Shown here: one piece after another, positions 1-64,000 of the stretch
Position numbering within the stretch: the stretch's first letter is position 1
How the letters are laid out: each line of letters opens with the position of its first letter
Assembly: GCA_963713955.1 (NCBI GenBank)
Contig: OY970216.1
Coordinates: 8,075-72,074, forward strand
DNA: 64,000 nucleotides
Direction of reading: 5' to 3'
Origin: an uncultured bacterium
GTDB lineage: Bacteria > Patescibacteriota > Minisyncoccia > UBA6257 > GWB1-50-10
Program-made: the position numbers and the translations under genes
The notes under the pieces: model-generated
Database searches by the model: none
Seen by the model: only the letters and a program-made list of their open reading frames with translations
Told to the model about the DNA's origin: nothing

Positions 1-207
1 GCTTCCAATAATTGTATATTTAATTTTACCTGCACCTTCCCTCAGCTGTTTTTTATAAACGCTGGCACCAGATTCAGATGTGTATATAATTTGGGACATA
101 TGATCAAATTTACTCAAATATCTGACTATCTCAACCAATGATCTCTCACCGCCAGAAATATTGGGCGAAGTATGGGAAAGTGCGACGTGATGGATTACGG
201 TTTTCAT
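1..207 (-). CDS. glycosyltransferase, N-terminal fragment (GT4-like); the gene continues past the window start
   Basis: Minus-strand ATG at 205-207 forms an ATGA overlap with the stop of the next ORF. The translation begins MKTVIHHVALSHTSPNISGGERSLVEIVRYL, which resembles the GT-B glycine-rich N-terminus. Confidence 0.4.
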   Translation of the reverse strand, partial: MKTVIHHVALSHTSPNISGGERSLVEIVRYLSKFDHMSQIIYTSESGASVYKKQLREGAGKIKYTIIGS

Positions 208-1313
208 ATTTTGATCCGTTCTGCGACCTTTTTAAAAATCACTTCCCATTCGTACGTAGATAGTACTTTCTTTTTTTCTGCAATGTTAAAATGAAAACGC
301 AGCAATCTGTCTTCCAATGACTCAGACAATTCCCCGAAGGAGCTGTATATTATGCCGAATTTTTTAAGTTCTTCGGGAATATAAGCCGTACTATTGGTTA
401 TATATGGTAAGTTATAATTTAAATACTCTTTTACTTTAAGGCTATCCCCGTAATATACGTGATCACCGGTATTGCCACCAAAGAAATAGGGTGCGATGCC
501 AAATAATTTTTTTTCGATTTTATCAAGAAAATCTTTGATTTCCTGTTGATTTTTATAACCAAGGTACTTAATTTTATCAGACAAGTTACGTTCTTTTATA
601 ATTTCCCGCAAATTAGCCGACATTTCGCCGCTACCGATAATATATAAGCTGACAGAACAATGATTTTTAATATAAAAATAATTCAAGAAATCAACGATAC
701 CATGTTGTTTAGTAATTGAACCCATATATAAAAAAGCTACCTCTCCGAAACCAGAAAAGTCTTTTTGAAACTCGATCGGTTTAACGCCGTTAGTAATGTT
801 GACGGTATTTTCTTCTTTTAGACCATGGAACTTCTGTCGAGCCATAGCCTGCCGGGGAGATTGGTTGATAGTCAAAATTGAATACTTGCAGGCCAAAGTC
901 TCGGAAAGGAGATAAAGTCCATTGAGGGCCTGGTTTAAAAATCTTTTTCTTGAATAATCAACTCCCCAGAAATAAACATTCCTCTTCAGTTGCTTTTCAA
1001 AAAAGATGAAAGGGGCAACATTAAAACTTCCAAAGGAAATAATTTTATCAATTTGCCTTCCGAGCTTAATCGACACCATCATTGAAACACAAAAGTTCTT
1101 ACAAAGATTCAGTATCTCATTATTGATCTTTTTATATCTTTTCAAAATGGCATCTTGACCACCGGAATAAAAAACTAACTCCGAAAATTTAGAATCGGCA
1201 GAAAAGAAAGGGTGCTTTAGGACAAAAAAACTTTTCTTTTGTTCCTTCAGATAATCGATAAAAAAATCCGTCACTCCTCGACACTCTGTAAAATGAGAAA
1301 CGATTAGCATCAT
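204..1313 (-). CDS. GT-B fold glycosyltransferase (group 1 / GT4-like)
   Basis: 369-aa ORF with a GT-B-like layout, sitting in a cluster of glycosyltransferases. Confidence 0.5.
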   Translation of the reverse strand: MMLIVSHFTECRGVTDFFIDYLKEQKKSFFVLKHPFFSADSKFSELVFYSGGQDAILKRYKKINNEILNLCKNFCVSMMVSIKLGRQIDKIISFGSFNVAPFIFFEKQLKRNVYFWGVDYSRKRFLNQALNGLYLLSETLACKYSILTINQSPRQAMARQKFHGLKEENTVNITNGVKPIEFQKDFSGFGEVAFLYMGSITKQHGIVDFLNYFYIKNHCSVSLYIIGSGEMSANLREIIKERNLSDKIKYLGYKNQQEIKDFLDKIEKKLFGIAPYFFGGNTGDHVYYGDSLKVKEYLNYNLPYITNSTAYIPEELKKFGIIYSSFGELSESLEDRLLRFHFNIAEKKKVLSTYEWEVIFKKVAERIKI

Positions 1314-1344
1314 TTTCTTCTTGGGATAGGTTAGATTGACGCGT

Positions 1345-2196
1345 TCACGCTGCTCTGTTTTTACTTATTAAATATCCCACCCCGCCGACGACAAACTCAC
1401 AGGTTTTCATAAAGAGCATTCCAAGGCCGATAGGCGGATTTTTGAAAAGTTTGATAGGGTGAGCGAAAAACAACATATATCGCGCCGGAGTACTAATCTG
1501 CTCTGCCGCAAATACCTCACTTTTATTCGCGTCTTTGTATAGATGAAAGTTTTTTGCATAATAAAATTTCTTTTTAATGGTCTTAGCGAGACTAATCTTC
1601 CCTTCGTTATGGTAAATAAAATTGCTGATCCTAATAATTCTTCCTCCTTTCTTCACCCTCTGTGACAAATCCCAATCCTCGCCACTTATCATCGCCTCGT
1701 TATATCCCCCGCTTTTACTAAAAATCTCCTTTTTAAAAAACCTGGCCGCCTCCATCCAGTCCACTCCCACATAAAAACTTCTCTCTAATTTTTTGCACTT
1801 AGCCCAAAATCCTTCGCCGAACGACTCCTCGGGGATTGCAATGGCCACCGCACGCGAATCGCTCCGTATTTTTTCAACACATTCGAAAACTATCTTCTTG
1901 GATAGTTCCATATCACTGTCAATGAATAATACATATTCCCCACTCGCCTGCGCTGCCCCAAAATTTCTCTGGGCGCTTCTCTCCGGTCCTTCATTAAAAA
2001 CTTTGTCGGTATATTTTTTGGCAATTTCTTTGGTATTGTCGGTACTGTTATTATCAATAACTATCAACTCAGTACTTTCATATGTCTGATTTTCTATGGA
2101 TTTTAAACACGCGTCAAGCGTTCTTGAAGAATTTTTGGTCGGAATGATAACGGAAACCAATGGATTTGTCGTCATATAACCTGTGAATGTAGACAC
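1345..2196 (-). CDS. family 2 glycosyltransferase
   Basis: N-terminus VSVIIPTKNSSRTLDACLKSIENQTY...ELIVIDNNSTDNT is the GT2 (GT-A) signature. Confidence 0.7.
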   Translation of the reverse strand: MSTFTGYMTTNPLVSVIIPTKNSSRTLDACLKSIENQTYESTELIVIDNNSTDNTKEIAKKYTDKVFNEGPERSAQRNFGAAQASGEYVLFIDSDMELSKKIVFECVEKIRSDSRAVAIAIPEESFGEGFWAKCKKLERSFYVGVDWMEAARFFKKEIFSKSGGYNEAMISGEDWDLSQRVKKGGRIIRISNFIYHNEGKISLAKTIKKKFYYAKNFHLYKDANKSEVFAAEQISTPARYMLFFAHPIKLFKNPPIGLGMLFMKTCEFVVGGVGYLISKNRAA

Positions 2197-2218
2197 GTTT
2201 TAAGGTCTCAGTGCCATA

Positions 2219-2947
2219 TTAGGGCAATGGCCTTATTTTCCACTTTTTTAGATATTCTTCCACTTCGTCCCATTTTTCCTTTGTGTCGACGCCTTTTGAA
2301 TAATCGCCAGATTCATAACCATAGAACTTTTCATGATGCCGAAGAAGATTCGGCAGAAGATCCTTCCCTATCTCATAATACAAGTCATCTGGAATATAAG
2401 AAAGTATCCTTTTCTTCAGAATAAATACACCCCGCATACGATGCGCATTCACATATTTCTCAGGATGAGGTTTCGGATGAATGGCAATGAATTCTCCCTT
2501 TTGGCTGATTTCCGCCACATCAGCGTCAGCATAGTTCTCTGTTTTCTGCACGAGCTGTATCCCGACGGCATCTTTCTTTCCATGCCATGCTTTTTCCATT
2601 GCCCTATAATCGACGAGGCTAAAGACGTCTCCATAAATCAAAAAAAAACTCTGGTCAAGATTCTTAAACGCCTTAAGTGCCCCGGCCGTCCCCAAGATCT
2701 CCGGCTCAAAATGATAGTTAATCTTCACGCCCCACGATGCACCATCTCCAAAATAATCTTTGATAACGTCAGGTAAATAGTGGAGGTTGATAAAAAATTC
2801 TTGGATGCCGTATTTTTTAAATTGCAAAATATTCCATTCAAGCATCGGCTTGCTGAGAATCGGGATCATGACTTTCGGCATCGTATCGGTATAGGGCTGC
2901 AGCCGCGTCCCTAATCCAGCGCAAAGGATAACGGCTTGCTTGATCAT
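2219..2947 (-). CDS. sugar-phosphate nucleotidyltransferase, probably D-glycero-D-manno-heptose 1-phosphate guanylyltransferase (HddC-like)
   Basis: N-terminus AVILCAGLGTRLQPYTDTMPKVMIPI is the nucleotidyltransferase G-x-G-T-R-L motif; the gene lies directly beside gmhB and gmhA. Confidence 0.6.
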   Translation of the reverse strand: MIKQAVILCAGLGTRLQPYTDTMPKVMIPILSKPMLEWNILQFKKYGIQEFFINLHYLPDVIKDYFGDGASWGVKINYHFEPEILGTAGALKAFKNLDQSFFLIYGDVFSLVDYRAMEKAWHGKKDAVGIQLVQKTENYADADVAEISQKGEFIAIHPKPHPEKYVNAHRMRGVFILKKRILSYIPDDLYYEIGKDLLPNLLRHHEKFYGYESGDYSKGVDTKEKWDEVEEYLKKWKIRPLP

Positions 2948-3579
2948 CGTTGTTTTTCTCTTTGTATGATTTTTACGGCTCGTCGGAGATCCTGCGCGAT
3001 AAAATTTGGCGTACCTTCATAGTGCCATAGGTCACTGCCGCCATGTCCGGTTCTCACGAGGATCATGCTCACCCCGGCACGATTGCCGGCAAGGACATCC
3101 CGCGTGCTATCGCCCACAAGAAAGCTCCTTTTTAAATCTATGCCGAGATCCTTCGCCGCGGCGAAGATCATACCTGGTGCTGGTTTGCGACAACCGCAAA
3201 CCATCCTATATTTTTTGATGTTCGCCTGCGGATGATGAGGGCAATAGTAGAAAGCATCGATCCGCGCGCCACGGCCAGCAAGGCGCCGGAAGATAAGCTC
3301 ATGCACGGCATCCACGTCGGCAGGCGTCGCCATACCCCGCGCGACAACCGGTTGATTGGTCGCAACAACTACCGCATAGCCAAGATCGTTAATTGTTTTG
3401 ATCGCCTGAACGGCACCCGAAAGTAGACGCACCCCCGAGGGCGAGCAGAGTAACTCGACCTGCTGGATGATCGTTCCGTCCCGGTCCAAAAAGACCGCAG
3501 GACGTTTCACTTTCCTGTTACGGATTCCCACTTTCCTTTCTGCGTCTGGAATTTTGGATGTGAAACAATGAGATGCCAT
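2944..3579 (-). CDS. gmhB: D,D-heptose 1,7-bisphosphate phosphatase (HAD-IIIA, GmhB-like)
   Basis: Motifs FLDRDGT, VVATNQ and the GmhB Zn-finger CxH...CxCRKP. The first ATG (3648) overlaps gmhA, so the internal ATG at 3579 or a later non-ATG start is more likely. Confidence 0.65.
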   Translation of the reverse strand: MASHCFTSKIPDAERKVGIRNRKVKRPAVFLDRDGTIIQQVELLCSPSGVRLLSGAVQAIKTINDLGYAVVVATNQPVVARGMATPADVDAVHELIFRRLAGRGARIDAFYYCPHHPQANIKKYRMVCGCRKPAPGMIFAAAKDLGIDLKRSFLVGDSTRDVLAGNRAGVSMILVRTGHGGSDLWHYEGTPNFIAQDLRRAVKIIQREKQR

Positions 3580-4115
3580 ATGACTGCTTGAAATTCCTCC
3601 GTATGTGGCGTCACGGTTTCCGGACTCACGACCGGCACGATCACACACACATCGGCAACTTGTTTGGTATAGCCACCGTCGCGACCGACGACCCCCATTA
3701 TTTTAGCATGTTTCTTTTTTGCTAATTTTAAGGCTTCCACGATATTCAGGCTGATGTTTTTCTCCGAATCACCGCCGCCGACCGAAAACACCAATACCGC
3801 GTCTCTTTCATTCAAATGACTGCCAATGAGCCAATTGGAAAAGATGGTATGCCATCCATCATCATTCGCCCGGGCCGTAAGCTCAGAAACATTATCAACG
3901 GGCGTATAAGTCTCGATAGCGGTAAGTTTTCGGAAATCGTTCACCGCATGGCTTGCATGCCCCGCACCGCCGCCGATCCCTATGACAAAAAGGCGCCCCT
4001 GTTTCTCGCGGACATCCGCGAGGACGTTGATCATTTGGTTCACCGCGTCATGATCGATCTTTCCCGCGATTTCGCCAACTTCCTTGAAGTACGACGCGAT
4101 ATAATCTTTATACAT
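3507..4115 (-). CDS. gmhA: phosphoheptose isomerase (SIS domain, GmhA-like)
   Basis: SIS-domain motifs GRLFVIGIGGGAGHASH and VFSVGGGDSEKNISL. Confidence 0.7.
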   Translation of the reverse strand: MYKDYIASYFKEVGEIAGKIDHDAVNQMINVLADVREKQGRLFVIGIGGGAGHASHAVNDFRKLTAIETYTPVDNVSELTARANDDGWHTIFSNWLIGSHLNERDAVLVFSVGGGDSEKNISLNIVEALKLAKKKHAKIMGVVGRDGGYTKQVADVCVIVPVVSPETVTPHTEEFQAVIWHLIVSHPKFQTQKGKWESVTGK

Positions 4116-4117
4116 AG

Positions 4118-4837
4118 TTATAATTTATATCCTGCCTTTTGTCCGTCATCGTAGAACATCTTCACGGTATCCACCGAAAAATCCTCGAGCGGATAACCGG
4201 CCTTCCCCACCTTCTTCAGGAGGTCCGGTGTCACTGTAATAATGTCCGATCCCGCCTCTTCCGCATGGAAAATGTTCAAGAACTCGCGGGGGCTCGCCCA
4301 CAGAAGTTCAAACTTCGGATATGCCACGAGAAGCGATTTCGCCTCCTTCATTAAAGGAAGCGGATCGACACCCGTATCCGCAATCCTGCCCGCGAAGACG
4401 GAGATGATCGCCGGGATTTCGGGCGAGAGCGACGTGACCGTTCCCCTTACTTGGTCTATGGTAAAAACCGCCGTGACGTTCATTTTCACGCCATCGGTCG
4501 CCAAACGCTTGATGAGACTGTAGGATGGTTCCCGTTTTGTATTGGTGATCGGAATCTTCACATACACATTGTCACCCCATGAAGCGATGAGGCGCGCCTG
4601 TCGCTCCATCTCCCCAAAATCGTCGGAGAACACCTCGAACGATATTGGTCGGTCCTTGATCATGGAAAGGATGTCCTTCGCAAAACCAGCATAATCGGTA
4701 ATGCCCGCCCTACACATCAGAGTCGGATTCGTTGTGAAACCCCTGATATACGGCCGCGTAGCCATATCCAACATGCTCGCTTTTTCCGCGCAGTCAGCAA
4801 ATATTTTTATTCGTAATTCTTCAAATTTCTTAGCCAC
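4118..4837 (-). CDS. transaldolase / fructose-6-phosphate aldolase family protein; candidate sedoheptulose-7-P supplier
   Basis: TIM-barrel transaldolase-like motifs (TTNPTL, catalytic-Lys region VKIP), sitting in the heptose cluster. Confidence 0.6.
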   Translation of the reverse strand: MAKKFEELRIKIFADCAEKASMLDMATRPYIRGFTTNPTLMCRAGITDYAGFAKDILSMIKDRPISFEVFSDDFGEMERQARLIASWGDNVYVKIPITNTKREPSYSLIKRLATDGVKMNVTAVFTIDQVRGTVTSLSPEIPAIISVFAGRIADTGVDPLPLMKEAKSLLVAYPKFELLWASPREFLNIFHAEEAGSDIITVTPDLLKKVGKAGYPLEDFSVDTVKMFYDDGQKAGYKL

Positions 4838-4865
4838 ATCTTTATTATAATACTCACGGACTATT

Positions 4866-6890
4866 TTAAATATGACTGTTCGGTCTGTAATCCTGTTCTA
4901 TCCTTGACCGTAGATTCAGACCAGTAGAAACGCTGGTAATGATCTTGCCTGACAAAACCGAATAACAGCCGAAACCGTGGCTCGTAACGGTGGTAGGCCG
5001 GGCATCACTCAGGGACGACGAAGATTCAACTGGTAGAGTTATATACATTGAACCGAAATACCGCGCTTGTTTTAATATGGGGAACCATATAAGACATCTC
5101 TCCAGCATCTTCGGCCACTTCGTTTTTACTCCACTTCTCCATTTTTCAAAAGCATGGTTATCAAATCTGGAGACTTTTTTACGCACAGAAAGAGGTACGT
5201 CGCCGAAAGTATATCTATTACCATGCCCAGTCGGAACCAGTGTGGCGAATGGGCCATCCATAATGGTTACCGCGCATTTCTGGGGTCCATCGATATCGAG
5301 CAAAACGAGCTCTTTGAATCTATACTGGAGATCCTTCAATGGAAAGCCTAACCATTGGCAAAAGACATTGTAATCCGCGTATGTTGCGTTTATTACAATG
5401 TCATAGTCGCCGTGACCTTTTTGTCCGTTTTTATTTATCCATTCCAATCTCTTTCGGCCATCGGGCAAAAACTTGGCCGAAGTGACCTCGTGTCCCAAAT
5501 GTACGTTTAATTTAGGCATACCCTTCATCCTTTTTTTGATTAAGGACTTCAAGGCTTCATAATCGTAAATTTGCTCGCCGGTCTTTACTGAAACCGAGAC
5601 GGTGTTTCGATTCAAGAACCCAGCGGGCGGATATCCTTCCGTAAATTTTAACCCCATACTTTTGCAGGTTCTCAAAAATTGTTCTGGTGATGTATATGAA
5701 CCTCGGTTAGGCACACAGTAGTAACTCGGGAAATTACCTACGACAATACTTCGGTAAAAGCTCTCAAAGTTTTTAGTGGCCGACTTTATTTCTTCGATAG
5801 TCTTAAGACTTCTGGGGTAATGAAAACCTTGATGATGGCGATATTGATTAGCATAGGAAGCTTTTTTAAGGATGTCTTCCTCCCGCTCAAAAAGATCAAC
5901 CTCGAATTTTTCTGCTAATATTAAACCTGCAGTTGCCCCAAAAATTCCGCCGCCGATTATGGCCACTTTGGGTTTGTCTTTTTTTATCACGCTTGCCCGC
6001 TCGGCGACACCAGTAACCCTGACGACATCCCGCGCGCCGATGACGATTCTTCCGCCATTAACCTCGTTAATAAAAGTGTGGAGTTCGTCTTCTAGGGGTT
6101 CCGTCCATATTTTGATTATTTTTCGTTTAGAACCGTTCCGATCTTCTGTTGTAACTATAGATAAAGCAAAATCAGCAGTAATTTTGGTCACTAAACCGTT
6201 CTTTTTAGAAACAAATGTTAAGGATCGGATCTTCTCTCCTGCCCGCCACCCAATTGTAAGGTCAACGTTTAAATTCGGAGCATATCGCATTTCGACCCTC
6301 GTTAAACTGTCAGAACCAGCAGAATGAACGACTTCGGGTTCCTTGCCAATTAAAAAATCTAAAATATCAAAAAGGTGTAATTCCTCAAAAGAAGCCTTAT
6401 CTCCCCTCTTATACGTTTCAGAAGGACTGATAAATTGGCCGGAGACCGAGACGATGTGACTGACGTCTAATGTCTTTTTTAAAAATTTGGTCACGGGATG
6501 AAACCTATAAATATGCCCCGCCATGAGAACCTTCTTATTCTTTAATGCCAGATCATAAAGATAATTAGCTTCGCTCGGACTAAATGCCAATGGCTTTTCG
6601 ACAAAAACATGAGCTTGCTTTAAAGCGGCTCTGGCCAAGTTCTGATGTGTCTCCCCTGGCGTGACTATATCGACAGCATCAACCCCAATAAAAAGATCGG
6701 TTCTCACCCCACGATAGACTGGTATAGATAATTCTTTTGACAATTCTTCCTGAGCCCTCCTGCTTTTCACAACCACTCCGACCAATCTTAGAAGTCCGTT
6801 CCTATCCAACTTCTGAAGCACTCTTAGGTGGTTTTCCCCAAACTGGCCCGCCCCTATCAATAGCACCCTAGGAATCAGTTTATTTGACAT
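4866..6890 (-). CDS. fusion oxidoreductase: N-terminal Gfo/Idh/MocA-family domain plus C-terminal FAD/NAD(P)-binding oxidoreductase
   Basis: N-terminal VLLIGAGQFG Rossmann fold and the EKP motif (VEKPLA); from about residue 330, KPKVAIIGGGIFGATAG is a second dinucleotide-binding fold typical of FAD-dependent oxidoreductases. The start is taken at MSNKLIP (6890) to avoid overlap with the kinase gene. Confidence 0.55.
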   Translation of the reverse strand: MSNKLIPRVLLIGAGQFGENHLRVLQKLDRNGLLRLVGVVVKSRRAQEELSKELSIPVYRGVRTDLFIGVDAVDIVTPGETHQNLARAALKQAHVFVEKPLAFSPSEANYLYDLALKNKKVLMAGHIYRFHPVTKFLKKTLDVSHIVSVSGQFISPSETYKRGDKASFEELHLFDILDFLIGKEPEVVHSAGSDSLTRVEMRYAPNLNVDLTIGWRAGEKIRSLTFVSKKNGLVTKITADFALSIVTTEDRNGSKRKIIKIWTEPLEDELHTFINEVNGGRIVIGARDVVRVTGVAERASVIKKDKPKVAIIGGGIFGATAGLILAEKFEVDLFEREEDILKKASYANQYRHHQGFHYPRSLKTIEEIKSATKNFESFYRSIVVGNFPSYYCVPNRGSYTSPEQFLRTCKSMGLKFTEGYPPAGFLNRNTVSVSVKTGEQIYDYEALKSLIKKRMKGMPKLNVHLGHEVTSAKFLPDGRKRLEWINKNGQKGHGDYDIVINATYADYNVFCQWLGFPLKDLQYRFKELVLLDIDGPQKCAVTIMDGPFATLVPTGHGNRYTFGDVPLSVRKKVSRFDNHAFEKWRSGVKTKWPKMLERCLIWFPILKQARYFGSMYITLPVESSSSLSDARPTTVTSHGFGCYSVLSGKIITSVSTGLNLRSRIEQDYRPNSHI

Positions 6891-6912
6891 TAGTAATAAT
6901 ATCTTTGCTATT

Positions 6913-7899
6913 TTAAAAATCAGTGACAACTTTTGATCCCTCAAAATCGAAACGATACCGCATTTCCCTTAAACCAAAATTGCGCATTGTTTCCCTGGTG
7001 TTCTTTTGATCACCGGGAACATAAAAGGTGAAGAATCCTCCACCGCCAGCCCCAGAGATTTTGCCACCCAAGGCACCGCTCTGCAGGGCTGAGGCATATA
7101 TCTTGTCGAATATCGGGTTTGACATCTTTGTTGATATCTTCTTTTTGTATTGCCAGTGTTCATCAAACATCTTGCCGATGGCGTCAATATTGCCGGCCTC
7201 CGCTGCTTCAAGGATCTTATAGCCAAGCTCTTTGATAAAATGCATACTCTCCACCACGTCCTTCTTTTTCTCTTTTACACCGCTTGATTGTTCTTGCAAG
7301 ATTTCGTCGGCACTTCGTGTCTGTCCGGTAAAAAAAACGAGAAGGTTGTTATTGAGATTATCGGCCGTTTCCATGGAGATGTTCGCCTTGCGGATATTCA
7401 CTTTCCCGTTCTTCTCGATATCGAGAACCGTTAGCCCGCCGAATGCAGCCATGTACGGATCTTGTTTTCCGATGGGACGTTTTAAAAGCTCTGCCTCAAT
7501 ATGAAAATCTTCTTCCGCCAGTTGATCAAGCGATACATACTCTCGCCTGAGCGTATGAAGCGTATGTAAAAGACCGACCGTGTAACAGCTTGACGAACCG
7601 AGACCTGTTCCTCCGGGGATATCCGATATGGAGCTAATCTCAATATTCTTTTTTATGCCTAAATATTGCAATACTTTCTTAGCAAGATCGTTTTTTAGTT
7701 CATCCGCACTTTTTACGGTTTCTGCTTTGGAATATTTCAGCCGGACTAAATCGTCCGCAACCGAACGATTTGCATCAATAAACATATACTTATTGATCCC
7801 TGCGGAAAAAATAAAACCGCCGTATTTTTTATAATACGCCGGCAAATCGGTGCCACCGCCACCCAATGTTATTCGGAACGGAGTTCGTGTGACAATCAT
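6913..7899 (-). CDS. GHMP-family sugar kinase, probably D-glycero-D-manno-heptose 7-phosphate kinase (HddA-like)
   Basis: GHMP motif PGGTGLGSSSCYTVGLL, within the heptose pathway cluster. Confidence 0.6.
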   Translation of the reverse strand: MIVTRTPFRITLGGGGTDLPAYYKKYGGFIFSAGINKYMFIDANRSVADDLVRLKYSKAETVKSADELKNDLAKKVLQYLGIKKNIEISSISDIPGGTGLGSSSCYTVGLLHTLHTLRREYVSLDQLAEEDFHIEAELLKRPIGKQDPYMAAFGGLTVLDIEKNGKVNIRKANISMETADNLNNNLLVFFTGQTRSADEILQEQSSGVKEKKKDVVESMHFIKELGYKILEAAEAGNIDAIGKMFDEHWQYKKKISTKMSNPIFDKIYASALQSGALGGKISGAGGGGFFTFYVPGDQKNTRETMRNFGLREMRYRFDFEGSKVVTDF

Positions 7900-7905
7900 A
7901 TCTCT

Positions 7906-8961
7906 TTATAAATTTATTCTGCTCATAACCTGACTTGTTTCTATTTTACCGATTCCACTATTCAGCCCTTTCGGCACTACTCTCTTCAGATCGTATCGGT
8001 ACCACGGCTTGAAGTTTTCCGGACGCACCAAGGTAACCAAATCCCTATCATAGGGCAGACTCCATTTATCATTCGTCGAAGCCCACAAAGTCACTATTTT
8101 CTTCCCCAAGGCAACGGCCAGGTGGCCGAATCCGTTATCGTTACAGATAAGCATTTCAACTTGGTCCAGAACTCCCAAGGATTGGCCGAAGCTGATATCC
8201 TGTAACAGATGGCAGTTGTCTTTATCGTTTACCAACTGAGACAACCTGCTCCCCAGATCAATCTCGTCGGGACCCACGAAAATGAGTACCTTCTTCTTTT
8301 TTTCGCTTATCAGAAACTTCGCGACCTCGGCATACCTCTCGACCGGCCAGCGCCTAAGAAGCGCCGCCGGGGAATTCGTGGAGCCGGGATGAATTCCGAT
8401 TATGCTCCGGTTCTCCCAGCCCAAGTTTTTCACGTACTCTTTCCCGAATTCCACATCTTCTTTGTCGAGAGACAGATCATATCTTATATTTTCTTTCTTG
8501 ATCTCCGTTTCCCAAGATATCCCTAGAGCCTTCAATAAATTCAAGTTATTAATCACGTTGTGCTCGTTCTCGTCGACTTCAATCAAGTCGGTATTCAACC
8601 AATGCAATTCGGTGAAGTAGCCGCTCTTGAACCGATGAGCTATCCTCTTTTTCGCTCCAGCCAAGAAGTGAACGAGATGATACTCCCGCCGGTAGCATGG
8701 GAAAGCCAGGATGGAAACGTCGTACTTCTTTTTACGCAACTTGAGTGTTTGCATCAGCCCTTTCAATTTATTCTCGCCGTAAAGCGAGAGTCTATAAATA
8801 TCGTTAATGTTCGGATTGTTTTTAAAAACATATTCCACGCCGCCGAGCATACAGGCCACGTCGATTTCCGCGCCGGGTAGTTTTTCTTTCAAAAGCTTCA
8901 CCATCGGCGTCGCCATCAGGGAATCCCCTATTCCGGGTAGGCAAAAGACCAGAATTTTCAT
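7906..8961 (-). CDS. family 9 glycosyltransferase (heptosyltransferase-like)
   Basis: N-terminus MKILVFCLPGIGDSLMATPMV is the GT9 (ADP-heptose:LPS heptosyltransferase family) signature. Confidence 0.6.
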   Translation of the reverse strand: MKILVFCLPGIGDSLMATPMVKLLKEKLPGAEIDVACMLGGVEYVFKNNPNINDIYRLSLYGENKLKGLMQTLKLRKKKYDVSILAFPCYRREYHLVHFLAGAKKRIAHRFKSGYFTELHWLNTDLIEVDENEHNVINNLNLLKALGISWETEIKKENIRYDLSLDKEDVEFGKEYVKNLGWENRSIIGIHPGSTNSPAALLRRWPVERYAEVAKFLISEKKKKVLIFVGPDEIDLGSRLSQLVNDKDNCHLLQDISFGQSLGVLDQVEMLICNDNGFGHLAVALGKKIVTLWASTNDKWSLPYDRDLVTLVRPENFKPWYRYDLKRVVPKGLNSGIGKIETSQVMSRINL

Positions 8962-9917
8962 ATATTCTTTTTCCTTCGTATCACGTACATCGGGCGGTTC
9001 TCCACTTCACCATGGATATTGGCAATATAAAGGGCCATAAGCCCGAGACAACTCAGTATGATACCCACAAGGAACAGGATTATCACGGCCAATATGGCCG
9101 GACCCGAAAAACTCAGACTCAAGGGATCACCCAACACGAATCTCTCAACCAGAATAAACAACCCGAAAAGCCCGGAAAGAACGGTTATAAACCCCCCAAG
9201 ATAGCCGCTCACTCTCAAGGGAAACAAGCTGTTAGCCACAAGCGCCGAAAGAGCGAGCTTCACCAATTTCCCCGTCTTATAGCCCGCCTTTCCGGAGCTT
9301 CTCCCGTTGGCTTCAAAATAAACGTAGTCTCTCTTGAAACCCAGCCAGTTCAGGAGTCCCCGCGTCATCCGGAGGCGCTCGGTGAACCTGTTGAACTCGT
9401 CGATCACTTTCCGATCCACGAGGCGGTAATCAGTTTCGCAAGGGATGAGTTTCATGTCGCTGACCCGGTTCATGATTTTGTAAAACAAAAACGAGCCGAA
9501 TTTTTTCACGACCCCCTCGCCCTCATTCTTTTCCCGGATTCCTACGACCATTTCCGCACCGTTCTCCCACTTGGCCACGAACTCCGGGATAAGTTCCACG
9601 GGATGCTGGAGATCCGCATCCAAGATAATCGCTGCGTCCCCTTTAGCGTAATGGAGGCCGGCGGAAGTCGCTATTTCTTTGCCGAAGTTTCTTGAAAATT
9701 CCAGGTACTTGATTCCTTTGTTACCGGCAACCATCCTCTCTATCAATTCTGCGCTCCCGTCATTACTCCCGTCATTCACGAAAATGATCTCATAGCCATA
9801 TTTGTCTTCCAGTTTTTCCCAGACTTTCGCGAAAGCGTCACAAAGCGAGGGGATATTCTCTTCCTCGTTGTAAACGGGAAATATGACGGAAATGAGTTTT
9901 TTGCGGCTCCCCCTCAT
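8958..9917 (-). CDS. GT2 polyprenyl-phosphate glycosyltransferase (ArnC/GtrB/DPM1-like) with C-terminal TM helices
   Basis: ISVIFPVYNEEENI...IIFVNDGSNDGS...ILDADLQHP, followed by two C-terminal hydrophobic helices. Confidence 0.7.
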   Translation of the reverse strand: MRGSRKKLISVIFPVYNEEENIPSLCDAFAKVWEKLEDKYGYEIIFVNDGSNDGSAELIERMVAGNKGIKYLEFSRNFGKEIATSAGLHYAKGDAAIILDADLQHPVELIPEFVAKWENGAEMVVGIREKNEGEGVVKKFGSFLFYKIMNRVSDMKLIPCETDYRLVDRKVIDEFNRFTERLRMTRGLLNWLGFKRDYVYFEANGRSSGKAGYKTGKLVKLALSALVANSLFPLRVSGYLGGFITVLSGLFGLFILVERFVLGDPLSLSFSGPAILAVIILFLVGIILSCLGLMALYIANIHGEVENRPMYVIRRKKNI

Positions 9918-9923
9918 ACATAA

Positions 9924-11174
9924 TTAAAATAACAACAGGCCGCCGATAAGTAAAGCCACGAGTTGCGCCACGGTCATTATTAAAAGCATTGAAGGGATGC
10001 TCTGCCCAGCGAGAAATATCGCGATTGTCGTCAAAGCAGCGATCACGAGAAAAACATAAGAGATCTTTGTCTTATGAATTGAGAGCGCGTATTGCAAAAC
10101 CAGATTGGCCAAGGAAAAAAGCGAGGCGGCGATAGCAAAGAATCCCAGATAAAAACCGACGTTTTCATATTTGTTTCCGAATAAAAGACTGAGAACTAGT
10201 TTGGGATCAGCGAAATAAACGAGCGTCGCCACGAGAGAAACGATGAGAGTGGCAAGAAAGGCGTCTTTGAAAATACGGGAAGAGCTGATACCTTTGTGTT
10301 TGTTTTCGGCCGACATCGAAAAAAGAACGGTGGCGACGACGCCAGTCGCAAAGAAAATAATTTTGGAAACGACCGACAGAGCTCCGTACTGACCCGCTGC
10401 GAGAGAACTGAGATTATGCTTGGCTAAAACCACGTCGACATTCCCCAAAAAACTGATCGCCAAACTCCCCGCAAAAACGGCGGCGACGTAACTTTTCATT
10501 CCCAGAAAAGCGTCGATGCTTTTACGCGGAGAATCATTATTTTGCCTGCGCAAGATGAATCTGATGACAACAACGGACGCAACGTAGGAAATCACCCCAC
10601 CCAATAAAATACTCCCTATTATTCCCCCCAAGGCGAAACCAATCTTTATAAGCACGAATGCCGCTGCCAATTTCACTATCGCACCATAAACGCCTACCAA
10701 ACCTACATCCTTGAACTTCTGCCAGCCACTAAGTATCCCGGAATTCACTGCCCCCAAAAGAGAAAGAAATATAAGAATCCAAACCTCTATCAGCGGGAAA
10801 CCGCTCGACAGATTGAAGAAATATTTCAAATAAGGCGTGAAAACTATGCCGGCGAAAAGGAGCGGCAAGCCGTAAATCAAAACCTTACCGTTGAAATACC
10901 TCAGGATTTCCCTCACGCCCTCCGAGTTGCCGGCCGCTTTGCATTTGGCGGCATAATTCGTGGCTACCAGGGTCAGGGTGGCCGCCGGGACTGATATTAT
11001 GTTTATGAGAGATATGAGAGATTCAGCTTCACCGTACACCTCGACGCTCACCATCCTCCCGACCATCAGATGGAAAAGATAATTGAGGATATTGACCGAC
11101 GCGGTTCCCAGAAAAAGAACCAGGCTATTTTTAACAAAAGTGCTGTTTTTTAGGTAACTTAGAGCTTCCTTCAT
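9924..11174 (-). CDS. MOP-superfamily oligosaccharide flippase (Wzx-like polysaccharide biosynthesis protein)
   Basis: 416-aa polytopic membrane protein placed at the head of the glycosyltransferase operon. Confidence 0.5.
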   Translation of the reverse strand: MKEALSYLKNSTFVKNSLVLFLGTASVNILNYLFHLMVGRMVSVEVYGEAESLISLINIISVPAATLTLVATNYAAKCKAAGNSEGVREILRYFNGKVLIYGLPLLFAGIVFTPYLKYFFNLSSGFPLIEVWILIFLSLLGAVNSGILSGWQKFKDVGLVGVYGAIVKLAAAFVLIKIGFALGGIIGSILLGGVISYVASVVVIRFILRRQNNDSPRKSIDAFLGMKSYVAAVFAGSLAISFLGNVDVVLAKHNLSSLAAGQYGALSVVSKIIFFATGVVATVLFSMSAENKHKGISSSRIFKDAFLATLIVSLVATLVYFADPKLVLSLLFGNKYENVGFYLGFFAIAASLFSLANLVLQYALSIHKTKISYVFLVIAALTTIAIFLAGQSIPSMLLIMTVAQLVALLIGGLLLF

Positions 11175-11467
11175 TGCTTGTCTTTGTTTAAAATCCCGTT
11201 CACGGCGGATAGTAAATCATGAAAATACACCATGTCTCTGTCGCCACCGAACTCAAAGATAATCCTATAATCACTGTTTATGGAAAAAGCCCAGAATAAA
11301 CTCAACCTTCCATGGAGCTTATGAGTTTCCAGTTCAGGGTTAAACGGATTCTTTCTGAACAGCACCTCAGCTTTCTCGGCAGCAGCCTTCACCTCTTTGG
11401 GAAGCTTCTTATATTTTCTCGCGAACTGAGTCGAGTAAATTATTTTCATGCCCCTCCTTAATGGCAC
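11171..11467 (-). CDS. type II toxin, RelE/ParE family
   Basis: 98-aa basic protein abutting an RHH antitoxin gene; its C-terminal YRIIFEFGGDRDMVYFHDL resembles RelE/ParE. Confidence 0.5.
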   Translation of the reverse strand: MPLRRGMKIIYSTQFARKYKKLPKEVKAAAEKAEVLFRKNPFNPELETHKLHGRLSLFWAFSINSDYRIIFEFGGDRDMVYFHDLLSAVNGILNKDKQ

Positions 11468-11683
11468 TTATCTCAAGCTCTTCAGGGAACGGAGCGTTTT
11501 GCCCTTCCCCGCTAACATTTCAGCCTGACTTACTCTGATTTCTCTTAAAAGTTTTTCCTCTTCCCACAGGCGAAGCAAATCCCTAAAAAATTCACTCTTC
11601 GTGGCATAACCACCTTCCTTTACCTCTTTACTGACCTTATTATGCAATTCCTCGGGAAGGGATATGTTTATGATTTTTCTCAT
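11468..11683 (-). CDS. ribbon-helix-helix (CopG/ParD-like) antitoxin
   Basis: MRKIINISLPEELHNKVSKEVKEGGYATKSEFFRDLLRLWEE has the RHH fold pattern. The internal ATG at 11683 was chosen as the start. Confidence 0.5.
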   Translation of the reverse strand: MRKIINISLPEELHNKVSKEVKEGGYATKSEFFRDLLRLWEEEKLLREIRVSQAEMLAGKGKTLRSLKSLR

Positions 11684-11751
11684 ACTTTCAAGTGTAATAC
11701 AAAGTATTACAAAGTCAAGCTCCCGAGCGCCTTCAGTGCTCGGGAGGCGGT

Positions 11752-11812
11752 TATCCCCCAAAATATGGCCTCCCGCTCTCGATAGATCCGCCAGCTGGCG
11801 GAGTGGATAACT
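11752..11812. repeat. GGCCTCCCGCTCTC palindromic repeat family, copy 1
   Basis: GGTTATCCCCCAAAATATGGCCTCCCGCTCTCGATAG with neighbouring CTCCCGAGC/GCTCGGGAG and CCGCCAGCTGGCGG palindromes; closely similar to the sequence at 32176-32238. Confidence 0.5.
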
Positions 11813-11856
11813 TTGAAGATTGCCGAAGTTCTTATTGTTGATATAATACAAGCACC

Positions 11857-12132
11857 ATGAAAGAAGCTAAAGAAACAACCGTTGATACATTAGCTAGAAT
11901 GGTGGATGAAGGATTTAAAGAAGTGCATGAGCAATTCAGGTCAGTACGCAAGGGAATGAATGAACGCTTCAACAAGGTTGATGACGACATTCGATACATC
12001 CACAGCAGCTTGGACGTGATACAGAGGGAAATATCCGAAATTAAAGAACAACTTAAACGGGTGGTGTACCGCGAAGAGCTGGAAGCCGTGAAAGCGCGCA
12101 TCGCAAGATTGGAAAAGAAACTGGGGATATAG
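11857..12132 (+). CDS. hypothetical coiled-coil protein
   Basis: 91-aa ORF with a charged heptad-like sequence and a TATAAT-like box upstream. Confidence 0.3.
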   Translation: MKEAKETTVDTLARMVDEGFKEVHEQFRSVRKGMNERFNKVDDDIRYIHSSLDVIQREISEIKEQLKRVVYREELEAVKARIARLEKKLGI

Positions 12133-12151
12133 ATACAAGGGGAGGCAGATA

Positions 12152-12520
12152 TCAAAATAAGGCGTAAATGCGATCCAGAGGCAATCCCGAACCAATATAC
12201 GATTCGGCAAGGAGGTTGCGCAGAAGGAACAATAATCTCAGATTGTCTTTCCATTTATCGTCTTCCAAAGATAAATCCACGAGATTCAAGCCGCGCTCCA
12301 ATATCTCGTTTTTGAGTTTCGGGTTCTCTTTCTCGTACAGCGAAGCGCGCTTCACTTCGGAAGCGATATGCTTTAGTTGTTCGTTTTTGGAAAAACTTTG
12401 CCAGCGTTCTTGAGACATAGTACGAGAATTTCTAATTTCAATTTTCTTAGACACATCAACAGCTGCTTTAGAAAATGGTTTCTCTATAGAGTTCTTATCA
12501 AGCTTACCCTCAACAATCAT
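12152..12520 (-). CDS. hypothetical protein
   Basis: 122-aa ORF with no recognisable motifs. Confidence 0.25.
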   Translation of the reverse strand: MIVEGKLDKNSIEKPFSKAAVDVSKKIEIRNSRTMSQERWQSFSKNEQLKHIASEVKRASLYEKENPKLKNEILERGLNLVDLSLEDDKWKDNLRLLFLLRNLLAESYIGSGLPLDRIYALF

Positions 12521-12681
12521 GAGAATATTTTAACACTGATTTTAAATATTTTGGATACGCAATATAAAACTATGTCAGCCCCTCGGGAGACCTGCGGTTT
12601 CCCGAGGGACCAAAAAACCAAAACCCCGGCGCGAGGCCGGGGTATTTGGTGTCCGATTATGCGCTATCGGGAAACCGAGTG

Positions 12682-15600
12682 CTAGTTGGCCAAGTTGGTC
12701 AAGAGAGGTCCCGGAATCGGCAGAGTCACGCTTGCCGGCAATACCGTCAAGCTCTGCGAGGAGCCATCGCTCCACGTTACGCTCTGCACCGAGATCTGAT
12801 ACGTACCGTTGTTGTTCGTCGCCGACGTCGTGTCAGAAACCGCAGTTATCTGACCGATGATCGTGCGAGTCGCACCGCTCGGTACATCCCATCCTGAAGT
12901 CACACTGCTGCTGCCGAGATCAACCGACGAAGTGGCTGTGCTGCTGAGCGTCGTCGTCCCGAGGATTATTGAAGGATTCAACGAATCGAAGAACTTCAAT
13001 GAGATCGACGTCGTAGCGTTCACGATTGAGCCTCCTTCGGAGACCACCAATTTCTGAACGTAGACATCGTTTCCACCCGCGGTCGCACCGACGTTCATGG
13101 CAAACACATTCTGGCCGACACCGGTCGCAGCGATCTGCGAAACCGTTCCCGCACCGATCGACGCAACCAAAGCCCGGTAGACGGTTATGTTGTTACCCGC
13201 GGCGGCAAGAGCCCCAACATTCGTTGAAGACGCGCCTGTCGCGAGATTAACAACATAGTTCGTAACCTGGAATGAATGCGTGGTTGCCTCAGATGTCGTC
13301 GCGTTGTTGTAAGCAACGGCATTACCCGTCAAGCTTACCGTCGCATACCCGTTCTGCGGAATCGAGATCGGCGTACCGAAGACGAAGGTCGCCGTACCAG
13401 AAGCGTTCAACGACTGCTGAGTGTTCAGCGTTTGTCCGCCGTACACCAAGCCGAACGTGTTGAAGGCGCTCAGGTTACCGTTCACCGTCGTCGTAGCAGA
13501 GCTCGCGGCATCCTTGACCGTCATCTGAGTGACCGTGACGGGGCCGGATGCGCTACCGTTCAAGCGGAAGATGGCCAACGTGTTGTTGGCTATACCCATA
13601 CCCATGGCGGTCGCGGCAGGAGACGTCGGATCAAGCGAAACGCCCGCCAACACATTACCCTGCGATATCGCGACGGACTGACCAGTGACGGCCGTTCCGT
13701 TTTCACCGCTCGCGGTAAGAGTCACCGCATTGTTCCCGGCTGTCGCGCTTATCGACGCCAAGTCAGCCAAGACTTTCGATGCCGTCGAGGCACCGTTCGA
13801 AACGGAAGCATAGACGTTCACAATCACCGATGAATTCACGGCAACCGTGACCGGCGAAGAACCGCTGAAGGTGTACTGACCGCTCGGCGTGACGTTCCCC
13901 TGGGTTTGACCCATCGGGGTGCCGTTCACCGTTATGTAGAGGTTAGACAACCAACCTGACGTAACGCCCGAAGGAATCGCGATCGAGACGCCGCTCAGAA
14001 GGACGGGGTTCACCTGTCCGGACTGAAGGACGAAAGACGCAATCTGCGAAGCCGACGAACCGGCCATCACGACCGGATTCCCGAAGGAACCGTTCTGGTA
14101 AGCCGTCATGTTCGAGGCATTCGCGAGAACCTGAAGAACCGGAGACGTCTGCGCGGTCGGGCCGACCGTCACATAATTGGACTGTGACTGACCGGTCAGA
14201 GACACGGTGACGCCGATGCTCGAACCGCTCGATACGCCGCTCCCCACGCTGCCCTGAACCATCAAGGCCTGGGTCGTGTTCGCGGGTATGATGTAGTTCA
14301 AGTTGCTGAAGGTTACCGATCCGCCGCTCCCAATCGTCTCGTTCTGCGTGGTACCCAACTGGGCACCGCCGAGCAGTACCTGGACGTTATTGAGCGAACT
14401 TGTCGCAACGCCCGTTCCATTGATCGTCAAGGTCATCGAGGTTAAGCGGATGCTGTCACCCGACGCCAAGACGCTGAATTGTCCAAGACTTGCATTGGTA
14501 TTCCCGGCCACAACATAAAGCGCCGTGGACGAGGCTGCGTTAACCACTAATCCACCTTGGGCTACCGTTACGTAGTTCAGGTTCTGAGCGCTGAATCCAG
14601 TCCCGCCACTGATCGTGGCGCCAATGCTAACATTGTACATGTTATCAATGGCTTGTATGTCAGACGTTTGCTGAACGGTGAACTGGAAGTAATATCCGAC
14701 ACCGCCCGTCACGTCGGCATAGAGCTGAAGCGTCGCGGCCTGACCCGCCGAGAGCATCAAAGGCGCGCTCGAAAGATCGAAGTACGCCACGTTGCTCGTC
14801 AAGGAAGGCAAGGTCGGACCCACCTGGGTTCCGCCGTTCACGAGTTTCACGTTCTGGACGTACTGGGTCGGTAAGGAACCAGTCATCGTGAAGCGTAAGC
14901 TCGTGACCTTCACCGGGTCATTGCCGGCGGTCAACGTGAATTGACCGATGACGTTATTCGTCTGCCCGGCATTGATGGTCGTGGAAGCGGTTGTTGTCTG
15001 GAAGGTCAAGGTAGCGAGGTTCGTCACCGAAACCAACGACATATTGTTCCCCATCACGGGGTACGTTCCGCCAACCGTAGCGGTCGCTTGGACGTCAGAC
15101 GCCGAAGCCACTGCGAAGTTGATCACATGGCTCGCGATCGACGAGACGTTGGCGATGTCAGCCTTAACCCAAATCTCCACCGTGGAATTCGCGGGGACCG
15201 TGAAAAGTCCGGAACCGCTCGCGAACATTATCTTGCCGTTGGAGATGCTCTGGTTGATCGCAAGACGAGTGCCTCCTTGATAGAGGTAAACGTTCTGCAG
15301 ATCGGCATCTTGCGACAAGCCGCTCCTCGTGATCGCGAAGGAATTCACCGTCACCGGCTGAGAGCCGGCCGTGAAGTTCAAGGCGAGCATCGGGGTGGCG
15401 ACGGCGCCGATCGCGACGTTGCCGCCCACAGGACTATCGGAAGCGGTGCTTACGACTAATCCCGTTCCCACAGGAACGATAACATTAGTCCCCGTACCGG
15501 TTCCGGTACCAACCATCGTGCCCTCCATCGCGTTAACGGCCTTCATGGTTATGGGGCCGAAGTAACCCGCGGCTGGAGAAATACTACTTGCAGCTTGGAA

Positions 15601-15969
15601 TTTAGCCAAGGCTTTCTGGGTCGCCGGTCCGAAATATGTCGTTTCGTTGCCCGGGGAACCAGCTCCGCTCGCGGCTACCGTATATCCCTTCGCGTTCAAG
15701 AATTTCTGCAAAGCCTGAACGTCGGCACCCTTCGATCCAAGTGTGAGGGACTTGGCGAAAGTGTATCCGGACGCGCCGGCCGTAGAACCCGAACCGCTCT
15801 GGAGAGTCTGTAACTGCGCCTGCAACTGCTGAATCTGAGCCATCAGCGTTGATATGGTGCTCGCTGATGTTTGAGCAGAAGCCGTAAACACCGATCCGGC
15901 GAACCAAGCCGCCGTCGCGAATGTGAGGGCCACTGCTACTGCTTTTCGACTAAAACTATTCATTTTCAA
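12682..15969 (-). CDS. large secreted threonine/serine/glycine-rich surface protein with an N-terminal peptidoglycan-binding (PG_binding_1-like) domain
   Basis: Signal peptide MKMNSFSRKAVAVALTFATAAWFAGSVFTASA; GSKGADVQALQKFLNAKGYTVAAS...FGPATQKALAKFQ matches the PG-binding motif; about 900 aa of low-complexity beta-rich repeats. GC content is clearly higher than in the flanking DNA. Confidence 0.65.
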   Translation of the reverse strand: MKMNSFSRKAVAVALTFATAAWFAGSVFTASAQTSASTISTLMAQIQQLQAQLQTLQSGSGSTAGASGYTFAKSLTLGSKGADVQALQKFLNAKGYTVAASGAGSPGNETTYFGPATQKALAKFQAASSISPAAGYFGPITMKAVNAMEGTMVGTGTGTGTNVIVPVGTGLVVSTASDSPVGGNVAIGAVATPMLALNFTAGSQPVTVNSFAITRSGLSQDADLQNVYLYQGGTRLAINQSISNGKIMFASGSGLFTVPANSTVEIWVKADIANVSSIASHVINFAVASASDVQATATVGGTYPVMGNNMSLVSVTNLATLTFQTTTASTTINAGQTNNVIGQFTLTAGNDPVKVTSLRFTMTGSLPTQYVQNVKLVNGGTQVGPTLPSLTSNVAYFDLSSAPLMLSAGQAATLQLYADVTGGVGYYFQFTVQQTSDIQAIDNMYNVSIGATISGGTGFSAQNLNYVTVAQGGLVVNAASSTALYVVAGNTNASLGQFSVLASGDSIRLTSMTLTINGTGVATSSLNNVQVLLGGAQLGTTQNETIGSGGSVTFSNLNYIIPANTTQALMVQGSVGSGVSSGSSIGVTVSLTGQSQSNYVTVGPTAQTSPVLQVLANASNMTAYQNGSFGNPVVMAGSSASQIASFVLQSGQVNPVLLSGVSIAIPSGVTSGWLSNLYITVNGTPMGQTQGNVTPSGQYTFSGSSPVTVAVNSSVIVNVYASVSNGASTASKVLADLASISATAGNNAVTLTASGENGTAVTGQSVAISQGNVLAGVSLDPTSPAATAMGMGIANNTLAIFRLNGSASGPVTVTQMTVKDAASSATTTVNGNLSAFNTFGLVYGGQTLNTQQSLNASGTATFVFGTPISIPQNGYATVSLTGNAVAYNNATTSEATTHSFQVTNYVVNLATGASSTNVGALAAAGNNITVYRALVASIGAGTVSQIAATGVGQNVFAMNVGATAGGNDVYVQKLVVSEGGSIVNATTSISLKFFDSLNPSIILGTTTLSSTATSSVDLGSSSVTSGWDVPSGATRTIIGQITAVSDTTSATNNNGTYQISVQSVTWSDGSSQSLTVLPASVTLPIPGPLLTNLAN

Positions 15970-16492
15970 TTTTTCTTTACGGACATTCGTACATCAAAAA
16001 TAGGAATCTATTTTTAAGTACTTTTGTCCGCTTTTTGTTCGACAATAATTTCTTTATTTACCCCCCAACTTTCGGCTGAGAGGCCGACCTTTTGTTTTTC
16101 TTTGTTTCGGAATACCGCCCTGCGAGATCATTCGACCCGATCCGCCGACGGTACTAGTATCATTGAAAAGACCTCGCTTGGAGGCGAGGTCACATGCCAG
16201 TAAACCGCGAAAAGCGCGAATCCGCCGTGAGGCGGATGGAGCAATCATTTTCGTGACGTTACTAGCGCTTGGCCTCACTCCAAGCCCTGTACTACAACTT
16301 CCATTGTAGTGTCACTAGGCTTATCCTGTCCTACGACCTCCTTACCGTGAGATTGTAGTACGGGGCAAGCTCTAATGTTCTTATTATAACAAAATACGTC
16401 AGATAATCAACAATCGGTGCAAAAACGGGGATCTCTGTCGCTACAGTAAATAAAACGATGGGGCGTATCGAACGTTACGGAGAACAAGCAAA
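15970..16492 (-). ncRNA. candidate structured RNA or long 5' leader; family not assigned
   Basis: 523-bp gap with no ORFs and many hairpins (GACCTCGC/GCGAGGTC, ATCCGCC/GGCGGAT, CCCTGTACTACAA...TTGTAGTACGGGG long-range stem). Shares a conserved roughly 35-nt motif with 36766-36866. No RNase P, SRP or tmRNA signatures were found. Confidence 0.25.
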
Positions 16493-17245
16493 CTATATCC
16501 TCCAGGAAGCCGTGGCGAAAATAACCGAGGAAACAACTACAAAAATAGTCACTTCCCTCAAAACCAGGGACAGGTTGAGAACCCCCCTCCGATGGGCAAA
16601 AATCACCTCCCGCGCGATCAAGATAAGCATGGTGAGAAACGCGGCGGCATTCAGGAAGCCGAGCGGCAGGAAAGCTGCGAGGGCCGAGATCTCCGACGAA
16701 ACGAATCCTAGGGAACAGCCATAGAGGCCGAGCTTTTTCTCGGGGCCTTGCCCGAGGACATCGGCATATTCCCGGAACGAGAAATACACCACCGCAAAAT
16801 CGGCCAAAAACCACAGCGCGACGTCCCAGACGGAGCCGAGAGAAAAAAGCGGCACCCCGTAAAAGAGAACCGCAAAGAAGCATAAGAGCGTCACCGTCGA
16901 AAAGAGACTGTAGACGAACGATCGGTTCACGAAAACCGAATTCATGAGTCCCAAAAGAAAAAACATCAGGATCGCGTAGATCGCGAGTATCGGGGCCGGA
17001 GCCGGGATGCTCCCGAGCGCGACAAGGAAAAGGACCTGCAAGAGCCAGAAGGAAAATCTGAAGCTCCGCCGGTCCGGCGTTTCCAAGAGATAGGCCCAAA
17101 GGAGAATGAAAAAGAAGCCGACGACGGCCAGAAACGAAAATGACAAGAGGTAAGTTAAAAAGAGGGCGACCGCGCAAACGATCGCTCTACTGACTAACCT
17201 CCACTTTATCAGATTTGTTAATGAAGATAGTAACCTCCTTGCCAT
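16493..17245 (-). CDS. polytopic membrane protein, function unknown
   Basis: Hydrophobic Phe/Leu/Val-rich segments throughout. The overlapping alternative frame (16407-17177) is Arg/Gly/Pro-rich nonsense. The true start is probably downstream of 17245, to avoid overlapping clpB. Confidence 0.4.
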
Positions 17246-19817
17246 CCTTCAAAAGACCTCTCACCATTTTGTCGGCCAAGGCATCGACGATGACTTTTTG
17301 TATCATGCGCTTGATCGGCCGCGCGCCGTAATCCGGGTCGAACCCGTTCTTCACGACGTAACTCCTCACATCCGGCTTCACGTTCAAGGTAATCCCCCGT
17401 ACGGCAAGCCGCTTTTCGACCTCCGCGAGCTGGATCGCGACGATTTTCTCTATGTCTTTCGGCGTCAGCGATTTGAATATGATGGTCTCGTCGAGGCGGT
17501 TCAGAAATTCCGGCTTGAACGTCTCCCGGAGCGATTCCATGATCCGCTCCCGCAACGTTTCTTCTTTGTCTTCCACCTCGCGCGATACACCGCCCTGGAA
17601 GCCCAGCGCGGACATTTCCTTGAAATACGCCCCGCCGACGTTCGAGGTCAAGATGATAACCGTGTTCCTGAAATTGACGGTCTTGCCCTTGCCGTCGGTC
17701 AAACGACCGTTGTCCAAAACCTGGAGCAATATATTGAAAACCTCAGGGTGCGCTTTTTCTATCTCGTCGAACAAAATGAGACTGTACGGCCGGTGCCGGA
17801 CCGTTTCGGTGAGCTGCCCGCCTTCTTCGTGGCCAACGTAACCGGGCGGAGAACCGATAAGCCGCGCAACCGTGTGCCGCTCCATGTACTCGGACATGTC
17901 GACCCGGATGAGCGCTTTCTCGTCGTTGAACATGAAAGAAGCAAGCGCTCGCGCGAGCTCGGTCTTCCCGACGCCGGTCGGTCCCAGGAACATGAAGGAT
18001 CCCGACGGCCGATCCTCGTCGGCGAGCCCGACCCGGGAGCGCCTGAGAGCCCGGGCGACGGCACTCAAAGCTTCTTCCTGCCCGATGACCCGTTTCCCCA
18101 ACTCCTCTTCGATGCGCGAAAGTTTTTTCACTTCGGACTCAAGCATCTTCGCGACGGGTATGCCCGTCCAGTTCGAAACGACCGAGGCGATGTCTTCTTC
18201 GTCAACCATTTCTTTGATAAATTTGCGCGACTTCCCGCCGGATGCGAGGAAATTTTCTCCCTTGGAATATTCTTTTTCGGCTTTCGGCAGGGCCCCGTAC
18301 CGTATCTCGGCCACCTTGTCGAAATTTCCTTCGCGCTCGGCGAGCTCCGCTTCCCGCCTCAGGTCCTCTATTTTCTTCCTCAAATCGTGCGATCCGCTGA
18401 TGCTCTTCTTCTCGCTTTCCCACTTCGCGGAAAGCTTGGTGTTTTCATTTTTCAACTTCTTGAGTTCATCGCTTATCTCCCTGAGACGCGCCGGCGTTTT
18501 TTTGGAACTCTCCTTGGACAAAGCCGACTTCTCCACTTCGAGCCGGGTTATTTCCTTCCTGATTTTTTCTATCTCCGCCGGTATACTGTCCGATTCCAGC
18601 CGCCGCGCCGCCGCCGCCTCGTCGATCAAGTCGATCGCTTTGTCGGGCAGGAACCGGTCGGTGATGTAGCGGGCGCTCAAATTCACCGCCGCGATGATGG
18701 CGTTGTCGGTGACTTTGAGCCCGTGGTGCATCTCGTATTTCTCCTTGAGGCCGCGGAGAATGGATATGGAATCCTCAATCGAGGGTTCTTCCACGAAAAC
18801 CGGCTGGAACCTCCGCTCGAGCGCCGCGTCTTTCTCGATGTATTTTTGATATTCCCTCAAGGTCGTCGCGCCCACCGCGTGAAGCTCTCCTCGCGCGAGA
18901 GCCGGTTTCAGCATATTCGATGCGTCTATCGCGCCTTCGGCCGCGCCGGCGCCGACAATCATGTGAATCTCATCTATGAAAAGTATGATCTTCCCTTCCG
19001 CGCGGCTAATCTCTCTCAAAAACGCTTTCAGCCGATCCTCGAACTCGCCCCGGAACTTGGTCCCCGCGACGAGAGATCCGAGATCGAGCGTCACGACTTC
19101 CTTATTCTTCAGGGGTTCAGGCACATCTCCCGCGACAATCCGCTCCGCGAGCCCCTCGACGATGGCGGTCTTCCCGACGCCCGGCTCCCCGATCAAAACT
19201 GGATTGTTCTTCGTCCTCCGGGAAAGTATCTGCATCACCCGACGGAGTTCCTCCTCGCGGCCGATGACCGGATCGAGCTTCCCCTGCCTCGCCTTCTCCG
19301 TGAGATTCACGGCGTATTTTTCGAGAACTTGGAACTTCGATTCCGGCGTTTCATCGGTAACGCGGACGGATCCCCGAAGTTCTTCGAGGATCTTCGGCAG
19401 GGAATCTTTCCGCACGCCGAATTTCGCGAGCATTTCGGAAGCCGTGGACGGAACTTCTGTCAAGGCCAAGAGCAGATGCTCGCAAGAAACGAACTCGTCC
19501 TTGTATCGGAGAGAAATTTCTCCCGCCTTGTCGAGAATCCTTATGATTTCCTGGGAAAGGTACATTTGACCGATCGATCCACCGCTCGAAAAAACCTTGG
19601 GGAGCGTTTCGAGGAGCCGGAACGTTTCTTTTTCCAGCTCGGAAAGATTCACGTTTGTCTTCACGAGGAGCGGCCGCACGAGCGTCTGTTCGTCGTCGAG
19701 AAGGGCGGAGAGAAGGTGAAGCGCCTTGAGCTCGCCGTGGTTGTAGCGCGAAACCATCTCCTGGGCGGACTGGAGAGCTTCCTGGGCTTTTATGGTGAAT
19801 CGTTGGAAGTTAGGCAT
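17187..19817 (-). CDS. clpB: ATP-dependent chaperone ClpB (Hsp100)
   Basis: Two AAA+ modules (GEPGVGKT and GPTGVGKT Walker A motifs), a coiled-coil middle domain, 876 aa. Confidence 0.9.
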
Positions 19818-19946
19818 AGGAATCTTTACGAAATTACGAAAAGATACAAAAGTACGAAAACTGACGGCTCCTCCTACCTATACAGTATACCCCAATGCTA
19901 CTACCTTTTGGTAGGATTAGCAAGAGGACAAGTCGAGCGCTAATCT

Positions 19947-21230
19947 CTATTGCGTGGTTGCCGGGCGCTCTTCGAGCTTCACCGGGATATCCAATGTCTT
20001 GCTCCCCCTCTGAACCTTAAGCGTCACCGTGTCGCCGACGCTGTGTTCGTTCACGAGCGACACGAGCGTGTTCGTCGCGTCGACCGGAGTGCCGTTGACT
20101 TCCAATATGATGTCCTCAGCCGCAAGGCCGGCTTTGTCGGCAGGCGATCCGGGGATCACGGCCGGCCCGGTGTCATCCCCCCGAAGGAGCGCACCGTGGT
20201 TAACCGAAAGATTCTGGGTCTTCGCTATGTCGGCGGTGACGGTAAGGTACCGGACCCCGAGGTACGGCGTCTGTATGGCGCCGCTCTTTTGGACCGACTC
20301 GATGTCCCGCTTCGCCTGATTGATGGGAATTGCGAAGCCGATATTCTGCGCGCCGGAGACGATCGCCGTATTGATGCCGATGACGTCGCCGTTCAAATCG
20401 AGAAGCGGCCCCCCGGAATTCCCCGGATTGATGGCCGCGTCCGTTTGCATGACCCCTTGGATCGTTTCGGAACCGTACGTCGCGCCGGAAGCGGTTATCG
20501 TCCGTGACAAACCCGATACCACCCCCACCGAAACCGTGTTCCGGAACTCACCGAGCGCGTTCCCGATTGCGATGGATGTCTGTCCAAGCTGTACCCCGTC
20601 GGAATCACCCAAGGTGACCGTCGGCAAGCCCGCGGCGTCGATTTTTATCAAAGCCAAGTCTTGAATCGGATCCCTCGCCAGAACGGTAGCCGTGTATTTC
20701 TTGCCATCGTTCAAGAAGACCGTGTAATCGGCCGTTGTATCGGAAACGACGTGCTTATTGGTGATGATCAAACCGTCCGAAGAAACAATGAAGCCGGAAC
20801 CGCCGCCGACGTCCTGCTTCTGAGTCCCCTTTTGGCACGGTACGTACGTTTGGAAATTATTACCGCCAAAATTCTGGCCGAAGAACTGCTGGAACTCGGG
20901 CGGCAAATCAGAGAACGGATTGAACGACTGGGGGCATTGCTCAATGATCGGAACGTCCTTCGAAATGACGATTGAAACTACGGCCGGCGAATTTTTCTTG
21001 ACCGTGTTGATCACCGCTTGCTCATAGCTGTAGGCGGATTGGTAGAGCGTCGTTGTCGCAGCGTTCCCGCTCGTCGCGGAAGACGTCGAAGTCGACTTAT
21101 TCCCGCTCAAGAAATCCCAGATATTGCTCAGAATGTCGGCTCGCGCGGTGCTGGCGCTTATGAGAGAACCGAAAACGCCCCCGACCAGGGCCGCCGCAAC
21201 AACCAAAGAAACTATCTTCTTGCTAGACAT
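19947..21230 (-). CDS. HtrA/DegP-family serine protease (trypsin-like S1C plus PDZ)
   Basis: Catalytic-triad context HVV...D...GNSGGPL; N-terminal signal/TM; C-terminal PDZ-like region. Start set at MSSKKIV. Confidence 0.8.
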   Translation of the reverse strand: MSSKKIVSLVVAAALVGGVFGSLISASTARADILSNIWDFLSGNKSTSTSSATSGNAATTTLYQSAYSYEQAVINTVKKNSPAVVSIVISKDVPIIEQCPQSFNPFSDLPPEFQQFFGQNFGGNNFQTYVPCQKGTQKQDVGGGSGFIVSSDGLIITNKHVVSDTTADYTVFLNDGKKYTATVLARDPIQDLALIKIDAAGLPTVTLGDSDGVQLGQTSIAIGNALGEFRNTVSVGVVSGLSRTITASGATYGSETIQGVMQTDAAINPGNSGGPLLDLNGDVIGINTAIVSGAQNIGFAIPINQAKRDIESVQKSGAIQTPYLGVRYLTVTADIAKTQNLSVNHGALLRGDDTGPAVIPGSPADKAGLAAEDIILEVNGTPVDATNTLVSLVNEHSVGDTVTLKVQRGSKTLDIPVKLEERPATTQ

Positions 21231-21463
21231 ACTATTATTGTTTAAATTCTGGAGCTCACTTCGTGGCGAACAAAATTTAACCACAATAATGAGCACCCCG
21301 CACCTTTTGTATACTATTTATTACGAATTAATTTCCAAGAAGTTACATTTTCCCTCCTCCAGAAGCCGTAAATCCTGTCCGCAGAAAAGGTGCGGGGTAA
21401 GGTTTGATGAACGAAATTCCTGCTCCCTCGGCAAGCTCAGGATTGAAATTTCGTATCAAGCCC

Positions 21464-22258
21464 TTACTTTATTTCGTACCTCAATGTTACAGAAACGTCC
21501 ACCTCTTCGGAACCGGCTTCTATGGTCGGCGCCAGAACGGCACCGGTCCCCGCCGAAGACAGGGTTTTCATTTCATTCATAGCGTACACCGGACCCGGGA
21601 AATTCTGATTCTCATCTATGGACAAGAGGCGACCCACCGAGAAACCGGCTTCCTTGGCAATTTGTTCGGCCTGCGCCTCGGCCTTCTGTATCGCCTGGCT
21701 CCTCGCTTCGGCTTGAACCGCTGTCGGATCGTCTATCGTGAAACTCAAAGACGAGACAGTATTCGCACCATTCTTGACCACGCCTGAAAGTATATCGCCG
21801 ATTTTCGAGAAATCCCTTGCTTTAACGTCGACGTTCTGCGTCACCGTGTAGCCGACTATGGTCGGCGGCGGACATACGCTGCTTGAAACCGTGCCGGAAT
21901 AAACTCCGCAGTTAGAATACTGGTATCTGGGCGAAATATTATAACCGCTCGTTTGGATATCCTTGGAATCGACGCCTTCTCCTTTCACGAAATCGATCGC
22001 TTTGTTCATGCCGTCGGTATTCTGGCTCTGGAGAGAAGCCAGATCTTTTCCGCCCTCCGTCACGATGCTGAAGGTGAACTCCGCGACATCGGGAACTCCG
22101 ATCGCCTTACCGTCAGACGTCACGCTGAAACTTCTGTATGACGACGGCTCAATAGAGTTCGAATAAGCTCCTACGAAAGATATGGCCGCATACGCCACGA
22201 CTAAAACTCCCACTATGATTGCTACATACAAGTAGCCCCTTATTTTTTCTGTGTTCAT
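21464..22258 (-). CDS. SIMPL/DUF541-family periplasmic protein
   Basis: N-terminal TM anchor, then a domain with the spacing typical of SIMPL (26 kDa periplasmic immunogenic protein) family proteins. Confidence 0.5.
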   Translation of the reverse strand: MNTEKIRGYLYVAIIVGVLVVAYAAISFVGAYSNSIEPSSYRSFSVTSDGKAIGVPDVAEFTFSIVTEGGKDLASLQSQNTDGMNKAIDFVKGEGVDSKDIQTSGYNISPRYQYSNCGVYSGTVSSSVCPPPTIVGYTVTQNVDVKARDFSKIGDILSGVVKNGANTVSSLSFTIDDPTAVQAEARSQAIQKAEAQAEQIAKEAGFSVGRLLSIDENQNFPGPVYAMNEMKTLSSAGTGAVLAPTIEAGSEEVDVSVTLRYEIK

Positions 22259-22317
22259 GCTTTTATGGTAACAAGTAACCAGCAACCAGTAAACAGAATT
22301 TATCCCCCGATTACCAG

Positions 22318-23664
22318 CTACGTTATTTTCCTAATTCTTCGAATGGCTTCATCGATTTCTTTCTTCGTGGTCGTGATACCGAAACTGAACCTAACGCTGC
22401 CTCTTACTCTCTCTTCCGAAAACCCAAGAGCATGCAAAACATGAGAGGGAGTAAAAGCTCTGGCCGAACAAGCCGAACCGGCGGAAGCCGCGACGCCCGC
22501 CATATCGAGCTTGACCAAGAGATCTCCGGTATACTCATCGGGAAAATAAACGTTGAGGATATGAGGAGTATTGGAATCGCTATTCTCTTCCACTTTCTTA
22601 TTTATCTTTTTCAAACCGCTCCAAAAATATTTTTTCAAACTTTCAACGTATTTCCTATTCTTGTTTCTCGATTTGGAAGCCAACTCGACCGCCTTGCCGA
22701 AGCCGATGATCAAGGGTGTGTTTTCCGTTCCTGAGCGGAGACCGAACTCCTGGCCACCGCCAGTCACAATAGGGTCTAGGGGATAGGGTCTAGGGGATAG
22801 GGAATTTCCGCGAACATACAAAGCGCCGATGCCCTTGGGGCCGTAGATTTTCTGGCCGGACAAAGTCATGAGATCGACGCCGAGTCCGCCAGCTGGCGGA
22901 TTGACATCGCAGTCGAGATACATGAAAGCCTGGGCGGCATCGGTGTGAAACAAAGGGTACGGGGAATAGCCTGCCTGCGCAGGCGTGGGTTTAGGGTGCA
23001 GGGAGTTCCTGAAATTGCGAATTATCTTCGCGATTTCAGATATGGGCTCAACAGTGCCAATTTCGTTATTGACATACATTATAGAAACTAAGATCGTGCG
23101 CTCATCAAGTTCTTTTTCGAGTTTTTTTAAATCAACGATTCCCCTCTTGTCGACCGGCAGAGCGACAACCTCAACACCTTCCCTTTCCAATTCATACGCT
23201 GTGTCGAGAACCGATTCGTGCTCAATTGCCGAAACGATCACCTTAGGTTTCAAAAAATTATCCGGGTTGGGCGGCGCGATTTGTTTTGAGCGGAATGTCT
23301 CGAAGGCGCGGTCGGCTCGGTCTCCGAAGGAGCGAACGAGCCGAGAGTCAAGGCCGCTTTTTTCCGCTGGAGAAAAAAGACGGCCGGTTCCGCGAGAAAT
23401 AAGTCGCGCCGCTCCAACTACCCCGCGGAGCGCGAGGTTGTTAGCTTCCGTTGCCGAACCCGTGAAGATCACTTCGCGAAAATCGGCACTGATCACTCTC
23501 GCAATTTTCTCGCGTGACTCGTCGATGGCCGCCATTGCTTCCTGCCCGAACGAATGGAGTGATCCGGGGTTGCCGAACTTCCGCGAGAAATAGGGAAGCA
23601 TTTCTTTCAAAACCTCCTTTCTCACCGGAGTTGAAGCGGCGTAATCAAGATAGATCCGGCTCAT
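22318..23664 (-). CDS. cysteine desulfurase (aminotransferase class V, IscS/NifS-like) carrying insertions
   Basis: Motifs YLDYAASTP, SGQKIYGPKGIGALYVR, GGGQEFGLRSGTEN. About 45 aa longer than typical IscS. Confidence 0.8.
   Translation of the reverse strand: MSRIYLDYAASTPVRKEVLKEMLPYFSRKFGNPGSLHSFGQEAMAAIDESREKIARVISADFREVIFTGSATEANNLALRGVVGAARLISRGTGRLFSPAEKSGLDSRLVRSFGDRADRAFETFRSKQIAPPNPDNFLKPKVIVSAIEHESVLDTAYELEREGVEVVALPVDKRGIVDLKKLEKELDERTILVSIMYVNNEIGTVEPISEIAKIIRNFRNSLHPKPTPAQAGYSPYPLFHTDAAQAFMYLDCDVNPPAGGLGVDLMTLSGQKIYGPKGIGALYVRGNSLSPRPYPLDPIVTGGGQEFGLRSGTENTPLIIGFGKAVELASKSRNKNRKYVESLKKYFWSGLKKINKKVEENSDSNTPHILNVYFPDEYTGDLLVKLDMAGVAASAGSACSARAFTPSHVLHALGFSEERVRGSVRFSFGITTTKKEIDEAIRRIRKIT
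22771..22798. repeat. 14-bp x 2 tandem direct repeat inside the cysteine desulfurase gene
   Basis: AGGGTCTAGGGGAT repeated twice with a partial third copy; on the coding strand it encodes SPRPYPLDPIVT. Confidence 0.6.
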
Positions 23665-23669
23665 ATCAG

Positions 23670-24140
23670 TTACTTGTCGCCTGTTCCGCCTTCAGGCAAT
23701 TCCTTCACGCCGATTTTGCGAGTCAAAAACAGAATCAAAGCCAGACCGATCGCGCTCACGAAAGCGAACTCGATTAAACCGACGCCGCAGAGGACACCCA
23801 AGGCGGCTACCACCCAAACGGTCGCTGCGGTCGTCAAGCCCCGCACCTTTTGGCCCTGATGGAGGATAATCCCCGCCCCCAGAAAGCCGACGCCAATGAC
23901 GACATTCGCCACGACGGTCAGAAAGCCGCTATTCCGCGCCACGACATCCGCGAGGTTCCCCACCGCGACGATGTACGGGAGCGTAACGCCAACCATCGTG
24001 AAAATGGCCGCTCCGGAAGCAACCATCAAATTGGTCCTGACGCCCGCCTCCTTGCCGATGAGTTCGCGCTCGAGGCCGATGATCGCCCCGACGACGACCG
24101 CGGCGAGCAAACGGAGAAGCATTTCTTGAATAGTAAGCAT
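23670..24140 (-). CDS. MgtC/SapB-family membrane protein
   Basis: AIIGLERE...GVRTN motif of the MgtC family; 156-aa hydrophobic protein. Confidence 0.7.
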   Translation of the reverse strand: MLTIQEMLLRLLAAVVVGAIIGLERELIGKEAGVRTNLMVASGAAIFTMVGVTLPYIVAVGNLADVVARNSGFLTVVANVVIGVGFLGAGIILHQGQKVRGLTTAATVWVVAALGVLCGVGLIEFAFVSAIGLALILFLTRKIGVKELPEGGTGDK

Positions 24141-24149
24141 GAATCTTAT

Positions 24150-24566
24150 TTACTCCCTTTTCTTCCTCAGGAAAGGTTCCGCGACTCTATCCGCGAACAA
24201 GTTAACCATCGGCTCCATCTTTTCTGCTGTTTCCATATCACGGTCGTTCGCTATGATCTCGAGTAATACTCTCTTTATATTTCTACTACCCGACATATCC
24301 CGATCATCTGGCACCTTAAATTCCAAATCGTTGAAGAACCTTTTTAGGGATTTCTCCATGACTTGTAGCATCCATCTTACCTCCTTCGGACTCCATCCGA
24401 GCTTCTCTTCGAAAAACTGCGCTGGAGTCTTTCCTTCCTCCGGAGCCGAGAGAAAAGCGTTGAATCTTTCCTGTATCAGCCGCGCGTCCAATTTGTCCGC
24501 ATCGTGCAATATTTTCTCTGGACTTACTGGCGGCCAACCACCTTCTTCTTTGCTCATCATAGCCAT
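24150..24566 (-). CDS. hypothetical protein
   Basis: Start set at MAMMSKEE to avoid overlap with the upstream gene; no recognisable motifs. Confidence 0.3.
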   Translation of the reverse strand: MAMMSKEEGGWPPVSPEKILHDADKLDARLIQERFNAFLSAPEEGKTPAQFFEEKLGWSPKEVRWMLQVMEKSLKRFFNDLEFKVPDDRDMSGSRNIKRVLLEIIANDRDMETAEKMEPMVNLFADRVAEPFLRKKRE

Positions 24567-24591
24567 AGATAAATTATAACCCAAAATGGGA

Positions 24592-25167
24592 TCAATGATA
24601 ATCCGGGTTTTCCTCTTTGGCGCCCGCCGCGAAGTTGGCATACCGCGCGAGGGCGAAAAGCAGGCTCGAAAGGCGGTTCAAGTACTGGAGCGTTTCCGGG
24701 GAAAGCGGCCTTTTCTCGCTGAACTTCACGATCGACCGCTCAACTCTCCTCACAAGAGATCTCCCGTAATCCAACCGCGCGCCAACCTCGCTGCCACCCG
24801 GCATGATGAAATTTCTCAAGGGCGGCAGCTTCGCGTCCGCCCATTCGATAATTCTCTCGAGCCCCGCCGTCTTTTCGGCGGTAATCTTCTTGAATTTTTT
24901 TATTGAATACTCGAACCCCGCAGCGGCTACTTCAGCCTGAATGATGAAGATGTCTCTCTCAACCGATTTTAGAATTTCGTCCAAACTGAATCTCCCCAAC
25001 CTAAAATTATCTTTCTTTTCGAGCGACGCGCGGCAAACGCCGAGCCAGGAGTTGAACTCATCCAAGTTTCCCAAAACCTCGAAGAGGAGGTCACCTTTGG
25101 ATAAACGCTTGTTGCCGTGGAGGCTTTTTCCCCCGTCCCCGCGGCCGGTGTAAAAATTCGTTTTCAT
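24592..25167 (-). CDS. ATP:cob(I)alamin adenosyltransferase, PduO-type
   Basis: FYTGRGDGGKSL...LGNLDEFNSWLG is the PduO/MMAB family N-terminal signature. Confidence 0.7.
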   Translation of the reverse strand: MKTNFYTGRGDGGKSLHGNKRLSKGDLLFEVLGNLDEFNSWLGVCRASLEKKDNFRLGRFSLDEILKSVERDIFIIQAEVAAAGFEYSIKKFKKITAEKTAGLERIIEWADAKLPPLRNFIMPGGSEVGARLDYGRSLVRRVERSIVKFSEKRPLSPETLQYLNRLSSLLFALARYANFAAGAKEENPDYH

Positions 25168-25233
25168 GGCCTTACTCTAATTATACAACGGGCAGGAAAA
25201 CTTGCGACAAAAACAGCGGAACCGGCCAAATCG

Positions 25234-26244
25234 CTAGATGATATGATGCTGATTTGAAGGAAACGTTACCGCTTCTTTAATGTCATCAGTTCCCAAGATC
25301 CAGCGGAGAATCCGAGACATACCAAAGCCGCATCCGACATGAGGTACCATTTTATTCCTGGAGCACTCGATGTACCATCCGAAATCATCCATACTGCCCC
25401 CCATACTCAAGAGGCGCTTATACATTTTGGAGTTCGAGAGTCGGTATACCAGCGTATCGGGGTTGTCGATTCTTGCAGCAGACCCTACTGCTTCACCGGC
25501 AATCGGAAGAATGAGATCCGCCGATTGCACCAATCCGGGATTTTGAGGATCAGGCAGCATATTGAAGAACTTTTCAACCTCGATTTCCTTCCCGTGATCC
25601 CACAGCGGATCAGGATAGTGGGTGATAAAAACGGGATGATCGTCGAACTGAGCCACCAATTCCGCTTCCTTCTTGGAGTTGATGTCGTCTCCCCAAGTTA
25701 AGTGCAATCGCGCCATCGCTTCGTTGTAGGTTACCTTGGGAAAAACCGGCTGCGTTTTCGCAAGACGGGTGATGTGCGCTTCGCTCAACCCCAACTTTTT
25801 TTGTTCTTTTGCCGGGAGCGCGATCAAATCCCGGACAATCGAAGAGATGAATTTCTCGATGTGGCCGAGAAGCTCTTGAAAATTCCCCGTGAATTCTATC
25901 TCCATCATTTGGAATTCGATAAGGTGGCGGTTGTCGTTGCCTGGCTCGGCGCGGAAACTCGGACCCACGCAATACACCTTATTCAAATAAGGAACGAAGG
26001 CTTCCAAGTACAATTGGCCGGTTTGCGCGAGATAGGCTTGATGTTTCTCAGGATAGCCGAACCACTTAAAATCCTTGCTGGAAGAAACTTCAAAGAGCGT
26101 ATTCACGTTTTCGCAGGCTCCCGAAGCCCTGACGATACGGGGCGGGAAAATTTCGGTGAACCCTTCTTTTTCAAGGTGCGCTCGCCCCGATTTGAATACC
26201 TGAGCTTCCAAGAGCGCAGTGGATATTTTATTTTTTATATTCAT
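25234..26244 (-). CDS. class II aaRS catalytic-core paralog (AsnRS/AspRS-like; possibly archaeal-type asparagine synthetase A)
   Basis: Motif 2 FRAE and motif 3 GCGFGMSRIL are present, but the protein is only 336 aa and has no N-terminal anticodon-binding OB fold. Confidence 0.6.
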   Translation of the reverse strand: MNIKNKISTALLEAQVFKSGRAHLEKEGFTEIFPPRIVRASGACENVNTLFEVSSSKDFKWFGYPEKHQAYLAQTGQLYLEAFVPYLNKVYCVGPSFRAEPGNDNRHLIEFQMMEIEFTGNFQELLGHIEKFISSIVRDLIALPAKEQKKLGLSEAHITRLAKTQPVFPKVTYNEAMARLHLTWGDDINSKKEAELVAQFDDHPVFITHYPDPLWDHGKEIEVEKFFNMLPDPQNPGLVQSADLILPIAGEAVGSAARIDNPDTLVYRLSNSKMYKRLLSMGGSMDDFGWYIECSRNKMVPHVGCGFGMSRILRWILGTDDIKEAVTFPSNQHHII

Positions 26245-26352
26245 ATTGTTGTCCTATATATTTTGCTTTGCGACGAGAAATCCTGGGGATTGATTTGGTC
26301 TCCACCGATACGAGGCGGTGCTTTGTCCTTGTTTTTCCATGCCCGAGGCGGC

Positions 26353-26375
26353 AAAAAAAATCCCCCGAAGGGGGA
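26353..26375 (-). terminator. rho-independent terminator (minus strand)
   Basis: CCCCC-GAA-GGGGG hairpin, followed on the minus strand by T8. Confidence 0.5.
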
Positions 26376-26517
26376 GTTCAAAATCGAAAGGTCAAAGAAT
26401 GAGGTTTTCTGGTCACGGAGATAACGGGTCTTTTTTCTCACGGGCGCCATTAAGGTAATAATGGCAAGGTATGGGAGATTAGTCAACTGTGCATAACGAG
26501 GCCTGAAAATGAGGCAT

Positions 26518-26739
26518 TTAATTGATTCTGTACACTTCGATCGTCTCGCCCATTCCTTCGATATCGAGGTAGTATTTCAATCCGTCCCGGTACACCTTCA
26601 CCGCTGGACGATAGGCGTGATGATACTGGTATTTATATTTCGCCTGCTGGTATTTCTCCCCGCTCGTCAGGGTAAAAATCGCATGCTCGGCAAAGCCGTC
26701 AAACTCCCCCTCGATGTGAGATTCTTTTATCAGTTCCAT
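26518..26739 (-). CDS. hypothetical small protein
   Basis: 73-aa Tyr/Lys-rich ORF with the terminator above downstream of it. Confidence 0.35.
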   Translation of the reverse strand: MELIKESHIEGEFDGFAEHAIFTLTSGEKYQQAKYKYQYHHAYRPAVKVYRDGLKYYLDIEGMGETIEVYRIN

Positions 26740-26883
26740 ACATATATTATATCAGGAAGGGATGTTTTTCGCTCCGCACGCTGGAGGCAGTGAAGGAAGT
26801 CAGAACCTGTTTGATAGGTATTCCAAGTCGTTGAGTTTTGGGGCCGCTTGACGGCCGGTTTATCTTCAGATAAACTTCATAGT

Positions 26884-27108
26884 ATGAAAAACAATACTAT
26901 CGTCGGTCTGAAAGAACTGCGGGAAAATATAGAGTCTTATATCTCCAAAGTAAAGGAGGGGGGCTCTTTTATTGTGGTGCGGAAATCCAAACCGGTATTC
27001 AAAATTTCCCCCCCCGAAGAGGACGTGAGTTTCTGGGAACCGGTTGTCGACTTTACGAAGATTAAAAAAGGAGGGGTGGCCATCGCCGATTTACTGTCTC
27101 GATTGTAG
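26884..27108 (+). CDS. Phd/YefM-family antitoxin
   Basis: TIVGLKELRENIESYISKVKEGGSFIVVRKSKPVFKI matches the Phd/YefM pattern; directly upstream of a RelE-like ORF. Confidence 0.5.
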   Translation: MKNNTIVGLKELRENIESYISKVKEGGSFIVVRKSKPVFKISPPEEDVSFWEPVVDFTKIKKGGVAIADLLSRL

Positions 27109-27124
27109 CGGACAAGAAAAACAC

Positions 27125-27364
27125 ATGGACTCCATCCGGAAAGCGCTCAAAAAACTCGATGCGAGAGAGCAGGAGCGCGTGAAGGGCATACTCACCAAAT
27201 TGTCGTCTGGTGATCTGCAAGGATTGGATATTAAAAAACTCAAGGGGAGGAACGATATCTTTCGGGTGAGAAAGGGAGACCTTCGCATCGTCTACCGACA
27301 GGAGAATAAGAGCGTCTTCATTTTGCTTATCGAGCGACGGAATGAAAAGACCTACGATTTGTAG
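27125..27364 (+). CDS. RelE/ParE-family toxin
   Basis: About 80 aa, basic; ...DLRIVYRQENKSVFILLIERRNE; starts 17 nt after the antitoxin stop. Confidence 0.5.
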   Translation: MDSIRKALKKLDAREQERVKGILTKLSSGDLQGLDIKKLKGRNDIFRVRKGDLRIVYRQENKSVFILLIERRNEKTYDL

Positions 27365-27437
27365 GATTCGGTTTTGCCCCTTACCAATACTATGAACTCA
27401 AGAATCTATCATAGAATGGGGCCGTCAAAATCAAAAA

Positions 27438-28067
27438 TCACCAATTTTTGGCAGTTATGTGAAATTCACGAACGATTTTTAATTTTGCGCCCTGTTCATC
27501 TTTGCCCGAAATTATCGTTGTTATTGTATTTACCAGAAAACTCTTGCTCCACGATATCGCCCGAGAAACCTCCGTGGCGTCCTTCTCGTCTGCCAAAGCA
27601 AGAACAGTAAGGTGGGGTCTATAAAGGTTCATAACATATGGGTATCCCCACTCATCTATATTTTTCTGCTCCTCTTTAGTCAAATTCTGCGTCGAAATTT
27701 TGTAGGAATCCTTAATGTTTCCCTCTCTTAGTGGATTCAGTTTCTCTATGAGCTTTTTGTGAAAGCGCTCTGCCTCACCGCCATCCTCTAGTCCCAGAGA
27801 AACGTACCTACCTTTGATTTTGATCCCAATCGGGACAAAAGATACTGCCTCCGAAGTGCTTGCGAGCGACTTTATGACTTGTAATACTTCTTTTTCGTTC
27901 TTCTTGGGAAATTCTGCCTGATAAATGGTTATATGTGGCGTGTAAGTTGGGAATTCGCTCCCCAAAAAAGTTTTGTATTTTTCCGACAATTGCCTATTCA
28001 AATCCATCAACTCTTTTTTGATGGGGGTTGGCAGACTAAAGACGATGGTAATAAGTTCACTGTTCAT
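27438..28067 (-). CDS. 2H phosphoesterase superfamily protein (LigT/ThpR-like 2'-5' RNA ligase)
   Basis: Two H-x-T/S-x motifs (PHITIY and PHLTVL) spaced as in LigT. Confidence 0.55.
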   Translation of the reverse strand: MNSELITIVFSLPTPIKKELMDLNRQLSEKYKTFLGSEFPTYTPHITIYQAEFPKKNEKEVLQVIKSLASTSEAVSFVPIGIKIKGRYVSLGLEDGGEAERFHKKLIEKLNPLREGNIKDSYKISTQNLTKEEQKNIDEWGYPYVMNLYRPHLTVLALADEKDATEVSRAISWSKSFLVNTITTIISGKDEQGAKLKIVREFHITAKNW

Positions 28068-28273
28068 GTGAAAATCATACCAAGTTAGAACTAAAAAGTC
28101 CCTAGCTAATAAAGGCTTCTAAGCGAGTTTTTATTTGGGTCTTGGATACGGAGATATTATAACGATCCTCATGGATGGGAGATAATGGGAGGTATATGAA
28201 TGAGATGAGAAATCAGCTGATTCTCATGTCCAAGCTGATAAGTGATAAGGGGGTTGAAACTTAAGGACTTACT

Positions 28274-28293
28274 GTGCTCCGCGCACTGGATGA
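28274..28293. promoter_or_regulatory. copy 1 (degenerate) of the GTGCTCCGCGCGATGGAGG intergenic motif
   Basis: GTGCTCCGCGCACTGGATGA. Confidence 0.3.
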
Positions 28294-28433
28294 TGTGGGG
28301 AACTGTTTTCGAGAGGAGGGAGGGAAGTTATGTGCCGGATCCGAATCAGGCAAACGTCCCCTTGAGGTTACGCATAATAAAACAAGGCAAGGTCTGGACC
28401 TTGCCTGGAAACAGATGGTTGGATATTTTCAGA

Positions 28434-28964
28434 CTATCCAAGGAATAATATAAGTGGGCCGAAAATTTCAATCAATACCCCCACAATAAACCCGATGGTA
28501 GAGAAGACTATGACGAAAACCCAACCGATGACCCAGATAATAATTTCGATCAGGAATGGAAATTTAGCCGTGACGGTCGCAGTGCTACTGGCAGCAAGCT
28601 CCCTCCACCCGGCCGCAGGGGTAAGATTCCCATTGATGCAGTCTGCTGGATAAAGTACCGCTTTAATCTGGTAATTACCCTCAGCTGGCGGCTCCCATTT
28701 GTAACTGCCGCTTGATGGTAAGGCATAAGTGTGCACCGAGTACTGAGCCTTTGTAAAATATAAAATAACACAATATTCCCTGTTCGAAAGATTATAAGAC
28801 TCCCAAGTTATTGTGTAGGATGAATTAACAGAAGTCGTGTCTCCATCGTGATCAGGTGTTATTGTTAGCGTTATGGAAGGCTCATACCCATAGTCTTGGG
28901 CGCAAACCCTGCCTACCACTGTCAGTAACACGGTGGCTACAAGAACAACAAATAATCGCTTCAT
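28434..28964 (-). CDS. secreted / membrane-anchored hypothetical protein
   Basis: Signal peptide MKRLFVVLVATVLLTVVGRVCA and a C-terminal hydrophobic anchor. Confidence 0.4.
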   Translation of the reverse strand: MKRLFVVLVATVLLTVVGRVCAQDYGYEPSITLTITPDHDGDTTSVNSSYTITWESYNLSNREYCVILYFTKAQYSVHTYALPSSGSYKWEPPAEGNYQIKAVLYPADCINGNLTPAAGWRELAASSTATVTAKFPFLIEIIIWVIGWVFVIVFSTIGFIVGVLIEIFGPLILFLG

Positions 28965-29093
28965 AACACACCTCCTGTTTTTTGAAGCTTCTGATTATAT
29001 TAAACAACGAAATTTGATGTCTTGCAAGTCGCTAGATTTAAACATCCTACTGGGATTATAAAAAATCCCACATGCTATGTGGGTTATTTTATA

Positions 29094-29113
29094 GTGCTCC
29101 GCGCGATGGAGGA
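29094..29113. promoter_or_regulatory. copy 2 of the GTGCTCCGCGCGATGGAGG motif
   Basis: GTGCTCCGCGCGATGGAGGA, 60 nt upstream of ORF 29172. Confidence 0.35.
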
Positions 29114-29171
29114 GGTTAGAAAACCGTTTTCAAAGTACTTCCACCGAATGTTATAATCATCAAAGAAAATT

Positions 29172-29447
29172 ATGGGAGATTTGAATATGGAACAAGAACC
29201 AAAAGGGAAAATCCTTTCCCTGAAGGAATATCTGGAGCTAGAGAGACAAGAAATGCTCAGTCCAGAGAACAAATGGTTTGCTGGGGAAAAACTCGGTCAT
29301 TCTCCAACCGATCAAGAAGCGGAACAATACTACGTTGAAAATGGCGGTCCTGAGGGCTTCGCTAAAAGGCATATCCTCAAGGCAAGAATGGAGAAGGAGA
29401 AAGAAGATAGGGAAAGAGAGAGCAGAAACGGAAACAATAAGCCCTAA
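29172..29447 (+). CDS. hypothetical small charged protein
   Basis: 91-aa ORF followed by the GCCCT-AAAAAATTTC-AGGGC hairpin. Confidence 0.3.
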   Translation: MGDLNMEQEPKGKILSLKEYLELERQEMLSPENKWFAGEKLGHSPTDQEAEQYYVENGGPEGFAKRHILKARMEKEKEDRERESRNGNNKP

Positions 29448-29466
29448 AAAATTTCAGGGCTTATTT

Positions 29467-29486
29467 AGTTCCCGCGCGATGGAGGG
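29467..29486. promoter_or_regulatory. copy 3 of the motif
   Basis: AGTTCCCGCGCGATGGAGGG, 70 nt upstream of the HTH gene. Confidence 0.35.
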
Positions 29487-29556
29487 TATTGGGAACTATA
29501 TCGGCAATTAAGTACCCGTGATGATCATTTATTTGTACCTTAACATATGTTAATAT

Positions 29557-29817
29557 ATGAATATGTCAAAAGAGTTTTATTCCACAACTGAGACAGCTCA
29601 AATCTTAAGAATCAGCCGCATCTCAGTCTTTAACAGAATAAAGTCTGGCAAGATCAAGGCTGAAAAGATTGGTAGAAATTACATTATAAGCCACAAAGCT
29701 CTTTTAGAAGCGCTAGGTAAAACAATTGGTCAAGAGAATAAAAAAGATATAGAACGCACCATAGATAAAGCCTTACACGATTATAAGACAACGTTCAAAT
29801 TACTTGGACGAGAATGA
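29557..29817 (+). CDS. helix-turn-helix DNA-binding protein (excisionase/MerR-like HTH); putative antitoxin or regulator
   Basis: STTETAQILRISRISVFNRIKSGKIKAEKIG is an HTH_17-like motif; 4-bp ATGA overlap with the downstream Doc-family gene. Confidence 0.5.
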   Translation: MNMSKEFYSTTETAQILRISRISVFNRIKSGKIKAEKIGRNYIISHKALLEALGKTIGQENKKDIERTIDKALHDYKTTFKLLGRE

Positions 29818-30242
29818 GACCAAAACCACTCACTATCGCAGAAGTAGAATATACTGCTTTCAGGTTGGCTGAAAAACTGATGACCTGGGACGAGCCCATA
29901 CCTGATTTTGGCTCCAGATTTCCGAATATACTTGAGAGTTGTCTAGAAAGCCCGTTTGCGAGATTCAGTAAGAAAGATCTTTATAGAGGTTTGGTTGGCA
30001 AGGCGAGTGTAATGTTCTATCTCATGATCAAAAATCACCCTTTTCAAAACGGCAATAAAAGAATTGCTGTGATGACTTTGTTGTATTTCCTGTATAAAAA
30101 TGGGAAGTGGCTTAAAATAGATAATGTCCATTTATATAACTTTGCAAGAGGTATAGCCAAAAGCAAACCTCGATCAAGAGAAAAGATAATGCTTCAGATA
30201 CAGGGCCTGTTAAAGAAAAATATCGTCAGTTACCTGACTTAA
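29814..30242 (+). CDS. Fic/Doc-family protein (death-on-curing type toxin)
   Basis: Contains the Doc active-site motif HPFQNGNKR. Confidence 0.7.
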   Translation: MRPKPLTIAEVEYTAFRLAEKLMTWDEPIPDFGSRFPNILESCLESPFARFSKKDLYRGLVGKASVMFYLMIKNHPFQNGNKRIAVMTLLYFLYKNGKWLKIDNVHLYNFARGIAKSKPRSREKIMLQIQGLLKKNIVSYLT

Positions 30243-30246
30243 TATA

Positions 30247-30266
30247 TTACTCCGCGCGATGGAGGA
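30247..30266. promoter_or_regulatory. copy 4 of the motif
   Basis: TTACTCCGCGCGATGGAGGA, 33 nt from the 3' end of tRNA-His. Confidence 0.35.
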
Positions 30267-30299
30267 ATTAAAAAATGAAAGATTATAACAAATACCTAC

Positions 30300-30374
30300 T
30301 GGGGTGCCCAGAGAGAATTGAACTCTCGATATCGGCTCCACAGGCCGAAGTTTTACCGCTAAACTATGGGCACC
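30300..30374 (-). tRNA. tRNA-His (anticodon GTG)
   Basis: Minus-strand cloverleaf GGTGCCCA..TCGGC-CTGTGGA-GCCGA..GAGAG-TTCAATT-CTCTC-TGGGCAC-C-CCA, with the extra G-1 and C73 typical of tRNA-His. Confidence 0.85.
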
Positions 30375-30501
30375 ATGTCACAATTTTAATAGAACCAAAT
30401 GAGGTCTAAGATGCGTCGAAGTTTTAAATTGTCTAGAACTTGGCAGTTATAAAACCTCTCCTTAGAGTTAATAATAAACCCGATATGCTAATATGTAAAC
30501 C

Positions 30502-31254
30502 ATGGGAGGGCTATTAGATAACCTTGGGCAGATCGTTTTGACCCACCAAGCGTGGAGTCACTACCTGATTGCGCTCGGTGTGCTCCTTCAGGGCGAGGTC
30601 ACCGTCCTCGTATCTGTCTACCTTGTCATAAACGGGAGTCTGGGCTGGCTTGATTTTCTCATACCCGCCTTCCTGGGGATTCTCATCGGCGATTACCTCT
30701 TGTACTTTGTGGGAAGACTGCTCCGGGGCACTCGTTTCGGGTGGAAGGCATACAAGAAACTGAAGCAGAACAAAAATGCGCAGTTCTATACCTATTATGT
30801 CTCCCAAAATCTGAAGAAAATCATAATTCTCTCGAAGTTTCTCATCGGAACGAACTTCCTCGCCATGCTCGCCGTCGGCTGGACCAAGGTCAAGTTCGGA
30901 AAATTCTTCAAGGCGCACCTCCTCGCGGCCCTCGCCTGGCTCCTCGGCGTCACTCTCGTTTCTTATTTCCTGGCGGGTGGACTCTACCTCTTGAAAGCCG
31001 AGAAGGTTTTCAAACAAGTGGAGGTAGGAATTGTCATAATATTGGTGCTCCTCATCGGCGGAGAAGTCCTTCTCAAGAAAATTCTCGGCAGGTCTCTTAC
31101 CTTCGAATCGAAAATGAAAGATCTCGGCGAAAAATTAAACGAGGGACTGGAAGAAAGTAACCCGCAAAATGACCAGGAACCAGGAGGCAACCGGATCAAA
31201 AGCGAACACGCGGGAAACATCTTCAAGCGCGGGGGAAAAGAGGAAGGCGATTGA
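30502..31254 (+). CDS. DedA/SNARE-associated (VTT-domain) membrane protein
   Basis: Polytopic protein with the G-x-x-x-[VY]-x-x-x-F style DedA core (FLIPAFLGILIGDYLLYFVGRLL). Confidence 0.65.
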   Translation: MGGLLDNLGQIVLTHQAWSHYLIALGVLLQGEVTVLVSVYLVINGSLGWLDFLIPAFLGILIGDYLLYFVGRLLRGTRFGWKAYKKLKQNKNAQFYTYYVSQNLKKIIILSKFLIGTNFLAMLAVGWTKVKFGKFFKAHLLAALAWLLGVTLVSYFLAGGLYLLKAEKVFKQVEVGIVIILVLLIGGEVLLKKILGRSLTFESKMKDLGEKLNEGLEESNPQNDQEPGGNRIKSEHAGNIFKRGGKEEGD

Positions 31255-31355
31255 CCTTCGCGGCAAGGACCCCGCACCAAAACGAATGCTACACTTGCAC
31301 GGCTCCCGCCGAAGTGACCCGGAGCATTCGTTTGGTGACGGGGCAAGTGAAATCG

Positions 31356-31685
31356 TTAACCGAGAAGTTTGTTAACTTTAGCTGCTAAAATGAAGTCATT
31401 CTCTGACAACCCGCCGATCGCGTGCGTGGAAAGCGTGAGTTTCACTTTGTTGTAGAAAACATAGATATCCGGATGGTGATCTTCTTCGTTCGCGATGTCG
31501 GCGACGCGGTTCACGAAGTCCATTGATTCTTTGAAATTCTTGAACTCAAAATTGCGGCTGATGCTTTTTTTGTCACCGGCGAGTTCCCACCCCAGAACTT
31601 CCGCCATGTATTTATTCGCCTCTTCCTCCGTCATCGGAGGCATACCCCCTTCGCACGGCACGCATTTCTTTGAAGTCAAATCCAT
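31356..31685 (-). CDS. pterin-4a-carbinolamine dehydratase (PCD/DCoH)
   Basis: EEDHHPDI...V.LSTHA is the PCD signature; start set at MDLTSKK. Confidence 0.7.
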   Translation of the reverse strand: MDLTSKKCVPCEGGMPPMTEEEANKYMAEVLGWELAGDKKSISRNFEFKNFKESMDFVNRVADIANEEDHHPDIYVFYNKVKLTLSTHAIGGLSENDFILAAKVNKLLG

Positions 31686-31707
31686 TTTTTTATTATATAA
31701 TATACGC

Positions 31708-31998
31708 ATGGAAACAATAATCGGCTGGTGCGCGGCAGCGATGGGCGTCGTAATGTCGCTCGCCTACTATCCGCAAGCGTATAAAATCTGGAGAACAAAA
31801 TCGTCTGAAGACATCTCTGTCTTCACATATCTCATGTTCGGTATCGGCACGGTCGTGTGGTTCATTTATGGCGCGTACCTGCGCGATTCTGTCATCATGA
31901 TTGGGTTCTTGTTCGGCGTCATCGGCTCGTGGCTTGTATTACTTCTCTCGCTGCGATACAAAAAGCGGATTCCCGCCGAGAACAACAAAAAAGGATAA
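31708..31998 (+). CDS. semiSWEET / PQ-loop family small membrane transporter
   Basis: Three TM helices and the PQ motif (YYPQAYKIWRTK); about 97 aa. Confidence 0.55.
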   Translation: METIIGWCAAAMGVVMSLAYYPQAYKIWRTKSSEDISVFTYLMFGIGTVVWFIYGAYLRDSVIMIGFLFGVIGSWLVLLLSLRYKKRIPAENNKKG

Positions 31999-32001
31999 CC
32001 T

Positions 32002-32029
32002 AAAACCACCCGAGAAATCGGGTGGTTTT
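32002..32029. terminator. bidirectional hairpin terminator
   Basis: AAAACCACCCGA-GAAA-TCGGGTGGTTTT, a 12-bp stem flanked by an A-run and a T-run. Confidence 0.55.
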
Positions 32030-32031
32030 GC

Positions 32032-32106
32032 TGGTGCCGCGGGAGGGAGTCGAACCCCCGACGCCGGCCTCTTCAGGGCCGCGCTCTACCGCTGAGCTAC
32101 CGCGGC
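32032..32106 (-). tRNA. tRNA-Phe (anticodon GAA)
   Basis: GCCGCGG-TA-GCTCAGCGGTAGAGC-G-CGGCC-CTGAAGA-GGCCG-GCGTC-GGGGGTTCGACTCCCTC-CCGCGGC-A-CCA. Confidence 0.85.
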
Positions 32107-32175
32107 TTTCATCGATAATTGAGCTAATGAGTATGGTAAATCAGTTCTCTCTTTCTTTCAATCCTATTCTGAGTT

Positions 32176-32238
32176 ATCCCCAGAATCTATGGCCTCCCGC
32201 TCTCCCTAAGGAGAGCGGGAGGCCATATTCAGAGCGGG
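32176..32238. repeat. GGCCTCCCGCTCTC palindromic repeat family, copy 2
   Basis: GTTATCCCCAGAATCTATGGCCTCCCGCTCTCC-CTAA-GGAGAGCGGGAGGCCAT (17-bp perfect palindrome arms) plus a third partial copy AGCGGGAGGCC. Confidence 0.55.
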
Positions 32239-32242
32239 AGGC

Positions 32243-33325
32243 CTAAAATTTCTGGAGATCGTAAATGTTCGAAGGGTTCCATGCCATCCACGTATCGCCG
32301 AATCCGGCGTCCTTGATGGCTCTGATTTCATCCTGAATTTTCGTCCTGTCATAAACGGCCCCCATATTGAAATCCTGAATCCACGGCCGCACGATCGCAG
32401 TCGAACTCGCCGGCAAGAATTTCTTTCCGTCCTCAAGCGTTTGGAATACAACTTCGTACGGGTCATCCGCCGGGTTCGGGAAACCGAAATTACCGGGCAG
32501 GTAGTGCGACGGATAAACCATCGGCGAGATGACATCGAAATACTTGGCGGCGTCTCCCGCCCGCTGACCCACCCCCAACCCGTCGTTCCGAATAAAACTG
32601 TACGCGAAGAGATCGACCGAGAGCACCGCTCCCGGTTTTTTCTTCCTAATCTCCGAAGTCAAGTACTTAAAAAAATCGTCTATCACGGCAACCTTGGAGG
32701 TCGTGCCGTTGTAAATCGGATACCTCACTCCGCCCGTATCACCATCGGATGGAAATCTCACATAATCGAAGTTGACCTCGCGGAATCCCAGGTTCAGTGC
32801 ATCGACGGCAACTGCAACCGTCCGATCCCAAACCTCGCGGCTCGCCGGGTCAACCCAGCGATAGCTCCCGCCGCTCGACCAGAGTGTCCCCGAGGCGTCA
32901 CACAACGCGAGATCCGGGCGCGCCAGAGCCAGCGCATTATCCTGGAAAACGACAATGCGGGCGATCGGGTAAACGCCCTCTTCGTTGAATTTCTCCACGA
33001 CGTGTTTCATACCATCCCCTACGTACGTTCCGTCGCCGTCTTTGACATTCACCACAACAGCATTCAGATGATCCGTCTTTATCACGTTCATCACCCCCTG
33101 AACCATCGAGGGAACCGAGGCTGCATAGGCGGTTAGATACAAAGCTTTCACGCCCTTCAGAGGTACCGCCGCAGCCGGAGAAGAAGCGGAAGAAGTAGAA
33201 ATTGAATTGGAAGCGACAGGCTGCAACCCCGAGGGAAATGATTGCAACCCTTCCTTAAAACCGAAAACAACGAGGGCCACGCAACATATGACGATCAGCG
33301 AATTGATCAATATTTCTTTATTCAT
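32243..33325 (-). CDS. secreted putative glycoside hydrolase-like protein (GHL10/DUF4015-type TIM-barrel)
   Basis: N-terminal TM/signal, a Ser-rich linker, then a domain resembling the putative glycosyl hydrolase-like family 10. This is a weak call. Confidence 0.4.
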   Translation of the reverse strand: MNKEILINSLIVICCVALVVFGFKEGLQSFPSGLQPVASNSISTSSASSPAAAVPLKGVKALYLTAYAASVPSMVQGVMNVIKTDHLNAVVVNVKDGDGTYVGDGMKHVVEKFNEEGVYPIARIVVFQDNALALARPDLALCDASGTLWSSGGSYRWVDPASREVWDRTVAVAVDALNLGFREVNFDYVRFPSDGDTGGVRYPIYNGTTSKVAVIDDFFKYLTSEIRKKKPGAVLSVDLFAYSFIRNDGLGVGQRAGDAAKYFDVISPMVYPSHYLPGNFGFPNPADDPYEVVFQTLEDGKKFLPASSTAIVRPWIQDFNMGAVYDRTKIQDEIRAIKDAGFGDTWMAWNPSNIYDLQKF

Positions 33326-33352
33326 TCAAAATCAAAAACTGCTTAGCGAAAG

Positions 33353-33424
33353 TCCCCTCGGCAGGAATCGAACCCGCATCAACTCCTTAGAAGAGAGCTG
33401 CTCTATCCATTGAGCTACAAGGGG
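33353..33424 (-). tRNA. tRNA-Arg (anticodon TCT)
   Basis: CCCCTTG-TA-GCTCAATGGATAGAGC-A-GCTCT-CTTCTAA-GGAGT-TGAT-GCGGGTTCGATTCCTGC-CGAGGGG-A. Confidence 0.75.
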
Positions 33425-33494
33425 AAAACCGGAAAATCTGTTTTACAATATACCTATTTTTGAATAGAATGTAAATAAATTGAAGATAAATAAA

Positions 33495-33565
33495 CGGGCC
33501 ATAGTGTAACGGTAGCACGAGTCCTTTGGGAGGATTTAGTTTCGGTTCAAATCCGGATGGCCCGA
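33495..33565 (+). tRNA. tRNA-Pro (anticodon TGG)
   Basis: CGGGCCA-TA-GTGTAACGGTAGCAC-G-AGTCC-TTTGGGA-GGATT-TAGT-TTCGGTTCAAATCCGGA-TGGCCCG-A. Confidence 0.75.
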
Positions 33566-33579
33566 CACCGCAATGGAAA

Positions 33580-35139
33580 CTATCCCAAGAGTTCCGGTAG
33601 GAGGCTTTGGCCGGTCATTTCTTTCGGCTTCTGGATTTTCATGAGGTCCAATATCGTCGGGGCCACGTCGGAGAGCATCCCCACGACGGGAAGTGGTGCG
33701 AGATCCGGCAATGGGGACTTCCTTTTGAATCGACGGGCGATAAGGTAAAGGGGAACGGGGCTTGGATCGTGTTTCGTTTCCTTTTCCCCCGTTTTGAGAT
33801 CAAGGAGCACCTCGGCATTGCCGTGATCGGACGTTATGATGACCGTCTGATCCAGGGGGTATGCGCTTTCCACGAGCCTTTTCAACTCAGCATCGACGAC
33901 GCCGATGGCTTTCTTGGTCGCTTCGTAGTTCCCCGTGTGCGCAACCATGTCCGGATTGGCATAGTTCACGAGGATGAAATCGAACGTGCCTTCGCTCAAG
34001 GCGGCGAGAACGCGGTCGGTCACGGGCTTCGCCATCATCTCGGGATGCTCGTCGTACCGGACGGAGTTCCCGGAAGGTATGAGAATCCGATACTCGCCGG
34101 GAAACGGCTCCTCGCGGAGACCGTTGAAAAAATACGTGACGTGGGCGTATTTCTCCGTCTCGGCAACCCGGAGCTGCATTTTGCCGCTGTCCGACAAAAC
34201 CTGCCCGAGAGATTCTTCGACCACTTCGTTGGGGAAGGCGGTCGGCACGACGAACGATTGATCGTAGGTCGTCATGGTCGCGACAAAAAGGTTTTTGAAA
34301 CGTTTCACCGGGAAATTATTGAAATCGGGATTTACGAACGCGCCGACGATCTGCTTCATCCGGTCCTCACGGAAATTAAAGAAGAATACCGCATCATTGT
34401 CGCAAATCGGATGCGCGGTTGTCATCAGGGACGGCTCGATGTATTCATCGTCCAGATTTTTATCGTAAGCTCTCTTCGTAATTTCCTCGACCGTCCCCCG
34501 GGAATCGCTCTCGCCAACGAGAACCCGGTACGCTTTCTCCGTCCTATCCCAATGTTTGTCCCGATCCATCGCATAGTACCTCCCCGAAACGCTCGCGAGC
34601 CGCTCCGCGAGATCAAGGCCAGTGTCGGCAGCAAAGCGCAGAAGGAGTTTGCGGAAAGATCGGGGGGCGCTGTCACGACCGTCCGAAAAGAGGTGAAGGT
34701 AGAAATTCTCACATTTCGTTTCCTGAGCCATCTTTATCAGCGCTTCGAGATCTTCGAGAGAGGAATGCACGTTCGCTTCCGTCAAAAGCCCCACGAGGTG
34801 AAGGTTCGATTTGTTTTTCGCCGCCCAGTCGAAAGTTTTGAGAATGACTTCGTTTTTGAAAAAGCTTCCGTCCTTGAGAGCCAGGGAAATTTTCGGGAAA
34901 TGTTCCAAGAGAACTCGGCCGGCACCCAAGGTCATATGCCCCACCTCGCTGTTTCCCTCTTCGTCATACGGCAATCCGATGGCCATCCCCGAAGCCTGAA
35001 GAGCTCCCGCGGGAAAGTTCGCTTGGATGTAGGCGATAGTCTTCGGCTCCGCGCGGTAAATGGGGTTACTTTCGTCGAGCCGACCCATCCCCCAGCCATC
35101 CAAGACCACCAAAACAACTGTTTGCTTCATCAGGGTCAT
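33580..35139 (-). CDS. gpmI: 2,3-bisphosphoglycerate-independent phosphoglycerate mutase (iPGM)
   Basis: 519 aa; N-terminus VVLVVLDGWG and the metalloenzyme-superfamily motifs; ...ITSDHGNAE. Confidence 0.85.
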   Translation of the reverse strand: MTLMKQTVVLVVLDGWGMGRLDESNPIYRAEPKTIAYIQANFPAGALQASGMAIGLPYDEEGNSEVGHMTLGAGRVLLEHFPKISLALKDGSFFKNEVILKTFDWAAKNKSNLHLVGLLTEANVHSSLEDLEALIKMAQETKCENFYLHLFSDGRDSAPRSFRKLLLRFAADTGLDLAERLASVSGRYYAMDRDKHWDRTEKAYRVLVGESDSRGTVEEITKRAYDKNLDDEYIEPSLMTTAHPICDNDAVFFFNFREDRMKQIVGAFVNPDFNNFPVKRFKNLFVATMTTYDQSFVVPTAFPNEVVEESLGQVLSDSGKMQLRVAETEKYAHVTYFFNGLREEPFPGEYRILIPSGNSVRYDEHPEMMAKPVTDRVLAALSEGTFDFILVNYANPDMVAHTGNYEATKKAIGVVDAELKRLVESAYPLDQTVIITSDHGNAEVLLDLKTGEKETKHDPSPVPLYLIARRFKRKSPLPDLAPLPVVGMLSDVAPTILDLMKIQKPKEMTGQSLLPELLG

Positions 35140-35226
35140 TTTAAACCGGCAAGTTGTAAGTTACCAGTCGTTGGTTTATAATCAAGATACAAAAGTCGAT
35201 GAATTTCAACATTTACCTTTTGAAAC

Positions 35227-36744
35227 ATGGAACTAACCCCCTGGATCGTGGGCGGTTTGTTGGGCTTGGCGATTGGTTACGCAATAAGATTATCGGTTGC
35301 AAAAAAACTCCAAAACTCAATAGAGCAAAAAGCTGAAGCTCAGCTTGAAGCCGCGAAATCCGAAGCAAAAGAAATAATCGTGGAGGCAAAGGACAAGGCC
35401 TCCCAAGTGCTCGCCGATGCGGGCAAGGAAGAAAGAGAGAGAAAACAAGAACTGAGGCAACTTGAGGATCGGCTCCTCAGGCGCGAGGATACGCTCGACC
35501 AAAAAGTCAGAGATCTCGAGAATGACGGAAAATCACTGAAGCTCAAAGAAAACGAAATCAAGGAGCGGATGAACGATGTCGAATCCTTGCGACAGCGGGC
35601 CATCGGTGAGCTCGAGAACGTTTCGGGGCTCACGCGCGAAGACGCGAAAAAAGCGATGTTCGAGGAGATCGAGACCTCTTACCGGCAAGACCTGGCGAAT
35701 TCCATCGTCAAACTCGAGAAGGAACGCCGCGAGGAAACCGAGTCCAAAGCGAACGAGATCATAACGGCGGCCATTCAGAGATACGCCCGAAATTCGATCG
35801 CCGACATAACGACGAGTGTCGTCAATCTCCCCGACGAAGAAATCAAGGCGAAAATAATCGGGAAGGAAGGAAGGAACATAAGAACGTTCGAAAGATTGAC
35901 CGGCGTCGAAGTCATCGTAGACGAGACGCCGGAGAACGTCGTCCTTTCCTCTTTCGACCCCATGAGACGGGAGCTCGCAAAAATGGCCCTCGAGAAACTC
36001 ATAAAAGACGGGCGTATCCACCCGGCAAAAATAGAAGAGAAGGTTGAGGAAGCGAGGCAAGAGCTCGAACAGAGAATACAAAAGATAGGAGAGGAAGCGG
36101 CCTATGAAGTCGGCATTCTGGACTTGCCGAAGGAGATAGTATACCTCTTGGGAAGACTGAATTTCAGGACGAGCTACGGACAAAACGTCCTCTTGCACTC
36201 GATAGAAATGGCGCATATTTCCGGCATGATGGCCGAGGAATTGAACCTCAACGTCGAAGTCGCTAAAAAAGGCGCGCTCCTGCACGACATTGGCAAAGCC
36301 GTGGACCATGAGGTGGAGGGAACGCATGTCGAGATAGGAAGGAAACTCCTCAAGAAGTACGGGATACCGGAGAATGTGATCAAGACCATGGAATCCCACC
36401 ACGAGGAGTATCCCTACTCGACGCCTGAATCGTACATCGTCTCCGCGGCCGATGCCATTTCGGCGGCGAGGCCGGGCGCGCGCCGCGACACGCTTGAAAA
36501 GTACATAAAACGCCTGGAGGACATCGAGAAGACCGTCCAAGGTTTTGAAGGCGTGAAGCAATCCTATGCCGTCTCGGCCGGCAGAGAAGTAAGAGTGTTC
36601 GTCGTGCCGGAGAAAATAGACGATTTTGGAGCCCTGGAACTTGCGAAGAAAATCGCGAGCAAGATTCAATCTGATGTCCAGTATCCCGGGGAGATAAAAG
36701 TCACCGTGATACGGGAGGTGAGGGCGGTGGAATACGCGAGATAA
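35227..36744 (+). CDS. rny: ribonuclease Y
   Basis: N-terminal TM, coiled coil, KH domain and HD domain (LLHDIGKA; HHEE). Confidence 0.9.
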   Translation: MELTPWIVGGLLGLAIGYAIRLSVAKKLQNSIEQKAEAQLEAAKSEAKEIIVEAKDKASQVLADAGKEERERKQELRQLEDRLLRREDTLDQKVRDLENDGKSLKLKENEIKERMNDVESLRQRAIGELENVSGLTREDAKKAMFEEIETSYRQDLANSIVKLEKERREETESKANEIITAAIQRYARNSIADITTSVVNLPDEEIKAKIIGKEGRNIRTFERLTGVEVIVDETPENVVLSSFDPMRRELAKMALEKLIKDGRIHPAKIEEKVEEARQELEQRIQKIGEEAAYEVGILDLPKEIVYLLGRLNFRTSYGQNVLLHSIEMAHISGMMAEELNLNVEVAKKGALLHDIGKAVDHEVEGTHVEIGRKLLKKYGIPENVIKTMESHHEEYPYSTPESYIVSAADAISAARPGARRDTLEKYIKRLEDIEKTVQGFEGVKQSYAVSAGREVRVFVVPEKIDDFGALELAKKIASKIQSDVQYPGEIKVTVIREVRAVEYAR

Positions 36745-36765
36745 CTTGTGCTCGGCAGGTACTCC

Positions 36766-36866
36766 TCCTCAGGCAGTCTCCGGGGCGACGCCCAAGCCCT
36801 GCACTACAACTTCGTTGTAGTGCAGGGCAAGTCTTAGCCTTCGGAAGGAGTGCCTGCCTCGCTTTC
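36766..36866 (+). ncRNA. candidate structured element (14-bp perfect hairpin inside a longer stem), related to the motif at 16279-16380
   Basis: CCCTGCACTACAAC-TTC-GTTGTAGTGCAGGG, flanked by CGGCAGGTACTCCTCC ... GGAAGGAGTGCCTGCC, which can pair. No T-tract follows. Confidence 0.3.
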
Positions 36867-37003
36867 TCTGTGCCATGGCTTCAGACTCCGCACGGTTTTC
36901 TCGGATCCAGGAGGGTATCCCCCTTATTACTGAATTGTATAGTAAAATAGAGGTGGATTTGCTATAATACTTTTAAAGAAAGGTCGGTAAACCAAAAACA
37001 ATC

Positions 37004-37279
37004 ATGAAAAAAGACGGATTGGTGGAGGCTGTCATCAAAGCAGCCAATACGGAAACGAAGAAGCAGGCTCAGCAGGCGGTCGAGGCCGTTTTCGAAACGA
37101 TAGTCAAATCACTCTCAAGAGGAGAAGAGGTCGCCATAGCCGGCTTCGGGACGTTCAGGGTAGCTAAGAGGGCGGCGAGAATGGGTGTCAATCCTAAAAC
37201 CGGCGAAAAAATACAGATCGCCGCGTCGACAAAACCCAAATTCAGGGCCGGCAAGTTCCTGAAAGAAGCCGTTAAGTAA
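37004..37279 (+). CDS. hup: DNA-binding protein HU
   Basis: 91 aa with the HU fold motifs GFGTFRV and NPKTGEKI. Confidence 0.9.
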   Translation: MKKDGLVEAVIKAANTETKKQAQQAVEAVFETIVKSLSRGEEVAIAGFGTFRVAKRAARMGVNPKTGEKIQIAASTKPKFRAGKFLKEAVK

Positions 37280-37305
37280 ATTTAAGAAGCGCTTCTTAAC
37301 AAAAA

Positions 37306-37330
37306 ATCCCCCTTTGGACGGGGATTTTTT
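37306..37330 (+). terminator. rho-independent terminator after hup
   Basis: ATCCCC-CTTTGGAC-GGGGAT followed by T6. A perfect 9-bp palindrome TTAAGAAGC/GCTTCTTAA sits just upstream. Confidence 0.6.
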
Positions 37331-37363
37331 GTTACTCTCGCTTTTTCGCTCCTGCGAGTCGCG

Positions 37364-38320
37364 CTATTGAAGCAATTTCCTCACAAAATTGCTTATATCA
37401 ATAAAGTTCTGATAAGCGCCTTTGACTTTCGCCAAAGACGAATTTACCAGATCTTTAATTGATACAACCTGAGAAGATCCTCCCGCCGCACCTGAGTCGG
37501 TGCTGGAACTTGTGGTCGCGGTGGATGTCGCTGACGACGAGTCGGATGTGGTGGTAGACGTCACCGTGGAAGAGGCTTCCAGAGCGGCAGTGCCCGTCGC
37601 AGAAGAAGTCGAGTCACTTCCCGGCGTGACTTCGGTGCTCGTGGAAGAAGTCGCCGTGAGGGGACTTACGTATCGTTCCAAGAATAAGTTGTAAGCCTCC
37701 CCATTCAAATCATTCGCTTCCTTTATGTCTTCCTTAGCCGCATCCAGCATGTCGCTGATCGTCTGCCGGTCCTTGGTCTTGAAGGTCAAAGAAGAAAGGT
37801 CCTTGGTTATATTCGTGAGCCTTTTTTGGGAAGTGTTTATTGCGGAAAATTCCTGCTGCACCAGAAGGAAATCCTGTACCTGACTGGTCAAGGGCAGATA
37901 GTCGGCATCCCTCCAGGTTTTAAAATCCTCGGCGACGGTTTTTATTCCGGCCAAATCAAGTGAAGAGGTACCGGTAATAAGTTGCCTCTCCGAATCAAAG
38001 TAAGAAAGATCTTGTTTCAACTGATCCGTTGAACTACTAACCCAGGCATCATAATCCGGATTCTTGGGAACTTGAAAAAGCTTAGATTCAAAATCCTTCA
38101 CCTCAGCGGTAGAGAGATCAAGAACTTGCTTGAAAGCGTTGATTCTCAAAGCTACGTCGTCCACGCTGCCTTCATCTTTGGCCGTGACGAGACTGTCCAG
38201 GGCGTCTTTCGCGTTCTGGAAAACCTGAGTCACCGGGCTCGCGTCGTCCGCCAATGCAACCCTCGAAAAGCCGAAACCCGCAACTATCAATATGAATGCC
38301 GATATTAAAACTTTTTTCAT
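37364..38320 (-). CDS. secreted protein with a Ser/Thr-rich C-terminus, encoded downstream of the ECF sigma and anti-sigma pair
   Basis: Signal peptide MKKVLISAFILIVAGFGFSRVALA; an S/T-rich low-complexity tail. Confidence 0.4.
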   Translation of the reverse strand: MKKVLISAFILIVAGFGFSRVALADDASPVTQVFQNAKDALDSLVTAKDEGSVDDVALRINAFKQVLDLSTAEVKDFESKLFQVPKNPDYDAWVSSSTDQLKQDLSYFDSERQLITGTSSLDLAGIKTVAEDFKTWRDADYLPLTSQVQDFLLVQQEFSAINTSQKRLTNITKDLSSLTFKTKDRQTISDMLDAAKEDIKEANDLNGEAYNLFLERYVSPLTATSSTSTEVTPGSDSTSSATGTAALEASSTVTSTTTSDSSSATSTATTSSSTDSGAAGGSSQVVSIKDLVNSSLAKVKGAYQNFIDISNFVRKLLQ

Positions 38321-38778
38321 TGCAAAACTTGGTTCAAGAGGTTATCTATCTTGGAACTTTGATCGGTCACCGTACTGCTCGTAATCTTTGCACTCTCCGA
38401 TTGCAATACATCCCCATTCAGATGGGGCGCCTTATTGCTCGTTATCGCGGAAATAGCATTGTTAATCGTCTGATTGACCTCGTTGTTATAGCTGACTTCC
38501 TGCAAGGTGATATTGATGTTCATGTCCGCCAGTTCTCTGTTCAGCGTCTCGGCACTTGCCAAAGGAAGAACGTTACCTCTCGTCGGTATGAAAACGTAAC
38601 CCAAAATCACGAGGAACACCAAGGCGAAAGAAGCCGCCCATGCGACAAGATAAGTCTTCACCGTGAAGTTCCTCTTCTTTTCAAAGGAAAAGATGAGGGC
38701 TTTGCTTCCCCGTAAAAAGGATTCATCGGGCTCTATGGTTCTAAACCTCTTTAGTTGTTTCTTTAAATCTTGACTCAT
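38317..38778 (-). CDS. putative anti-sigma factor (single-pass membrane protein)
   Basis: One central TM helix (TYLVAWAASFALVFLVILGYVFI). The gene overlaps the stop of the sigma factor gene. Confidence 0.4.
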   Translation of the reverse strand: MSQDLKKQLKRFRTIEPDESFLRGSKALIFSFEKKRNFTVKTYLVAWAASFALVFLVILGYVFIPTRGNVLPLASAETLNRELADMNINITLQEVSYNNEVNQTINNAISAITSNKAPHLNGDVLQSESAKITSSTVTDQSSKIDNLLNQVLQ

Positions 38779-39310
38779 GTTCGAGAACCGCCTTTTTGAG
38801 CTGCCGCAGGGCCCGGTGCTGAATCACCCGTACCGCACCCTCGCTCTTCCCGAGAGCGGCGCTTATTTCTTTGTTGGATAAATCTTCCACAAATTTCATA
38901 ATGAGGACATCTTGATAAGTTTGCTCCAACAAACCGATGCATTCCTTGACGACCTTGAGGTCGGAATCCGAATCCATTTTCTCTCCCAGAGCGGACTCGA
39001 CGGAAAAAACGTTTTCCGGGACCGTCTCAATATCGTAAGTTTGCTTCCGGGTTCTCCAATAATCTATGACCGAATTCCTCGCCGCCCGATAAAGGTAACT
39101 GGAAAAAGGTATTCCTCTCACGTCGAATGTTTCGATGTTTTTCCAAGCACTCAAAAACACTTCGTGAGTTAAATCCTCAGCTTCACCTCTCCTGCCGCCC
39201 AGTTTCAAAAAAACATACCGATATATTTTCGGCGCATACCGGCCATATATTTCCCCGAAAGCAGAAGTATCCCCTTTTTTTGCCTTCTTAAGGAGCTTAT
39301 CGTCCTCCAT
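38741..39310 (-). CDS. RNA polymerase sigma-70 family, ECF subfamily
   Basis: Region 2 (DLTHEVFLSAW) and region 4 (LSNKEISAALGKSEGAVRVIQHRALRQL). Confidence 0.8.
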   Translation of the reverse strand: MEDDKLLKKAKKGDTSAFGEIYGRYAPKIYRYVFLKLGGRRGEAEDLTHEVFLSAWKNIETFDVRGIPFSSYLYRAARNSVIDYWRTRKQTYDIETVPENVFSVESALGEKMDSDSDLKVVKECIGLLEQTYQDVLIMKFVEDLSNKEISAALGKSEGAVRVIQHRALRQLKKAVLEHESRFKETTKEV

Positions 39311-39458
39311 AGCTTAAAACGATGATTCCCATTTTTTGTTTCTCTTTTCCCTTCTCCAGGGTGTAACGCCCCGTAACAAACATCAAAAATATGGTAACAA
39401 AAACCACCATATTAGTAAACGAACCCACTAATCTCACATTACAAAGAGAGTTGGTAGA

Positions 39459-39475
39459 TGAGCGGGTAAGGGGAG
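39459..39475. other. attL-like 17-bp direct repeat (TGAGCGGGTAAGGGGAG), identical to the 3' end of tRNA-Gly at 54300-54316
   Basis: Exact 17-nt identity with 54300-54316; the flanks are partly similar (ATCAAAC versus TCGAACC). Confidence 0.55.
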
Positions 39476-39590
39476 ATCAAACGTCGCTCCAATGTTACGT
39501 CATCGGAGCTCCCACGAACCCAGCGGTTCGTGTGCTCCGCGACGGGAAAACTCCCGTTTTCCCGACCCCTTTCCCGTTCGACTCCCCGAG

Positions 39591-39919
39591 GTGAATATTG
39601 AGTATTTATACGGAGCAGTTAAGACCTATTTTACCCAAAATTTCTGATTTTGGATACCCCCGAGCCTAGTCAATCACCCCGTCAATCACGATTGACTACC
39701 CTCACCCCTCTTTCGTCCAGATTCCACCGGGCTTTCCTCGAAAACCTTGTCCCCGACAATACTCGCCTCCGCCCCTTACCGGTGCGTCGGCTCGTCTCCC
39801 GCAGAGGCCGCCCCCATGGGAAGGGTCGAAGGGAAGGAATGGGGGGCGGCCTCTGCTTCACGTCGCGCGTCAGAGATGCTCCCGAGGCCGGATTGGAAAA
39901 GGGAAGCAAAAAGGAGGAG
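39591..39919. repeat. left copy of the roughly 330-bp near-perfect inverted repeat (partner at 51477-51804)
   Basis: The reverse complement of 51477-51804 matches almost base for base (the identical 82-aa ORF artefact MDTPEPSQ... appears in both copies). It contains the nested motif TAGTCAATCACCCCGTCAATCACGATTGACTA. Confidence 0.8.
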
Positions 39920-39959
39920 CGGCTTATAAGGCAGTGCGTTTTTCGGTATCATTAAGGGA

Positions 39960-40793
39960 ATGCCCCGATACCGCAAGAGATTCGAGAGGAGCAAGGAGCC
40001 GCCCAAGAATTTTCGCATCCAGACGCGCGACTACGGCCTCCTCGCTGACATAGCTGGCTATGGGGTGCTCTCGACCGAGCAGATTTTCGCGCTTCACAAG
40101 GGAGGAGAAAGGAATCTTCGGCGGAGATTGGCCGCGCTCTATCACTTGGGATACATCGAGAGACCGAAAGCGCAAAAACTGCTTCCTCCCGGGAGCTTCA
40201 TCATCTATTCCCTCGGCAGAAAAGGAGCGGAGCTCCTTCACCGCGAGGAGTCCGTCGGGAAAAGACACCGCGAGGTTTCCTTCCCTCATCTTTCCCACGC
40301 TTTGATGATCTCGAGGTTCCGGTCCATCCTCTCCCTCGCCTTGAAGGGCGGAGACAAGAAGATCGAGAAATGGATGCAGGGCAGGGAGTTGTACGATACG
40401 CTCTCCAAGCGGGAGAAGACCGACCTCGTTCCGGATGCTTTCTTCACGGTCGAGAGCAAAGAATACAAGTGGCCCTTCTTCCTCGAAGCGGACATGGGTA
40501 CGATGACGCGGACGAAGATGCTCGAAAAATACCGGACGTACTGGCGGTGGTGGCGGGAGAGGCGGCACGAGCATACGCTCGGCATACAGAGATTCCGCGT
40601 CCTCACGATCGCTCCCTCGGAGACGAGAACGGAGAATCTCGTGAAAGCCGCGAAGGAGGCCGACGACCGGAGAACCGGCAGCGACATGTTTCTCTTTTTA
40701 TCGGAGACTGCATACTCCTTGAAGGAGCCGGAAGAAATACTGAAGTCCGTCTGGCTTTCCGCGAAGGGCGGAAGGCACGGAATACTCGAATAA
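39960..40793 (+). CDS. replication-relaxation family protein (Replic_Relax-like, N-terminal HTH)
   Basis: RDYGLLADIAGYGVLSTEQIFALH matches the N-terminal motif of plasmid replication-relaxation proteins; 277 aa. Confidence 0.5.
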   Translation: MPRYRKRFERSKEPPKNFRIQTRDYGLLADIAGYGVLSTEQIFALHKGGERNLRRRLAALYHLGYIERPKAQKLLPPGSFIIYSLGRKGAELLHREESVGKRHREVSFPHLSHALMISRFRSILSLALKGGDKKIEKWMQGRELYDTLSKREKTDLVPDAFFTVESKEYKWPFFLEADMGTMTRTKMLEKYRTYWRWWRERRHEHTLGIQRFRVLTIAPSETRTENLVKAAKEADDRRTGSDMFLFLSETAYSLKEPEEILKSVWLSAKGGRHGILE

Positions 40794-40817
40794 CCCGCTC
40801 CATCGGACGGGTGGCTT

Positions 40818-41010
40818 CGCAACGCATACTCGTCAAAAGACCTGCGGCTTTTGGCTCGAGACTGCGTTCGCCGCCCTTCCGCTCTCGCTCGTCTGCCTTC
40901 GTTCAATGCACTTTCTCTTAATCGCGCTTGGATTCCTCGCTTCCGTGAGCCGCAATCTCCGCAACGCATACTCGCTGAAAACCTCTGGTTTCCAGTTCGA
41001 GACTGCGTTC
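40818..41010. repeat. two copies of a roughly 52-bp imperfect palindromic unit (iteron/operator-like), 142 bp apart, in a 465-bp non-coding stretch
   Basis: CGCAACGCATACTCG-N23-CGAGACTGCGTTC at 40818-40869 and again at 40960-41010 (about 80 percent identical to each other; each unit is an inverted repeat). Confidence 0.5.
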
Positions 41011-41258
41011 AATTGCGTCTCCCGTCGCTTAAAGGAAAAACGCGGGAGGCTTTAGGCTCAACGCTAAGCCCCGCGCATTTTTCCTTTCGCGGGGAGCGCG
41101 ACGGAGCGCGCCCCCCGTGCGATTCTGCCCTTGCCCCACCACGCCCGTGCGCGGGCAAGAACGCTCCCCGAAACTAGCAAAGGTTGACATTCTTTGATGG
41201 GATTTTGTAACATCCTCCCGACATCGTCCTTTCGGGCGGTGTACGGTGAGGGGGACTC

Positions 41259-41516
41259 TCACGAGTCCCCCTTGGTCTTTTCCGAAGTTACATCATTATC
41301 TGAAACCATTATCAACCTTATAACCCAATCTGAAAGCCAGACGGCTCCGGCTTGCTTCCCAGACTCTAGAAGAAACTGGTTCTGGGACGCGACAAGCGTT
41401 TCTTGAGTAGCGTTGGCGGATGACGGAGGCGCCGCATCGGTGGGAGACGACGCAAGTGCGATCTGTATGATCCAGAGAAGCAGAAAACCGATTACAACTC
41501 TCAAAAATTTCCCCAT
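41259..41516 (-). CDS. small secreted or membrane protein (pilin-like?), hypothetical
   Basis: 85 aa; signal/TM MGKFLRVVIGFLLLWIIQIALA plus a second mildly hydrophobic stretch. Confidence 0.3.
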   Translation of the reverse strand: MGKFLRVVIGFLLLWIIQIALASSPTDAAPPSSANATQETLVASQNQFLLESGKQAGAVWLSDWVIRLIMVSDNDVTSEKTKGDS

Positions 41517-41836
41517 GACTTTGAAGAAAAATTGGGTTGCTCGACCTTTATATTGGTTTATTAAAGAACTCCCCAGAGATTAAAAATCCCCCTGTCGCTC
41601 TTCGGTGGTACTTCAACCTGCGACAGGGGGTGTTTTGGTGCTAATTTTTTCGCTCTGCGCCAGAAATTTCTATCGAATAAACACCCTTAAGTTATGGTAA
41701 TGATAACAAACCGGTGGTGAAAGTCAACTTCGCTCTCCTAAAAACTTTGAATGTAGTAAAATAACTCCATATCCCTCGTGCCTCTTTCTCGGCACGACAC
41801 AAGGTCGAGAGTTCTATAAAAACAGCATAAAAATAC

Positions 41837-42541
41837 ATGTGGACGTTCATCTTAATCGTCATCGTAGCCGTCGTCGCGTGGAATGTGTACAAGAAAAAGC
41901 AAGAAGAACAGCAGGAAAGCGGAGCCTACGAGACCGCCGACGTCCCTCCGGAGCGGAAACACTTGAAACGGATGTCTCTCTCGGAGAAGTGGCGCACGGT
42001 GAGTAGCTGGACGACCCTCGTTCCCGGAGCAGAGGGAAAGGGAGATGCGATCTTCAAAGCCGCGAAGGAAAGTATCGGGAAAGCCGCGGCGCCGAACCTC
42101 GTAGTCGAGGAGCGGCGGGTTAGCGTAAACGACCTCGCGAAGAGGTACGGCGAGCGGCGGCTGCTCGTGGTCGAGAACCGGAAAATCCTCGGCTACTACG
42201 CCTTCGTCTCCGTCATGGATTACGGCCATCAGCTTTCCGTCTCGTGGTATCTTATGTTTCAGGAAAACTGGTTCACGAAGTTCATGAAGACCGCGGTCAA
42301 GGGCGGCGTGATCGCCTTCCTCGCCAACTGGTTCGTCGTAATCATGGCGAGAATCTTCTACGCCGCGAGGCGGTGCACCATCCCCGAACTCATGAACATC
42401 TTCGACGCGGAGGAATTGACCGCCTACACGACGACCGTCCACCACGCCGTAACGGGGGCGGTCGAGGAGCTGATGGGCGGCATGAACATGGACTTCTCGA
42501 GGGTGGACACGAGGTCGCGGGGATTTTTAAATATCTCTTAG
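41837..42541 (+). CDS. membrane protein; its stop lies one base before the ATPase start, so it may be the membrane half of a split coupling protein
   Basis: N-terminal TM (MWTFILIVIVAVVAW) and an internal TM (VIAFLANWFVVIMARIF). It ends at 42541 and the ATPase starts at 42543. Confidence 0.4.
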   Translation: MWTFILIVIVAVVAWNVYKKKQEEQQESGAYETADVPPERKHLKRMSLSEKWRTVSSWTTLVPGAEGKGDAIFKAAKESIGKAAAPNLVVEERRVSVNDLAKRYGERRLLVVENRKILGYYAFVSVMDYGHQLSVSWYLMFQENWFTKFMKTAVKGGVIAFLANWFVVIMARIFYAARRCTIPELMNIFDAEELTAYTTTVHHAVTGAVEELMGGMNMDFSRVDTRSRGFLNIS

Positions 42542-42542
42542 C

Positions 42543-43925
42543 ATGGCGGAACCGCGCATCTTCCGCCGCGAACCCAAGAGCGACGAACTCGCGCTGGGTT
42601 ACGCGTGGGGCGAGGACCAAAAAGGCGACCTCTGGCAATTGAAGGGCGTCGCGCAGGAAGACCGCGCCACCCATTTTTACGTGATCGGCGCATCCGGCAC
42701 TGGCAAGACGAAGTTCTTGGAATACATGATCGGGCAGGACATAGCGAACGGGGCGGGATTCGGTGTGATTGATCCCCATGGGGACTTGATCGAAGCCGTG
42801 AAAGAGCGGCTCGCGCTTTCCGGAGACGATCTCGAAAGCCGCGTCGTCCTTATCGACCCCACAGACAAGAAGAAGGTCGTCTCCTTCAATCCCCTCGAAC
42901 GGCTGGACGGTGTCTCCCCGGCGGAGCAGTCCGCCGAGCTCACGCTCGCGTTTAAAAAGATTTGGGCGGACGCGTGGGGCGCACGGATGGAGGACATTCT
43001 CCGCAATTCTTTCATCGCCTTGATTGAGAACGACCTCACCCTCGCGGAACTGCCCCTCCTGTTCGCCGATGCCGGACTCCGCGCGAAGCTCACGGCGAAC
43101 CTGAAAAACGAGACCGCGAGGGATTTCTTCCACAAGTTCGATTCGTGGAGCAAGACCTTGAAGAACGAGTGGACGGAATCCACCTTGAACAAGGTGAACG
43201 CCTTTTTGTCCGACGAGCGGGTGCGGGACATGTTTGTCTCGCCCAAAAGTTCCTTCAATCTGCGGGACGCGATTGATGCGGGAAAGATATTGTTGGTGAA
43301 ACTGGATAAGGGAAGATTGAAGGGCGCAAGCGACCTTCTGGGTTCGCTCATCTTGACGAAGCTCCAGATGGCCGCCTTCTCCCGGACGGACGTGAGAGAA
43401 TCCGAGCGCAAGCCCTTTTACTTGTACATCGACGAGTTCCAGAACTTCGCGACCGAGAGCTTCACGGACGTCCTCACGGAGGCGAGGAAATACAAGCTGT
43501 CACTTACGCTCGTGAACCAGAACTTGGGGCAGCTTCCCTCCGAACTCCGGGCTTCCATCCTCACGAACTGCGGGATACAGGCGTGTTTCCGCCTTTCCCG
43601 CTTCGATGCGGAGCTTCTCGCCAAAGAAGCGTTCGGCGGGGTGGCCGACGCGACCCCGCAATGGGAAAAAAAATTCCAGTTGCTCCAAGCCCTCCCTAGG
43701 CAGGTGTGCCTCGTGAAGAACAAGGCGGCGGGCGGGATTGTTCTTATCCGCGTGCCGGACATAGGAGACGGGATGGACGAGCGGGAGCTTGAGGCCGCCT
43801 TGCGGGAAGCAGGGATCGGAGAGAAATACCTCCGCAAACGGGACGAGATTAACAAGGAGTATCACAGAAGGCACGAGGCCTTAACGAAAACCGACGAGCC
43901 GGACGGGTTCAAGGAGAAAAGATAG
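42543..43925 (+). CDS. P-loop ATPase, TraD/TrwB/VirD4-like or HerA/DUF87-like (candidate DNA translocase / coupling protein)
   Basis: Walker A VIGASGTGKT; DPHGD motif; Walker B YLYIDEFQNF. Paralog of 50122-51420. Confidence 0.55.
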   Translation: MAEPRIFRREPKSDELALGYAWGEDQKGDLWQLKGVAQEDRATHFYVIGASGTGKTKFLEYMIGQDIANGAGFGVIDPHGDLIEAVKERLALSGDDLESRVVLIDPTDKKKVVSFNPLERLDGVSPAEQSAELTLAFKKIWADAWGARMEDILRNSFIALIENDLTLAELPLLFADAGLRAKLTANLKNETARDFFHKFDSWSKTLKNEWTESTLNKVNAFLSDERVRDMFVSPKSSFNLRDAIDAGKILLVKLDKGRLKGASDLLGSLILTKLQMAAFSRTDVRESERKPFYLYIDEFQNFATESFTDVLTEARKYKLSLTLVNQNLGQLPSELRASILTNCGIQACFRLSRFDAELLAKEAFGGVADATPQWEKKFQLLQALPRQVCLVKNKAAGGIVLIRVPDIGDGMDERELEAALREAGIGEKYLRKRDEINKEYHRRHEALTKTDEPDGFKEKR

Positions 43926-43940
43926 TATTTTTCTACACTG

Positions 43941-43969
43941 TTTGACATTATTGCTATATTATGGTATCA
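43941..43969 (+). promoter_or_regulatory. sigma70-like promoter upstream of the DGR target gene
   Basis: TTGACA, a 17-nt spacer, then TATCAT. AAGGAGG lies 5 nt before the ATG at 44038. Confidence 0.4.
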
Positions 43970-44037
43970 TATCAACATTCCTGAAACTTAGGAACGCATC
44001 TAAAAAACTTCATATTCACTAACCAAGAAAGGAGGCA

Positions 44038-44919
44038 ATGACGATGAATACTACATCGATCATGCCAATGACAGAAGGTCAAGAAAAGCAACTGAGTCGC
44101 GTCGTAATGGAGGACGAACTCTTTACACCGAAACCCACAAACGACGAAGCTCAGTGTCTTCTAAAGCACGGCAATATACTGCAAACGGCAGTCCGAATTT
44201 CCCGCAAGGAGATATTCGTCAAGTATCTCTACGCAGATGAGGAAAAATCGTCCGACTACACCTATCCCAAGGAATACAAGCGAAAATCAATCCGAGAGCA
44301 AATCGATATTCTTCTGGAGTGCTTCCCCGGATTGAACGCAACATGGGCTTTAATGAAGGGAGAAGCTTGGTACGACAGCCTGAAGAACTTGCCGGATTGG
44401 ATTGAAGGCCCGCTCGTCTATGTATGGTGGGAAATGTTCGGCAACTACAACGCCGCAACGGAACAGGTGCTCTCCGCTCTGGGGAAGAAGTACCAAAACT
44501 TCGTGAACTACCGGAACGGCCAGCTTGGACCAGAATACCTGCAACAGTCGAAAAAGACGACCGGTCTCGAAGCAAAGATTAAGAAGGACCAGCCTGGCGA
44601 TCTCATCATCGTCCCGAGTCAAGCCGGATTGCGCTGGAGGGGAAAATCTGTCCGTCGCGGCAGAGTCCTCTATGATCAGAACGAATTCGGTTCGGGAAGC
44701 GTCGCCGAAGGATGCCGAGTGCTGACCCATAATCGGTTCGTCCAATGGGAGCAACTGCACGTTGATTGCGGAGGAGACGAATACGCTCCTGAGGCCGATC
44801 GGGTTTTCTCGCACGCTCCGCACCTCTACTTCCTCGATAGCGAGATCGGGTTCGTCACGTACTGGATTGACTATGCCCATGGGCACTTCGGTTCGGCTTC
44901 CTCCCTTCTCCCGCAGTAA
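44038..44919 (+). CDS. DGR target (variable) protein; the C-terminal approximately 43 aa are encoded by the variable repeat
   Basis: The 3' end of the ORF (44787-44917) is the VR homologous to the TR. The gene has a strong RBS and promoter and is followed by a hairpin terminator. No signal peptide is evident. Confidence 0.7.
   Translation: MTMNTTSIMPMTEGQEKQLSRVVMEDELFTPKPTNDEAQCLLKHGNILQTAVRISRKEIFVKYLYADEEKSSDYTYPKEYKRKSIREQIDILLECFPGLNATWALMKGEAWYDSLKNLPDWIEGPLVYVWWEMFGNYNAATEQVLSALGKKYQNFVNYRNGQLGPEYLQQSKKTTGLEAKIKKDQPGDLIIVPSQAGLRWRGKSVRRGRVLYDQNEFGSGSVAEGCRVLTHNRFVQWEQLHVDCGGDEYAPEADRVFSHAPHLYFLDSEIGFVTYWIDYAHGHFGSASSLLPQ
44787..44917 (+). repeat. DGR variable repeat (VR)
   Basis: 131-bp alignment with TR 45299-45430: 17 mismatches, all at positions where the TR has A. 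The final approximately 30 nt are identical and GC-rich (IMH-like), ending at the target stop codon. Confidence 0.85.
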
Positions 44920-44992
44920 TCGAACATTGCACCTCGGACACTTGAACCTTTTGATGTCTTGTCCTTCGTTCCTTTCGTCCGCGTTATTTTTG

Positions 44993-45034
44993 AGAGGTTA
45001 TCCACACCATTGTGGGTAACCTCTTTATTTTTTA
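44993..45034 (+). terminator. hairpin plus T-run downstream of the VR/target gene
   Basis: AGAGGTTATCCACA-CCAT-TGTGGGTAACCTCT (14-bp stem with 1 mismatch) then TTTATTTTTTA. The stem contains a perfect TTATCCACA. Confidence 0.55.
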
Positions 45035-45298
45035 TAATCATGAATGAGACTAGGTTCATGAATGGCCGTCCACGGATTGCCGTCACCGAACTCCCTCTTC
45101 AATGAAGAGAAAAACAACCGGAATCTTAGCGACCACGGTTTCTAAGAGCGCGTTGTATTGAGGAGATTACTGCTTGTCCCCGTCTAGCGCAGGTTCCCGT
45201 TCGGGATGCTGCCGAATAAAATTCAGGATTGAGAGGATATAAGCTCCCCTTGAGCGGTAAACCTCGATTTCCAGTGATACGGACGGATGGGGGCAATG

Positions 45299-45430
45299 AT
45301 CCTGAGGCCGATCAAGTTTTCTCGCACGCTCCGAACCTCAACTTCAACGATAGCAAGATCAAGTTCAACACGAACTGGATTGACAATGCCAATGAGAACT
45401 TCGGTTCGGCTTCCTCCCTTCTCCCGAAGT
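45299..45430 (+). repeat. DGR template repeat (TR)
   Basis: Adenine-rich AAC/AAT/AAG-containing copy of the VR; the ORF-track entries 45229-45483(+) and 45223-45474(-) merely overlap it and are not believed to be genes. Confidence 0.85.
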
Positions 45431-45446
45431 CGCTCCTCAAGGAGGC

Positions 45447-45477
45447 AGAATGCCCGCGATTTATACGCGGGCATTCT
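45447..45477. terminator. strong hairpin between the TR and the avd stop (bidirectional terminator or TR-RNA 3' structure)
   Basis: AGAATGCCCGCG-ATTTATA-CGCGGGCATTCT, a 12-bp perfect stem. Confidence 0.5.
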
Positions 45478-45479
45478 CC

Positions 45480-45830
45480 TTAATTTTCTTTAGCCGATCT
45501 TATCCATCCGCCTAACATCCGGCCGATTTCATCCACGGAAGATTCGAGCGCCACATACTTTTTATTGTCTATGGTTTTCACTTCCTTCATGAGACGAAGA
45601 AAAACGCGCAGGAGATTAAGCTTGACGCTCGTCTTGTCTAAAACCGGCACTTTCTCCGATTTATAGAGTTTGCTGGCCGTAAGTATCCCCTCAAGAATTT
45701 CGAGTGTTAGTTCTTCCGATCTCTGCCAGATGGCGTACCGGTCTTGCTTGGGAACAATTGTGCGATAACCATAAAATGTTTTGTATAAGTCATAAGTTTT
45801 CTTGAATATGGGTATGTCAAAATCATCCAT
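45480..45830 (-). CDS. avd: Avd-like accessory variability determinant (four-helix-bundle, 23S rRNA-IVS protein family)
   Basis: 116 aa; C-terminal EIGRMLGGWIRSAKEN closely resembles the Bordetella phage bAvd C-terminus EVGRILGSWIARVNRK; it lies between the TR and the RT. Confidence 0.7.
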   Translation of the reverse strand: MDDFDIPIFKKTYDLYKTFYGYRTIVPKQDRYAIWQRSEELTLEILEGILTASKLYKSEKVPVLDKTSVKLNLLRVFLRLMKEVKTIDNKKYVALESSVDEIGRMLGGWIRSAKEN

Positions 45831-45844
45831 AAGTTTTACGCCAC

Positions 45845-46870
45845 ATGAAAACCTGCAAAAACATTTTTGAAAAGATAATCTCGCCAGAAAATCTTTTTTT
45901 GGCTTGGGACGCGTTCAAAGGCGACAAGCGGAATAAACCTGACGTTCTCCGGTTTGAATGGAATCTGGAACAGAACATTTTCCGGTTGCACGGAGATTTG
46001 AAAGATAGAACCTACCAGCATGGCCCCTATGCGAGCTTTTACATCAACGATCCGAAGCAGCGCCACATTCATAAGGCGACGGTTCGAGACAGGATTCTGC
46101 ATCACGCGGTTTTCTCGGTTATAAATCCAGTCTTCGAGCCGACCTTCATTCCGACTTCTTTTTCTTGTCGCATCGGATACGGCACTCATAAGGGTGTCGA
46201 GACTCTGGAAGAGATGATAAGAAGGGTAAGTAGGAATAATACGGCTCCCTGTTTTGTCTTGAAATGCGATGTTCAGAAATTTTTTGCGAGCGTAAGCCAC
46301 GAAATTCTGCTCTCCATTCTGGAAAAGAGAATTAAAGACGATGATGCAATGTGGCTTATGGGAAGCATCGTTAAAAGCTATGAGAGCGTGTCCAGGCGAG
46401 GCATCCCCATAGGGAATTTGACCTCCCAGCTCTTTGCCAACGTCTACATGAACGAACTTGATCAGTTTATGAAGCACGTGTTGAAGGTAAAATATTACAT
46501 TCGCTACACCGACGACTTCGCCGTAGTCGCTGGAGATAAAAAATATTTAGAAGAACTCCTGCCGCTTATATCCAAATTTCTTGAAAATAAACTCGCTCTC
46601 AAATTACATCCTAATAAAACCATATTTTTATCAATATGTCAAGGCGTAGATTTCCTCGGATACGTGATTTTCCCAAAACATAGACTTATCCGGTTACAGA
46701 CAAAGCATCGGATGTTTAAGAAATTGGAAAAACTGATGGAAGAATACAAAGCTGGAAATATCACCAAATTAAACTTCGAGCAGTCTCTCCAGTCTTATCT
46801 GGGTGTCTTATCTCATGCGGATACCCACACGATACGGGAAGAACTGTTGAACAAGTTCTGGATTTCTTAA
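45845..46870 (+). CDS. DGR-type reverse transcriptase
   Basis: RT motifs including IPIGNLTSQLFANVY (the DGR-specific I/LGxxxSQ in place of the group II QGxxxSP) and YIRYTDDFAV (YxDD); 341 aa with no maturase or endonuclease domains. Confidence 0.9.
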   Translation: MKTCKNIFEKIISPENLFLAWDAFKGDKRNKPDVLRFEWNLEQNIFRLHGDLKDRTYQHGPYASFYINDPKQRHIHKATVRDRILHHAVFSVINPVFEPTFIPTSFSCRIGYGTHKGVETLEEMIRRVSRNNTAPCFVLKCDVQKFFASVSHEILLSILEKRIKDDDAMWLMGSIVKSYESVSRRGIPIGNLTSQLFANVYMNELDQFMKHVLKVKYYIRYTDDFAVVAGDKKYLEELLPLISKFLENKLALKLHPNKTIFLSICQGVDFLGYVIFPKHRLIRLQTKHRMFKKLEKLMEEYKAGNITKLNFEQSLQSYLGVLSHADTHTIREELLNKFWIS

Positions 46871-46895
46871 CCTACGCTCCGCCTTTTTACCGACA

Positions 46896-47261
46896 TTACG
46901 TCTCTTCCTTTTCACGCTTCGGCGTCTCGTGCGGTATCTTTGCCGTATTGATTCCGATCTTCGCCATTCTTCCGCCTCCCGAGAAGAGGAGGAAGACAAA
47001 AAGATATTGGAGAACGATGTCCCCGAGCTTCCCGATGCTTTGGGAGACGACCGGAGGCACGCCGACCGATGTTTCTCCGAGATGGACGTTATTCACCGAA
47101 ACCGTGCTTTGCGCCGCGTCTCCTTTCCCTTCAAGAATGGAGGGGATATTGTTTCCGTGGAACACGCTGAACCCGTACCAGACGCCAAACCCGATTATCG
47201 CCGCTCCTCCTATAATGAGGATTAAGCTTAGGATGACGTAGTATTTCTCCTTGTGCTTCAT
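46896..47261 (-). CDS. small membrane protein, hypothetical
   Basis: N-terminal TM (YYVILSLILIIGGAAIIGFGVWYGF) and a C-terminal hydrophobic segment. Confidence 0.35.
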   Translation of the reverse strand: MKHKEKYYVILSLILIIGGAAIIGFGVWYGFSVFHGNNIPSILEGKGDAAQSTVSVNNVHLGETSVGVPPVVSQSIGKLGDIVLQYLFVFLLFSGGGRMAKIGINTAKIPHETPKREKEET

Positions 47262-47377
47262 TGAATTTTGATTATCCCGGCGCTATACAGGCCGAATTCG
47301 GCGAGCCAGAGCGCGGCGGATACCAGCACCCAGAACCACCAACGCAGATAGAGTTTGACTTTGGGTTTTTCGTTCAT
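47258..47377 (-). CDS. 39-aa single-TM micro-protein (not in the ORF track; ATGA-coupled to the downstream gene)
   Basis: MNEKPKVKLYLRWWFWVLVSAALWLAEFGLYSAGIIKIQ. Confidence 0.25.
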   Translation of the reverse strand: MNEKPKVKLYLRWWFWVLVSAALWLAEFGLYSAGIIKIQ

Positions 47378-47393
47378 GATATTTGTTTCAACG

Positions 47394-47546
47394 TCAGCTT
47401 AACGGCTGGTGCAGCGCAAGACGGATCGCACTAACGATAGCCGCAGCCACCAGCCAGCCGACAGCGAGCGCGGAAACGACCTTGAGAACTATTTTAACAA
47501 CCAACCAAAATTTCTTCATGGGTCCGTTTTTGGTTTTTCCGTCCAT
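47394..47546 (-). CDS. 50-aa single-TM micro-protein (not in the ORF track)
   Basis: MDGKTKNGPMKKFWLVVKIVLKVVSALAVGWLVAAAIVSAIRLALHQPLS. Confidence 0.25.
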   Translation of the reverse strand: MDGKTKNGPMKKFWLVVKIVLKVVSALAVGWLVAAAIVSAIRLALHQPLS

Positions 47547-47550
47547 AAGT

Positions 47551-47766
47551 TTATTTCGCATTGTTCAACGACGCAGAACTTAGAATGAAGTTCTGGATGA
47601 TGGGGCATCGCTCCGCTTCGTCCGCCGGAACGGTGAACGTGGCGTCCGGCTGGTATTCCTTGAAAGCGCAGTCCACGAGCGAAGGCGACGGCCCCGTTTT
47701 CCAGAGGAGGGTTACGGCGACCAGCAATACTACGATTATTCCCACTAACCAGATGAGAGATTTCAT
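47551..47766 (-). CDS. 71-aa small membrane/secreted protein
   Basis: MKSLIWLVGIIVVLLVAVTLLW TM or signal; overlaps the stop of the upstream gene. Confidence 0.3.
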   Translation of the reverse strand: MKSLIWLVGIIVVLLVAVTLLWKTGPSPSLVDCAFKEYQPDATFTVPADEAERCPIIQNFILSSASLNNAK

Positions 47767-48734
47767 TTCGTGAGGTTAATTGGAGCCATGATGATGGTAT
47801 CGCTCGCCCCGCCTTCATCGCCCATGGGGAGCAAGAAAGTTCCGCCACCCCTGTAGAGTTTGCCGTAGTCTCCCTGCTTGTACGAAATGATGGTGTAGCT
47901 CGGCTCGTTCATTATCATCGCGCCGTTTTCGTTCGTGCAGGTTGTGTTAATGGACAATATGCTGTCCGGCGTGAAGTAGGCGGTATTCGTGCTCGTGCTC
48001 TTGAGCGCGACCCAGCCGTTGTTCGCCACGCTGAAAGAGCATCCACTCTTATTCGCGCTCATCGTCACCTTGATCCTTGCGGGTCCGAAGACGTTCAGTC
48101 CTCCCCAGTTGGAGTTTATGATCCCATCGGACTCCAGCACTTCGGCCGAGACGCTCACGTCCTTCGCCGTTGACGATGCCGCAAAGGCGCCGGTCTTCGG
48201 AAGATCGGCACCCCCCGCCGCGTTCACCGCCGCGTCTTCCTCGCTCTTCACATACAGGGCGAGCTTGAACGTTGCGTCCGTGAACTCCTTGACGGCGGGG
48301 CAGCTGTTTAACTTTATGTTTTCGTCAGGCGTGAGGCCGAAGGACGAATCGTTCAAGTATTTGTTCATGTCCGAACCCAAGGCGTCCTTGAGACACTGCT
48401 GCACCGACGGAGGAGCGCCCGTCGAGAGAGTGAGCGCCGTGGTGCTCGTGTTCACGCAGCCGCTACTGCTCATAAGCTTTTGGGTCGAACTGGTTACAAT
48501 CCCTTCGCTGTATGCGGCATTGAAGGCATCGCCCATCTTGGACTGGAGGCAGGCCACGAACTCACTGCTCGTCGAGTAGAGGTCGATAAACGCTTGGAAC
48601 GGGTTCGGCTTCACGACTTGGGGGAGCTTGGCGGCGGCGAATTGCTGGACGGGGCGGTACAGCAAGAAGGCGGTTGCTCCCGCCGCAACAATTACGACGA
48701 TGACTACGCCTAAAATTATTTTGTTTTTGTTCAT
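47763..48734 (-). CDS. N-terminally anchored extracellular Ser/Thr-rich protein, hypothetical
   Basis: TM IILGVVIVVIVAAGATAFLLY, then a 300-aa Cys-containing beta-rich domain. Confidence 0.4.
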   Translation of the reverse strand: MNKNKIILGVVIVVIVAAGATAFLLYRPVQQFAAAKLPQVVKPNPFQAFIDLYSTSSEFVACLQSKMGDAFNAAYSEGIVTSSTQKLMSSSGCVNTSTTALTLSTGAPPSVQQCLKDALGSDMNKYLNDSSFGLTPDENIKLNSCPAVKEFTDATFKLALYVKSEEDAAVNAAGGADLPKTGAFAASSTAKDVSVSAEVLESDGIINSNWGGLNVFGPARIKVTMSANKSGCSFSVANNGWVALKSTSTNTAYFTPDSILSINTTCTNENGAMIMNEPSYTIISYKQGDYGKLYRGGGTFLLPMGDEGGASDTIIMAPINLTK

Positions 48735-48845
48735 AAATTTTTAAAGAAAAAAGCTAACCGGCGGGTTCGACGTTTAGCTTTGTGCAGAAACACAAAGCCC
48801 CCAGCCAGTGATCCCTTGCGAGACCCATACCAGTTTCCCGATATG

Positions 48846-48895
48846 ACGATTGCGCGTGCTCTGACTAGGAGCTTTCTATGCGCAATCGTTTTTTA
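48846..48895 (+). terminator. plus-strand hairpin plus T6 in a 380-bp ORF-free gap between two minus-strand genes (candidate sRNA 3' end)
   Basis: ACGATTGCGC-N24-GCGCAATCGT followed by TTTTTT. Confidence 0.3.
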
Positions 48896-49112
48896 AACCC
48901 TGCCGCAGGCTTTCCTACGGGTTAGGTCTCATATGAAATTGTATGGAGTCAATAGTAACACAACGGCAGGAAAAGGCAAGATTAAAAACGCCCGATTTTA
49001 TATGAAATATCAGGCGGTTGTTACCATAGTCGGCTTGCTCCTTGTATATAAGTTTGCTATACTTTAGTTAACGTAGCAACGAAATGAACAAGCTTTACGA
49101 TATAGTTCAGTA

Positions 49113-49880
49113 CTAGTTGGCTGGTATCGCCAGCTCTACGGCGAACGTGTCTTTTGCTATTCGCTCCGTACCCTTAAATGGCTCTACCAAGTCGTCAAAG
49201 TAATGTAAATTTTCCGGCCGAAGAGTCTCGGATAGATAAGCTTCAGCTCGCGTTTTATCGGCGATGTAATCTTTGGCTAGCTCCCTGTTTTCAGGTTTTT
49301 CTAAAAATCCTTTAAACTGCTTCGGGGTTAACGTACCTCTGTAATAACCCCATTTCCTCGTTAGACAATGTACGAGGTTGTTTTCATTTATAAGCAACTC
49401 GCGGAGTATTCTTTTCTTTAAATCCTTCTCGCCTATCTTGTTTATATCTATCTCATCGATATATGCGATAGCATCCCTGAAAGAAAGCAAGGCATTATTT
49501 ATTTGAGCCAATCTTTTGGAGCCGTGTTTAATACCCTTGTCATGGGCGGCTCCATCGCGGACATTCTCGTATTCATAAATCTCCAAGTGAGATATTCCTA
49601 AAGTGCGGGCCATCTGCGATTTGGATATGCTTCTCTCTTTCTCCCAGTTCTTTGCGTTCTCCTCTAAAATCTGTTTTCTTAATGCCTCGATTTCCTCTCC
49701 GGTCATCTGGAGCAAAAGGTAATTCGCCGCTCCCACGAGTGCTATGATCAGAGCGAGAAACGCCATGAGATTTAAAGCGTCTCCCGGCGAGAAAACTTTA
49801 GGCCATATAAAAGCAGCGAATCCCATTAAGACAACGGCAGCGAGAAATAACCCGATAATCCACCAAAATGTAACTTTCAT
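49113..49880 (-). CDS. membrane protein with a cytoplasmic helical domain, hypothetical
   Basis: Two N-terminal TM helices; ...SQMARTLGISHLEIYEYE is an HTH-like segment. Confidence 0.4.
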   Translation of the reverse strand: MKVTFWWIIGLFLAAVVLMGFAAFIWPKVFSPGDALNLMAFLALIIALVGAANYLLLQMTGEEIEALRKQILEENAKNWEKERSISKSQMARTLGISHLEIYEYENVRDGAAHDKGIKHGSKRLAQINNALLSFRDAIAYIDEIDINKIGEKDLKKRILRELLINENNLVHCLTRKWGYYRGTLTPKQFKGFLEKPENRELAKDYIADKTRAEAYLSETLRPENLHYFDDLVEPFKGTERIAKDTFAVELAIPAN

Positions 49881-50121
49881 ATATAAGCTTATTTTTTAAC
49901 AAACCCCTTAGGCTCTTATTATACCACCCCCGTTTGACACCAGCCCACCAAAAATGGTATCCACTATCAGCCCATTACCTCCCCCGCCCGAGCCAATCGG
50001 TGCGGAGGAAGGCGGAGCGCAGGAGAGCTTGCCTTCCGCCTGCCGCAAGATAATCGCTCCCGGTTGTCTTGCGGAGGAATGAAGCTCGTATCATAAAAGA
50101 TATACAATAAAGGGACGCAAC

Positions 50122-51420
50122 GTGCGCCCCTTTTTGTATTTTCTGATGGACGACATCCTCCCCATCGGCAGGACGACCTCCCATTCGAGCGGGCTTGTCT
50201 TCGGAATCCGGACGAGAGACCGGCGACACCACATGTATGTCGTGGGGCAGACCGGCACGGGAAAATCGACTTTGCTCAAGAATATGGCGATAACGGACAT
50301 CCGGGGCGGGCGCGGCTGCGCCGTGATAGACCCGCACGGGGAACTCGTCGAGGACATCCTTAACTTCATTCCTTCTAAGAGGGCGAACGAAGTCGTGTAT
50401 TTCAATCCCTCGGATGTCGAGAATCCCATCGGCTTGAACATTCTCGAAGCGAGGGACGAGGAGGAAAAGCAACTGGTCGCCTCGTCCTTGATCTCGGTAT
50501 TCAAACACCTATGGAAGGGGTTCTGGGGGCCTCGGCTGGAACACGTCTTCCATAACGCCATATTAGCTCTTATGGATACGCCGGGGAGCACCCTCCTCGG
50601 CGTTTATCGTATGCTCGCGGACGACGATTACCGCCGCCTCGTCGTTTCCCACGCGAAAGACCCCATAGTTAGGTTGTTCTGGGAAAAGGACTTCGACGAA
50701 TATCCGCCTCAATTCCGCAAAGAGGTCGCCTCTCCTATCCAGAACAAGATCGGGCAATTGCTCACGAACACGCCCTTGCGGAATATCGTGGGACAGACGA
50801 CGAGCACGATTGATCTCAAATACATCATGGATAACCGGAGAGTCCTTCTCGTGAACCTCGCGAAAGGCAGAATCGGAGAAGACAAGGCGAACCTTCTCGG
50901 GTCCGTCCTCGTTACCAAGCTCTATTTGGCCGCTTTGGAGAGGCAGGCGATCCCGGAGGAGGAACGCAAGGACTTCTACCTCTACGTTGACGAGTTCCAG
51001 AACTTCTCGACGGACGTGTTTCCTTCGATACTCTCGGAGGCGAGGAAATACCGGCTGAACCTCATCTTGGCTCACCAGTATCTCCACCAGTTGACCGACG
51101 AGGTGCGGCACGCCGTCTTCGGAAACGTGGGCACTTTGGTCGCTTTCCGCGTGGGGAGCATAGACGCGGAGGAACTCGCAAGAGAGTTCCTGCCCTCGTT
51201 CGGGAGGAGCGACCTCGAATGCGAGGACAACTACCACACTTATATTAAATTGATGATCGACGGCAAGCGTTCGCTTCCCTTCTCGGCGGAAACGCTCCCG
51301 CCCCTCTGCCTTATGGGCGACGAGGCGAAGAAAGACATTCTGATTCAGGTTTCACGGGAGCGTTTCGCTTCAAAAAGATGCGAGATCGAATCCAAAATCG
51401 AAAAATGGATTGGCAGGTGA
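50122..51420 (+). CDS. P-loop ATPase, paralog of 42543-43925 (TraD/VirD4- or HerA-like)
   Basis: VVGQTGTGKST, DPHGE, YLYVDEFQNF; roughly 45 percent identical to the first ATPase. Probably a GTG start. Confidence 0.55.
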   Translation: MRPFLYFLMDDILPIGRTTSHSSGLVFGIRTRDRRHHMYVVGQTGTGKSTLLKNMAITDIRGGRGCAVIDPHGELVEDILNFIPSKRANEVVYFNPSDVENPIGLNILEARDEEEKQLVASSLISVFKHLWKGFWGPRLEHVFHNAILALMDTPGSTLLGVYRMLADDDYRRLVVSHAKDPIVRLFWEKDFDEYPPQFRKEVASPIQNKIGQLLTNTPLRNIVGQTTSTIDLKYIMDNRRVLLVNLAKGRIGEDKANLLGSVLVTKLYLAALERQAIPEEERKDFYLYVDEFQNFSTDVFPSILSEARKYRLNLILAHQYLHQLTDEVRHAVFGNVGTLVAFRVGSIDAEELAREFLPSFGRSDLECEDNYHTYIKLMIDGKRSLPFSAETLPPLCLMGDEAKKDILIQVSRERFASKRCEIESKIEKWIGR

Positions 51421-51476
51421 TCCATTTTTCGCTCGTTTGTTCCTCGGCCATGCGGGCCTTGAGCTGTTTTTTTATT

Positions 51477-51804
51477 TCCTCCCTTTTTCCTTCCCTTTTC
51501 CTTCCGGCCTCGGGAGCATCTCTGACGCGCGACGTGAAGCAGAGGCCGCCCCCCATTCCTTCCCTTCGACCCTTCCCATGGGGGCGGCCTCTGCGGGAGA
51601 CGAGCCGACGCACCGGTAAGGGGCGGAGGCGAGTATTGTCGGGGACAAGGTTTTCGAGGAAAGCCCGGTGGAATCTGGACGAAAGAGGGGTGAGGGTAGT
51701 CAATCGTGATTGACGGGGTGATTGACTAGGCTCGGGGGTATCCAAAATCAGAAATTTTGGGTAAAATAGGTCTTAACTGCTCCGTATAAATACTCAAGTT
51801 TCAC
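51477..51804. repeat. right copy of the roughly 330-bp inverted repeat
   Basis: Reverse complement of 39591-39919. Confidence 0.8.
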
Positions 51805-51986
51805 ACAAAGGTTATTTTCCCCAAAATTTTCACGGGCTTCGCGGAGCGAAGCATAAGGTTTGATGGGGCTAAATACGATGCGACGGTTTTTTAGAGAGAG
51901 GTTCGAGAGTTAAGGGTATAACACTTGCCCCACACCACCCGTGCGCGTGTTATGAATCTTGCTGATTTGATAATCAGCTACTCCCT

Positions 51987-52526
51987 TTAGATCACTAACT
52001 TCCCGTTATTTGCGACATATGCGGATAAGGTTATCAGATTCGTAATTGCGATGACGAAATTCGTTTTGTGGAGAGTTTGGCCGACACCCAAATTATCCAA
52101 ATCTTTTGCGTGTTGCTTCTCGTGGAAATAATAGCCATAGAGCCATTTCTTTATCACGTCCTCGCCAGTTTCAGATTTACTATTAATAATCATTTTTATG
52201 GTGGGTTCTTTCATTAGTGATGCGTAGATATCCTTACATTTTTGAAGATTATTAATGATCTTCTGATCTGTAGTATTGGCGATAAGCAAATCGCAGATAT
52301 CCGGCAGATACACACCATCTTTCTTAAGAGTAAATTTCCTCAAGTCCAAAAGCATTGAACGCAAATCTTCCTCATCGAAGCCCGTGGTTTCTTGCTTGAG
52401 AGGTTGTCCTGCTTCAAAGTTTAATTGATAGCCGACTTTTTTGGTTTCCCTCGTAAACCTTGCGTTCTTCACTTTTTCAACGATAGAAATAAACTGCTCG
52501 ACCTTCTCCTTATTTGACGGGTTCAT
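51987..52526 (-). CDS. hypothetical protein (element cargo)
   Basis: 179 aa; AT-rich gene with no recognisable motif. Confidence 0.35.
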   Translation of the reverse strand: MNPSNKEKVEQFISIVEKVKNARFTRETKKVGYQLNFEAGQPLKQETTGFDEEDLRSMLLDLRKFTLKKDGVYLPDICDLLIANTTDQKIINNLQKCKDIYASLMKEPTIKMIINSKSETGEDVIKKWLYGYYFHEKQHAKDLDNLGVGQTLHKTNFVIAITNLITLSAYVANNGKLVI

Positions 52527-52532
52527 GTCTAA

Positions 52533-52760
52533 TTATAAAAGGTCTTTAGGTCTTATACCTAACGCTTTTGCAATCTTTTCTATGTTCTTGAGTGTTGGGT
52601 TTCTTTCGCCGCGCTCTATCTGACTGATATAGGTTGAATGAACGCCCAAACTTCTCGCAATATCTCCTTGCGATAATTGCTTCTTGAGGCGGATGGCCTT
52701 GATCTGCTTTCTAACTCTTGTGGATATGTCCGTGTTCGCCATTGTTTTCATTATTATCAT
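52533..52760 (-). CDS. XRE-family (Cro/cI-type) HTH transcriptional regulator
   Basis: LSQGDIARSLGVHSTYISQIERGERNPTLKNIEKIAKALG. Confidence 0.75.
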   Translation of the reverse strand: MIIMKTMANTDISTRVRKQIKAIRLKKQLSQGDIARSLGVHSTYISQIERGERNPTLKNIEKIAKALGIRPKDLL

Positions 52761-52812
52761 AACAGTTGCCGTGCTATTGCTCTATGGAACGCAAATGCTC
52801 TATAATAGAACC

Positions 52813-54390
52813 ATGTCTACTTACTTCCTCTACGCCCGCAAATCGACCGACGTTGAAGACAAGCAAGTCCGGTCGATTGACGATCAGCTTTCAGTGCTTC
52901 GTACCCTTGCAAAAGACGAGGGACTACACATCGTTTCCGAGTTTGTGGAGAAGCAGTCCGCCAAGATGCCCGGTCGCCCCGTATTCAATAACATGCTTTC
53001 CCGCATTGAGAAAGGAGAGGCGCAAGGCATCGTCTGTTGGAAACTAGATCGGCTTGCCAGAAATCCGGCGGACGGCGGCACGATACAATGGATGCTCCAG
53101 CGGGGCATCATCCAACATATCCAAACCTACGAAAAGAGTTATAAGACAGCCGACAACACGCTATTGATGAGCGTGGAGTTCGGGATGGCGAACCAGTTCA
53201 TTCTTGACTTGGCTGCGAACACCAAGCGCGGCCTCTATGAGAAAGTGAAGCGTGGCGAATATCCTTCGCTTGCCCCTATCGGATACTTGAACGACCGGGT
53301 GAGGAAAACCGTCGTTGTGGACAGGGCGACGGCGAAGATCGTCCGTGCCGCGTTTGAACTCTATGCCGAAGGCAACTCACGATTGGAAGACATATCCGCA
53401 TTTTTTGCCAAACATCACATCTATTCCGAGAACGGCAAACCTTTGAAACGCGACCGGATAACCTACATCCTCTCGAATCCCTTTTATATCGGTTTCTTCC
53501 GCTACGCAAAAGAGCTTCACGAGGGAAAGCACAAGCCCCTCATTTCCAAGACTCTTTTCGACAAGGTGCAAGCCGTCTTAAAAGGGAGGGGCAGACCTCA
53601 TCACAAATTGCAGAACGAGCCGAAACCTCTTTGCGGACTGCTCTACTGCGCCGAGTGCGGATGCGCGATCACCGGAGAGGAAAAGGTGAAGCACCAGAAG
53701 AACGGCAACGTCCACACCTACCGCTATTATCGTTGCACGAAAAAGAAAGGTGCCTGTTCCCAGCCAAACGTTCGAGAGGAAAACCTTACTTTGCAACTAT
53801 CCGAGGCTATCAGACCATTCGCCCTTCCGTACGAATGGGCGGCGGAGCTTTCAAAGAAAGCTGATATGGATGAGCAAGTTACCCTCACATCTTCCGCCGC
53901 CCAGAGCCAAACGATACGGGACGAGATAACGGCCGTTTCCCAAAAGATCAAGCGACTTCACGCGATGTATCTAGACCAAGACATTGAACGGGAAAGCTTC
54001 CTTGAGGAGAAGGCGAATCTGCTTTCCCAGAAGAAGTCGCTCACGGAGAAAATGGCTGATGTTTCAAAGGGGGTGATCGCTTGGCTCGAACCGATGCGGG
54101 AATGGATAAAAGACGCGTCAAATCTGAACGATTTCGACGAAACCGCCTCTCTTTCCCTCACTAAGTCGTATACTCTTAAAATTTTCGGCTCGAACCTCTC
54201 TCTAAAAAACCGTCGCATCGTATTTAGCCCCATCAAACCTTATGCTTCGCTCCGCGAAGCCCGTGAAAATTTTGGGGAAAATAACCTTTGTGTGAAACTT
54301 GAGCGGGTAAGGGGAGTCGAACCCCTCTCATCAGCTTGGAAAGCTGAGGTAATGCCGATATACGATACCCGCCAACATCTTTTATCTTAA
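52813..54390 (+). CDS. large serine recombinase (resolvase catalytic domain, recombinase domain, zinc ribbon)
   Basis: YARKSTDVEDKQVRSIDDQ (catalytic Ser), APIGYLNDR, CAECGC...C zinc ribbon. Start set at MSTYFLY. The last approximately 30 codons are antisense to tRNA-Gly. Confidence 0.8.
   Translation: MSTYFLYARKSTDVEDKQVRSIDDQLSVLRTLAKDEGLHIVSEFVEKQSAKMPGRPVFNNMLSRIEKGEAQGIVCWKLDRLARNPADGGTIQWMLQRGIIQHIQTYEKSYKTADNTLLMSVEFGMANQFILDLAANTKRGLYEKVKRGEYPSLAPIGYLNDRVRKTVVVDRATAKIVRAAFELYAEGNSRLEDISAFFAKHHIYSENGKPLKRDRITYILSNPFYIGFFRYAKELHEGKHKPLISKTLFDKVQAVLKGRGRPHHKLQNEPKPLCGLLYCAECGCAITGEEKVKHQKNGNVHTYRYYRCTKKKGACSQPNVREENLTLQLSEAIRPFALPYEWAAELSKKADMDEQVTLTSSAAQSQTIRDEITAVSQKIKRLHAMYLDQDIERESFLEEKANLLSQKKSLTEKMADVSKGVIAWLEPMREWIKDASNLNDFDETASLSLTKSYTLKIFGSNLSLKNRRIVFSPIKPYASLREARENFGENNLCVKLERVRGVEPLSSAWKAEVMPIYDTRQHLLS
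54302..54372 (-). tRNA. tRNA-Gly (anticodon TCC)
   Basis: GCGGGTA-TC-GTA-TATCGGCAT-TAC-C-TCAGC-TTTCCAA-GCTGA-TGAG-AGGGGTTCGACTCCCCT-TACCCGC-T. The acceptor, anticodon and T stems are perfect; the D-stem has 3 bp. Confidence 0.7.
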
Positions 54391-54458
54391 ATAAACATCG
54401 GCTTTTCTACAAGATGCATATCTGGAAAAGGCCTAGATTTGGTGCTAAAGTCAGAAAT

Positions 54459-55076
54459 ATGAAATTTAAGGTGAATGATCAAGAAAACATCCAAAAGAAA
54501 GTCATCCTCCTCGTCCTGCCCATACTTATCATCGTTGCTCTCTCCGTTTATTACGTAACGGCGGGGGGCAAATCTGGGGGACCTCCCAAAGACTTCGTAG
54601 AAGCCAGGCAAAGCGTTTCCGCCATCAGCAAAGACATCGTAAATCTTAATGTACAAATCTCAAACCAGATAAAGGCGATCCAGGACGCTGAAACGGCAAA
54701 GAACGAAAGCAAGGTTCTCTCGCTCATAGGAGAAGCAAAACAAATCAACTCACAATCGTACAAAAAGGCGGAGGATTTGTCCTACGGCCTGGAAAACATG
54801 ACGAAATCCATAAGCGGCATTCCCTCTTCTCAAAGCCAAGAGTTGGCTTCGGAAGCGGTCTCGACGGAAATAACGCTGGCCGATGAGTTTATATCCTACA
54901 CACAAATGCTGGATAATTTTTTCAATCTTCTCTCCATAGCGGCGACGAGCGACAGCCCAGCCCTGGAGAGCGACATCAAAACCAGCCTCGGCGAAATAAA
55001 CAAAAAGGTTGACGAAATCAACGGTCTCAACCAGACGTTTATCCAAAAAATGCAGGTCTTCGATAACTCTTTATAA
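54459..55076 (+). CDS. N-terminally anchored hypothetical protein
   Basis: TM VILLVLPILIIVALSVYYV followed by a Ser/Gln-rich helical region. Confidence 0.35.
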   Translation: MKFKVNDQENIQKKVILLVLPILIIVALSVYYVTAGGKSGGPPKDFVEARQSVSAISKDIVNLNVQISNQIKAIQDAETAKNESKVLSLIGEAKQINSQSYKKAEDLSYGLENMTKSISGIPSSQSQELASEAVSTEITLADEFISYTQMLDNFFNLLSIAATSDSPALESDIKTSLGEINKKVDEINGLNQTFIQKMQVFDNSL

Positions 55077-55078
55077 AA

Positions 55079-55429
55079 ATGAAAGCCCTCGGAAGATTCA
55101 TACTTCACATCATCTCGAACGCAATTGGGATACTCGTCGCCGGCTACCTCATCCCGGGGTTTTTCTCGGGCGGTCTCGCCGAGCTTACCGTGGCCGCTTT
55201 CATACTCACCGTCATTAATACGTTTTTGAAGCCGATCGTGAAACTCGTGAGCAGTCCCCTCATACTCCTCACCTTCGGGTTGTTCACCATCGTCATCAAC
55301 GCGATCATGATATACATTCTTGACATACTGAGTAGCGCGATTACAATTCAAGGGATACCGGAACTCGTCATCGTGACACTTATCATAAGCATCGTGAACT
55401 TCGTGTTCGGTTCGCCGACAAAAAAATGA
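55079..55429 (+). CDS. 4-TM phage-holin-family-4-like membrane protein
   Basis: LIPGF...INTFLKPIVKL...LTFGLFTIVINAIMIYIL pattern. Confidence 0.5.
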   Translation: MKALGRFILHIISNAIGILVAGYLIPGFFSGGLAELTVAAFILTVINTFLKPIVKLVSSPLILLTFGLFTIVINAIMIYILDILSSAITIQGIPELVIVTLIISIVNFVFGSPTKK

Positions 55430-55638
55430 TTTTGGTTCTCCAGATAATAACATCCATCATATTGATAGTGCTCGTCATCATCCAAGAGAGGGCCAGCGGC
55501 ATCTCCGGCGTTTTCGGCGGACAGGGCGCCACTCCTTATCAGACAAGAAGAGGGCTGGAAAAAACCATTTATTACGCGACCATAGCTTTCGCCGTCATTT
55601 TCGGCGCACTGGCGGTGGTGAATCTCCTCCAGCACTAA
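55426..55638 (+). CDS. secG: preprotein translocase subunit SecG
   Basis: 70 aa, two TM helices, with a central SGISGVFGGQGA...TRRGLEKT. Confidence 0.55.
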   Translation: MILVLQIITSIILIVLVIIQERASGISGVFGGQGATPYQTRRGLEKTIYYATIAFAVIFGALAVVNLLQH

Positions 55639-55659
55639 CCTCACGCGGGTTGTTTATCC

Positions 55660-57270
55660 ATGAACCTCATAAATGCAATCTTCCTGAAATTCTCAGGCAA
55701 AGAGAGAAGAATGTTTCTCGGATCGATCGCGGTTCTCGTAATCGCGCTGGTATCCCTCACCTACGTCGTCATCAGGGAGAACGGAACTTTCATCTCAATA
55801 CCGGGAGGATCGTACGCGGAAGGGATCGTCGGCCAGCCCGTTAACCTGAATCCCGTCCTTTCGACGAACAGCGTTGACCAGGAAATCAGCTCTCTCCTCT
55901 ACGCGCCGCTTATGAGCCTCCTCGAAACGTGGAGCGTGAGCCCCGACGGCAAAACGTACACCCTGGAGATGAAAGACGGCCTCAAGTGGAGCGACGGAGA
56001 GGCCCTTTCAAGCGACGACGTTATCTTCACCATAAACACCGCCCAAGATCCCCACTCCAATTCCCCTTTCTTCCAGAGCTGGCAGGGAGTCTCGGTCGAG
56101 CGAGTGAGCGCAATACAGGTGAAGCTTACCATACCCAATGAGAACGTGTTCTTCATGGATAATGTAAGAAACCTTCCCGTTATACCGGAACACATCTATG
56201 GTGTGATACCGATCGAAAATTTCTATCTCTCGGAATACAAACTGAATCCGGTGGGAAGCGGGCCCTACGAGGTACAAAGCTTCTCCCAGAGAAAGGACGG
56301 CTTCATAACGGAGTATCATCTCGAGAGGAACCGTAACTTCTCCGGCGATGTCCCTTTCATACCGGACTTTTATTTCAAATTCTTCGAGAACAAGGACGAT
56401 CTTGCCAAAGCTCTCGAACTCCACGAGGCGAACGGCTACAATTCCCTGTGGCCTCCGGAATTCGATACGACGATATTCAAGGGGTCCCTCACGGAAAGGA
56501 TGCCCTCCTCCGACTACTACGCTCTTTTTTTCAACCAAAGCACGAATCCCGTCATGAAGGACGCGGGGCTCCGGACGGCGCTCACGGAAGGCGTAGACAA
56601 GAACGCGATCGCGAACCAGGTTTTCGGCGATGCGATATCACCCATCGAGGGACCAGTACTTCTCCCCGGCACCGCGACCGGCACGACCCTCTCATACAAT
56701 CCGGCTGATGCGAGTCAAATCGTGGGCTCTTTCAAATCCAAGAACAAGCTCGGGAGTCTCACCATCTCGATATCCGTGCCCGACGTGGATTTCCTGAAAA
56801 GAACAGCCGATATCATAAAAAGCGAGTGGCAGGCAATCGGCATTGACAACGTCGAGGTAAAAACGGTCGACGTGACGAATCCCGTGACGTCACCTCTCCG
56901 AACCCGCGATTACGACACGCTCCTCTTCGGAAATTTCCTGGAGAACGAGGAGGACCTCTTCCCGTTCTGGCATTCCTCCCAGGAGACTTATCCCGGCCTC
57001 AACTTGTCCTCGTACGGAGACACAACCGCGGATAACCTCATGGAGGAAATAAGGCAAACCAGCGACGATGCGGGGCGGCAGGCATTGCTTACAAAACTCC
57101 AAAGCGTCATCGTGAAAGACGACCCCGCGATTTTTCTCTTCTCTCTTCCCTATTTCTACGTCCACCCGGACGAACTCAAGGGCTTCAACGCCGAGTCCAT
57201 AACCTCTGAGGCTGACATTTTCAAGGACGTCAACAAATGGTCCATTGCAGACGTACAGGTGATAAAATAA
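55660..57270 (+). CDS. extracellular solute-binding protein, family 5 (OppA/DppA-like)
   Basis: N-terminal TM anchor; ...YTLEMKDGLKWSDGEALSSDDVIFTIN is the SBP_bac_5 pattern. Confidence 0.65.
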   Translation: MNLINAIFLKFSGKERRMFLGSIAVLVIALVSLTYVVIRENGTFISIPGGSYAEGIVGQPVNLNPVLSTNSVDQEISSLLYAPLMSLLETWSVSPDGKTYTLEMKDGLKWSDGEALSSDDVIFTINTAQDPHSNSPFFQSWQGVSVERVSAIQVKLTIPNENVFFMDNVRNLPVIPEHIYGVIPIENFYLSEYKLNPVGSGPYEVQSFSQRKDGFITEYHLERNRNFSGDVPFIPDFYFKFFENKDDLAKALELHEANGYNSLWPPEFDTTIFKGSLTERMPSSDYYALFFNQSTNPVMKDAGLRTALTEGVDKNAIANQVFGDAISPIEGPVLLPGTATGTTLSYNPADASQIVGSFKSKNKLGSLTISISVPDVDFLKRTADIIKSEWQAIGIDNVEVKTVDVTNPVTSPLRTRDYDTLLFGNFLENEEDLFPFWHSSQETYPGLNLSSYGDTTADNLMEEIRQTSDDAGRQALLTKLQSVIVKDDPAIFLFSLPYFYVHPDELKGFNAESITSEADIFKDVNKWSIADVQVIK

Positions 57271-57403
57271 TAACCATGCCCCGTAGGACAACTTCGAACG
57301 TCATGCTACGGGCAGGTCAAAGTTCTTCACCAAGAGATCAGAGATAAAAAGTCCATTATATCGAACGAACAGTAAACAGTAATTCGAAGTTGTACTACAG
57401 GGT

Positions 57404-58363
57404 ATGGATATCTACGAAAAAAACATCCGGGATTTCAACAAACAGCTTTCTCTGCAAGCCGTCAAAGGCCTGAACTTCGAACGTTTGACGAAGAAAAAAC
57501 CGGACAGCGTGACGGTGGTAGGGATGGGGGGCTCGGGGTTTATCGGTACTCTCCTCGAGGCAACACGCGAAGAAATAAACCTTGAGGTTCCGGTCTTCAT
57601 CGTGAAAGACAACACCCTGCCGCATATTCCTTCGGAAAATCCTCTCCTCGTCTTTATCTCATTCTCGGGTAATACGGAGGAAACGATCGATTGCTTTGAG
57701 TCAGCTCTCAAAAGATTCGGGCGCGAGAGAACGGCAGTCGTGACCGGCGGAGGATTCCTTCTCGATGAGGCCTCAAAAAAAGGCGTGCCTCTCGTGACCT
57801 TCGATCGAGGGTTCTTGACTCCGCGACAGTCTTCTGGTTTAATGTACTACGGATTAGGGAAAGTGCTCAAAAGACTCCTCAAGCTGCGCCTCGGGGAATA
57901 TGAAACCAAGATAAATCCCGCTGCCTTAAGAGAGGAGGGGTTCACGATAGCCAGAAAGCTCAGGGGAAAAAACGCCTTGATTTACTCGGGTAACACCATG
58001 AGCCATTTGTCTTACATCTGGAAAACGAATCTCAACGAGACTTCCAAAAACGGGGCGTTCTCCAATGTTTACCCCGAAGTGAATCACAACGAGATCGTTG
58101 GATTCGACAATCTATACGGGCCGTGGACACTGCTCTTTCTGGGTGACTATCCTCGAGGATTCGAAAAAAAGATCGGCTTCCTCGCAAGGAAACTGAAAAG
58201 GAAAAACATTCAGATGATAAACGTGAAAATGAAGGGCGGAAACTTCATGGAGAAAACGTGGAACGGGATTATCCTGTCACATTGGGTAAGTTTCAGCTTG
58301 GCTCTCTTGAACGGGGTCGAGCCGTCGCGAGTCAAGATTATTGAAGAATTAAAAAGCATTTAA
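57404..58363 (+). CDS. SIS-domain bifunctional phosphoglucose/phosphomannose isomerase family protein
   Basis: VTVVGMGGSGFIG and the C-terminal bact-PGI-like region. Confidence 0.5.
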   Translation: MDIYEKNIRDFNKQLSLQAVKGLNFERLTKKKPDSVTVVGMGGSGFIGTLLEATREEINLEVPVFIVKDNTLPHIPSENPLLVFISFSGNTEETIDCFESALKRFGRERTAVVTGGGFLLDEASKKGVPLVTFDRGFLTPRQSSGLMYYGLGKVLKRLLKLRLGEYETKINPAALREEGFTIARKLRGKNALIYSGNTMSHLSYIWKTNLNETSKNGAFSNVYPEVNHNEIVGFDNLYGPWTLLFLGDYPRGFEKKIGFLARKLKRKNIQMINVKMKGGNFMEKTWNGIILSHWVSFSLALLNGVEPSRVKIIEELKSI

Positions 58364-58368
58364 GGGCT

Positions 58369-58455
58369 GCGGAGATGGCGAAATCGGCAGACGCGCAGGC
58401 TTCAGGAGCCTGTGGAAGCAATTCCATGAGGGTTCAAGTCCCTCTCTCCGCACCA
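58369..58455 (+). tRNA. tRNA-Leu (anticodon CAG)
   Basis: GCGGAGA...CAGGC-TTCAGGA-GCCTG with a long variable arm TGGAAGCAATTCCATG, ...AGGGTTCAAGTCCCT-CTCTCCGC-A-CCA. Confidence 0.85.
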
Positions 58456-58515
58456 CATAACATAGAAAAGTCAGATAAAAAAATAAAAACAAATACAAAC
58501 TACAAGTTTTGAAAC

Positions 58516-60240
58516 ATGACTCCAAGAACAAACACAAAAATCATAAAAAAAACATACGATAAGAAAACAACGGGAGGAGACTATGTGCGGCTCGCCGCCT
58601 TAGGCGGACTCGAAGAGGTCGGCCGCAACATGTCGTTCATCGAATACAAGGACGACATCGTGGCCATCGACATGGGTCTCCAATTCCCGGAAGAATCGAC
58701 CCCGGGCGTTGATTTCATCATACCCAACGTCTCTTACCTCGAGGAACGGAAGGAAAGAGTAAAAGCGGTCGTCATCACGCATGCTCACTACGACCACATC
58801 GGCGCCATCCCCTACCTCATCGGCCGTTTGGGGAATCCTGTCATCTACACCACGCGGCTCACGCGGGCGATCATAGAAAAAAGGCAAGCTGAATTCACGA
58901 ACGCACCTCGCCTCCGGGTGCAAGAAGTAAAGTACGGTGACAAATTAAAAATCAGCGAAACCATCGAGCTGGAATTTTTCGGCGTCGACCATACGGTGCC
59001 CGAAACGATGGGCGTCATCGTGAAAACACCAATCGGCAACATCGTCCACTTCGCGGACTTCCGGATCGAGTATAACGAGAAGGAAGAACCGCAGGGACTC
59101 GACACGTTCAAGCGCATCGGCGAAATGGGGGTTCACACCTTCATGGTGGACAGCACGAACGCCGAAGAAGAGGGGCATTCCCTCTCGGAAAAAATCATAG
59201 AAAAGAACATCGAGATGCTCTTCAAGCAAGCCAAGGGGAGAATTATCCTCTCGACTTTTTCCTCGATGCTCACGAGAATCACCGAGATCATCAAAATCGC
59301 CGAAAAGCTGGGGAAGAAAGTCGCCATCAACGGCCGATCGATGCGTGATAACGTCCTCATTGCGAAAAACCTCGGCTACATCAAAACCAAGAATAAAGAC
59401 ACCCTAATCGCGGTTGAAGACATTCACAAGTACAAAGACAACGAAATCCTAATACTTTCGACCGGCGCTCAGGGAGAATCATCGGCGGGGCTCATGAAGA
59501 TCGTGACCGGCATCCACAAATACATCCGCCTCAAGCCCGGCGACACGGTGATATTCTCGTCGTCGGTCATTCCCGGGAATGAACGCGGCGTCCAAACGCT
59601 CAAGGATAACCTGGCACGACAAGGAGCGGTCGTCTATACGTCGTCCATTATCGACATCCACGTGAGCGGACACGCGATGAAAGAGGATATCAAACTCGTG
59701 ACAAGAATCTTGAAACCGAAGTTCGTCATGCCCATCCACGGCTATTACTTCATGCGGTTCGCGAACGGCCAAAACGCCGTCGCGGGCGGCGTGAGGCCGG
59801 AGAACGTGCGGCTCATGGACAACGGGCAGGTTGCACAACTAACCGAGGAGGGATTCGTCATAACCGACGAGAACATCCCGGCGAATTACGTTCTCGTCGA
59901 CGGCCTCGGCGTTGGCGACATCGGGGAGGTAGTCCTCCGGGACCGGCTCGTGCTTGCCCAGGAAGGGATGTTCGTCGTCATAGCGACCATCGACCGGAAA
60001 ACCGGCCGCGTTGTGAAGAACCCGGACATCATCTCGCGAGGTTTTATTTACCTTCGGGAGAACCAGGAACTTTTGGACGAGATAAGGCGCAAAGTGAGAG
60101 GTATCGTGGGACGGATTCCCACGTATCAATCGATAGATATCGATTACCTTAAATCACTCATCAGGGACCAAATCGGACAATTCCTCTACAACAAAACGAA
60201 ACGCAGACCCATGGTTCTGCCCGTCATCATTGAGGTCTAA
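58516..60240 (+). CDS. rnj: ribonuclease J
   Basis: Metallo-beta-lactamase HAHYDHIG, a beta-CASP domain and the RNase J C-terminal domain; 574 aa. Confidence 0.85.
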   Translation: MTPRTNTKIIKKTYDKKTTGGDYVRLAALGGLEEVGRNMSFIEYKDDIVAIDMGLQFPEESTPGVDFIIPNVSYLEERKERVKAVVITHAHYDHIGAIPYLIGRLGNPVIYTTRLTRAIIEKRQAEFTNAPRLRVQEVKYGDKLKISETIELEFFGVDHTVPETMGVIVKTPIGNIVHFADFRIEYNEKEEPQGLDTFKRIGEMGVHTFMVDSTNAEEEGHSLSEKIIEKNIEMLFKQAKGRIILSTFSSMLTRITEIIKIAEKLGKKVAINGRSMRDNVLIAKNLGYIKTKNKDTLIAVEDIHKYKDNEILILSTGAQGESSAGLMKIVTGIHKYIRLKPGDTVIFSSSVIPGNERGVQTLKDNLARQGAVVYTSSIIDIHVSGHAMKEDIKLVTRILKPKFVMPIHGYYFMRFANGQNAVAGGVRPENVRLMDNGQVAQLTEEGFVITDENIPANYVLVDGLGVGDIGEVVLRDRLVLAQEGMFVVIATIDRKTGRVVKNPDIISRGFIYLRENQELLDEIRRKVRGIVGRIPTYQSIDIDYLKSLIRDQIGQFLYNKTKRRPMVLPVIIEV

Positions 60241-60273
60241 CAAGTCTTACCCACTTTTTGATATAATGTTTCC

Positions 60274-61263
60274 ATGAAACCGATTTTGATTTCAGGTGTC
60301 CAGCCGACGGGAAAACTGCACATCGGAAATTATCTGGGATCCTTGAAGAATTTCGTGGCGCTTCAGGATTCCGACGAGTATCAGTGTTACTTCTTCATCG
60401 CCGACCTCCACTCCCTCACGGAAAACTTCGATCCCGGGGAAAAGTACGAGCAGATTCTGAGCGTGACCGCAGACTACCTGGCGGCCGGCTTGAACCCGAA
60501 AAAATCCGTCCTTTTCCAGCAATCCGAGGTGCCGGCACATAGCGAACTCGCCGTCATCTTGAATAACTTCACACCGATGGGCGAACTCGGCAGGATGACC
60601 CAATTCAAGGACAAGTCCGAAAACCAGCCGCAAAACGTGAACATGGGCCTTTTCGATTATCCCGTCCTCATGGCGTCCGATATTCTCCTCTACGACGCCG
60701 CAGTCGTGCCGGTCGGCGAGGATCAAGTCCAGCATCTGGAACTCACGAGAACCATCGCGCGGAGATTCAATTCGAAATTCGGGAAAACCTTCGTCGAACC
60801 GAAACCGATCCTCACGGAAGCGAAGCGGATCATGAGCCTGGATGACCCGGAAAAGAAGATGTCCAAGTCGCGACCTGCGGGATGCCTTTTCCTCGACGAC
60901 GAACCCGACGCCATGCGGCAGAAAATAAAACGGGCCGTGACCGACTCGGGAAACGAGGTACGGTACGACCCGGACCGGAAACCTGCTCTCTCGAACCTCA
61001 TGCGGATCTACTCGGCGATGGCGGGGATCCGCATCGACGAGATTGAAAAGAAATTCAGAGGGAAGGGATACGGTGATTTTAAAGAAGAACTCGCCGAAAT
61101 GATCGTAAGCACTCTCACGCCGTTCCAAAAAAAGAAAAAGGAGCTCATGAAAAACCCGGCAACGATCAAAAAAATCCTGGCGGCCGGCGACAAGAAAGCG
61201 AACGCTGTCACAAGCAAAAAAATGGCCGAAATAAAAAACAAAATAGGTTTAGTATATGAATGA
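60274..61263 (+). CDS. trpS: tryptophan--tRNA ligase
   Basis: Class I motifs TGKLHIGN (HIGH) and KMSKS; 329 aa. Confidence 0.9.
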   Translation: MKPILISGVQPTGKLHIGNYLGSLKNFVALQDSDEYQCYFFIADLHSLTENFDPGEKYEQILSVTADYLAAGLNPKKSVLFQQSEVPAHSELAVILNNFTPMGELGRMTQFKDKSENQPQNVNMGLFDYPVLMASDILLYDAAVVPVGEDQVQHLELTRTIARRFNSKFGKTFVEPKPILTEAKRIMSLDDPEKKMSKSRPAGCLFLDDEPDAMRQKIKRAVTDSGNEVRYDPDRKPALSNLMRIYSAMAGIRIDEIEKKFRGKGYGDFKEELAEMIVSTLTPFQKKKKELMKNPATIKKILAAGDKKANAVTSKKMAEIKNKIGLVYE

Positions 61264-62134
61264 GGGAAGACGTTTCTATGAACAAGATAAGGTTTTGGAT
61301 AGGCTTCTTTTCGAACAGGCGTGGAAAAAGGCCAGACACACTCTAGCGGAGGCAGCAGTGAAAATGGAGAAGTTCAAGCACCTCTATAATGTGGGGAAAG
61401 ATCTGGAGCTCGTTAAGAAACGTGAGGTTAGGTTTTTAGAAGAAAAAACACCGACGGAGCTGGAAACAGATAAAATAGCGACTGTTCTAGAGGCTATTAT
61501 ATACACGCAGATCAAATCTAACGATTGGCTCGGAGAAAGCGCCCACATTATGAAAACGTGCCGCTTTGACGATATAGAGAATAAGGTGGATAGCCTGATT
61601 GAATTTAGAAAAGAAGAACGCTCTGCCTCTTATCTCGGTCTAGCCATAGATGTAACAATGGAATCCGAAATGAGTGATAAATTTGATGAGATTAGAAAAG
61701 AAATAGACTCGGGTAAACTCTCTACCATAAAGTATTTCGACTCTGAGTATACCAACACACTGGGGGAAAAGTCCCAAATACCACGAGTCATAGTTGCGGC
61801 CGACTCAAAGAGTATAAAAGAACTAACCGGATTGTGGCTTGAAGGAAAGAAAGAAGCGTTAGCGAACCATCCAATGCTATTTCAGATGCTAGAAGAAATA
61901 TTACTGCAACTAAAGAAGTTCAGAGAATACGCCGAATCAAAGGAAAAATATGAACTTGTCGACATATATGACGTTTCAATTTCCCTCGTACAAAAAATCT
62001 ACGACAACAAATCCAAGACTGTGAAAGATAGCGACATAAAGGACCGAAAGGATCGCGCTTTCCTAACAATATCGGAAAGTCTTAACTTTTTCGGAGACAG
62101 AGATACTCCAAGAGATACTATAAGATCACTTTAA
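61256..62134 (+). CDS. hypothetical protein
   Basis: 292 aa, charged and helical; 8-bp overlap with trpS. Confidence 0.35.
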   Translation: MNEGRRFYEQDKVLDRLLFEQAWKKARHTLAEAAVKMEKFKHLYNVGKDLELVKKREVRFLEEKTPTELETDKIATVLEAIIYTQIKSNDWLGESAHIMKTCRFDDIENKVDSLIEFRKEERSASYLGLAIDVTMESEMSDKFDEIRKEIDSGKLSTIKYFDSEYTNTLGEKSQIPRVIVAADSKSIKELTGLWLEGKKEALANHPMLFQMLEEILLQLKKFREYAESKEKYELVDIYDVSISLVQKIYDNKSKTVKDSDIKDRKDRAFLTISESLNFFGDRDTPRDTIRSL

Positions 62135-64000
62135 CTTCTTCACCCCTAGCCATATCGGCTCGCCGTCGAATTTCGTGTCGAGCTCCGCGTCGAACTTATC
62201 CGAACGTTTCAGGACGATATCTGAGGCGTTTACTTCCTTCATTAAGAGTTTTTTGTTCCGATCTACAATTTTCTTGACCTCCGGATCAGCCTCGATCATG
62301 AGGACAATGCTGTCTTTCGGGGTGAGCCCCCCGTCCTGGCGGAGACCCTGAACCATCCGCACAAACTCGCGCACTATTCCTTCTTCTCTCAACTCAGGAG
62401 TTATCTCAACATCGAGAACGGAATCTCCCGCTTTGAGATTCTTATCAAAAATTATCCTCTTAACGTTGATCTCGTCTTTCAAAATCTCCAAGAGCTCGGG
62501 GCCGTTGGAAGTTTGGAATTTAAAGTTCGGGACTCGGAGTGAAGCGAGCGGCTGCCGAACCCTAATTCCCAATTTGGCGCGCTTCCCCAACGCGGCGCTC
62601 GCCAAGTCCCGCACTATCTTCATGTCACTCAGCAACTTTGAATTTTGAACTTTGAACTTTGAACTTACCTTCGGCCACCTCTCGAGATGAACCGACGATT
62701 CCCCCTGCAAAGCCAAAGATTTATACAAAGCCTCGGCAAAAAACGGCATAAAGGGAGCTATCACTTCACTGACCGTAATCAAGTTCCGACGCAAGGTCTC
62801 GAAAAACGTTTTGTCCTTGCGCTTGCGGCTCCGGCGTAGATACCACGTGGAAAGATCGTCCACGTATTCCTGAATCGCTCGCGTAGCGTGCACCGTATCA
62901 TACGCGTCAAGATTCTCCGTGACGCTCCGCACGAGCTCCGCAGTGCGGATATCGATCCACAAATCAAGGACGTTCTTCGACTTTCCAAGCCTAAGGTCAT
63001 CGGCTGTCGGTTCTGACATCTCAACATACGTCCCGAAGTACCGGTAGACGTTCCAGAGAAGCAAGACGACTTTGCGGTAGGCGCTCTCAACACCCTTCTC
63101 CGAAAAATCCAAGTTGTCCGCCTGCATAACGACCGAATTCATGAGGTAAAAGCGCAAACTGTCGGCACCATATTTTTCTATAACAACCCACGGGTCCGGG
63201 AAGTTGCCTTTGGACTTGCTCATTTTGGAACCGTCCTCCGCGAGAATCGTGCCGGTTGTGACGACATTCTCGAATGGAGCCTTTTTAAAAAGAATGAGGG
63301 AAATCACGTGCATCACGTAAAACCAGGCTCGCGTCTGGGCGATGTATTCGGCCACGAACTGCGCCGGAAGCCTGCTTTCGAACGTTTTCTTGTTCTCGAA
63401 GGGATAGTGGTACTCCGCAAACGGCATGGAGCCGGCCTCCGTCCAGGAGTCGAAGATTTCCGACGTGCGCTTCATCGTGCCGCCGCAGGAGGGGCAGGCA
63501 AACGTCACTTCATCGATATAGGGACGGTGCAAATCGACTTCGCCGGTATCATTCCGGGGGATAACCCTGAAATCAAGCTTCATCGCCTCCGCAAAAGAAA
63601 CGAAATCTTTCCCTCTCTTCTCTTTCTCCGCGATCGCTTTCTTCTCGCTCCAGCCTTCCGCCGCCTGGAACAGCATCCACACGGGATATTCATGCGTCAC
63701 GAGGAGTATATTCTTGCCTTCGTACTTCGATTCGCAATCCTTCAAAAAACCCCACAAACGGGTCCGCAAATCGCGGAGAGATTCTCCTCCCTCGGGAATT
63801 TCCTCAAACCTCGCTTCGTACGTCGGGAACATCTCAAGGTACTTCTCGTCATGACAACCCGTAAGCTCAGATCCCAAATGTATCTCCTCAAGCCTCTTGT
63901 CTACCTTGAACTCCGCGTCCCCCAGCATTCTAAAATCGATTTCTCCCGTTTCCCTGGTCCTCAGGACATCCGAAGATAAAATCAGGTCCACTTTCTCGTG
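62126..64000 (-). CDS. ileS: isoleucine--tRNA ligase, C-terminal approximately 620 aa (the N-terminus lies beyond the window end)
   Basis: HYPFEN, AEYIAQTRAWFY, KMSKSKGN; CPSCGG zinc motif. The ORF runs to the window edge with no upstream stop, and the HIGH motif is absent. Confidence 0.75.
   Translation of the reverse strand, partial: HEKVDLILSSDVLRTRETGEIDFRMLGDAEFKVDKRLEEIHLGSELTGCHDEKYLEMFPTYEARFEEIPEGGESLRDLRTRLWGFLKDCESKYEGKNILLVTHEYPVWMLFQAAEGWSEKKAIAEKEKRGKDFVSFAEAMKLDFRVIPRNDTGEVDLHRPYIDEVTFACPSCGGTMKRTSEIFDSWTEAGSMPFAEYHYPFENKKTFESRLPAQFVAEYIAQTRAWFYVMHVISLILFKKAPFENVVTTGTILAEDGSKMSKSKGNFPDPWVVIEKYGADSLRFYLMNSVVMQADNLDFSEKGVESAYRKVVLLLWNVYRYFGTYVEMSEPTADDLRLGKSKNVLDLWIDIRTAELVRSVTENLDAYDTVHATRAIQEYVDDLSTWYLRRSRKRKDKTFFETLRRNLITVSEVIAPFMPFFAEALYKSLALQGESSVHLERWPKVSSKFKVQNSKLLSDMKIVRDLASAALGKRAKLGIRVRQPLASLRVPNFKFQTSNGPELLEILKDEINVKRIIFDKNLKAGDSVLDVEITPELREEGIVREFVRMVQGLRQDGGLTPKDSIVLMIEADPEVKKIVDRNKKLLMKEVNASDIVLKRSDKFDAELDTKFDGEPIWLGVKKLK

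Follow-up and report, generated by a model that had tools for sequence, protein, structure and literature searches.

Heptoses are activated along two described routes: GDP-D-glycero-alpha-D-manno-heptose is made by GmhA, HddA/WcbL, GmhB and HddC in Aneurinibacillus thermoaerophilus, Campylobacter jejuni and Burkholderia pseudomallei, while the ADP-heptose pathway (GmhA, HldA/HldE, GmhB, HldC) works with the GT9 enzymes WaaC/WaaF. The lincosamide pathway leads to a GDP-octose through LmbR, LmbN, LmbP, LmbK and LmbO, followed by LmbL/LmbZ/LmbM/LmbS. A fourth group of relevance is formed by the polyprenyl-phosphate systems (GtrA/B/C, ArnC/ArnT, PgfS/PgfM, GacI-L and the archaeal AglJ type). For the anomeric configuration produced by each of the two heptose routes we rely on PMC4691232; functions, lengths and families of the Lmb and Ccb proteins are from PMC4351081 and its supplement.

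The window analysed here, a DNA stretch of 64,000 nucleotides, carries a group of genes related to these systems. All genes named in a first-pass annotation were confirmed, with their minus-strand orientation and coordinates (Table 1). In our best explanation, favoured on balance, a self-contained heptose-type NDP-sugar cassette is embedded in a single co-directional, low-GC operon for surface-glycan assembly, which would cover positions 204-11174 and about 5 kb past the left edge, within a Patescibacteria (CPR) genome. Adjacent starts and stops overlap or fall a few bases apart across the cassette, in an operon-like fashion, and gene order is identical on two independent assemblies. The annotated genes are indeed tightly packed, although a 692-aa ORF between transaldolase and kinase had been overlooked. 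The operon is also longer than originally described, from a Wzx-like flippase to a 715-aa polytopic membrane protein located about 5 kb beyond the window, and is bracketed by toxin-antitoxin pairs on both sides. Its GC content ranges from 37 to 49%, being 37% at positions 1-2196. The host had been described as CPR-like, in agreement with the closest kinase and GT9 homologues, which belong to Liptonbacteria, Paceibacterota, Minisyncoccia, Taylorbacteria and Microgenomates, and with a source contig of 804,691 bp. No LPS-related genes were seen within the window.

Table 1. Features of the glycan operon and of its surroundings, with the matches obtained in profile searches.
Feature	Position	Strand	Evidence or remark
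GT4 (Glycos_transf_1) glycosyltransferase	204..1313	-	PF00534; lowest GC of operon
GT2 glycosyltransferase (GT2b)	1345..2196	-	PF00535 97.6 bits; conserved GT2a-GT9-GT2b core of other CPR clusters
Sugar-1-phosphate nucleotidyltransferase (predicted last step, NDP-sugar)	2219..2947	-	NTP_transferase PF00483 81 bits
HAD-IIIA phosphatase, GmhB-like	2944..3510	-	NF006506 158.6 bits (cut-off 178); TIGR01656 129.8 (>84)
SIS-domain ketose-phosphate isomerase, divergent GmhA relative	3507..4115	-	TIGR00441 55 bits (cut-off 209)
Transaldolase, TIGR02134 (Staphylococcus-type) subfamily	4118..4837	-	TIGR02134 312 bits (cut-off 282)
Fusion oxidoreductase, 692 aa	4866..6944	-	Gfo/Idh/MocA PF01408 79 bits; PF01266 31 bits
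GHMP sugar-1-kinase, heptose-7-phosphate kinase (HddA/WcbL) type	6913..7899	-	NCBIfam HddA 157 bits, best match
GT9 glycosyltransferase (inverting GT-B), probable heptosyltransferase	7906..8961	-	PF01075 75 bits; TIGR02195 93 (cut-off 134.6)
GT2a, polyprenyl-phosphate glycosyltransferase (GtrB/ArnC/PgfS-like), C-terminal membrane helices	8958..9917	-	PgfS, ArnC models
Wzx-type multi-pass flippase (Polysacc_synt), first operon gene	9924..11174	-	PF01943 38 bits (>28.2)
RelE/YafQ-like toxin and RHH antitoxin	11171..11851	-	Right border of low-GC glycan operon
Secreted Ser/Thr/Ala/Gly-rich protein, 1095 aa, peptidoglycan-binding domain	12682..15969	-	PF01471 43 bits
MNT/HepT pair	outside window		Other operon border

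Evaluation against curated equivalog models revealed that the transaldolase passes its cut-off, while the other four cassette enzymes fall below theirs (GmhA, 55 vs 209 bits; HddA, 157 vs 600; GmhB, 159 vs 178; HddC, 81 vs 300); isomerase, kinase, phosphatase and nucleotidyltransferase classify, by sequence, as heptose-pathway-like yet divergent. The best solved relatives of the kinase are heptose-7-phosphate kinases (PDB 3k85, 4e-40; WcbL, 2e-38; 4n3o, about 1e-37 to 1e-36), and the catalytic Arg and Asp of WcbL, R13 and D163, are matched in the alignment by its R9 and D147. Galactokinase models reach 25-37 bits only, and the assignment to the heptose rather than the galacto type is upheld. 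About 8000 homologues were detected, the best 120 being mostly 70-77% identical; by family precedent, the product would be an alpha-1-phosphate. The SIS protein scores 24.3 bits against PF13580 (<27) and matches GmhA structures in PDB at 4e-9. Compared with GmhA, it keeps the metal/catalytic His and the C-terminal His, has Asp for Glu68 and Glu for Gln175, and its phosphate loop is extended by an insertion of 6 aa. CPR genomes with the ADP route, in contrast, encode an orthodox GmhA (220 bits). The phosphatase, 188-195 aa long according to gene callers (a longer ORF with a GTG start, extending to 3648, runs into the SIS gene), has the terminal (7-) phosphate of a sugar 1,7-bisphosphate as its predicted target. 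The nucleotidyltransferase had been described as an HddC-like guanylyltransferase, a label not borne out by the matches: the NCBIfam models Arch_glmU (114 bits), ManC(Rv) (103) and MurU (97) all outscore HddC, and the PDB match to UDP-glucose pyrophosphorylase (8x7s, 1e-32) precedes that to HddC (5xhw, 1e-14). Because of these better matches, GDP as the nucleotide is not established.

The overlooked ORF encodes an N-terminal Gfo/Idh/MocA NAD(P) dehydrogenase (aa ~25-310) fused to a C-terminal DAO/GlpD-type FAD enzyme (aa ~320-690). The AF2 model of the latter (pLDDT 93.8) confidently shows a GlpD/glycine-oxidase fold, the best Foldseek matches being glycine oxidase 4ysh, GlpD 2qcu and MQO 9dm1 (E~1e-19). 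Searches for homologues of the fusion yielded 215 cluster representatives at E<=1e-30, and it recurs beside a GHMP kinase or whole cassettes in three further contexts (L156, L158 and L159/L160). It may be a sugar-tailoring (redox/epimerisation) module and, because it would tailor the sugar by oxidation/reduction, the cassette product is probably a modified sugar, not plain D-glycero-D-manno-heptose.

Conservation of the cassette was evaluated on 48 usable loci, out of 68 fetched, with kinase identities of 60-77%. Kinase, transaldolase, SIS isomerase, HAD phosphatase and nucleotidyltransferase recur together, usually with two oxidoreductases: transaldolase and SIS proteins are present in 46 loci each, HAD in 45, nucleotidyltransferase in 44, SDR in 41 and Gfo in 39, while a 435-aa NDP-sugar dehydrogenase is found in 20. 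With all five enzymes found again in 44-46 of the 48 loci, their arrangement is far beyond chance. The loci span CPR, Acidobacteriaceae, and Planctomycetota and other phyla, across which the SIS protein is 53-80% identical (kinase identity of at least 60%); the cassette is a widely shared unit, not peculiar to the source genome. An Acidobacteriaceae cassette is contained within a Wzz/Wzy/Wzi capsule cluster, and would therefore feed a surface polysaccharide there. Of the full GDP-D-glycero-alpha-D-manno-heptose pathway initially proposed, a heptose-type sugar-nucleotide enzyme set is thus present; the plain GDP-heptose is disfavoured as product, the redox module being nearly constant in the cassette and the nucleotidyltransferase nearer to non-heptose enzymes.

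The transaldolase is found in none of the ADP-route loci, and belongs, among cassette variants, to two subfamilies, the TIGR02134 type and the FSA/TalC type. We know of no characterised GDP-heptose cluster containing a transaldolase, and a full-text literature search found none; its near-universal presence in the cassette suggests that the ketose substrate may be another one. Since the constant transaldolase and its partner enzymes parallel those of the lincosamide route to GDP-octose, an NDP-octose or some other higher-carbon sugar has to be considered as product. The transaldolase would join a C3 unit to ribose-5-phosphate, giving octulose-8-phosphate (LmbR), to be isomerised by the SIS protein (LmbN) and converted by kinase, phosphatase and nucleotidyltransferase (LmbP, LmbK, LmbO) to an NDP-octose, tailored by dehydrogenases (LmbL, LmbZ). 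The five families match the Lmb set, and relatives of the cassette also carry the 435-aa dehydrogenase and Gfo/Idh/MocA enzymes counted above. In a comparison by family, length and function, the SIS protein resembles in length CcbN, of 202 aa; CcbP has 323 aa, CcbK 185, and CcbL is a 436-aa NDP-sugar dehydrogenase (PMC4351081). Outside the lincosamide pathways, the nearest homologues of CcbK, CcbO and CcbZ are reported to be acidobacterial (PMC4351081), and Acidobacteria also carry the cassette. The distance of the SIS protein from orthodox GmhA points the same way, as does the constancy of the transaldolase even in diderm phyla, which are expected to hold a full pentose-phosphate pathway. However, both transaldolase types serve, and a generic activity fits as well as a specialised one; the core transferase of the cluster that holds the window cassette is heptose-linked in other genomes; and free-standing octoses are, to our knowledge, without precedent in cell-surface glycans, where heptoses are common. 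An octose is therefore considered unlikely, and a heptose-type sugar is retained.

The GT9 protein has 3tov and WaaF 1psw as PDB matches and contains the motif G10-I-G-D13. Most of its orthologues in other CPR adjoin genes of the ADP-beta-heptose route: the gene set lies immediately upstream of orthologues of at least 50% identity in 8 distinct contexts, and in one case the orthologue and an HldC-like adenylyltransferase form a single fused protein. Because of this association, GT9 is very probably a heptosyltransferase, as previously suggested, although its ancestral donor was probably ADP-beta-heptose, anomerically opposite to the cassette product. The first-pass annotation had GT9 use that product; the GHMP-type cassette would have displaced the ADP-heptose genes, and GT9 would form beta-linked heptose from NDP-alpha-heptose. 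GT9 and kinase lie 6 bp apart within one operon, the closest GT9 relatives have in their cluster the ADP-heptose genes which the window lacks, and no HldC-GmhB protein from the source contig (804,691 bp) appears among the best 120 of 5335 matches. Against this, every GT9 orthologue context with heptose genes carries the beta-configured ADP route, and GT9 is absent from all cassette loci, both the 48 usable and the 68 fetched, the window being the sole hybrid among the loci compared. With respect to the consensus (at least 80%) of 19 orthologues, GT9 shows a single conservative departure, W121 instead of F, and so gives no indication that its donor has changed. Three GT9 clusters (L073, L077, L079) likewise have no adjacent heptose genes; heptose supply can therefore be encoded elsewhere. 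We know of no GT9 enzyme using GDP-alpha-heptose, and none was found in a literature search. Displacement is hence a tentative reading, and it appears somewhat more likely that the cassette feeds another transferase of the operon, rather than replacing the ADP-heptose supply of GT9. As a member of a retaining family, the GT4 enzyme of Table 1 is a candidate for using an NDP-sugar of alpha configuration.

The surroundings of GT9 are conserved in other CPR clusters. GT2a orthologues, 54-60% identical, are located upstream of GT9 in L072, L073, L076, L077 and L079, and GT2b orthologues, 53-58% identical, directly downstream in L077 and L079. Both junctions of this core can receive a heptose-synthesis module. 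In L076, ADP-route genes separate GT2a from GT9, whereas in the window it is GT9 and GT2b that have a module, the GHMP cassette, between them. The flippase occupies an equivalent position in L072 and L073, and a Wzx-GT2a-GT9-...-GT/methyltransferase-large membrane protein scaffold is common to L072, L073 and L075. GT2a scores 220.6 bits with the PgfS model and 138.6 with ArnC, both below cut-offs, and is the putative initiating enzyme, producing a lipid-linked first sugar.

From these assignments we infer the following order of steps. The transaldolase, as source of the ketose phosphate, would produce most likely sedoheptulose-7-phosphate from fructose-6-phosphate and erythrose-4-phosphate; the GmhA-like isomerase would convert it to an aldose 7-phosphate, the kinase would phosphorylate C1, giving the alpha anomer, the phosphatase would remove the terminal phosphate, and the nucleotidyltransferase would generate an NDP-alpha-heptose, GDP being suggested by analogy only. 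The fusion protein would tailor the sugar, e.g. by epimerisation. The glycan would be begun on polyprenyl phosphate by GT2a, lengthened by GT9, GT2b and two GT4 enzymes, and then methylated; given several soluble transferases and a methyltransferase, the glycan is more likely to be an oligosaccharide than a single sugar. The Wzx protein would flip it, and the 715-aa membrane protein, with a faint GT-C_AftD match (E 0.36), may pass it to an extracytoplasmic acceptor. None of the genes of this glycan system was recognised as coding for a phosphoglycosyl transferase, a polymerase or an oligosaccharyltransferase.

The neighbouring 1095-aa surface protein had been indicated as acceptor, to be decorated with heptose by S-layer-type O- or N-glycosylation. 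It is secreted, contains 25% Ser+Thr and lies 1.5 kb from the operon; S-layer glycans of Aneurinibacillus are built with GDP-heptose; and PgfS, which GT2a resembles, is part of a protein-glycosylation system. Its gene, however, has a GC content of 57%, is divided from the low-GC operon by the toxin-antitoxin pair and small ORFs, and is on present evidence outside it. No homologue occurs near about 150 related loci, except for one match to the peptidoglycan-binding domain, and an oligosaccharyltransferase was not recognised. This acceptor is accordingly regarded as quite improbable.

In comparison with the known systems, the cassette shares with the GDP-heptose pathway its four clustered enzyme families, a kinase nearest to WcbL, 3k85 and 4n3o, and the probable supply of a surface glycan instead of an LPS core; unlike it, the cassette includes transaldolase and redox module as integral parts, has SIS, kinase and nucleotidyltransferase proteins far below curated equivalog scores, and travels as a unit across phyla. 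With the ADP-heptose system the GT9 fold and D13-type motif are shared, and GT9 orthologues of other CPR adjoin a near-orthodox GmhA, an HldA-like kinase and HldC-GmhB, or are fused to HldC; the window, in contrast, is devoid of ADP-route genes, and the acceptor would be a polyprenyl-linked sugar, no lipid A acceptor being known to us in CPR. The lincosamide pathway is similar in enzyme families, including the unusual transaldolase, in the dehydrogenase and Gfo/Idh/MocA enzymes of cassette relatives and, compared by description, in protein lengths; its aminotransferase, carrier protein and antibiotic-assembly genes are missing from the window, where the setting is a glycosyltransferase/flippase operon. 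Like the polyprenyl-phosphate systems, finally, the operon combines a membrane-anchored GtrB/ArnC/PgfS-like GT2 with a flippase and, at its end, a large polytopic membrane protein, here devoid of significant family matches; unlike them, it adds soluble GT9, GT2 and two GT4 transferases and a methyltransferase.

Eleven genes, all read from the minus strand and with starts and stops that overlap or are separated by only a few bases, occupy positions 204-11174 of the window. They are listed in the table below from the promoter-proximal end, with the families assigned to them by using Pfam and NCBIfam profile models. The arrangement is identical on two independent assemblies, from which it is also seen that the operon goes on beyond the window's left edge with another GT4 gene, a methyltransferase gene and a gene for a 715-aa polytopic membrane protein. 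The genes named in the first-pass annotation are real and lie where it had placed them; the fusion gene in the middle of the operon had been missed, and the operon is larger than had been described. A MNT/HepT toxin-antitoxin pair lies past the 715-aa membrane protein gene (15612-16231 of L071), and a RelE/YafQ plus RHH pair marks the other border (window 11171-11851). GC content is 37-49% in the operon and 50-57% in the remainder of the window. The presence of toxin-antitoxin pairs on both sides, together with the lower GC of the glycan operon, fits the expectation for an acquired island.

Coordinates of the operon genes and of related genes in the compared loci
Feature	Sequence	Coordinates	Strand	Basis
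Wzx-type flippase	window	9924-11174	-	Pfam/NCBIfam
GtrB/ArnC/PgfS-like polyprenyl-phosphate GT2 (GT2a)	window	8958-9917	-	Pfam/NCBIfam
GT9	window	7906-8961	-	Pfam/NCBIfam
GHMP kinase	window	6913-7899	-	Pfam/NCBIfam
Gfo/Idh/MocA + FAD-oxidoreductase fusion, 692 aa	window	4866-6944	-	Pfam/NCBIfam
Transaldolase	window	4118-4837	-	Pfam/NCBIfam
SIS protein	window	3507-4115	-	Pfam/NCBIfam
HAD-IIIA phosphatase	window	2944-3510	-	Pfam/NCBIfam
NTP_transferase	window	2219-2947	-	Pfam/NCBIfam
GT2 (GT2b)	window	1345-2196	-	Pfam/NCBIfam
GT4	window	204-1313	-	Pfam/NCBIfam
HldC-containing fusion (to GT9)	L072	10001-11554		
HldC-containing fusion (to GmhB)	L075	7939-8967		
HldC-containing fusion (to GmhB)	L076	2764-3765		
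GT2 preceding Gfo/FAD fusion	L156	1373-2299		
GT2 preceding Gfo/FAD fusion	L157	1100-2026		
GT2 preceding Gfo/FAD fusion	L158	9094-10008		
GT2 preceding Gfo/FAD fusion	L159	8814-9536		

The genome had been judged CPR-like, which agrees with its small size and with the closest named relatives of the kinase and the GT9 (Liptonbacteria, Paceibacterota, Minisyncoccia, Taylorbacteria, Microgenomates); ribosomal markers are absent from the window, and the source contig measures 804,691 bp. No lpx-like genes were found among the window genes scanned against family libraries.

Outside the operon, two genes for TrwB/VirD4-like coupling proteins or HerA-like ATPases (42543-43925 and 50122-51420) and a large serine recombinase gene (52684-54390), ending beside a tRNA-Gly (54301-54372), give the region 42543-54390 the look of an integrated conjugative element. 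A match to the Rfam LOOT RNA (RF03000) was found at 48810-48928 on the minus strand, at 83 bits (gathering score 46). Within 10 bases of the window's right end, a minus-strand ORF (62126-63991) joins a histidine-phosphatase domain (aa 2-117) to a class-I tRNA-synthetase core and an anticodon-binding domain, and may be a genuine fusion or the result of a wrongly placed start.

The operon had been proposed to encode the GDP-D-glycero-alpha-D-manno-heptose pathway. Family scores and kinase relatives support a heptose-type sugar-nucleotide pathway, judged from sequence, and fall short of establishing GDP as the carrier or the exact sugar. Among the cassette enzymes, the curated equivalog cut-off is passed by the transaldolase only (TIGR02134, 312.2 vs 281.95 bits). 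HddA is the best family for the kinase, at a score (NF049969, 157 bits) well under the cut-off of 600; the top PDB matches are exclusively heptose-7-phosphate kinases (3k85, WcbL 4usk/4usm and 4n3o, with E values from 4e-40 to 1e-36), and in the alignment with WcbL, R9 and D147 take the places of the catalytic R13 and D163. Several homologues are named galactokinase at NCBI, a name left unsupported by the 25-37 bits obtained with galactokinase models, and this identity was rejected. The HAD phosphatase passes the HAD-IIIA and histidinol-phosphatase domain models and is slightly under the GmhB cut-offs (NF006506, 158.6 vs 178; TIGR00213, 123 vs 150). The SIS protein is distantly GmhA-like (PDB GmhA, about 4e-9) and falls short of the GmhA equivalog TIGR00441 (55 vs 209 bits), which the GmhA of a CPR locus encoding the ADP route passes with 220 bits; both metal/catalytic His residues are kept, while the catalytic Glu is replaced by Asp and Gln175 by Glu, and the phosphate loop carries a six-residue insertion. 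The label of HddC-like guanylyltransferase is not supported for the nucleotidyltransferase, which reaches 81 bits against a cut-off of 300 (NF049965), is scored higher by the Arch_glmU, mycobacterial ManC(Rv) and MurU models, and matches the UDP-glucose pyrophosphorylase 8x7s (1e-32) better than HddC (1e-14).

The cassette is not special to the window genome. About 8000 kinase homologues were detected at E<=1e-20; among the 120 best listed, one is near-identical (88%) and all others are 70-77% identical, those bearing a name being assigned to Liptonbacteria, Minisyncoccia, Paceibacterota or the Patescibacteria group. Scanning one genome for each species yielded 68 loci; those at 60-77% kinase identity include 39 from CPR or unlabelled MAGs, 5 from Acidobacteriaceae/Terracidiphilus MAGs and 11 from Pirellulales/Planctomycetota, Sedimentisphaerales, Aminicenantes, Deltaproteobacteria, Elusimicrobia and one PVC-group MAG. 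Genes within 10 kb of the kinase were counted in the 48 loci of this identity range with enough flank: a transaldolase and a SIS protein of the same divergent kind as in the window are each present in 46, the HAD phosphatase in 45, the nucleotidyltransferase in 44, a classical SDR in 41, a stand-alone Gfo/Idh/MocA gene in 39 and a NDP-sugar dehydrogenase in 20; neither the GT9 nor the Gfo/FAD fusion is found in any of them. The recurrence of a near-constant gene set across phyla identifies the five core enzymes and their redox pair as a mobile, strongly conserved module, evidently swapped between CPR and diderm soil bacteria. Mis-binning of CPR contigs as Acidobacteriaceae was rejected for one locus (L011, positions 1-20984, on a 393-kb contig), in which the cassette, lacking the redox pair, is placed amid a Wzz/Wzy_C/Wzi capsule cluster with GT4/GT2, Gmd, GDP-fucose-type epimerase and Fkp genes, Wzi being an outer-membrane protein. 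CPR and Acidobacteria have transaldolases of the TIGR02134 type, and the single Elusimicrobia cassette that was scanned (L047) has one of the FSA/TalC type; the transaldolases of Planctomycete-type cassettes are only about 30% identical to that of the window.

The redox module occurs as an SDR plus a Gfo enzyme in most relatives and as the fusion protein in the window. The N-terminal half of the latter is a Gfo/Idh/MocA NAD(P) dehydrogenase (PF01408, 79 bits). A weak NAD_binding_8 match had suggested a UDP-galactopyranose-mutase-like FAD domain; this was discarded, since the AlphaFold model of the C-terminal 378 residues (mean pLDDT 93.8) fits glycine oxidase, the glycerol-3-phosphate dehydrogenase GlpD and malate:quinone oxidoreductase (E about 1e-19, TM 0.7-0.77), and the domain is predicted to be a DAO/GlpD-type flavoenzyme. 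At E<=1e-30 the fusion family comprises 215 cluster representatives, of which about 40 are full-length. Three more contexts (L156, L158 and L159/L160) also have the fusion beside a GHMP kinase or the entire set of kinase, nucleotidyltransferase, HAD, SIS and transaldolase genes. A GT2 gene (240-308 aa) directly precedes the fusion and overlaps its start in all four contexts looked up outside the window (these three and L157), which may point to loading of the tailored sugar onto polyprenyl phosphate; two of these GT2s (L156, L158) resemble the GtrB-like GT2a, and L158 also has a GtrA-like gene upstream. As the redox module is nearly universal, the end product of the cassette is most likely an oxidised or reduced derivative, e.g. 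an epimer. Speculatively, the GlpD-like domain would oxidise the glycerol-phosphate-like C6-C7 tail of heptose-7-phosphate, and the Gfo domain would then re-reduce it, inverting C6.

The GT9 scores over the Pfam gathering threshold (PF01075, 75.4 vs 22 bits), matches 3tov and WaaF (1psw) in the PDB and remains under the equivalogs of LPS heptosyltransferases I, II and III (TIGR02195, 93 vs 134.6; TIGR02201, 81 vs 170; TIGR02193, 46 vs 185). About 100 homologues were found at 40-68% identity; nearly every one that carries a name comes from CPR (Taylorbacteria, Microgenomates, Roizmanbacteria). Orthologue contexts were collected by three look-ups and a metagenome scan. At a GT9 identity of at least 50%, a PfkB kinase gene lies directly upstream in eight distinct contexts (L075, L076, L080, L081/83, L084/85/89, L086, L088, L111); all except the short L111 contain a HldC-GmhB fusion, and three an orthodox GmhA. 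In L076, the ADP-route enzymes score 328 bits on rfaE_dom_I (cut-off 345), 152 on rfaE_dom_II (181.5), 174 on GmhB (178) and 220 on gmhA (209). The end of a HldC-GmhB gene is left at the contig edge in L090, and the orthologue P0128 of L072 is itself fused to a HldC-like domain. Three loci (L073, L077, L079) show GT2a-GT9-GT2b with no heptose genes within reach. Heptose-synthesis modules are inserted at differing junctions of a GT2a-GT9-GT2b core, genome by genome, and the window is the sole place found where this GT9 and the cassette meet.

These neighbourhoods and the HldC fusion link the GT9 subfamily to heptose, as had been proposed for the window enzyme; the route to which they link it is that of ADP-heptose and not that of the cassette. 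The ADP route leads to a beta-configured donor, while the GHMP/NTP_transferase route leads to an alpha-configured NDP-heptose (PMC4691232). The 64-kb window contains no PfkB or HldC genes, and the best 120 of 5335 homologues of the HldC-GmhB fusion, which is common in CPR genomes, include none from the 804,691-bp contig. Compared with the consensus (at least 80%) of 19 orthologues, the window GT9 has one deviating position, a conservative one. The cassette may have displaced the ADP route, the GT9 now using its product, a reading we hold to be possible and on the doubtful side. Somewhat likelier is that the GT9 retains an ADP-heptose supply encoded elsewhere, the cassette product going to the adjacent GT2 (inverting) or GT4 (retaining) enzymes. 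A literature search for GT9 enzymes using GDP-heptose and for heptosyltransferases in CPR returned nothing relevant.

A scaffold common, wholly or partly, to the window operon and to L072, L073 and L075 consists of Wzx, the GtrB/ArnC/PgfS-like GT2, the GT9, more GT2/GT4 and methyltransferase genes, and one or two membrane proteins of 700-730 aa with faint GT-C_AftD/DUF6541 signals; a family search with the 715-aa protein gave only a faint GT-C_AftD match. No gene was identified for a phosphoglycosyl transferase, a Wzy polymerase, an LCP ligase or a recognisable oligosaccharyltransferase. The scaffold suggests that an oligosaccharide would be assembled on polyprenyl monophosphate, flipped and then transferred outside the membrane, resembling Gtr/Arn/Pgf systems and archaeal AglJ-initiated glycans. 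The acceptor had been sought in a 1095-aa protein with a signal sequence, a PG_binding_1 domain and 25% Ser+Thr. Its gene lies beyond the toxin-antitoxin pair, outside the low-GC operon, and a synteny check revealed no counterpart beside any related locus, on which ground the protein was rejected as a conserved partner; its role as acceptor is possible but unsupported.

The lifestyle of CPR bacteria is one of attachment to host cells, and very little is known of the chemistry of their surface. Heptose genes of CPR are already annotated publicly, the JGI annotation of the kinase being D-glycero-alpha-D-manno-heptose-7-phosphate kinase, and a single sentence in one study assigns ADP-heptose biosynthesis among freshwater CPR to Paceibacteria only (PMC9166423). 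Studies dealing with heptose glycans or GT9 enzymes of CPR, or with the transaldolase-containing cassette, did not turn up in a literature search. Three points are new with respect to the literature found: CPR and diderm phyla share, with kinases 60-77% identical, a heptose-type cassette that includes a near-invariant transaldolase and a redox module; in bacteria that lack LPS, a subfamily of CPR GT9 enzymes is associated with the ADP-heptose route; and the window genome is a hybrid of the two. The operon and the thousands of related cassettes indicate that sugars of higher carbon number are common on the CPR surface and are apparently exchanged horizontally. ADP-heptose and related metabolites are innate-immune signals, which gives some wider relevance to the question of which heptose nucleotides CPR make.

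Only one characterised pathway has exactly the enzyme set of the cassette, on a comparison of described functions, families and lengths: octose formation in lincosamide biosynthesis, in which a later enzyme, LmbZ, is presumably of the Gfo/Idh/MocA type. The octose is formed by the transaldolase LmbR, the isomerase LmbN, the kinase LmbP and the phosphatase LmbK, the guanylyltransferase LmbO yields GDP-octose, and LmbL, LmbZ, LmbM and LmbS follow (PMC4351081, PMC12945683). CcbL is a NDP-sugar dehydrogenase of 436 aa, CcbN and CcbK measure 202 and 185 aa, and, outside lincosamide biosynthesis, CcbK, CcbO and CcbZ are reported to have their nearest homologues in Acidobacteria (PMC4351081 supplement).

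On this analogy, the cassette product might be an octose or another non-canonical sugar, which we consider unlikely. Joint encoding of transaldolase, SIS protein, GHMP kinase, HAD phosphatase and nucleotidyltransferase, as in the lincosamide case, speaks for it, as do the near-constancy of the transaldolase, also in diderm phyla, and its absence from CPR loci encoding the ADP route. Diderm phyla are expected to have a complete pentose-phosphate pathway. To our knowledge, characterised GDP-heptose clusters contain no transaldolase, and a full-text literature search for transaldolase genes in heptose clusters retrieved none. Against an octose, it is heptoses and not octoses that are common in surface glycans, the cassettes draw on two transaldolase subfamilies, and the window cassette sits within a heptosyltransferase-centred cluster.

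In a bolder reading, which we also consider unlikely, the lincosamide GDP-octose pathway would have its widespread primary-metabolism counterpart, and possibly its evolutionary source, in the transaldolase-containing cassette, with CPR, Acidobacteria, Planctomycetes and others displaying on their surfaces an eight-carbon or otherwise non-canonical, redox-tailored higher sugar. Were this true, the sugar would belong to a class so far unrecognised in cell-envelope glycans, and, if the product is an octose, an antibiotic pathway would be linked to a common envelope pathway.

Follow-up and report, generated by a model that had tools for sequence, protein, structure and literature searches.

Genes at the locus

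The window, by which we mean the whole stretch of 64,000 nucleotides (64 kb) analysed here, from an uncultured bacterium, carries an insertion of 14,701 bp (39603-54303) immediately 3' of a tRNA-Gly(UCC) gene. It encodes a large serine recombinase (LSR) and a variety of other functions, listed here with the two flanking genes that frame it.

38741-39310, ECF sigma factor, just outside the left end (Pfam)
39960-40793, plus strand, Replic_Relax protein (PF13814, E = 2.7e-24, 86.7 bits against a cut-off of 25.3; PHROG 'replication initiation by nicking')
41837-42541, plus strand, 234-aa membrane protein
42543-43925, plus strand, coupling-protein-like ATPase 1, TraD/TrwB/VirD4/HerA superfamily (Pfam)
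44038-44919, plus strand, DGR target gene, with the VR at 44787-44917
45300-45430, plus strand, DGR template repeat (TR)
45480-45830, minus strand (opposite to the reverse transcriptase), bAvd accessory protein (PF22296, E = 2.6e-17; same gene call in contig L082)
45845-46870, plus strand, DGR reverse transcriptase (Pfam RVT_1; NCBIfam RT families)
46896-49880, minus strand, cargo block: 121-aa gene, 323-aa gene, LOOT RNA (48810-48928) and 255-aa gene
50122-51420, plus strand, coupling-protein-like ATPase 2 (Pfam TrwB_AAD_bind, E = 3.4e-15)
51987-52526, minus strand, 179-aa protein, no family match in any library searched
52533-52760, minus strand, XRE-type HTH regulator, divergent from the LSR gene (Pfam HTH_3, E = 7e-18)
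52813-54390, plus strand, LSR (Pfam Resolvase, Recombinase, Zn_ribbon_recom; ORF 52684-54390, conserved start 52813)
54302-54372, minus strand, intact tRNA-Gly(UCC) (Rfam, 55 bits; ARAGORN gives 54301-54372, anticodon tcc)

A preliminary description of this DNA had reported a serine recombinase with a divergent XRE gene, a replication-relaxation protein, TraD/HerA-like ATPases and a DGR, with an ECF sigma operon just beyond the left end. All of these hold, and Pfam supports the LSR, the XRE protein, the Replic_Relax protein, both ATPases, bAvd, the reverse transcriptase and the sigma factor. The same description noted a heterogeneous composition. Per kb, GC content spans 0.42-0.60 inside the element and is equally uneven elsewhere in the window (0.36-0.58); composition therefore does not discriminate the element.

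The three LSR domains match at E = 1.7e-19 (PF00239), 2.4e-15 (PF07508) and 3.6e-10 (PF13408), and the motif YARKS(T), with the catalytic serine, lies at the conserved N-terminus. The protein matches a PHROG integrase (E = 3e-75) and its relatives in the PDB are the integrases of SPbeta and A118; it is <31% identical to any LSR in phage or plasmid collections. It is the only recombinase found; the element's main ORFs that were scanned gave no match to tyrosine recombinases (Phage_integrase). At least 24 relatives have an XRE homologue in this position. No candidate directionality factor was recognised, the 179-aa protein and other small proteins being without family match.

Replic_Relax (PF13814) is a MOBC-type relaxase family with a PD-(D/E)XK fold, treated as MOBC by CONJscan (PMC5357655, PMC3424549), and the element's relaxase is predicted to be of this type. 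Among matches of the ATPases, Pfam TrwB_AAD_bind and T4SS-DNA_transf exceed their cut-offs and the NCBIfam TraD and VirD4 equivalog models fall far below their curated ones; the pair recurs in three relatives (L008, L010, L026). Profiles from Pfam, PHROG and NCBIfam detected no mating-pore genes (VirB4 and others) among the element's ORFs. The element is thus at most an IME, with self-transfer unsupported, and it is probably mobilisable. Each of the 17 TR/VR mismatches is at a TR adenine. The window and the otherwise identical contig L082 show 11 differences, every one of them within 44801-44885, in the VR; judged from these sequences, the DGR is active.

Boundaries and empty sites

The sites that define the insertion are the following.

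39459-39475, plus strand, left 17-bp copy, a tRNA-Gly 3' fragment (~24 nt, one indel), outside the element
39476-39597, plus strand, native tRNA-Gly trailer, B arm of attB, its end collinear with the L166 trailer
39598-39602, plus strand, attL core TTGAG, the only sequence common to the left, middle and right junctions
39603-39918, plus strand, Y arm: P' half-site, then iterated motifs and a hairpin (inverted repeat; P'-type motif spacing)
51477-51907, minus strand, internal inverted attP: X arm 51907-51798, core TTGAG 51797-51793, Y arm 51792-51477
54189-54298, plus strand, X arm (P half-site region), the 3' end of the LSR ORF (inverted repeat)
54299-54303, plus strand, attR core TTGAG, shared junction sequence

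In three related genomes (L165, L166 and L168) the sigma operon is followed by tRNA-Gly and then by the p220, holin, SecG and SBP genes, with 300-560 nt in between and no island; this is therefore a true insertion. The earlier proposal of an integrated element at the tRNA-Gly 3' end is thereby upheld, and the search for empty sites in related genomes that it recommended was successful. Its companion search, for a circular excised form, gave no match: an exact-pattern scan of metagenome contigs recovered neither an excised circle, nor an attP junction, nor an empty attB from the same population.

We place the ends at 39603 and 54303 because the junctions have only TTGAG in common (39598-39602 and 54299-54303). 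The true left end, at 39598/39603, is ~140 nt further inside than the 39459 first suggested. Joining 39602 to 54304 produces a site collinear with L166, whose tRNA-Gly is nearly identical to that of the window, and the intergenic region of L165 is 93% identical to 39556-39585 over 30 nt. Within the native trailer, GTTCGACTCCCC at 39576-39587 is an inverted copy of the T-loop and 3' T-stem of the tRNA-Gly itself. The dyad centre of attB would fall between 39598 and 39599, and the central dinucleotide of the core is probably TT (39598-39599). Because the SBP protein of the genomes with the nearest empty sites is just 61-66% identical, the island may have been assembled stepwise.

Both arms have internal structure. 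The Y arm, upstream of the relaxase gene, includes a hairpin with a 15-bp stem (39801-39856) and may contain oriT. The X arm carries a GC hairpin (54244-54260) that is conserved across 51 elements, with compensatory changes in all 6 pairs. The LSR ORF crosses the X arm and core and then runs for 29 codons antisense into the tRNA; comparison of tail sequences indicates that these replace its last 19 codons upon integration.

A second attP and its conservation among relatives

Two inverted repeats were missed by the preliminary description: 39591-39918 with 51477-51804 (328 nt, 97% identity) and 51793-51907 with 54189-54303 (115 nt, 100%). Together, 115 nt of the right end and ~310 nt of the left end make up the internal site, which is exactly X + TTGAG + Y. 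Here X joins Y directly via the core, with neither the 17-mer nor the native trailer stretch. The arrangement is identical in the independent contig L082.

We surveyed 161 loci, the window and 160 relatives. The layout of attL, inverted attP and attR recurs among them, with cores of 3-5 nt in L029, L031, L046, L052 and L058, and a pattern search finds it in 10 loci. The X inverted repeat is present in 101 of the 161, and its end falls 3-8 nt within the called tRNA at 56 of 66 loci. Across their first 50 nt, repeat copies share 97-99.5% identity within an element, versus ~33% between elements; by this comparison the two attP copies evolve in concert, a persistent 10-nt bulge included. Carriage of a further complete attP, in inverted orientation between cargo segment and recombinase module, is conserved in the family.

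The LSR gene runs antisense into a minus-strand tRNA in 98 loci (97 relatives and the window), covering 27 isoacceptors, and near-identical LSRs are found at different tRNAs. The GAAC motif lies further from the core in Y than in the tRNA arm, by 4 nt in 39 of 40 loci and by 5 nt in the other. The published shift of the ZD motif between attP- and attB-type half-sites is 5 bp (Rutherford et al. 2013, PMC3783163), and the 4-nt shift between tRNA-side and element-side arms, though it falls short of that value, is as expected if these represent attB and attP. Near-identical LSR 3' ends (98.95%) are joined to an attP-type arm in L093 and to tRNA-Arg in L094. Cargo outside the recombinase module varies widely, and the family is large and apparently undescribed.

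Alternative readings of the repeats

Could the inverted repeats constitute an inversion system, Hin/Gin-like or resembling the 2-micron and pSM19035 flip-flop, in which the recombinase or homologous recombination flips the module or the cargo for regulation or to amplify the copy number of a free circle? Each segment does lie between long, near-identical inverted repeats that contain a recombinase site and evolve in concert, and L074, L118 and L157 have attP-type sites flanking the LSR gene on both sides. In three contigs (L005, L071 and L098) the LSR gene points away from the tRNA; all three end inside the repeat, which makes their orientation unresolvable by a short-read assembler. Against inversion, the cargo strand relative to the LSR gene is constant in all five elements with the TraD pair, and in 97 relatives it is the LSR-proximal copy that adjoins the tRNA. 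Inversion at the attP copies would leave every junction sequence unchanged, and no serine integrase is known to recombine two attP sites with each other (PMC3783163). We regard inversion as unlikely.

It is less probable still that the autonomous unit is a transposon-like recombinase module of 2.5 kb (51793-54303), the 11.9-kb cargo segment being an older or separate island. Its 115-nt terminal inverted repeats are perfect, and in many relatives the repeats bracket little beyond the LSR gene (the span between X repeats has a minimum of 1.5 kb and a median of 2.75 kb), with widely differing cargo outside. The cores at its two ends are, however, inverted (CTCAA and TTGAG), so a serine recombinase could not excise it as a circle. 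Its left flank, Y', recurs at the element's far left end, where it exactly abuts the native trailer via the same core, and this is also the case at nine other loci. Both segments are missing from the empty sites, and the order of ATPase 2 (TraD2) directly left of the middle site is kept in L008, L010, L026 and L030.

The preliminary description had taken a 17-bp repeat as recombination site and left boundary, which would make the element run from 39459/39476 to 54299/54316, with the left copy a displaced tRNA 3' end. The repeat, TGAGCGGGTAAGGGGAG, is real: the window contains exactly two copies, at 39459-39475 and 54300-54316 as originally given, against a chance expectation of 0.01, and none of 100 shuffles yielded two copies. 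[quoted passage not shown] The left copy extends to ~24 nt of tRNA-like sequence and has a 19-nt analogue in L052. Yet it sits 124 nt outside attL, and the intervening 39476-39597 is native, as the L166 trailer and the L165 match indicate. The tRNA fragment is missing from the empty sites of L166 and L165, the internal attP lacks the 17-mer, and the junctions of relatives have only 3-5 nt in common. That the 17-mer served as the att core is very improbable. In L052, the comparable tRNA fragment lies 572 nt outside that element's own attL.

Finally, an assembly artefact, suggested by contig breaks ≤60 nt from the LSR end in 41 of the 160 relatives and by four contigs with k-mer-sized inverted ends, can be dismissed almost outright, given the same layout in L082 and in long-read assemblies, including the complete 829-kb chromosome of L029, and given a repeat found in 101 loci from many studies at identities of 84 to 100%.

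Integration and a possible role for the second attP

We conclude, with a probability of roughly 0.85, that this is an integrative element inserted by its own LSR 3' of tRNA-Gly(UCC) in a Patescibacteria chromosome. For the LSR, the DNA of the tRNA's acceptor and T arm would serve as the B' half-site, and the native trailer would provide the B half-site. Strand exchange would occur within TTGAG, probably at TT and three bases past the discriminator, and because the crossover falls past this base the tRNA would be left untouched. The attP would be X-TTGAG-Y, in which X is the last 110 nt of the LSR ORF and Y bears a motif that mimics the tRNA T-loop and lies 4 nt further out, as in attP-type sites. 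Integration would then generate attL (trailer-TTGAG-Y) and attR (X-TTGAG-tRNA), swapping the last LSR codons. Excision would presumably involve a directionality factor, and transfer may proceed as single-stranded DNA.

The second, inverted attP might have a function in the transfer cycle and not be a mere leftover. We offer this as a speculation that we think unlikely to be right. When a single strand arrives through the MOBC relaxase or is taken up by competence, its two attP copies (~420 nt here) could pair into a duplex attP flanked by two loops, one formed by the recombinase module and the other by the cargo. The LSR could recognise this duplex, and perhaps integrate it next to a tRNA, before complementary-strand synthesis. 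Such folding would explain the strict inverted orientation, the concerted evolution including the 10-nt bulge, and the conserved hairpin, as well as why, where this could be resolved, it is almost always the LSR-proximal copy that adjoins the tRNA. If true, it would be the serine-recombinase counterpart of the CTX folded attP or the integron attC.

Comparison with known systems

Inverted recombination sites split the element in two in the yeast 2-micron plasmid with Flp, in pSM19035 with the beta recombinase and in the folded double attP of CTX, and these are analogies only. Unlike 2-micron and pSM19035, no flip-flop isomers were seen (orientation is constant in five of five elements), and the enzyme is an LSR of the unidirectional type. 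In archaea, SSV1 has its attP within the integrase ORF and a tRNA target, and integration changes the reading frame, as in the window element. The SSV1 enzyme is a tyrosine recombinase and integration splits its gene, whereas here only the last 19 codons are swapped for 29.

The LSR shares its Resolvase, Recombinase and zinc-ribbon architecture with the integrases of phiC31, Bxb1, A118/LI and SPbeta (SprA), which likewise convert a short-core attP and attB into attL and attR. A motif spaced differently in attP- and attB-type half-sites is also seen in phage-type serine integrases (PMC3783163). Unlike those, the family described here targets tRNA 3' boundaries of 27 isoacceptors, and in the window element attP and the end of the integrase ORF overlap, with a second, inverted attP inside the element.

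Islander-type tRNA islands are similar in their site on the 3' side of a tRNA gene, in having variable cargo and in the position of the integrase next to the tRNA. Their integration into tDNA is described as catalysed by tyrosine integrases (PMC4383910); the window element has an LSR. No tRNA segment is duplicated in it, unlike in these islands, because the crossover would fall after the discriminator. Classical tRNA islands are recognised by a displaced tRNA direct repeat as boundary and a tyrosine integrase; the window element lacks the former, and its main ORFs that were scanned gave no match to the latter. Streptococcal IMEs that combine a MOBC relaxase with a serine integrase resemble it in their PF13814 relaxase, site-specific recombinase and lack of mating-pore genes. 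Unlike them, the window element belongs to a Patescibacteria host and combines two coupling-protein-like ATPases and a DGR with a tRNA target and a doubled attP.

The insertion and its ends

An exact 17-bp repeat at 39459-39475 and 54300-54316 was taken in the preliminary description to bound an integrated element. The 17-mer, TGAGCGGGTAAGGGGAG, does occur exactly twice in the window (0.01 expected by chance), and the copy at 54300-54316 overlaps an intact minus-strand tRNA-Gly(UCC) at its 3' end (54301-54372 by ARAGORN, 54302-54372 by Rfam). All genes named as lying between were found (Replic_Relax, two TrwB/TraD/HerA-like ATPases, a DGR, an XRE regulator and the large serine recombinase, LSR, which was correctly identified), and the ECF sigma gene reported just beyond the left end is at 38741-39310. 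Within the element, GC content varies as described, but it is equally uneven in the remainder of the window.

The 220-aa protein encoded in the flank has almost no homologues, so we used the SBP protein encoded on the downstream side of the tRNA, with relatives labelled Patescibacteria, Paceibacterota or Minisyncoccia, to reach empty sites. Three loci from relatives (L165, L166 and L168; SBP 61-66% identical to that of the window) were informative. On one side they encode HU, two unknown genes and the ECF sigma gene, and on the other the 220-aa gene, holin, SecG, SBP, PGI and RNase J, with a gap of just 300-560 nt that includes tRNA-Gly(tcc). This uninterrupted locus is the empty site expected for an integrated element, and it establishes the island as a true insertion. 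Exact-protein look-ups with the flanking genes returned the same strain only (ERR10755942 and ERR12035932 are among the samples containing it); two such matches are short Logan contigs broken inside the native DNA 3' of the tRNA (the trailer) or inside the tRNA, and are uninformative on occupancy.

The left boundary lies elsewhere than at the 17-bp repeat. L166 reads ...GGAGTTCGACTCCCAAGATAGATTT TGAG CGGGTAAGGGGAGTCGAACC..., and the window has ...CCGTTCGACTCCCCGAGGTGAATAT TGAG at 39573-39602 and CGGGTAAGGGGAGTCGAACC starting at 54304. Window positions 39556-39585 also match the L165 intergenic region (93% over 30 nt). The collinearity with L166 and the L165 match indicate that 39476-39597 is native trailer and not element. 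Judged from these alignments, the insertion spans 39603-54303 (14,701 bp); copies of the core occupy 39598-39602 and 54299-54303.

The left 17-bp copy is 124 nt outside attL, in a stretch that is variable among relatives, and is missing in L166. It is carried, as a tRNA-Gly 3' fragment, by a lineage-specific stretch of ~105 nt (~39430-39555) that L165 lacks; L166 has unrelated sequence in its place. A comparable 19-nt tRNA fragment occurs in L052 (4644-4662), 572 nt outside its attL. The 123-nt stretch beside the 17-bp copy was considered as a decayed remnant of an older family member's right end, given that its last 13 nt resemble the element's right end, but the idea was dropped, as the stretch matches no relative's right end significantly and is conserved at empty sites.

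The attL, attP, attR and attB junctions had zero exact-pattern matches in the scanned metagenome contigs, so an excised circle was not seen there, and the element DNA has no match in plasmid or phage collections. Overall, the observation made in the preliminary description is confirmed, and its interpretation is partly supported, being wrong on the left boundary and on what the 17-bp repeat does.

Three attachment sites in one element

A repeat search revealed two inverted repeats overlooked in the preliminary description: 39591-39918 with 51477-51804 (328 nt, 97%), and 51793-51907 with 54189-54303 (115 nt, 100%). On the minus strand, 51907-51477 reads as X (the last 115 nt before the tRNA, which is the element's right end and the 3' end of the LSR ORF), TTGAG, and then Y, the left-end sequence starting at 39603. 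Three sites are present:

Attachment sites in the window
Left site: trailer-TTGAG-Y, attL form
Middle site, inverted: X-TTGAG-Y, attP form
Right site: X-TTGAG-tRNA, attR form

The three forms have just the 5-nt core in common, which argues against the 17-bp repeat as the recombination site. The LSR ORF crosses X and the core and extends 29 codons further, antisense to the tRNA; in an attP it would stop 19 codons past the core, with a tail ending ...VKLEYLYGAVKTYFTQNF. The arrangement is the same in L082, an independent assembly of the same strain. It is also seen in all 10 loci whose left end falls in the fetched flank, and L029, a complete 829-kb chromosome, shows the full layout. Its recurrence in relatives and in L082 indicates that it is not an assembly artefact. 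Cores differ among relatives (TGCTC in L029 and L031, GCT in L046, GCTC in L052, GTG in L058).

Gene content

Genes of the element
39960-40793: Replic_Relax
42543-43925: TrwB/TraD/HerA-like ATPase 1
44038-44919: DGR target gene, with VR at 44787-44917
45300-45430: DGR TR
45480-45830, minus strand: bAvd
45845-46870: DGR RT
50122-51420: TrwB/TraD/HerA-like ATPase 2
52533-52760, minus strand: XRE regulator
52684-54390: LSR ORF (conserved start 52813), with Resolvase, Recombinase and Zn_ribbon_recom domains

In CONJscan, the Replic_Relax family is the MOBC relaxase (PMC5357655); its fold is PD-(D/E)XK (PMC3424549). As the element has a MOBC relaxase and two coupling-protein-like ATPases, and no mating-pore genes were seen among its ORFs, it would be at most mobilisable. 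The backbone order of ATPase 1, ATPase 2, middle site, XRE and LSR is kept in L008, L010, L026 and L030; in the window, the DGR block, together with three unknown genes, separates the ATPases. The window ATPases (42543-43925 and 50122-51420) are a conserved paralogous pair, adjacent in L010 and separated by 0.8-1.7 kb in L026 and L008; in the window, 6.2 kb of cargo (the DGR and other genes) splits them. Cargo differs elsewhere: L029 carries GmrSD and a HEPN/DUF5343 pair, and L074 has restriction-modification, Schlafen-like and Abi-like genes.

Across window positions 44413-60482, L082 is 99.93% identical to the window; it differs at 11 places, 10 substitutions and a single 1-nt deletion, all of them in the VR, within 44801-44885. 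This confinement suggests ongoing diversification by the DGR within the population. With the deletion, the target protein is called as 326 aa rather than 293 aa. The bAvd gene (45480-45830) is between TR and RT, on the strand opposite to TR, VR and RT, which is probably an unusual DGR layout. A LOOT RNA (48810-48928, minus strand) is a strong Rfam match (83 bits vs a gathering score of 46) in the cargo block, directly upstream of a gene for a 323-aa secreted or membrane protein. An Rfam search of the Y arm gave no match. In the recombinase module, scans predicted promoters and terminators no more often than in shuffled sequence.

A recombinase family at the tRNA boundary

LSR relatives number 212 in species-representative genomes, almost all of them Patescibacteria MAGs, and >555 in metagenome contigs. 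Viral contigs have none, and the best identity in phage or plasmid collections is not >31%. The nearest solved structures are the SPbeta and A118 integrases. We surveyed 161 loci (160 relatives and the window). In 98 (97 relatives and the window), a minus-strand tRNA overlaps the LSR 3' end, and these represent 27 isoacceptors, mostly Asn, Gln, Gly and Thr; in 41 loci the contig breaks off no more than 60 nt from the LSR end. The X inverted repeat (median length 148 nt, with arms a median of 2.75 kb apart) is present in 101 loci, and in 64 of the 82 with ≥2.5 kb of upstream sequence. Its end is 3-8 nt inside the called tRNA in 56/66 loci.

In L075 (1-8480), two family members in opposite orientation occur either side of one tRNA cluster, one at tRNA-Arg(-) and the other at tRNA-Gly(+), and their LSR genes are 74% identical in DNA. 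Seven loci (L053, L066, L116, L125, L128, L155 and L159) have a tRNA-like 3' half after the core (e.g. CGCGGGTAGGATTCGAACCTACGACC...TTACAC) with no ARAGORN call. These halves diverge past the anticodon region and then have a common GTGGACTATATCATC motif; they may be interrupted or intron-containing tRNA genes.

The T-loop motif GAAC is 14-16 nt from the repeat end in the tRNA arm, and a GAAC mimic is 18-21 nt out in the Y arm. In serine integrases, attB has the same zinc-ribbon-domain motif as attP, 5 bp nearer the centre (Rutherford et al. 2013, PMC3783163); in this family the shift amounts to 4 nt in 39 loci and 5 nt in a single locus. By this independent criterion, the tRNA side is of attB type and Y of attP type. 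In the window trailer, GTTCGACTCCCC (39576-39587) is the reverse complement of the tRNA's GGGGAGTCGAAC. The two copies are 22 nt apart, and the dyad centre falls between 39598 and 39599, so TT is the likely crossover dinucleotide. The inverted copy corresponds to the genome's own T-loop and 3' T-stem, also in L166 (~8157-8167) and L165 (~8452-8463), and changes along with the tRNA: the window has GTTCGACTCCCC, and L165 has GTTCGATTCCGG. It may represent a trailer or terminator structure, co-opted by the recombinase for use as a second half-site.

Near-identical LSR 3' ends occur at different tRNAs (Gln vs Asn, Ala vs Tyr; 94-95% over ~440 nt), with differences concentrated in the last 10 nt before the core. 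This indicates either easy target switching or generic tRNA recognition. Pairs with 93-95% DNA identity include L026 vs L030/L153 and L028 vs L049 (both Gln/Asn), L024 vs L120 (Ala/Tyr) and L009 vs L051 (Ala/Thr). The LSR 3' ends of L093 and L094 are 98.95% identical; the first is joined to an attP-type arm, the second to tRNA-Arg. The clade inserts just beyond the discriminator of at least 27 tRNAs, and apparently reads the conserved T-arm to do so.

The second, inverted attP

Within an element, the two X copies share 97-99.5% identity across the 50 nt next to the core and are perfect over 30 nt in 91% of elements, whereas the same positions are ~33% identical between different elements. The copies therefore evolve in concert. 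A GC-rich hairpin 45-60 nt before the core has compensatory changes in 6/6 pairs across 51 elements, and the peptide encoded there is not conserved. In one subfamily, the distal X copy has a 10-nt insertion that would frameshift the LSR tail, within nearly identical flanks. This insertion, GGCT[TTGAATTTCT]TGAACC (~10 nt), is in the distal copy only, at codons of the conserved LSR FGSNL motif, and yields TTGAAT and TTGAAC hexamers (L015, L018, L019, L026, L027, L030, L034, L049 and L059).

So, why carry two attP copies? One speculation, which we prefer while giving it a low probability, is that they pair in a single-stranded transfer intermediate to form a duplex attP. In three contigs (L074, L118 and L157), the LSR is flanked on either side by an attP-type site and no tRNA is present, which suggests that the free form already carries two attP sites; none of the loci is a circular contig, and just four have inverted ends. 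The facts argue against a freely flipping switch, as the cargo-gene strand relative to the LSR is constant in 5/5 comparable elements and the LSR-proximal X copy is the tRNA-joined one in 97 relatives. The apparent exceptions to the latter (L005, L071 and L098) all end inside the repeat. A cointegrate origin of the two segments is excluded, since fusion of two circles yields direct, not inverted, sites.

Comparison with known systems

The findings provide a first concrete picture of the mobility of Patescibacteria islands that carry DGRs, restriction systems, and HEPN or Abi defence genes. To our knowledge, there are almost no genetic tools for Patescibacteria. The family is also a pool of serine integrases for which a near-universal sequence is the natural landing site. 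Literature searches on Patescibacteria/CPR serine-recombinase elements and inverted attP duplication returned nothing relevant, and we located no description of the family; the conserved second attP is likewise a design without earlier description for serine integrases in these searches, and is open to simple recombination assays. Integration at tRNA genes is usually regarded as a trait of tyrosine integrases, but here it is carried out by a large clade of serine integrases, with relatives nearly all in Patescibacteria. The element is a serine-integrase island, distinct in its tRNA-boundary target, in an attP that overlaps the integrase ORF, and in its conserved inverted second attP.

Follow-up and report, generated by a model that had tools for sequence, protein, structure and literature searches.

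What are the two long inverted repeats in this DNA for? A preliminary description of the window, the whole 64,000-nucleotide stretch analyzed here, had reported near-perfect inverted repeats of roughly 330 bp with an identity above 95%, and a repeat search across the whole window bears this out. The arms of this repeat, IR1, are located at 39591–39918 (+ strand, arm B) and 51477–51804 (− strand, rc(B)); they are 328 nt long, 97% complementary, and 11,558 nt apart. The longest exact match is 295 nt (39598–39892 to the reverse complement of 51503–51797), which in 64 kb excludes a chance origin, and the mismatches and indels are confined to the last ~25 nt of the inner ends and 2 nt at the outer tip. 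The left arm stops 42 nt upstream of the start codon of a relaxase gene.

Assemblers are able to create perfect repeats, and short-read contigs break at the arms, but an assembly artefact, whether a false duplication or a fold-back contig segment, is barely credible here. The ENA metagenome contig contig_143291, obtained independently, shows the arrangement of the window at 99.94% identity, the differences between the arms are structured and lie at their inner ends, and short-read Logan contigs end ~30 nt inside each arm, as expected of a true repeat. The same architecture is also found with different sequences in 13 elements, which were assembled in separate studies with SPAdes, MEGAHIT, or long-read methods or by JGI.

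A second inverted repeat, IR2, absent from the preliminary description, abuts the right arm of IR1. Its arms, 51793–51907 (− strand, rc(A)) and 54189–54303 (+ strand, A, the right end of the element), are 115 nt long and 100% identical, and the latter reaches the 3′ end of tRNA-Gly(tcc) (54301–54372, − strand), the integration target, which is intact after insertion. At their outer ends, rc(B) and rc(A) have the five nucleotides CTCAA (51793–51797) in common. Because rc(A) is contiguous with rc(B), 51477–51907 constitutes one intact A·B unit, a candidate second attP; the other A·B unit is split exactly at the A/B joint by the chromosome junctions. The layout reads flank / B – relaxase…T4CP2 – rc(B)·rc(A) – HTH, serine recombinase – A / tRNA. 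The left arm of IR1 does not lie inside the element, as had been supposed; its outer tip is the left junction of the element.

The core TTGAG (39598–39602, + strand) is common to the left junction (attL, ataTTGAG/TATTT), the interior A·B joint (aacTTGAG/TATTT), and the tRNA junction (attR, aacTTGAG/CGGGT), and the recombinase crossover maps within it. Imperfect dyad arms of 17 nt, AAATTTTGGGGAAAATA and TATTTTACCCAAAATTT, surround the interior joint at most 2 nt off symmetry in the window and in a related element, L051; the dyad is clear in these two only and sits 2–6 nt off the mapped crossover. The left chromosomal flank, U (39476–39597), is taken as the left half of a reconstructed attB. In L006, an unoccupied tRNA-Gly is followed downstream by DNA that matches part of U. 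U also holds the tRNA T-arm in inverted form, GTTCGACTCCCC (39576–39587), which is palindromic with the tRNA end. Next to U, the 3′ end of tRNA-Gly recurs as an isolated 17-nt fragment, TGAGCGGGTAAGGGGAG (39459–39475, − strand), a direct repeat of 54300–54316. This fragment is outside the element as delimited here (39598–54303); a longer element bounded by the two 17-nt direct repeats would also fit.

The 14.7-kb segment 39598–54303 is an integrative mobilizable element in a probably patescibacterial genome. The gene next to the left arm, previously called RepL, is by Pfam a Replic_Relax (PF13814) relaxase (39960–40793, + strand; E = 2.7e-24), a family that corresponds to the MOBC relaxases (PMC5357655) with a PD-(D/E)XK fold (PMC5357655; PMC3424549). 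Among patescibacterial relaxases, MOBC is the most common class and is often encoded beside a t4cp gene (PMC12102498). A comparison of the window relaxase with solved structures gave no detectable sequence similarity. The relaxase module continues with a conserved 234-aa protein (41837–42541) just before a T4CP-like ATPase (42543–43925, + strand), a cargo DGR (44038–46870, + strand; target gene 44038–44919 with VR 44787–44917, TR 45300–45430, Avd 45480–45830 on the − strand, and RT 45845–46870), and a LOOT RNA (RF03000), likewise cargo (48810–48928, − strand; 83 bits, E = 1e-14). Its last gene encodes a second T4CP-like ATPase (50122–51420, + strand), followed by a hairpin, CTCGGCC...GGCCTTGAG, and T7, which is kept in relatives. 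Beyond the intact A·B unit are genes for a 179-aa protein (51987–52526, − strand), an HTH_3 regulator (52533–52760, − strand), and a large serine recombinase, LSR (Resolvase, Recombinase, and Zn_ribbon_recom; 52693–54390, + strand), whose nearest NCBIfam models are CcrB and XisF. The LSR ORF passes through arm A, crosses the att core, and runs 29 codons into the tRNA in antisense; in relatives, too, the LSR gene extends at its 3′ end up to or into the target tRNA. No T4SS was found in the element, though a relaxase is present.

On balance, we favor as probable an explanation in which this 14.7-kb element carries two inverted A·B units of ~410 bp, one of which was split by LSR integration at tRNA-Gly(tcc). 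The two copies would separate a transfer module (the MOBC/Replic_Relax relaxase and the two T4CP-like ATPases, with the DGR and LOOT RNA as cargo) from an integration module (the 179-aa protein, the HTH regulator, and the LSR). Part A (115 nt) would comprise the left attP arm together with the LSR gene's 3′ end. In part B (~300 nt), the right attP arm would be joined by the triple repeat, likely recognized by the relaxase (oriT), by a highly conserved block, and by the leader sequence of the relaxase operon; the 328-bp repeat first described would be this B portion. The LSR, as the presumed catalyst of integration, would have recombined one copy at its A/B joint (TTGAG) with an attB made up of the tRNA-Gly(tcc) 3′ end and its downstream sequence, so that B became the left terminus of the element and A the right, while the other copy (51477–51907) stayed intact. 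A search for the excised circle and for an empty attB found neither (a scan of viral contigs yielded nothing and a metagenome scan one useful relative), so that an excised circle with two inverted attP/oriT copies is what we infer from the integrated forms.

The layout is not peculiar to the window. IR1 flanks the relaxase…T4CP2 segment in 13 distinct elements of Patescibacteria (the window, L006, L007, L008, L017, L018, L025, L040, L050, L051, L132, L134, and L136). Apart from the window, five of these elements are fully resolved, at various tRNA genes, and have the same pair of adjoining repeats with arm A directly against a tRNA 3′ end: tRNA-Gly ccc in L051, a truncated tRNA in L007, tRNA-Gly gcc in L025, tRNA-Val in L136, and tRNA-Ser in L008. 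The cores equivalent to TTGAG are GAG (L051), TGTGG (L007), and GTGG (L136). Two deletion derivatives, L137 and L138, retain rc(B)·rc(A) – LSR module – A / tRNA. Occurrence of the layout in at least a dozen related elements argues for a conserved design, neither a nested transposon nor an assembly error; none of the papers searched was found to describe it.

The preliminary description had also proposed that the arms could be the terminal inverted repeats of a transposon or linear replicon nested in the element. Long near-perfect inverted repeats around a block of genes are what such an insertion would produce, but we consider it very improbable. The arm tips show no target-site duplication, the block is without a transposase, terminal protein, or DNA polymerase, and the right arm is fused with no spacer to repeat A, whose partner lies at the tRNA junction. 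Moreover, in every fetched locus that extends past the arm, a B-like arm adjoins A-type sequence or the LSR module.

The arms evolve in concert. Within an element they are 98–100% identical in 12 of the 13 cases (93% in the decayed L050), and between elements arm B is alignable only over short stretches at ≤80%, a pattern that indicates concerted evolution. Under the favored explanation, arm identity would be kept by recombination or gene conversion that occasionally inverts a module. The internal A·B copy could instead be a neutral relic of one ancient inverted duplication, homogenized by host gene conversion and roleless in transfer and integration. Consistent with such a relic, minimal relatives with only a relaxase and an LSR (L014 and the first element of L010, with L015 and L028 alike in gene order) manage without the internal copy, which is therefore dispensable for integration as such, and the arms diverge in mosaic or decayed elements (80% in L047, 93% in L050 and in L009). 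Furthermore, the split copy is in every case the one nearer the LSR, with the LSR gene reading into it (six of six resolved elements and three partial ones), as if the interior copy were unused. This constancy is unexpected if equivalent attPs are used at random, and the interior copy may be inactive or there may be a cis-preference. Against the relic, the layout persists across 13 elements with relaxases that share only 45–60% identity with that of the window and with an arm sequence that is almost wholly replaced. The arm boundaries are constant, running from the att core as far as a point shortly before the relaxase leader on one side and the T4CP2 terminator on the other. A perfect inverted repeat of 300–400 bp is a recombination hazard, and its retention over that divergence argues for selection; we regard the relic as unlikely.

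In L008, the relaxase module is reversed relative to the recombinase and the tRNA, so inversion has occurred. The orientation is as in the window in five of the six fully resolved elements and in all seven partly resolved ones; with one element in six flipped, frequent flip-flop is unsupported. In programmed inversion, the adjacent serine recombinase would flip the relaxase/DGR block as a switch, and the perfect arms, the recombinase gene 0.9 kb from the right arm, and the opposite orientation in L008 would all suit it. The enzyme, however, is of the large integrase type (Recombinase, Zn_ribbon, Ccr/XisF-like), not a small Hin/Gin invertase, and the predominance of one orientation also speaks against a switch. 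Since the arms are identical and both face inward, inversion would move no promoter to a new gene. The earlier suggestion that the arms are inversion sites of the recombinase holds insofar as the segment can invert; it fails in that the crossover maps to the outer tip of the arms (the A/B joint), not inside them, and there the sites differ, the left tip being an attL-type hybrid and the interior tip attP-type in the integrated state. No recombination by large serine recombinases is known between an attL-type and an attP-type site. There was no sign of recombinase-driven inversion, and we judge a programmed switch quite improbable; inversion more likely proceeds by homologous recombination between the perfect arms of ~300 bp.

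Hin/Gin/Cin, shufflons, and invertons also have inverted repeats beside a serine recombinase gene, but theirs are 14–35 bp and are used by small invertases with an enhancer, whereas the window element has 300-bp arms, an integrase-type LSR, and an orientation nearly fixed across relatives. The yeast 2-micron plasmid and plastid genomes are circles that likewise have two unique segments between identical inverted repeats, concerted evolution, and two orientation isomers. In the 2-micron plasmid, FLP works within the repeats, and the flipping is both frequent and of functional importance, whereas in the element and its relatives flipping looks rare and the recombinase site serves chromosomal integration.

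Arm B contains a triple repeat composed of two direct copies of GTCAATC and one inverted copy (motif TAGTCAATCACCCCGTCAATCACGATTGACTA, 39667–39698, + strand; reverse-complemented at 51697–51728), a most conserved block, CCCCGACAATACTC (39751–39764, + strand; invariant alignment columns across elements), and a 15-bp GC-rich hairpin, GAGGCCGCCCCCAT...ATGGGGGGCGGCCTC (39804–39853, + strand). Exact occurrences of GTCAATCAC are restricted to the two IR1 arms. Of 30 Patescibacteria family members, 19 have a triple repeat of this kind 310–390 nt upstream of the relaxase gene, against approximately none in shuffles; all three copies covary between elements. The proposal of a protein-binding site in what was first seen as a nested palindrome is well placed, the site is conserved, and the triple repeat is probably protein-bound. 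Its position upstream of a MOBC-type (Replic_Relax) relaxase gene makes arm B a candidate oriT, in which the triple repeat is likely the relaxase recognition site; assigning the CCCCGACAATACTC block to the nic region is only a guess. A promoter scan found no promoters in arm B. An ORF (39650–39955, + strand) crosses the left arm and has its first ~81 codons in common with the other arm. Apart from copies of the window element (L001, L003, and L004), its sole match, of 38 residues at 58% identity, is to L005, the closest relative, at the equivalent place in the arm, and the DNA there is itself ~70% identical. Given this weak match and the indel-rich arm alignments between relatives, the ORF, earlier called spurious, is most likely non-coding.

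Other MOBC systems, pAD1 TraX and CloDF13 MobC, share the PF13814/MOBC relaxase. According to Francia and Clewell in 2002, pAD1 oriT2 reportedly has an inverted repeat together with short direct repeats that give specificity, and the triple repeat of the window may act likewise; the window element differs from pAD1 and CloDF13 in its Patescibacteria host and duplicated origin. LSR elements such as Tn5397 (TndX), SCCmec (Ccr), and streptococcal IMEs resemble it in having a Resolvase/Recombinase/Zn_ribbon LSR at one end, site-specific insertion with a core of a few nucleotides, and a relaxase but no T4SS in the element. None of them has been reported with a second, inverted attP inside the element, and the window element differs further in its target, the extreme 3′ end of tRNA genes, and in an LSR ORF that crosses the att core. 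The closest parallel to the repeats themselves is provided by the IncX plasmids R6K, pOLA52, and R485, which carry the transfer origin twice, in opposite orientations, within long inverted repeats, with one of the two origins beside the relaxase gene; until now this arrangement has been regarded as a peculiarity of conjugative IncX plasmids (PMC3402527). The IncX plasmids have a TaxC relaxase, do not integrate, and have repeats without an attachment site, whereas in the window element, with its MOBC relaxase and putative oriT in B, the repeat includes attP and one copy is split by integration.

As the preliminary description had claimed, a segment of the element is bracketed by a long inverted repeat, B, whose arms (39591-39918 and 51477-51804) are 328 nt long, 97% complementary, and separated by 11,558 nt. 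This is the longest repeat of any kind in a scan of the entire 64-kb window. Its exact core comprises 295 nt (39598-39892, the reverse complement of 51503-51797), with differences found just in the innermost ~25 nt and at two positions of the outer tip, and the motif reported for each arm, TAGTCAATCACCCCGTCAATCACGATTGACTA, is found at 39667-39698 and 51697-51728. The repeat is not an assembly artefact, a possibility raised at the outset: an independent ENA contig carries the identical arrangement at 99.94% identity. Logan short-read contigs end ~30 nt within each B arm; perfect repeats of ~300 bp break short-read assemblies, which may explain why this layout has stayed unnoticed.

The whole-window scan also reveals a second, perfect inverted repeat of 115 nt, A (51793-51907 and 54189-54303), which brackets the HTH/serine-recombinase module. 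The left A arm directly continues the right B arm at its outer tip, and 51477-51907 is hence a single unbroken unit, rc(B)·rc(A), where rc denotes the reverse complement. The right A arm stops exactly at the 3' end of a tRNA-Gly(tcc) gene on the minus strand (54301-54372). Read in the A-to-B direction, the interior junction is ...GTGAAACTTGAG|TATTTATACGG, the left-end junction is ...GTGAATATTGAG|TATTTATACGG, and the tRNA junction is ...GTGAAACTTGAG|CGGGTAAGGGG, with a TTGAG core common to the interior joint and both element junctions. The half-sequences shared among the three junctions indicate that the interior joint is the attP-like parent and that each end of the element is one half of it fused to the chromosome. 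Terminal inverted repeats of a transposon are rejected as a reading of the arms, as no transposase domain was found in the genes of the element and the flanks (...gaatat| and |agtttc) show no duplication.

At 39459-39475, 120 nt to the left of the element, lies an isolated direct copy, 17 nt long, of the tRNA-Gly 3' end, and the tRNA T-arm has a 12-nt inverted copy directly at the left junction (39576-39587); in L050, a relative of the element, a similar partial tRNA-Gly fragment adjoins the outer end of one A arm. These fragments may be remnants left by earlier insertions, or else additional chromosomal targets (secondary attB sites). Taking the 17-nt direct repeats (39459 and 54300) as the boundaries, in the style of a tyrosine integrase, is not preferred, because a tyrosine integrase is absent, the relatives lack such repeats, and the arm tip is the same as the interior joint.

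The B arms enclose genes for a Replic_Relax protein (PF13814; 39960-40793), a conserved 234-aa protein, and two T4CP-like ATPases (42543-43925 and 50122-51420), together with a diversity-generating cargo, the DGR (44038-46870; target gene 44038-44919), and a LOOT RNA (RF03000) on the minus strand (48810-48928). Between the A arms lie genes for a 179-aa protein, an HTH_3 regulator, and a 565-aa large serine recombinase (52693-54390). The gene initially taken for RepL in fact encodes the Replic_Relax protein, which scores 86.7 bits against PF13814 (cut-off 25.3); this profile is the MobC profile of CONJscan, i.e., the MOBC relaxase family (PMC5357655), whose members have a PD-(D/E)XK fold (PMC5357655, PMC3424549, PMC6736028). 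The relaxase profile has no match to a solved structure at E<=0.1. The two T4CP-like ATPases are the only T4SS-related genes of the element, its main ORFs giving no match to VirB4 or any other T4SS family, and replicon genes were not found in it. PHROGs and NCBIfam gave nothing useful for its 179-, 234-, 255-, 323-, 121-, 85-, and 108-aa proteins. A MOB relaxase, an integrase of its own, site-specific junctions, and an incomplete T4SS set are the features of an integrative mobilizable element (IME), and in its components the element matches an IME that pairs a serine recombinase with a MOBC relaxase. On the 804,691-bp contig, the genes flanking the element have housekeeping roles (RNase Y, iPGM, sigma factor, SecG, SBP).

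The recombinase has the domain set of a large serine recombinase, an N-terminal catalytic domain (PF00239), a Recombinase domain (PF07508), and a zinc ribbon (PF13408), and a very short core with hybrid ends, attL and attR, is likewise as found with this enzyme class. Its ORF crosses arm A and the att core and then runs for 29 codons antisense to tRNA-Gly (54304-54390). In the excised form it would stop 18 codons into arm B instead, so that integration would alter the C-terminal tail of the recombinase.

As the simplest account, we infer a circular free form, with two inverted A·B units parting the transfer module from the integration module. The serine recombinase would act on one unit, joining it at the A|B joint to an attB that consists of the tRNA 3' end and downstream sequence; the unit used would be split to both ends of the integrated element, and the other would remain whole inside. 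A large serine recombinase-integrated element with a duplicated, inverted A·B unit is the probable structure. For this integration the predicted empty site is CCCCGAGGTGAATATTGAGCGGGTAAGGGGAGTCG, and the reconstructed attB, GTTCGACTCCCC-22 nt-GGGGAGTCGAAC, is a palindrome with 12-nt arms, made of the tRNA T-arm and the inverted copy in the flank, whose centre falls within TTGAG. The attP and attB sites of large serine recombinases are imperfect palindromes centred on the crossover dinucleotide. Part of the left flank resembles the DNA downstream of an unoccupied tRNA-Gly in L006, a locus with a related element, and this likeness suggests that the flank is probably native chromosome. Neither a circular form nor an empty site was present in the collections searched, which is absence of data and not evidence of absence: an IMG/VR scan for circular or viral forms with the relaxase alignment returned nothing, and the synteny search for an empty site gave 0 of 139 fetched loci with homologues of the window's flanking genes. 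A simple model of two equivalent attP sites leaves the non-random choice of the split copy unexplained.

Relatives were gathered by a relaxase-alignment scan of GTDB species genomes, exact-protein look-ups, and one metagenome locus, and the close relatives are all in Patescibacteria MAGs. The anatomy of the window element recurs in them. Self-comparison of loci reveals a near-perfect inverted repeat of 260-350 nt in 13 distinct elements (window, L006, L007, L008, L017, L018, L025, L040, L050, L051, L132, L134, and L136), in which one arm stops 60-100 nt upstream of the relaxase gene and the other directly follows the terminator of the last T4CP-like gene. In all loci of sufficient extent, the first repeat is adjoined by a second one, of 114-169 nt, which brackets the HTH/recombinase module and has its outer end flush with a tRNA 3' end. 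The tRNA is tRNA-Gly(ccc) in L051, tRNA-Gly(gcc) in L025, tRNA-Val in L136, and tRNA-Ser in L008; overall, the recombinase 3' end adjoins or overlaps the 3' ends of 11 different identified tRNAs, in addition to a truncated tRNA in L007. The att cores are 3-5 nt long (TTGAG in the window, GAG in L051, TGTGG in L007, GTGG in L136), with a 26-nt imperfect overlap at the core in L025, and long direct repeats are absent. Recombinases with short mapped cores at so many tRNAs may serve as a natural set of site-specific integrases.

Two deletion derivatives, L137 and L138, retain rc(B)·rc(A), the recombinase module, and A abutting the tRNA. Minimal relaxase-plus-recombinase relatives (the first element of L010, and L014) have a single B...A layout with no internal copy, and L015 and L028 share their gene order, the comparison being one of gene order only. 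L050 (5973-20650), beside a tRNA-Gly(tcc), is a composite, decayed relative in which the relaxase module is flanked by a pair of complete A·B units and by two recombinase modules in mirror image; the recombinase modules are 77% identical, both recombinase genes are truncated, and the whole looks as if two elements had recombined. In a metagenome scan with the alignment of the second T4CP-like ATPase, 79 of 80 loci held genes like it without relaxase or repeats, leaving L051 as the only informative locus. Relatives of this ATPase at 50-59% identity are very common in metagenomes (>580 matches; no relaxase or repeats in the surroundings of L052-L130), and such abundant relaxase-less genes fit the excess of orphan VirD4-like genes reported in Patescibacteria (PMC12102498).

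The preliminary description had also raised inversion of the segment between the repeats. In L008 the relaxase module is indeed flipped relative to the recombinase and tRNA, the outcome expected from recombination between the B arms, so that inversion has occurred at least once. Frequent programmed flip-flop, however, is unsupported, since the orientation is nearly uniform, that of the window being shared by five of the six resolved elements and by every one of the seven that are partly resolved, and the recombinase module is never flipped (the recombinase reads into the tRNA-side arm in 9/9 cases). The window and the ENA contig have the same orientation, on which the Logan contigs, stopping inside the arms, are uninformative. 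Programmed inversion relies on short inverted sites of 14-35 bp, recombined by a small serine invertase or, in shufflons, by a tyrosine recombinase. An invertible segment of the Hin/Gin or shufflon type is unlikely here, as the enzyme is a 565-aa integrase-type recombinase, the repeats are 115 and 328 bp long, and the recombinase crosses over at a position that would not suit an invertase.

Ten B arms were aligned and read from the att core inwards. The alignment opens with a conserved block, GAACCYATTTTAnCAAAAA. Together with the end of A, this block makes up an imperfect 17-nt dyad in the window and L051, centred +2 nt from the joint; the dyad is weak in L007, L025, and L008. There follows the site earlier described as a nested palindrome, which is conserved but is really a triple repeat of two direct copies and one inverted copy; in the window, the stretch 39640-39780 holds the three copies and CCCCGACAATACTC. 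A search for the pattern places a triple repeat 310-390 nt ahead of the relaxase gene in 19 of the 30 Patescibacteria members; in shuffled sequences it is all but absent. The repeated word is GTCAATC in the window and TAGTCATTC, CCCCTTCATTC, CCCCATCATGC, CCCCTTCAAAT, or TAGTCGTT in other elements, and its three copies change together between elements, the behaviour of a specificity-determining protein-binding site. As it lies near a MOBC relaxase gene, we infer that this triple repeat is a candidate oriT, or transfer origin, and B a putative oriT region. Further inwards are a nearly invariant block, CCCCGACwwyACTC, and a GC-rich hairpin.

A noncoding RNA in the arms is rejected, Rfam having no match in either arm at E<=1 and arm B a folding z of -0.5, and scans of B for sigma-70 promoters and intrinsic terminators found none. 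Beyond this element the arm ORF has a match just in the corresponding arm of L005, the closest relative (38 aa, 58%), and on this comparison is judged to be non-coding. Arm A contains a hairpin, GCTTCGC-nnn-GCGAAGC, at 54229-54245 and 51851-51867, ~50 nt from the att core. The hairpin is seen in L007, L008, L025, L051, L136, and L138 and is kept with compensatory changes in L007 (GCCGCGCC..GGCGCGGC) and L008 (GCTTCAC..GTGAAGC).

The arms of any one element are 98-100% identical, whereas B arms of different elements are alignable just in short stretches at <=80% (78% over 51 nt for window versus L051). The relaxases of these elements are 45-60% identical to that of the window, and the second T4CP-like ATPases up to 82%. 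Arms that are identical within and divergent between elements indicate that the duplication predates the divergence of the elements and that the copies have been homogenised. In mosaic or decayed elements the arms have drifted apart (L047 80%, L050 93%, L009 93%). It is possible, though we consider it unlikely, that the inverted duplication of attP and oriT is a functional requirement of an undescribed class of Patescibacteria mobile elements. The transferred single strand might fold back via the ~410-nt repeat, restoring duplex att and oriT and exposing mismatches to repair, which would explain perfect arms in intact elements and diverged arms in decayed ones. Alternatively, two inverted origins might let either strand leave with the recombinase module leading. 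Either would constitute a transfer or maintenance strategy new relative to characterised ICEs or IMEs, from which, to our knowledge, neither is known.

The closest functional parallel, and the sole one found among characterised systems to this unusual design of two inverted att/candidate-oriT copies (39667-39698 and 51697-51728) evolving in concert, is the double oriT of IncX plasmids; a pair of oriTs within long inverted repeats is said to be unique to these plasmids (PMC3402527). Homology between them and the window element is absent, the IncX repeats have no att site, and the IncX backbone (pir/repX replicon, TaxC relaxase) is missing from the window element, whose relaxase is of the PF13814 family. 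The yeast 2-micron plasmid and plastid genomes are alike in two-repeat circle geometry, concerted evolution, and isomers. Literature searches on inverted or second attP sites brought up engineered cassette-exchange systems alone.

Patescibacteria (CPR) represent a large share of bacterial diversity in which the movement of mobile elements is almost unknown. A 2025 census found MOBC to be their commonest relaxase, often beside a t4cp gene, but merely counted these relaxases and stray T4CP genes and described no element architecture (PMC12102498). The window locus and its relatives establish a specific type of element that recurs, has mapped junctions, and holds a candidate oriT; its parts are a MOBC relaxase, a pair of T4CP-like ATPases, and a serine recombinase directed at tRNA genes. 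By carrying a DGR and a LOOT RNA, the element would spread accessory functions in reduced genomes.

LOOT RNA occurs within the relaxase/T4CP module in three separate members of the family (window, 48810-48928, minus strand; L013, 7837-7956; L132, 13845-13971) at 83-89 bits, and may belong to these elements and not to the host. In L025, a Doudnabacteria relative, a group I intron (RF00028, 72 bits; 19211-19483) sits between two tRNA genes just beyond the element. Over 29960-50794, 11 of the 12 differences between the window and the ENA contig fall in the VR of the DGR (44801-44885), the remaining one being at 39243, which suggests active diversification of the DGR target within this population.
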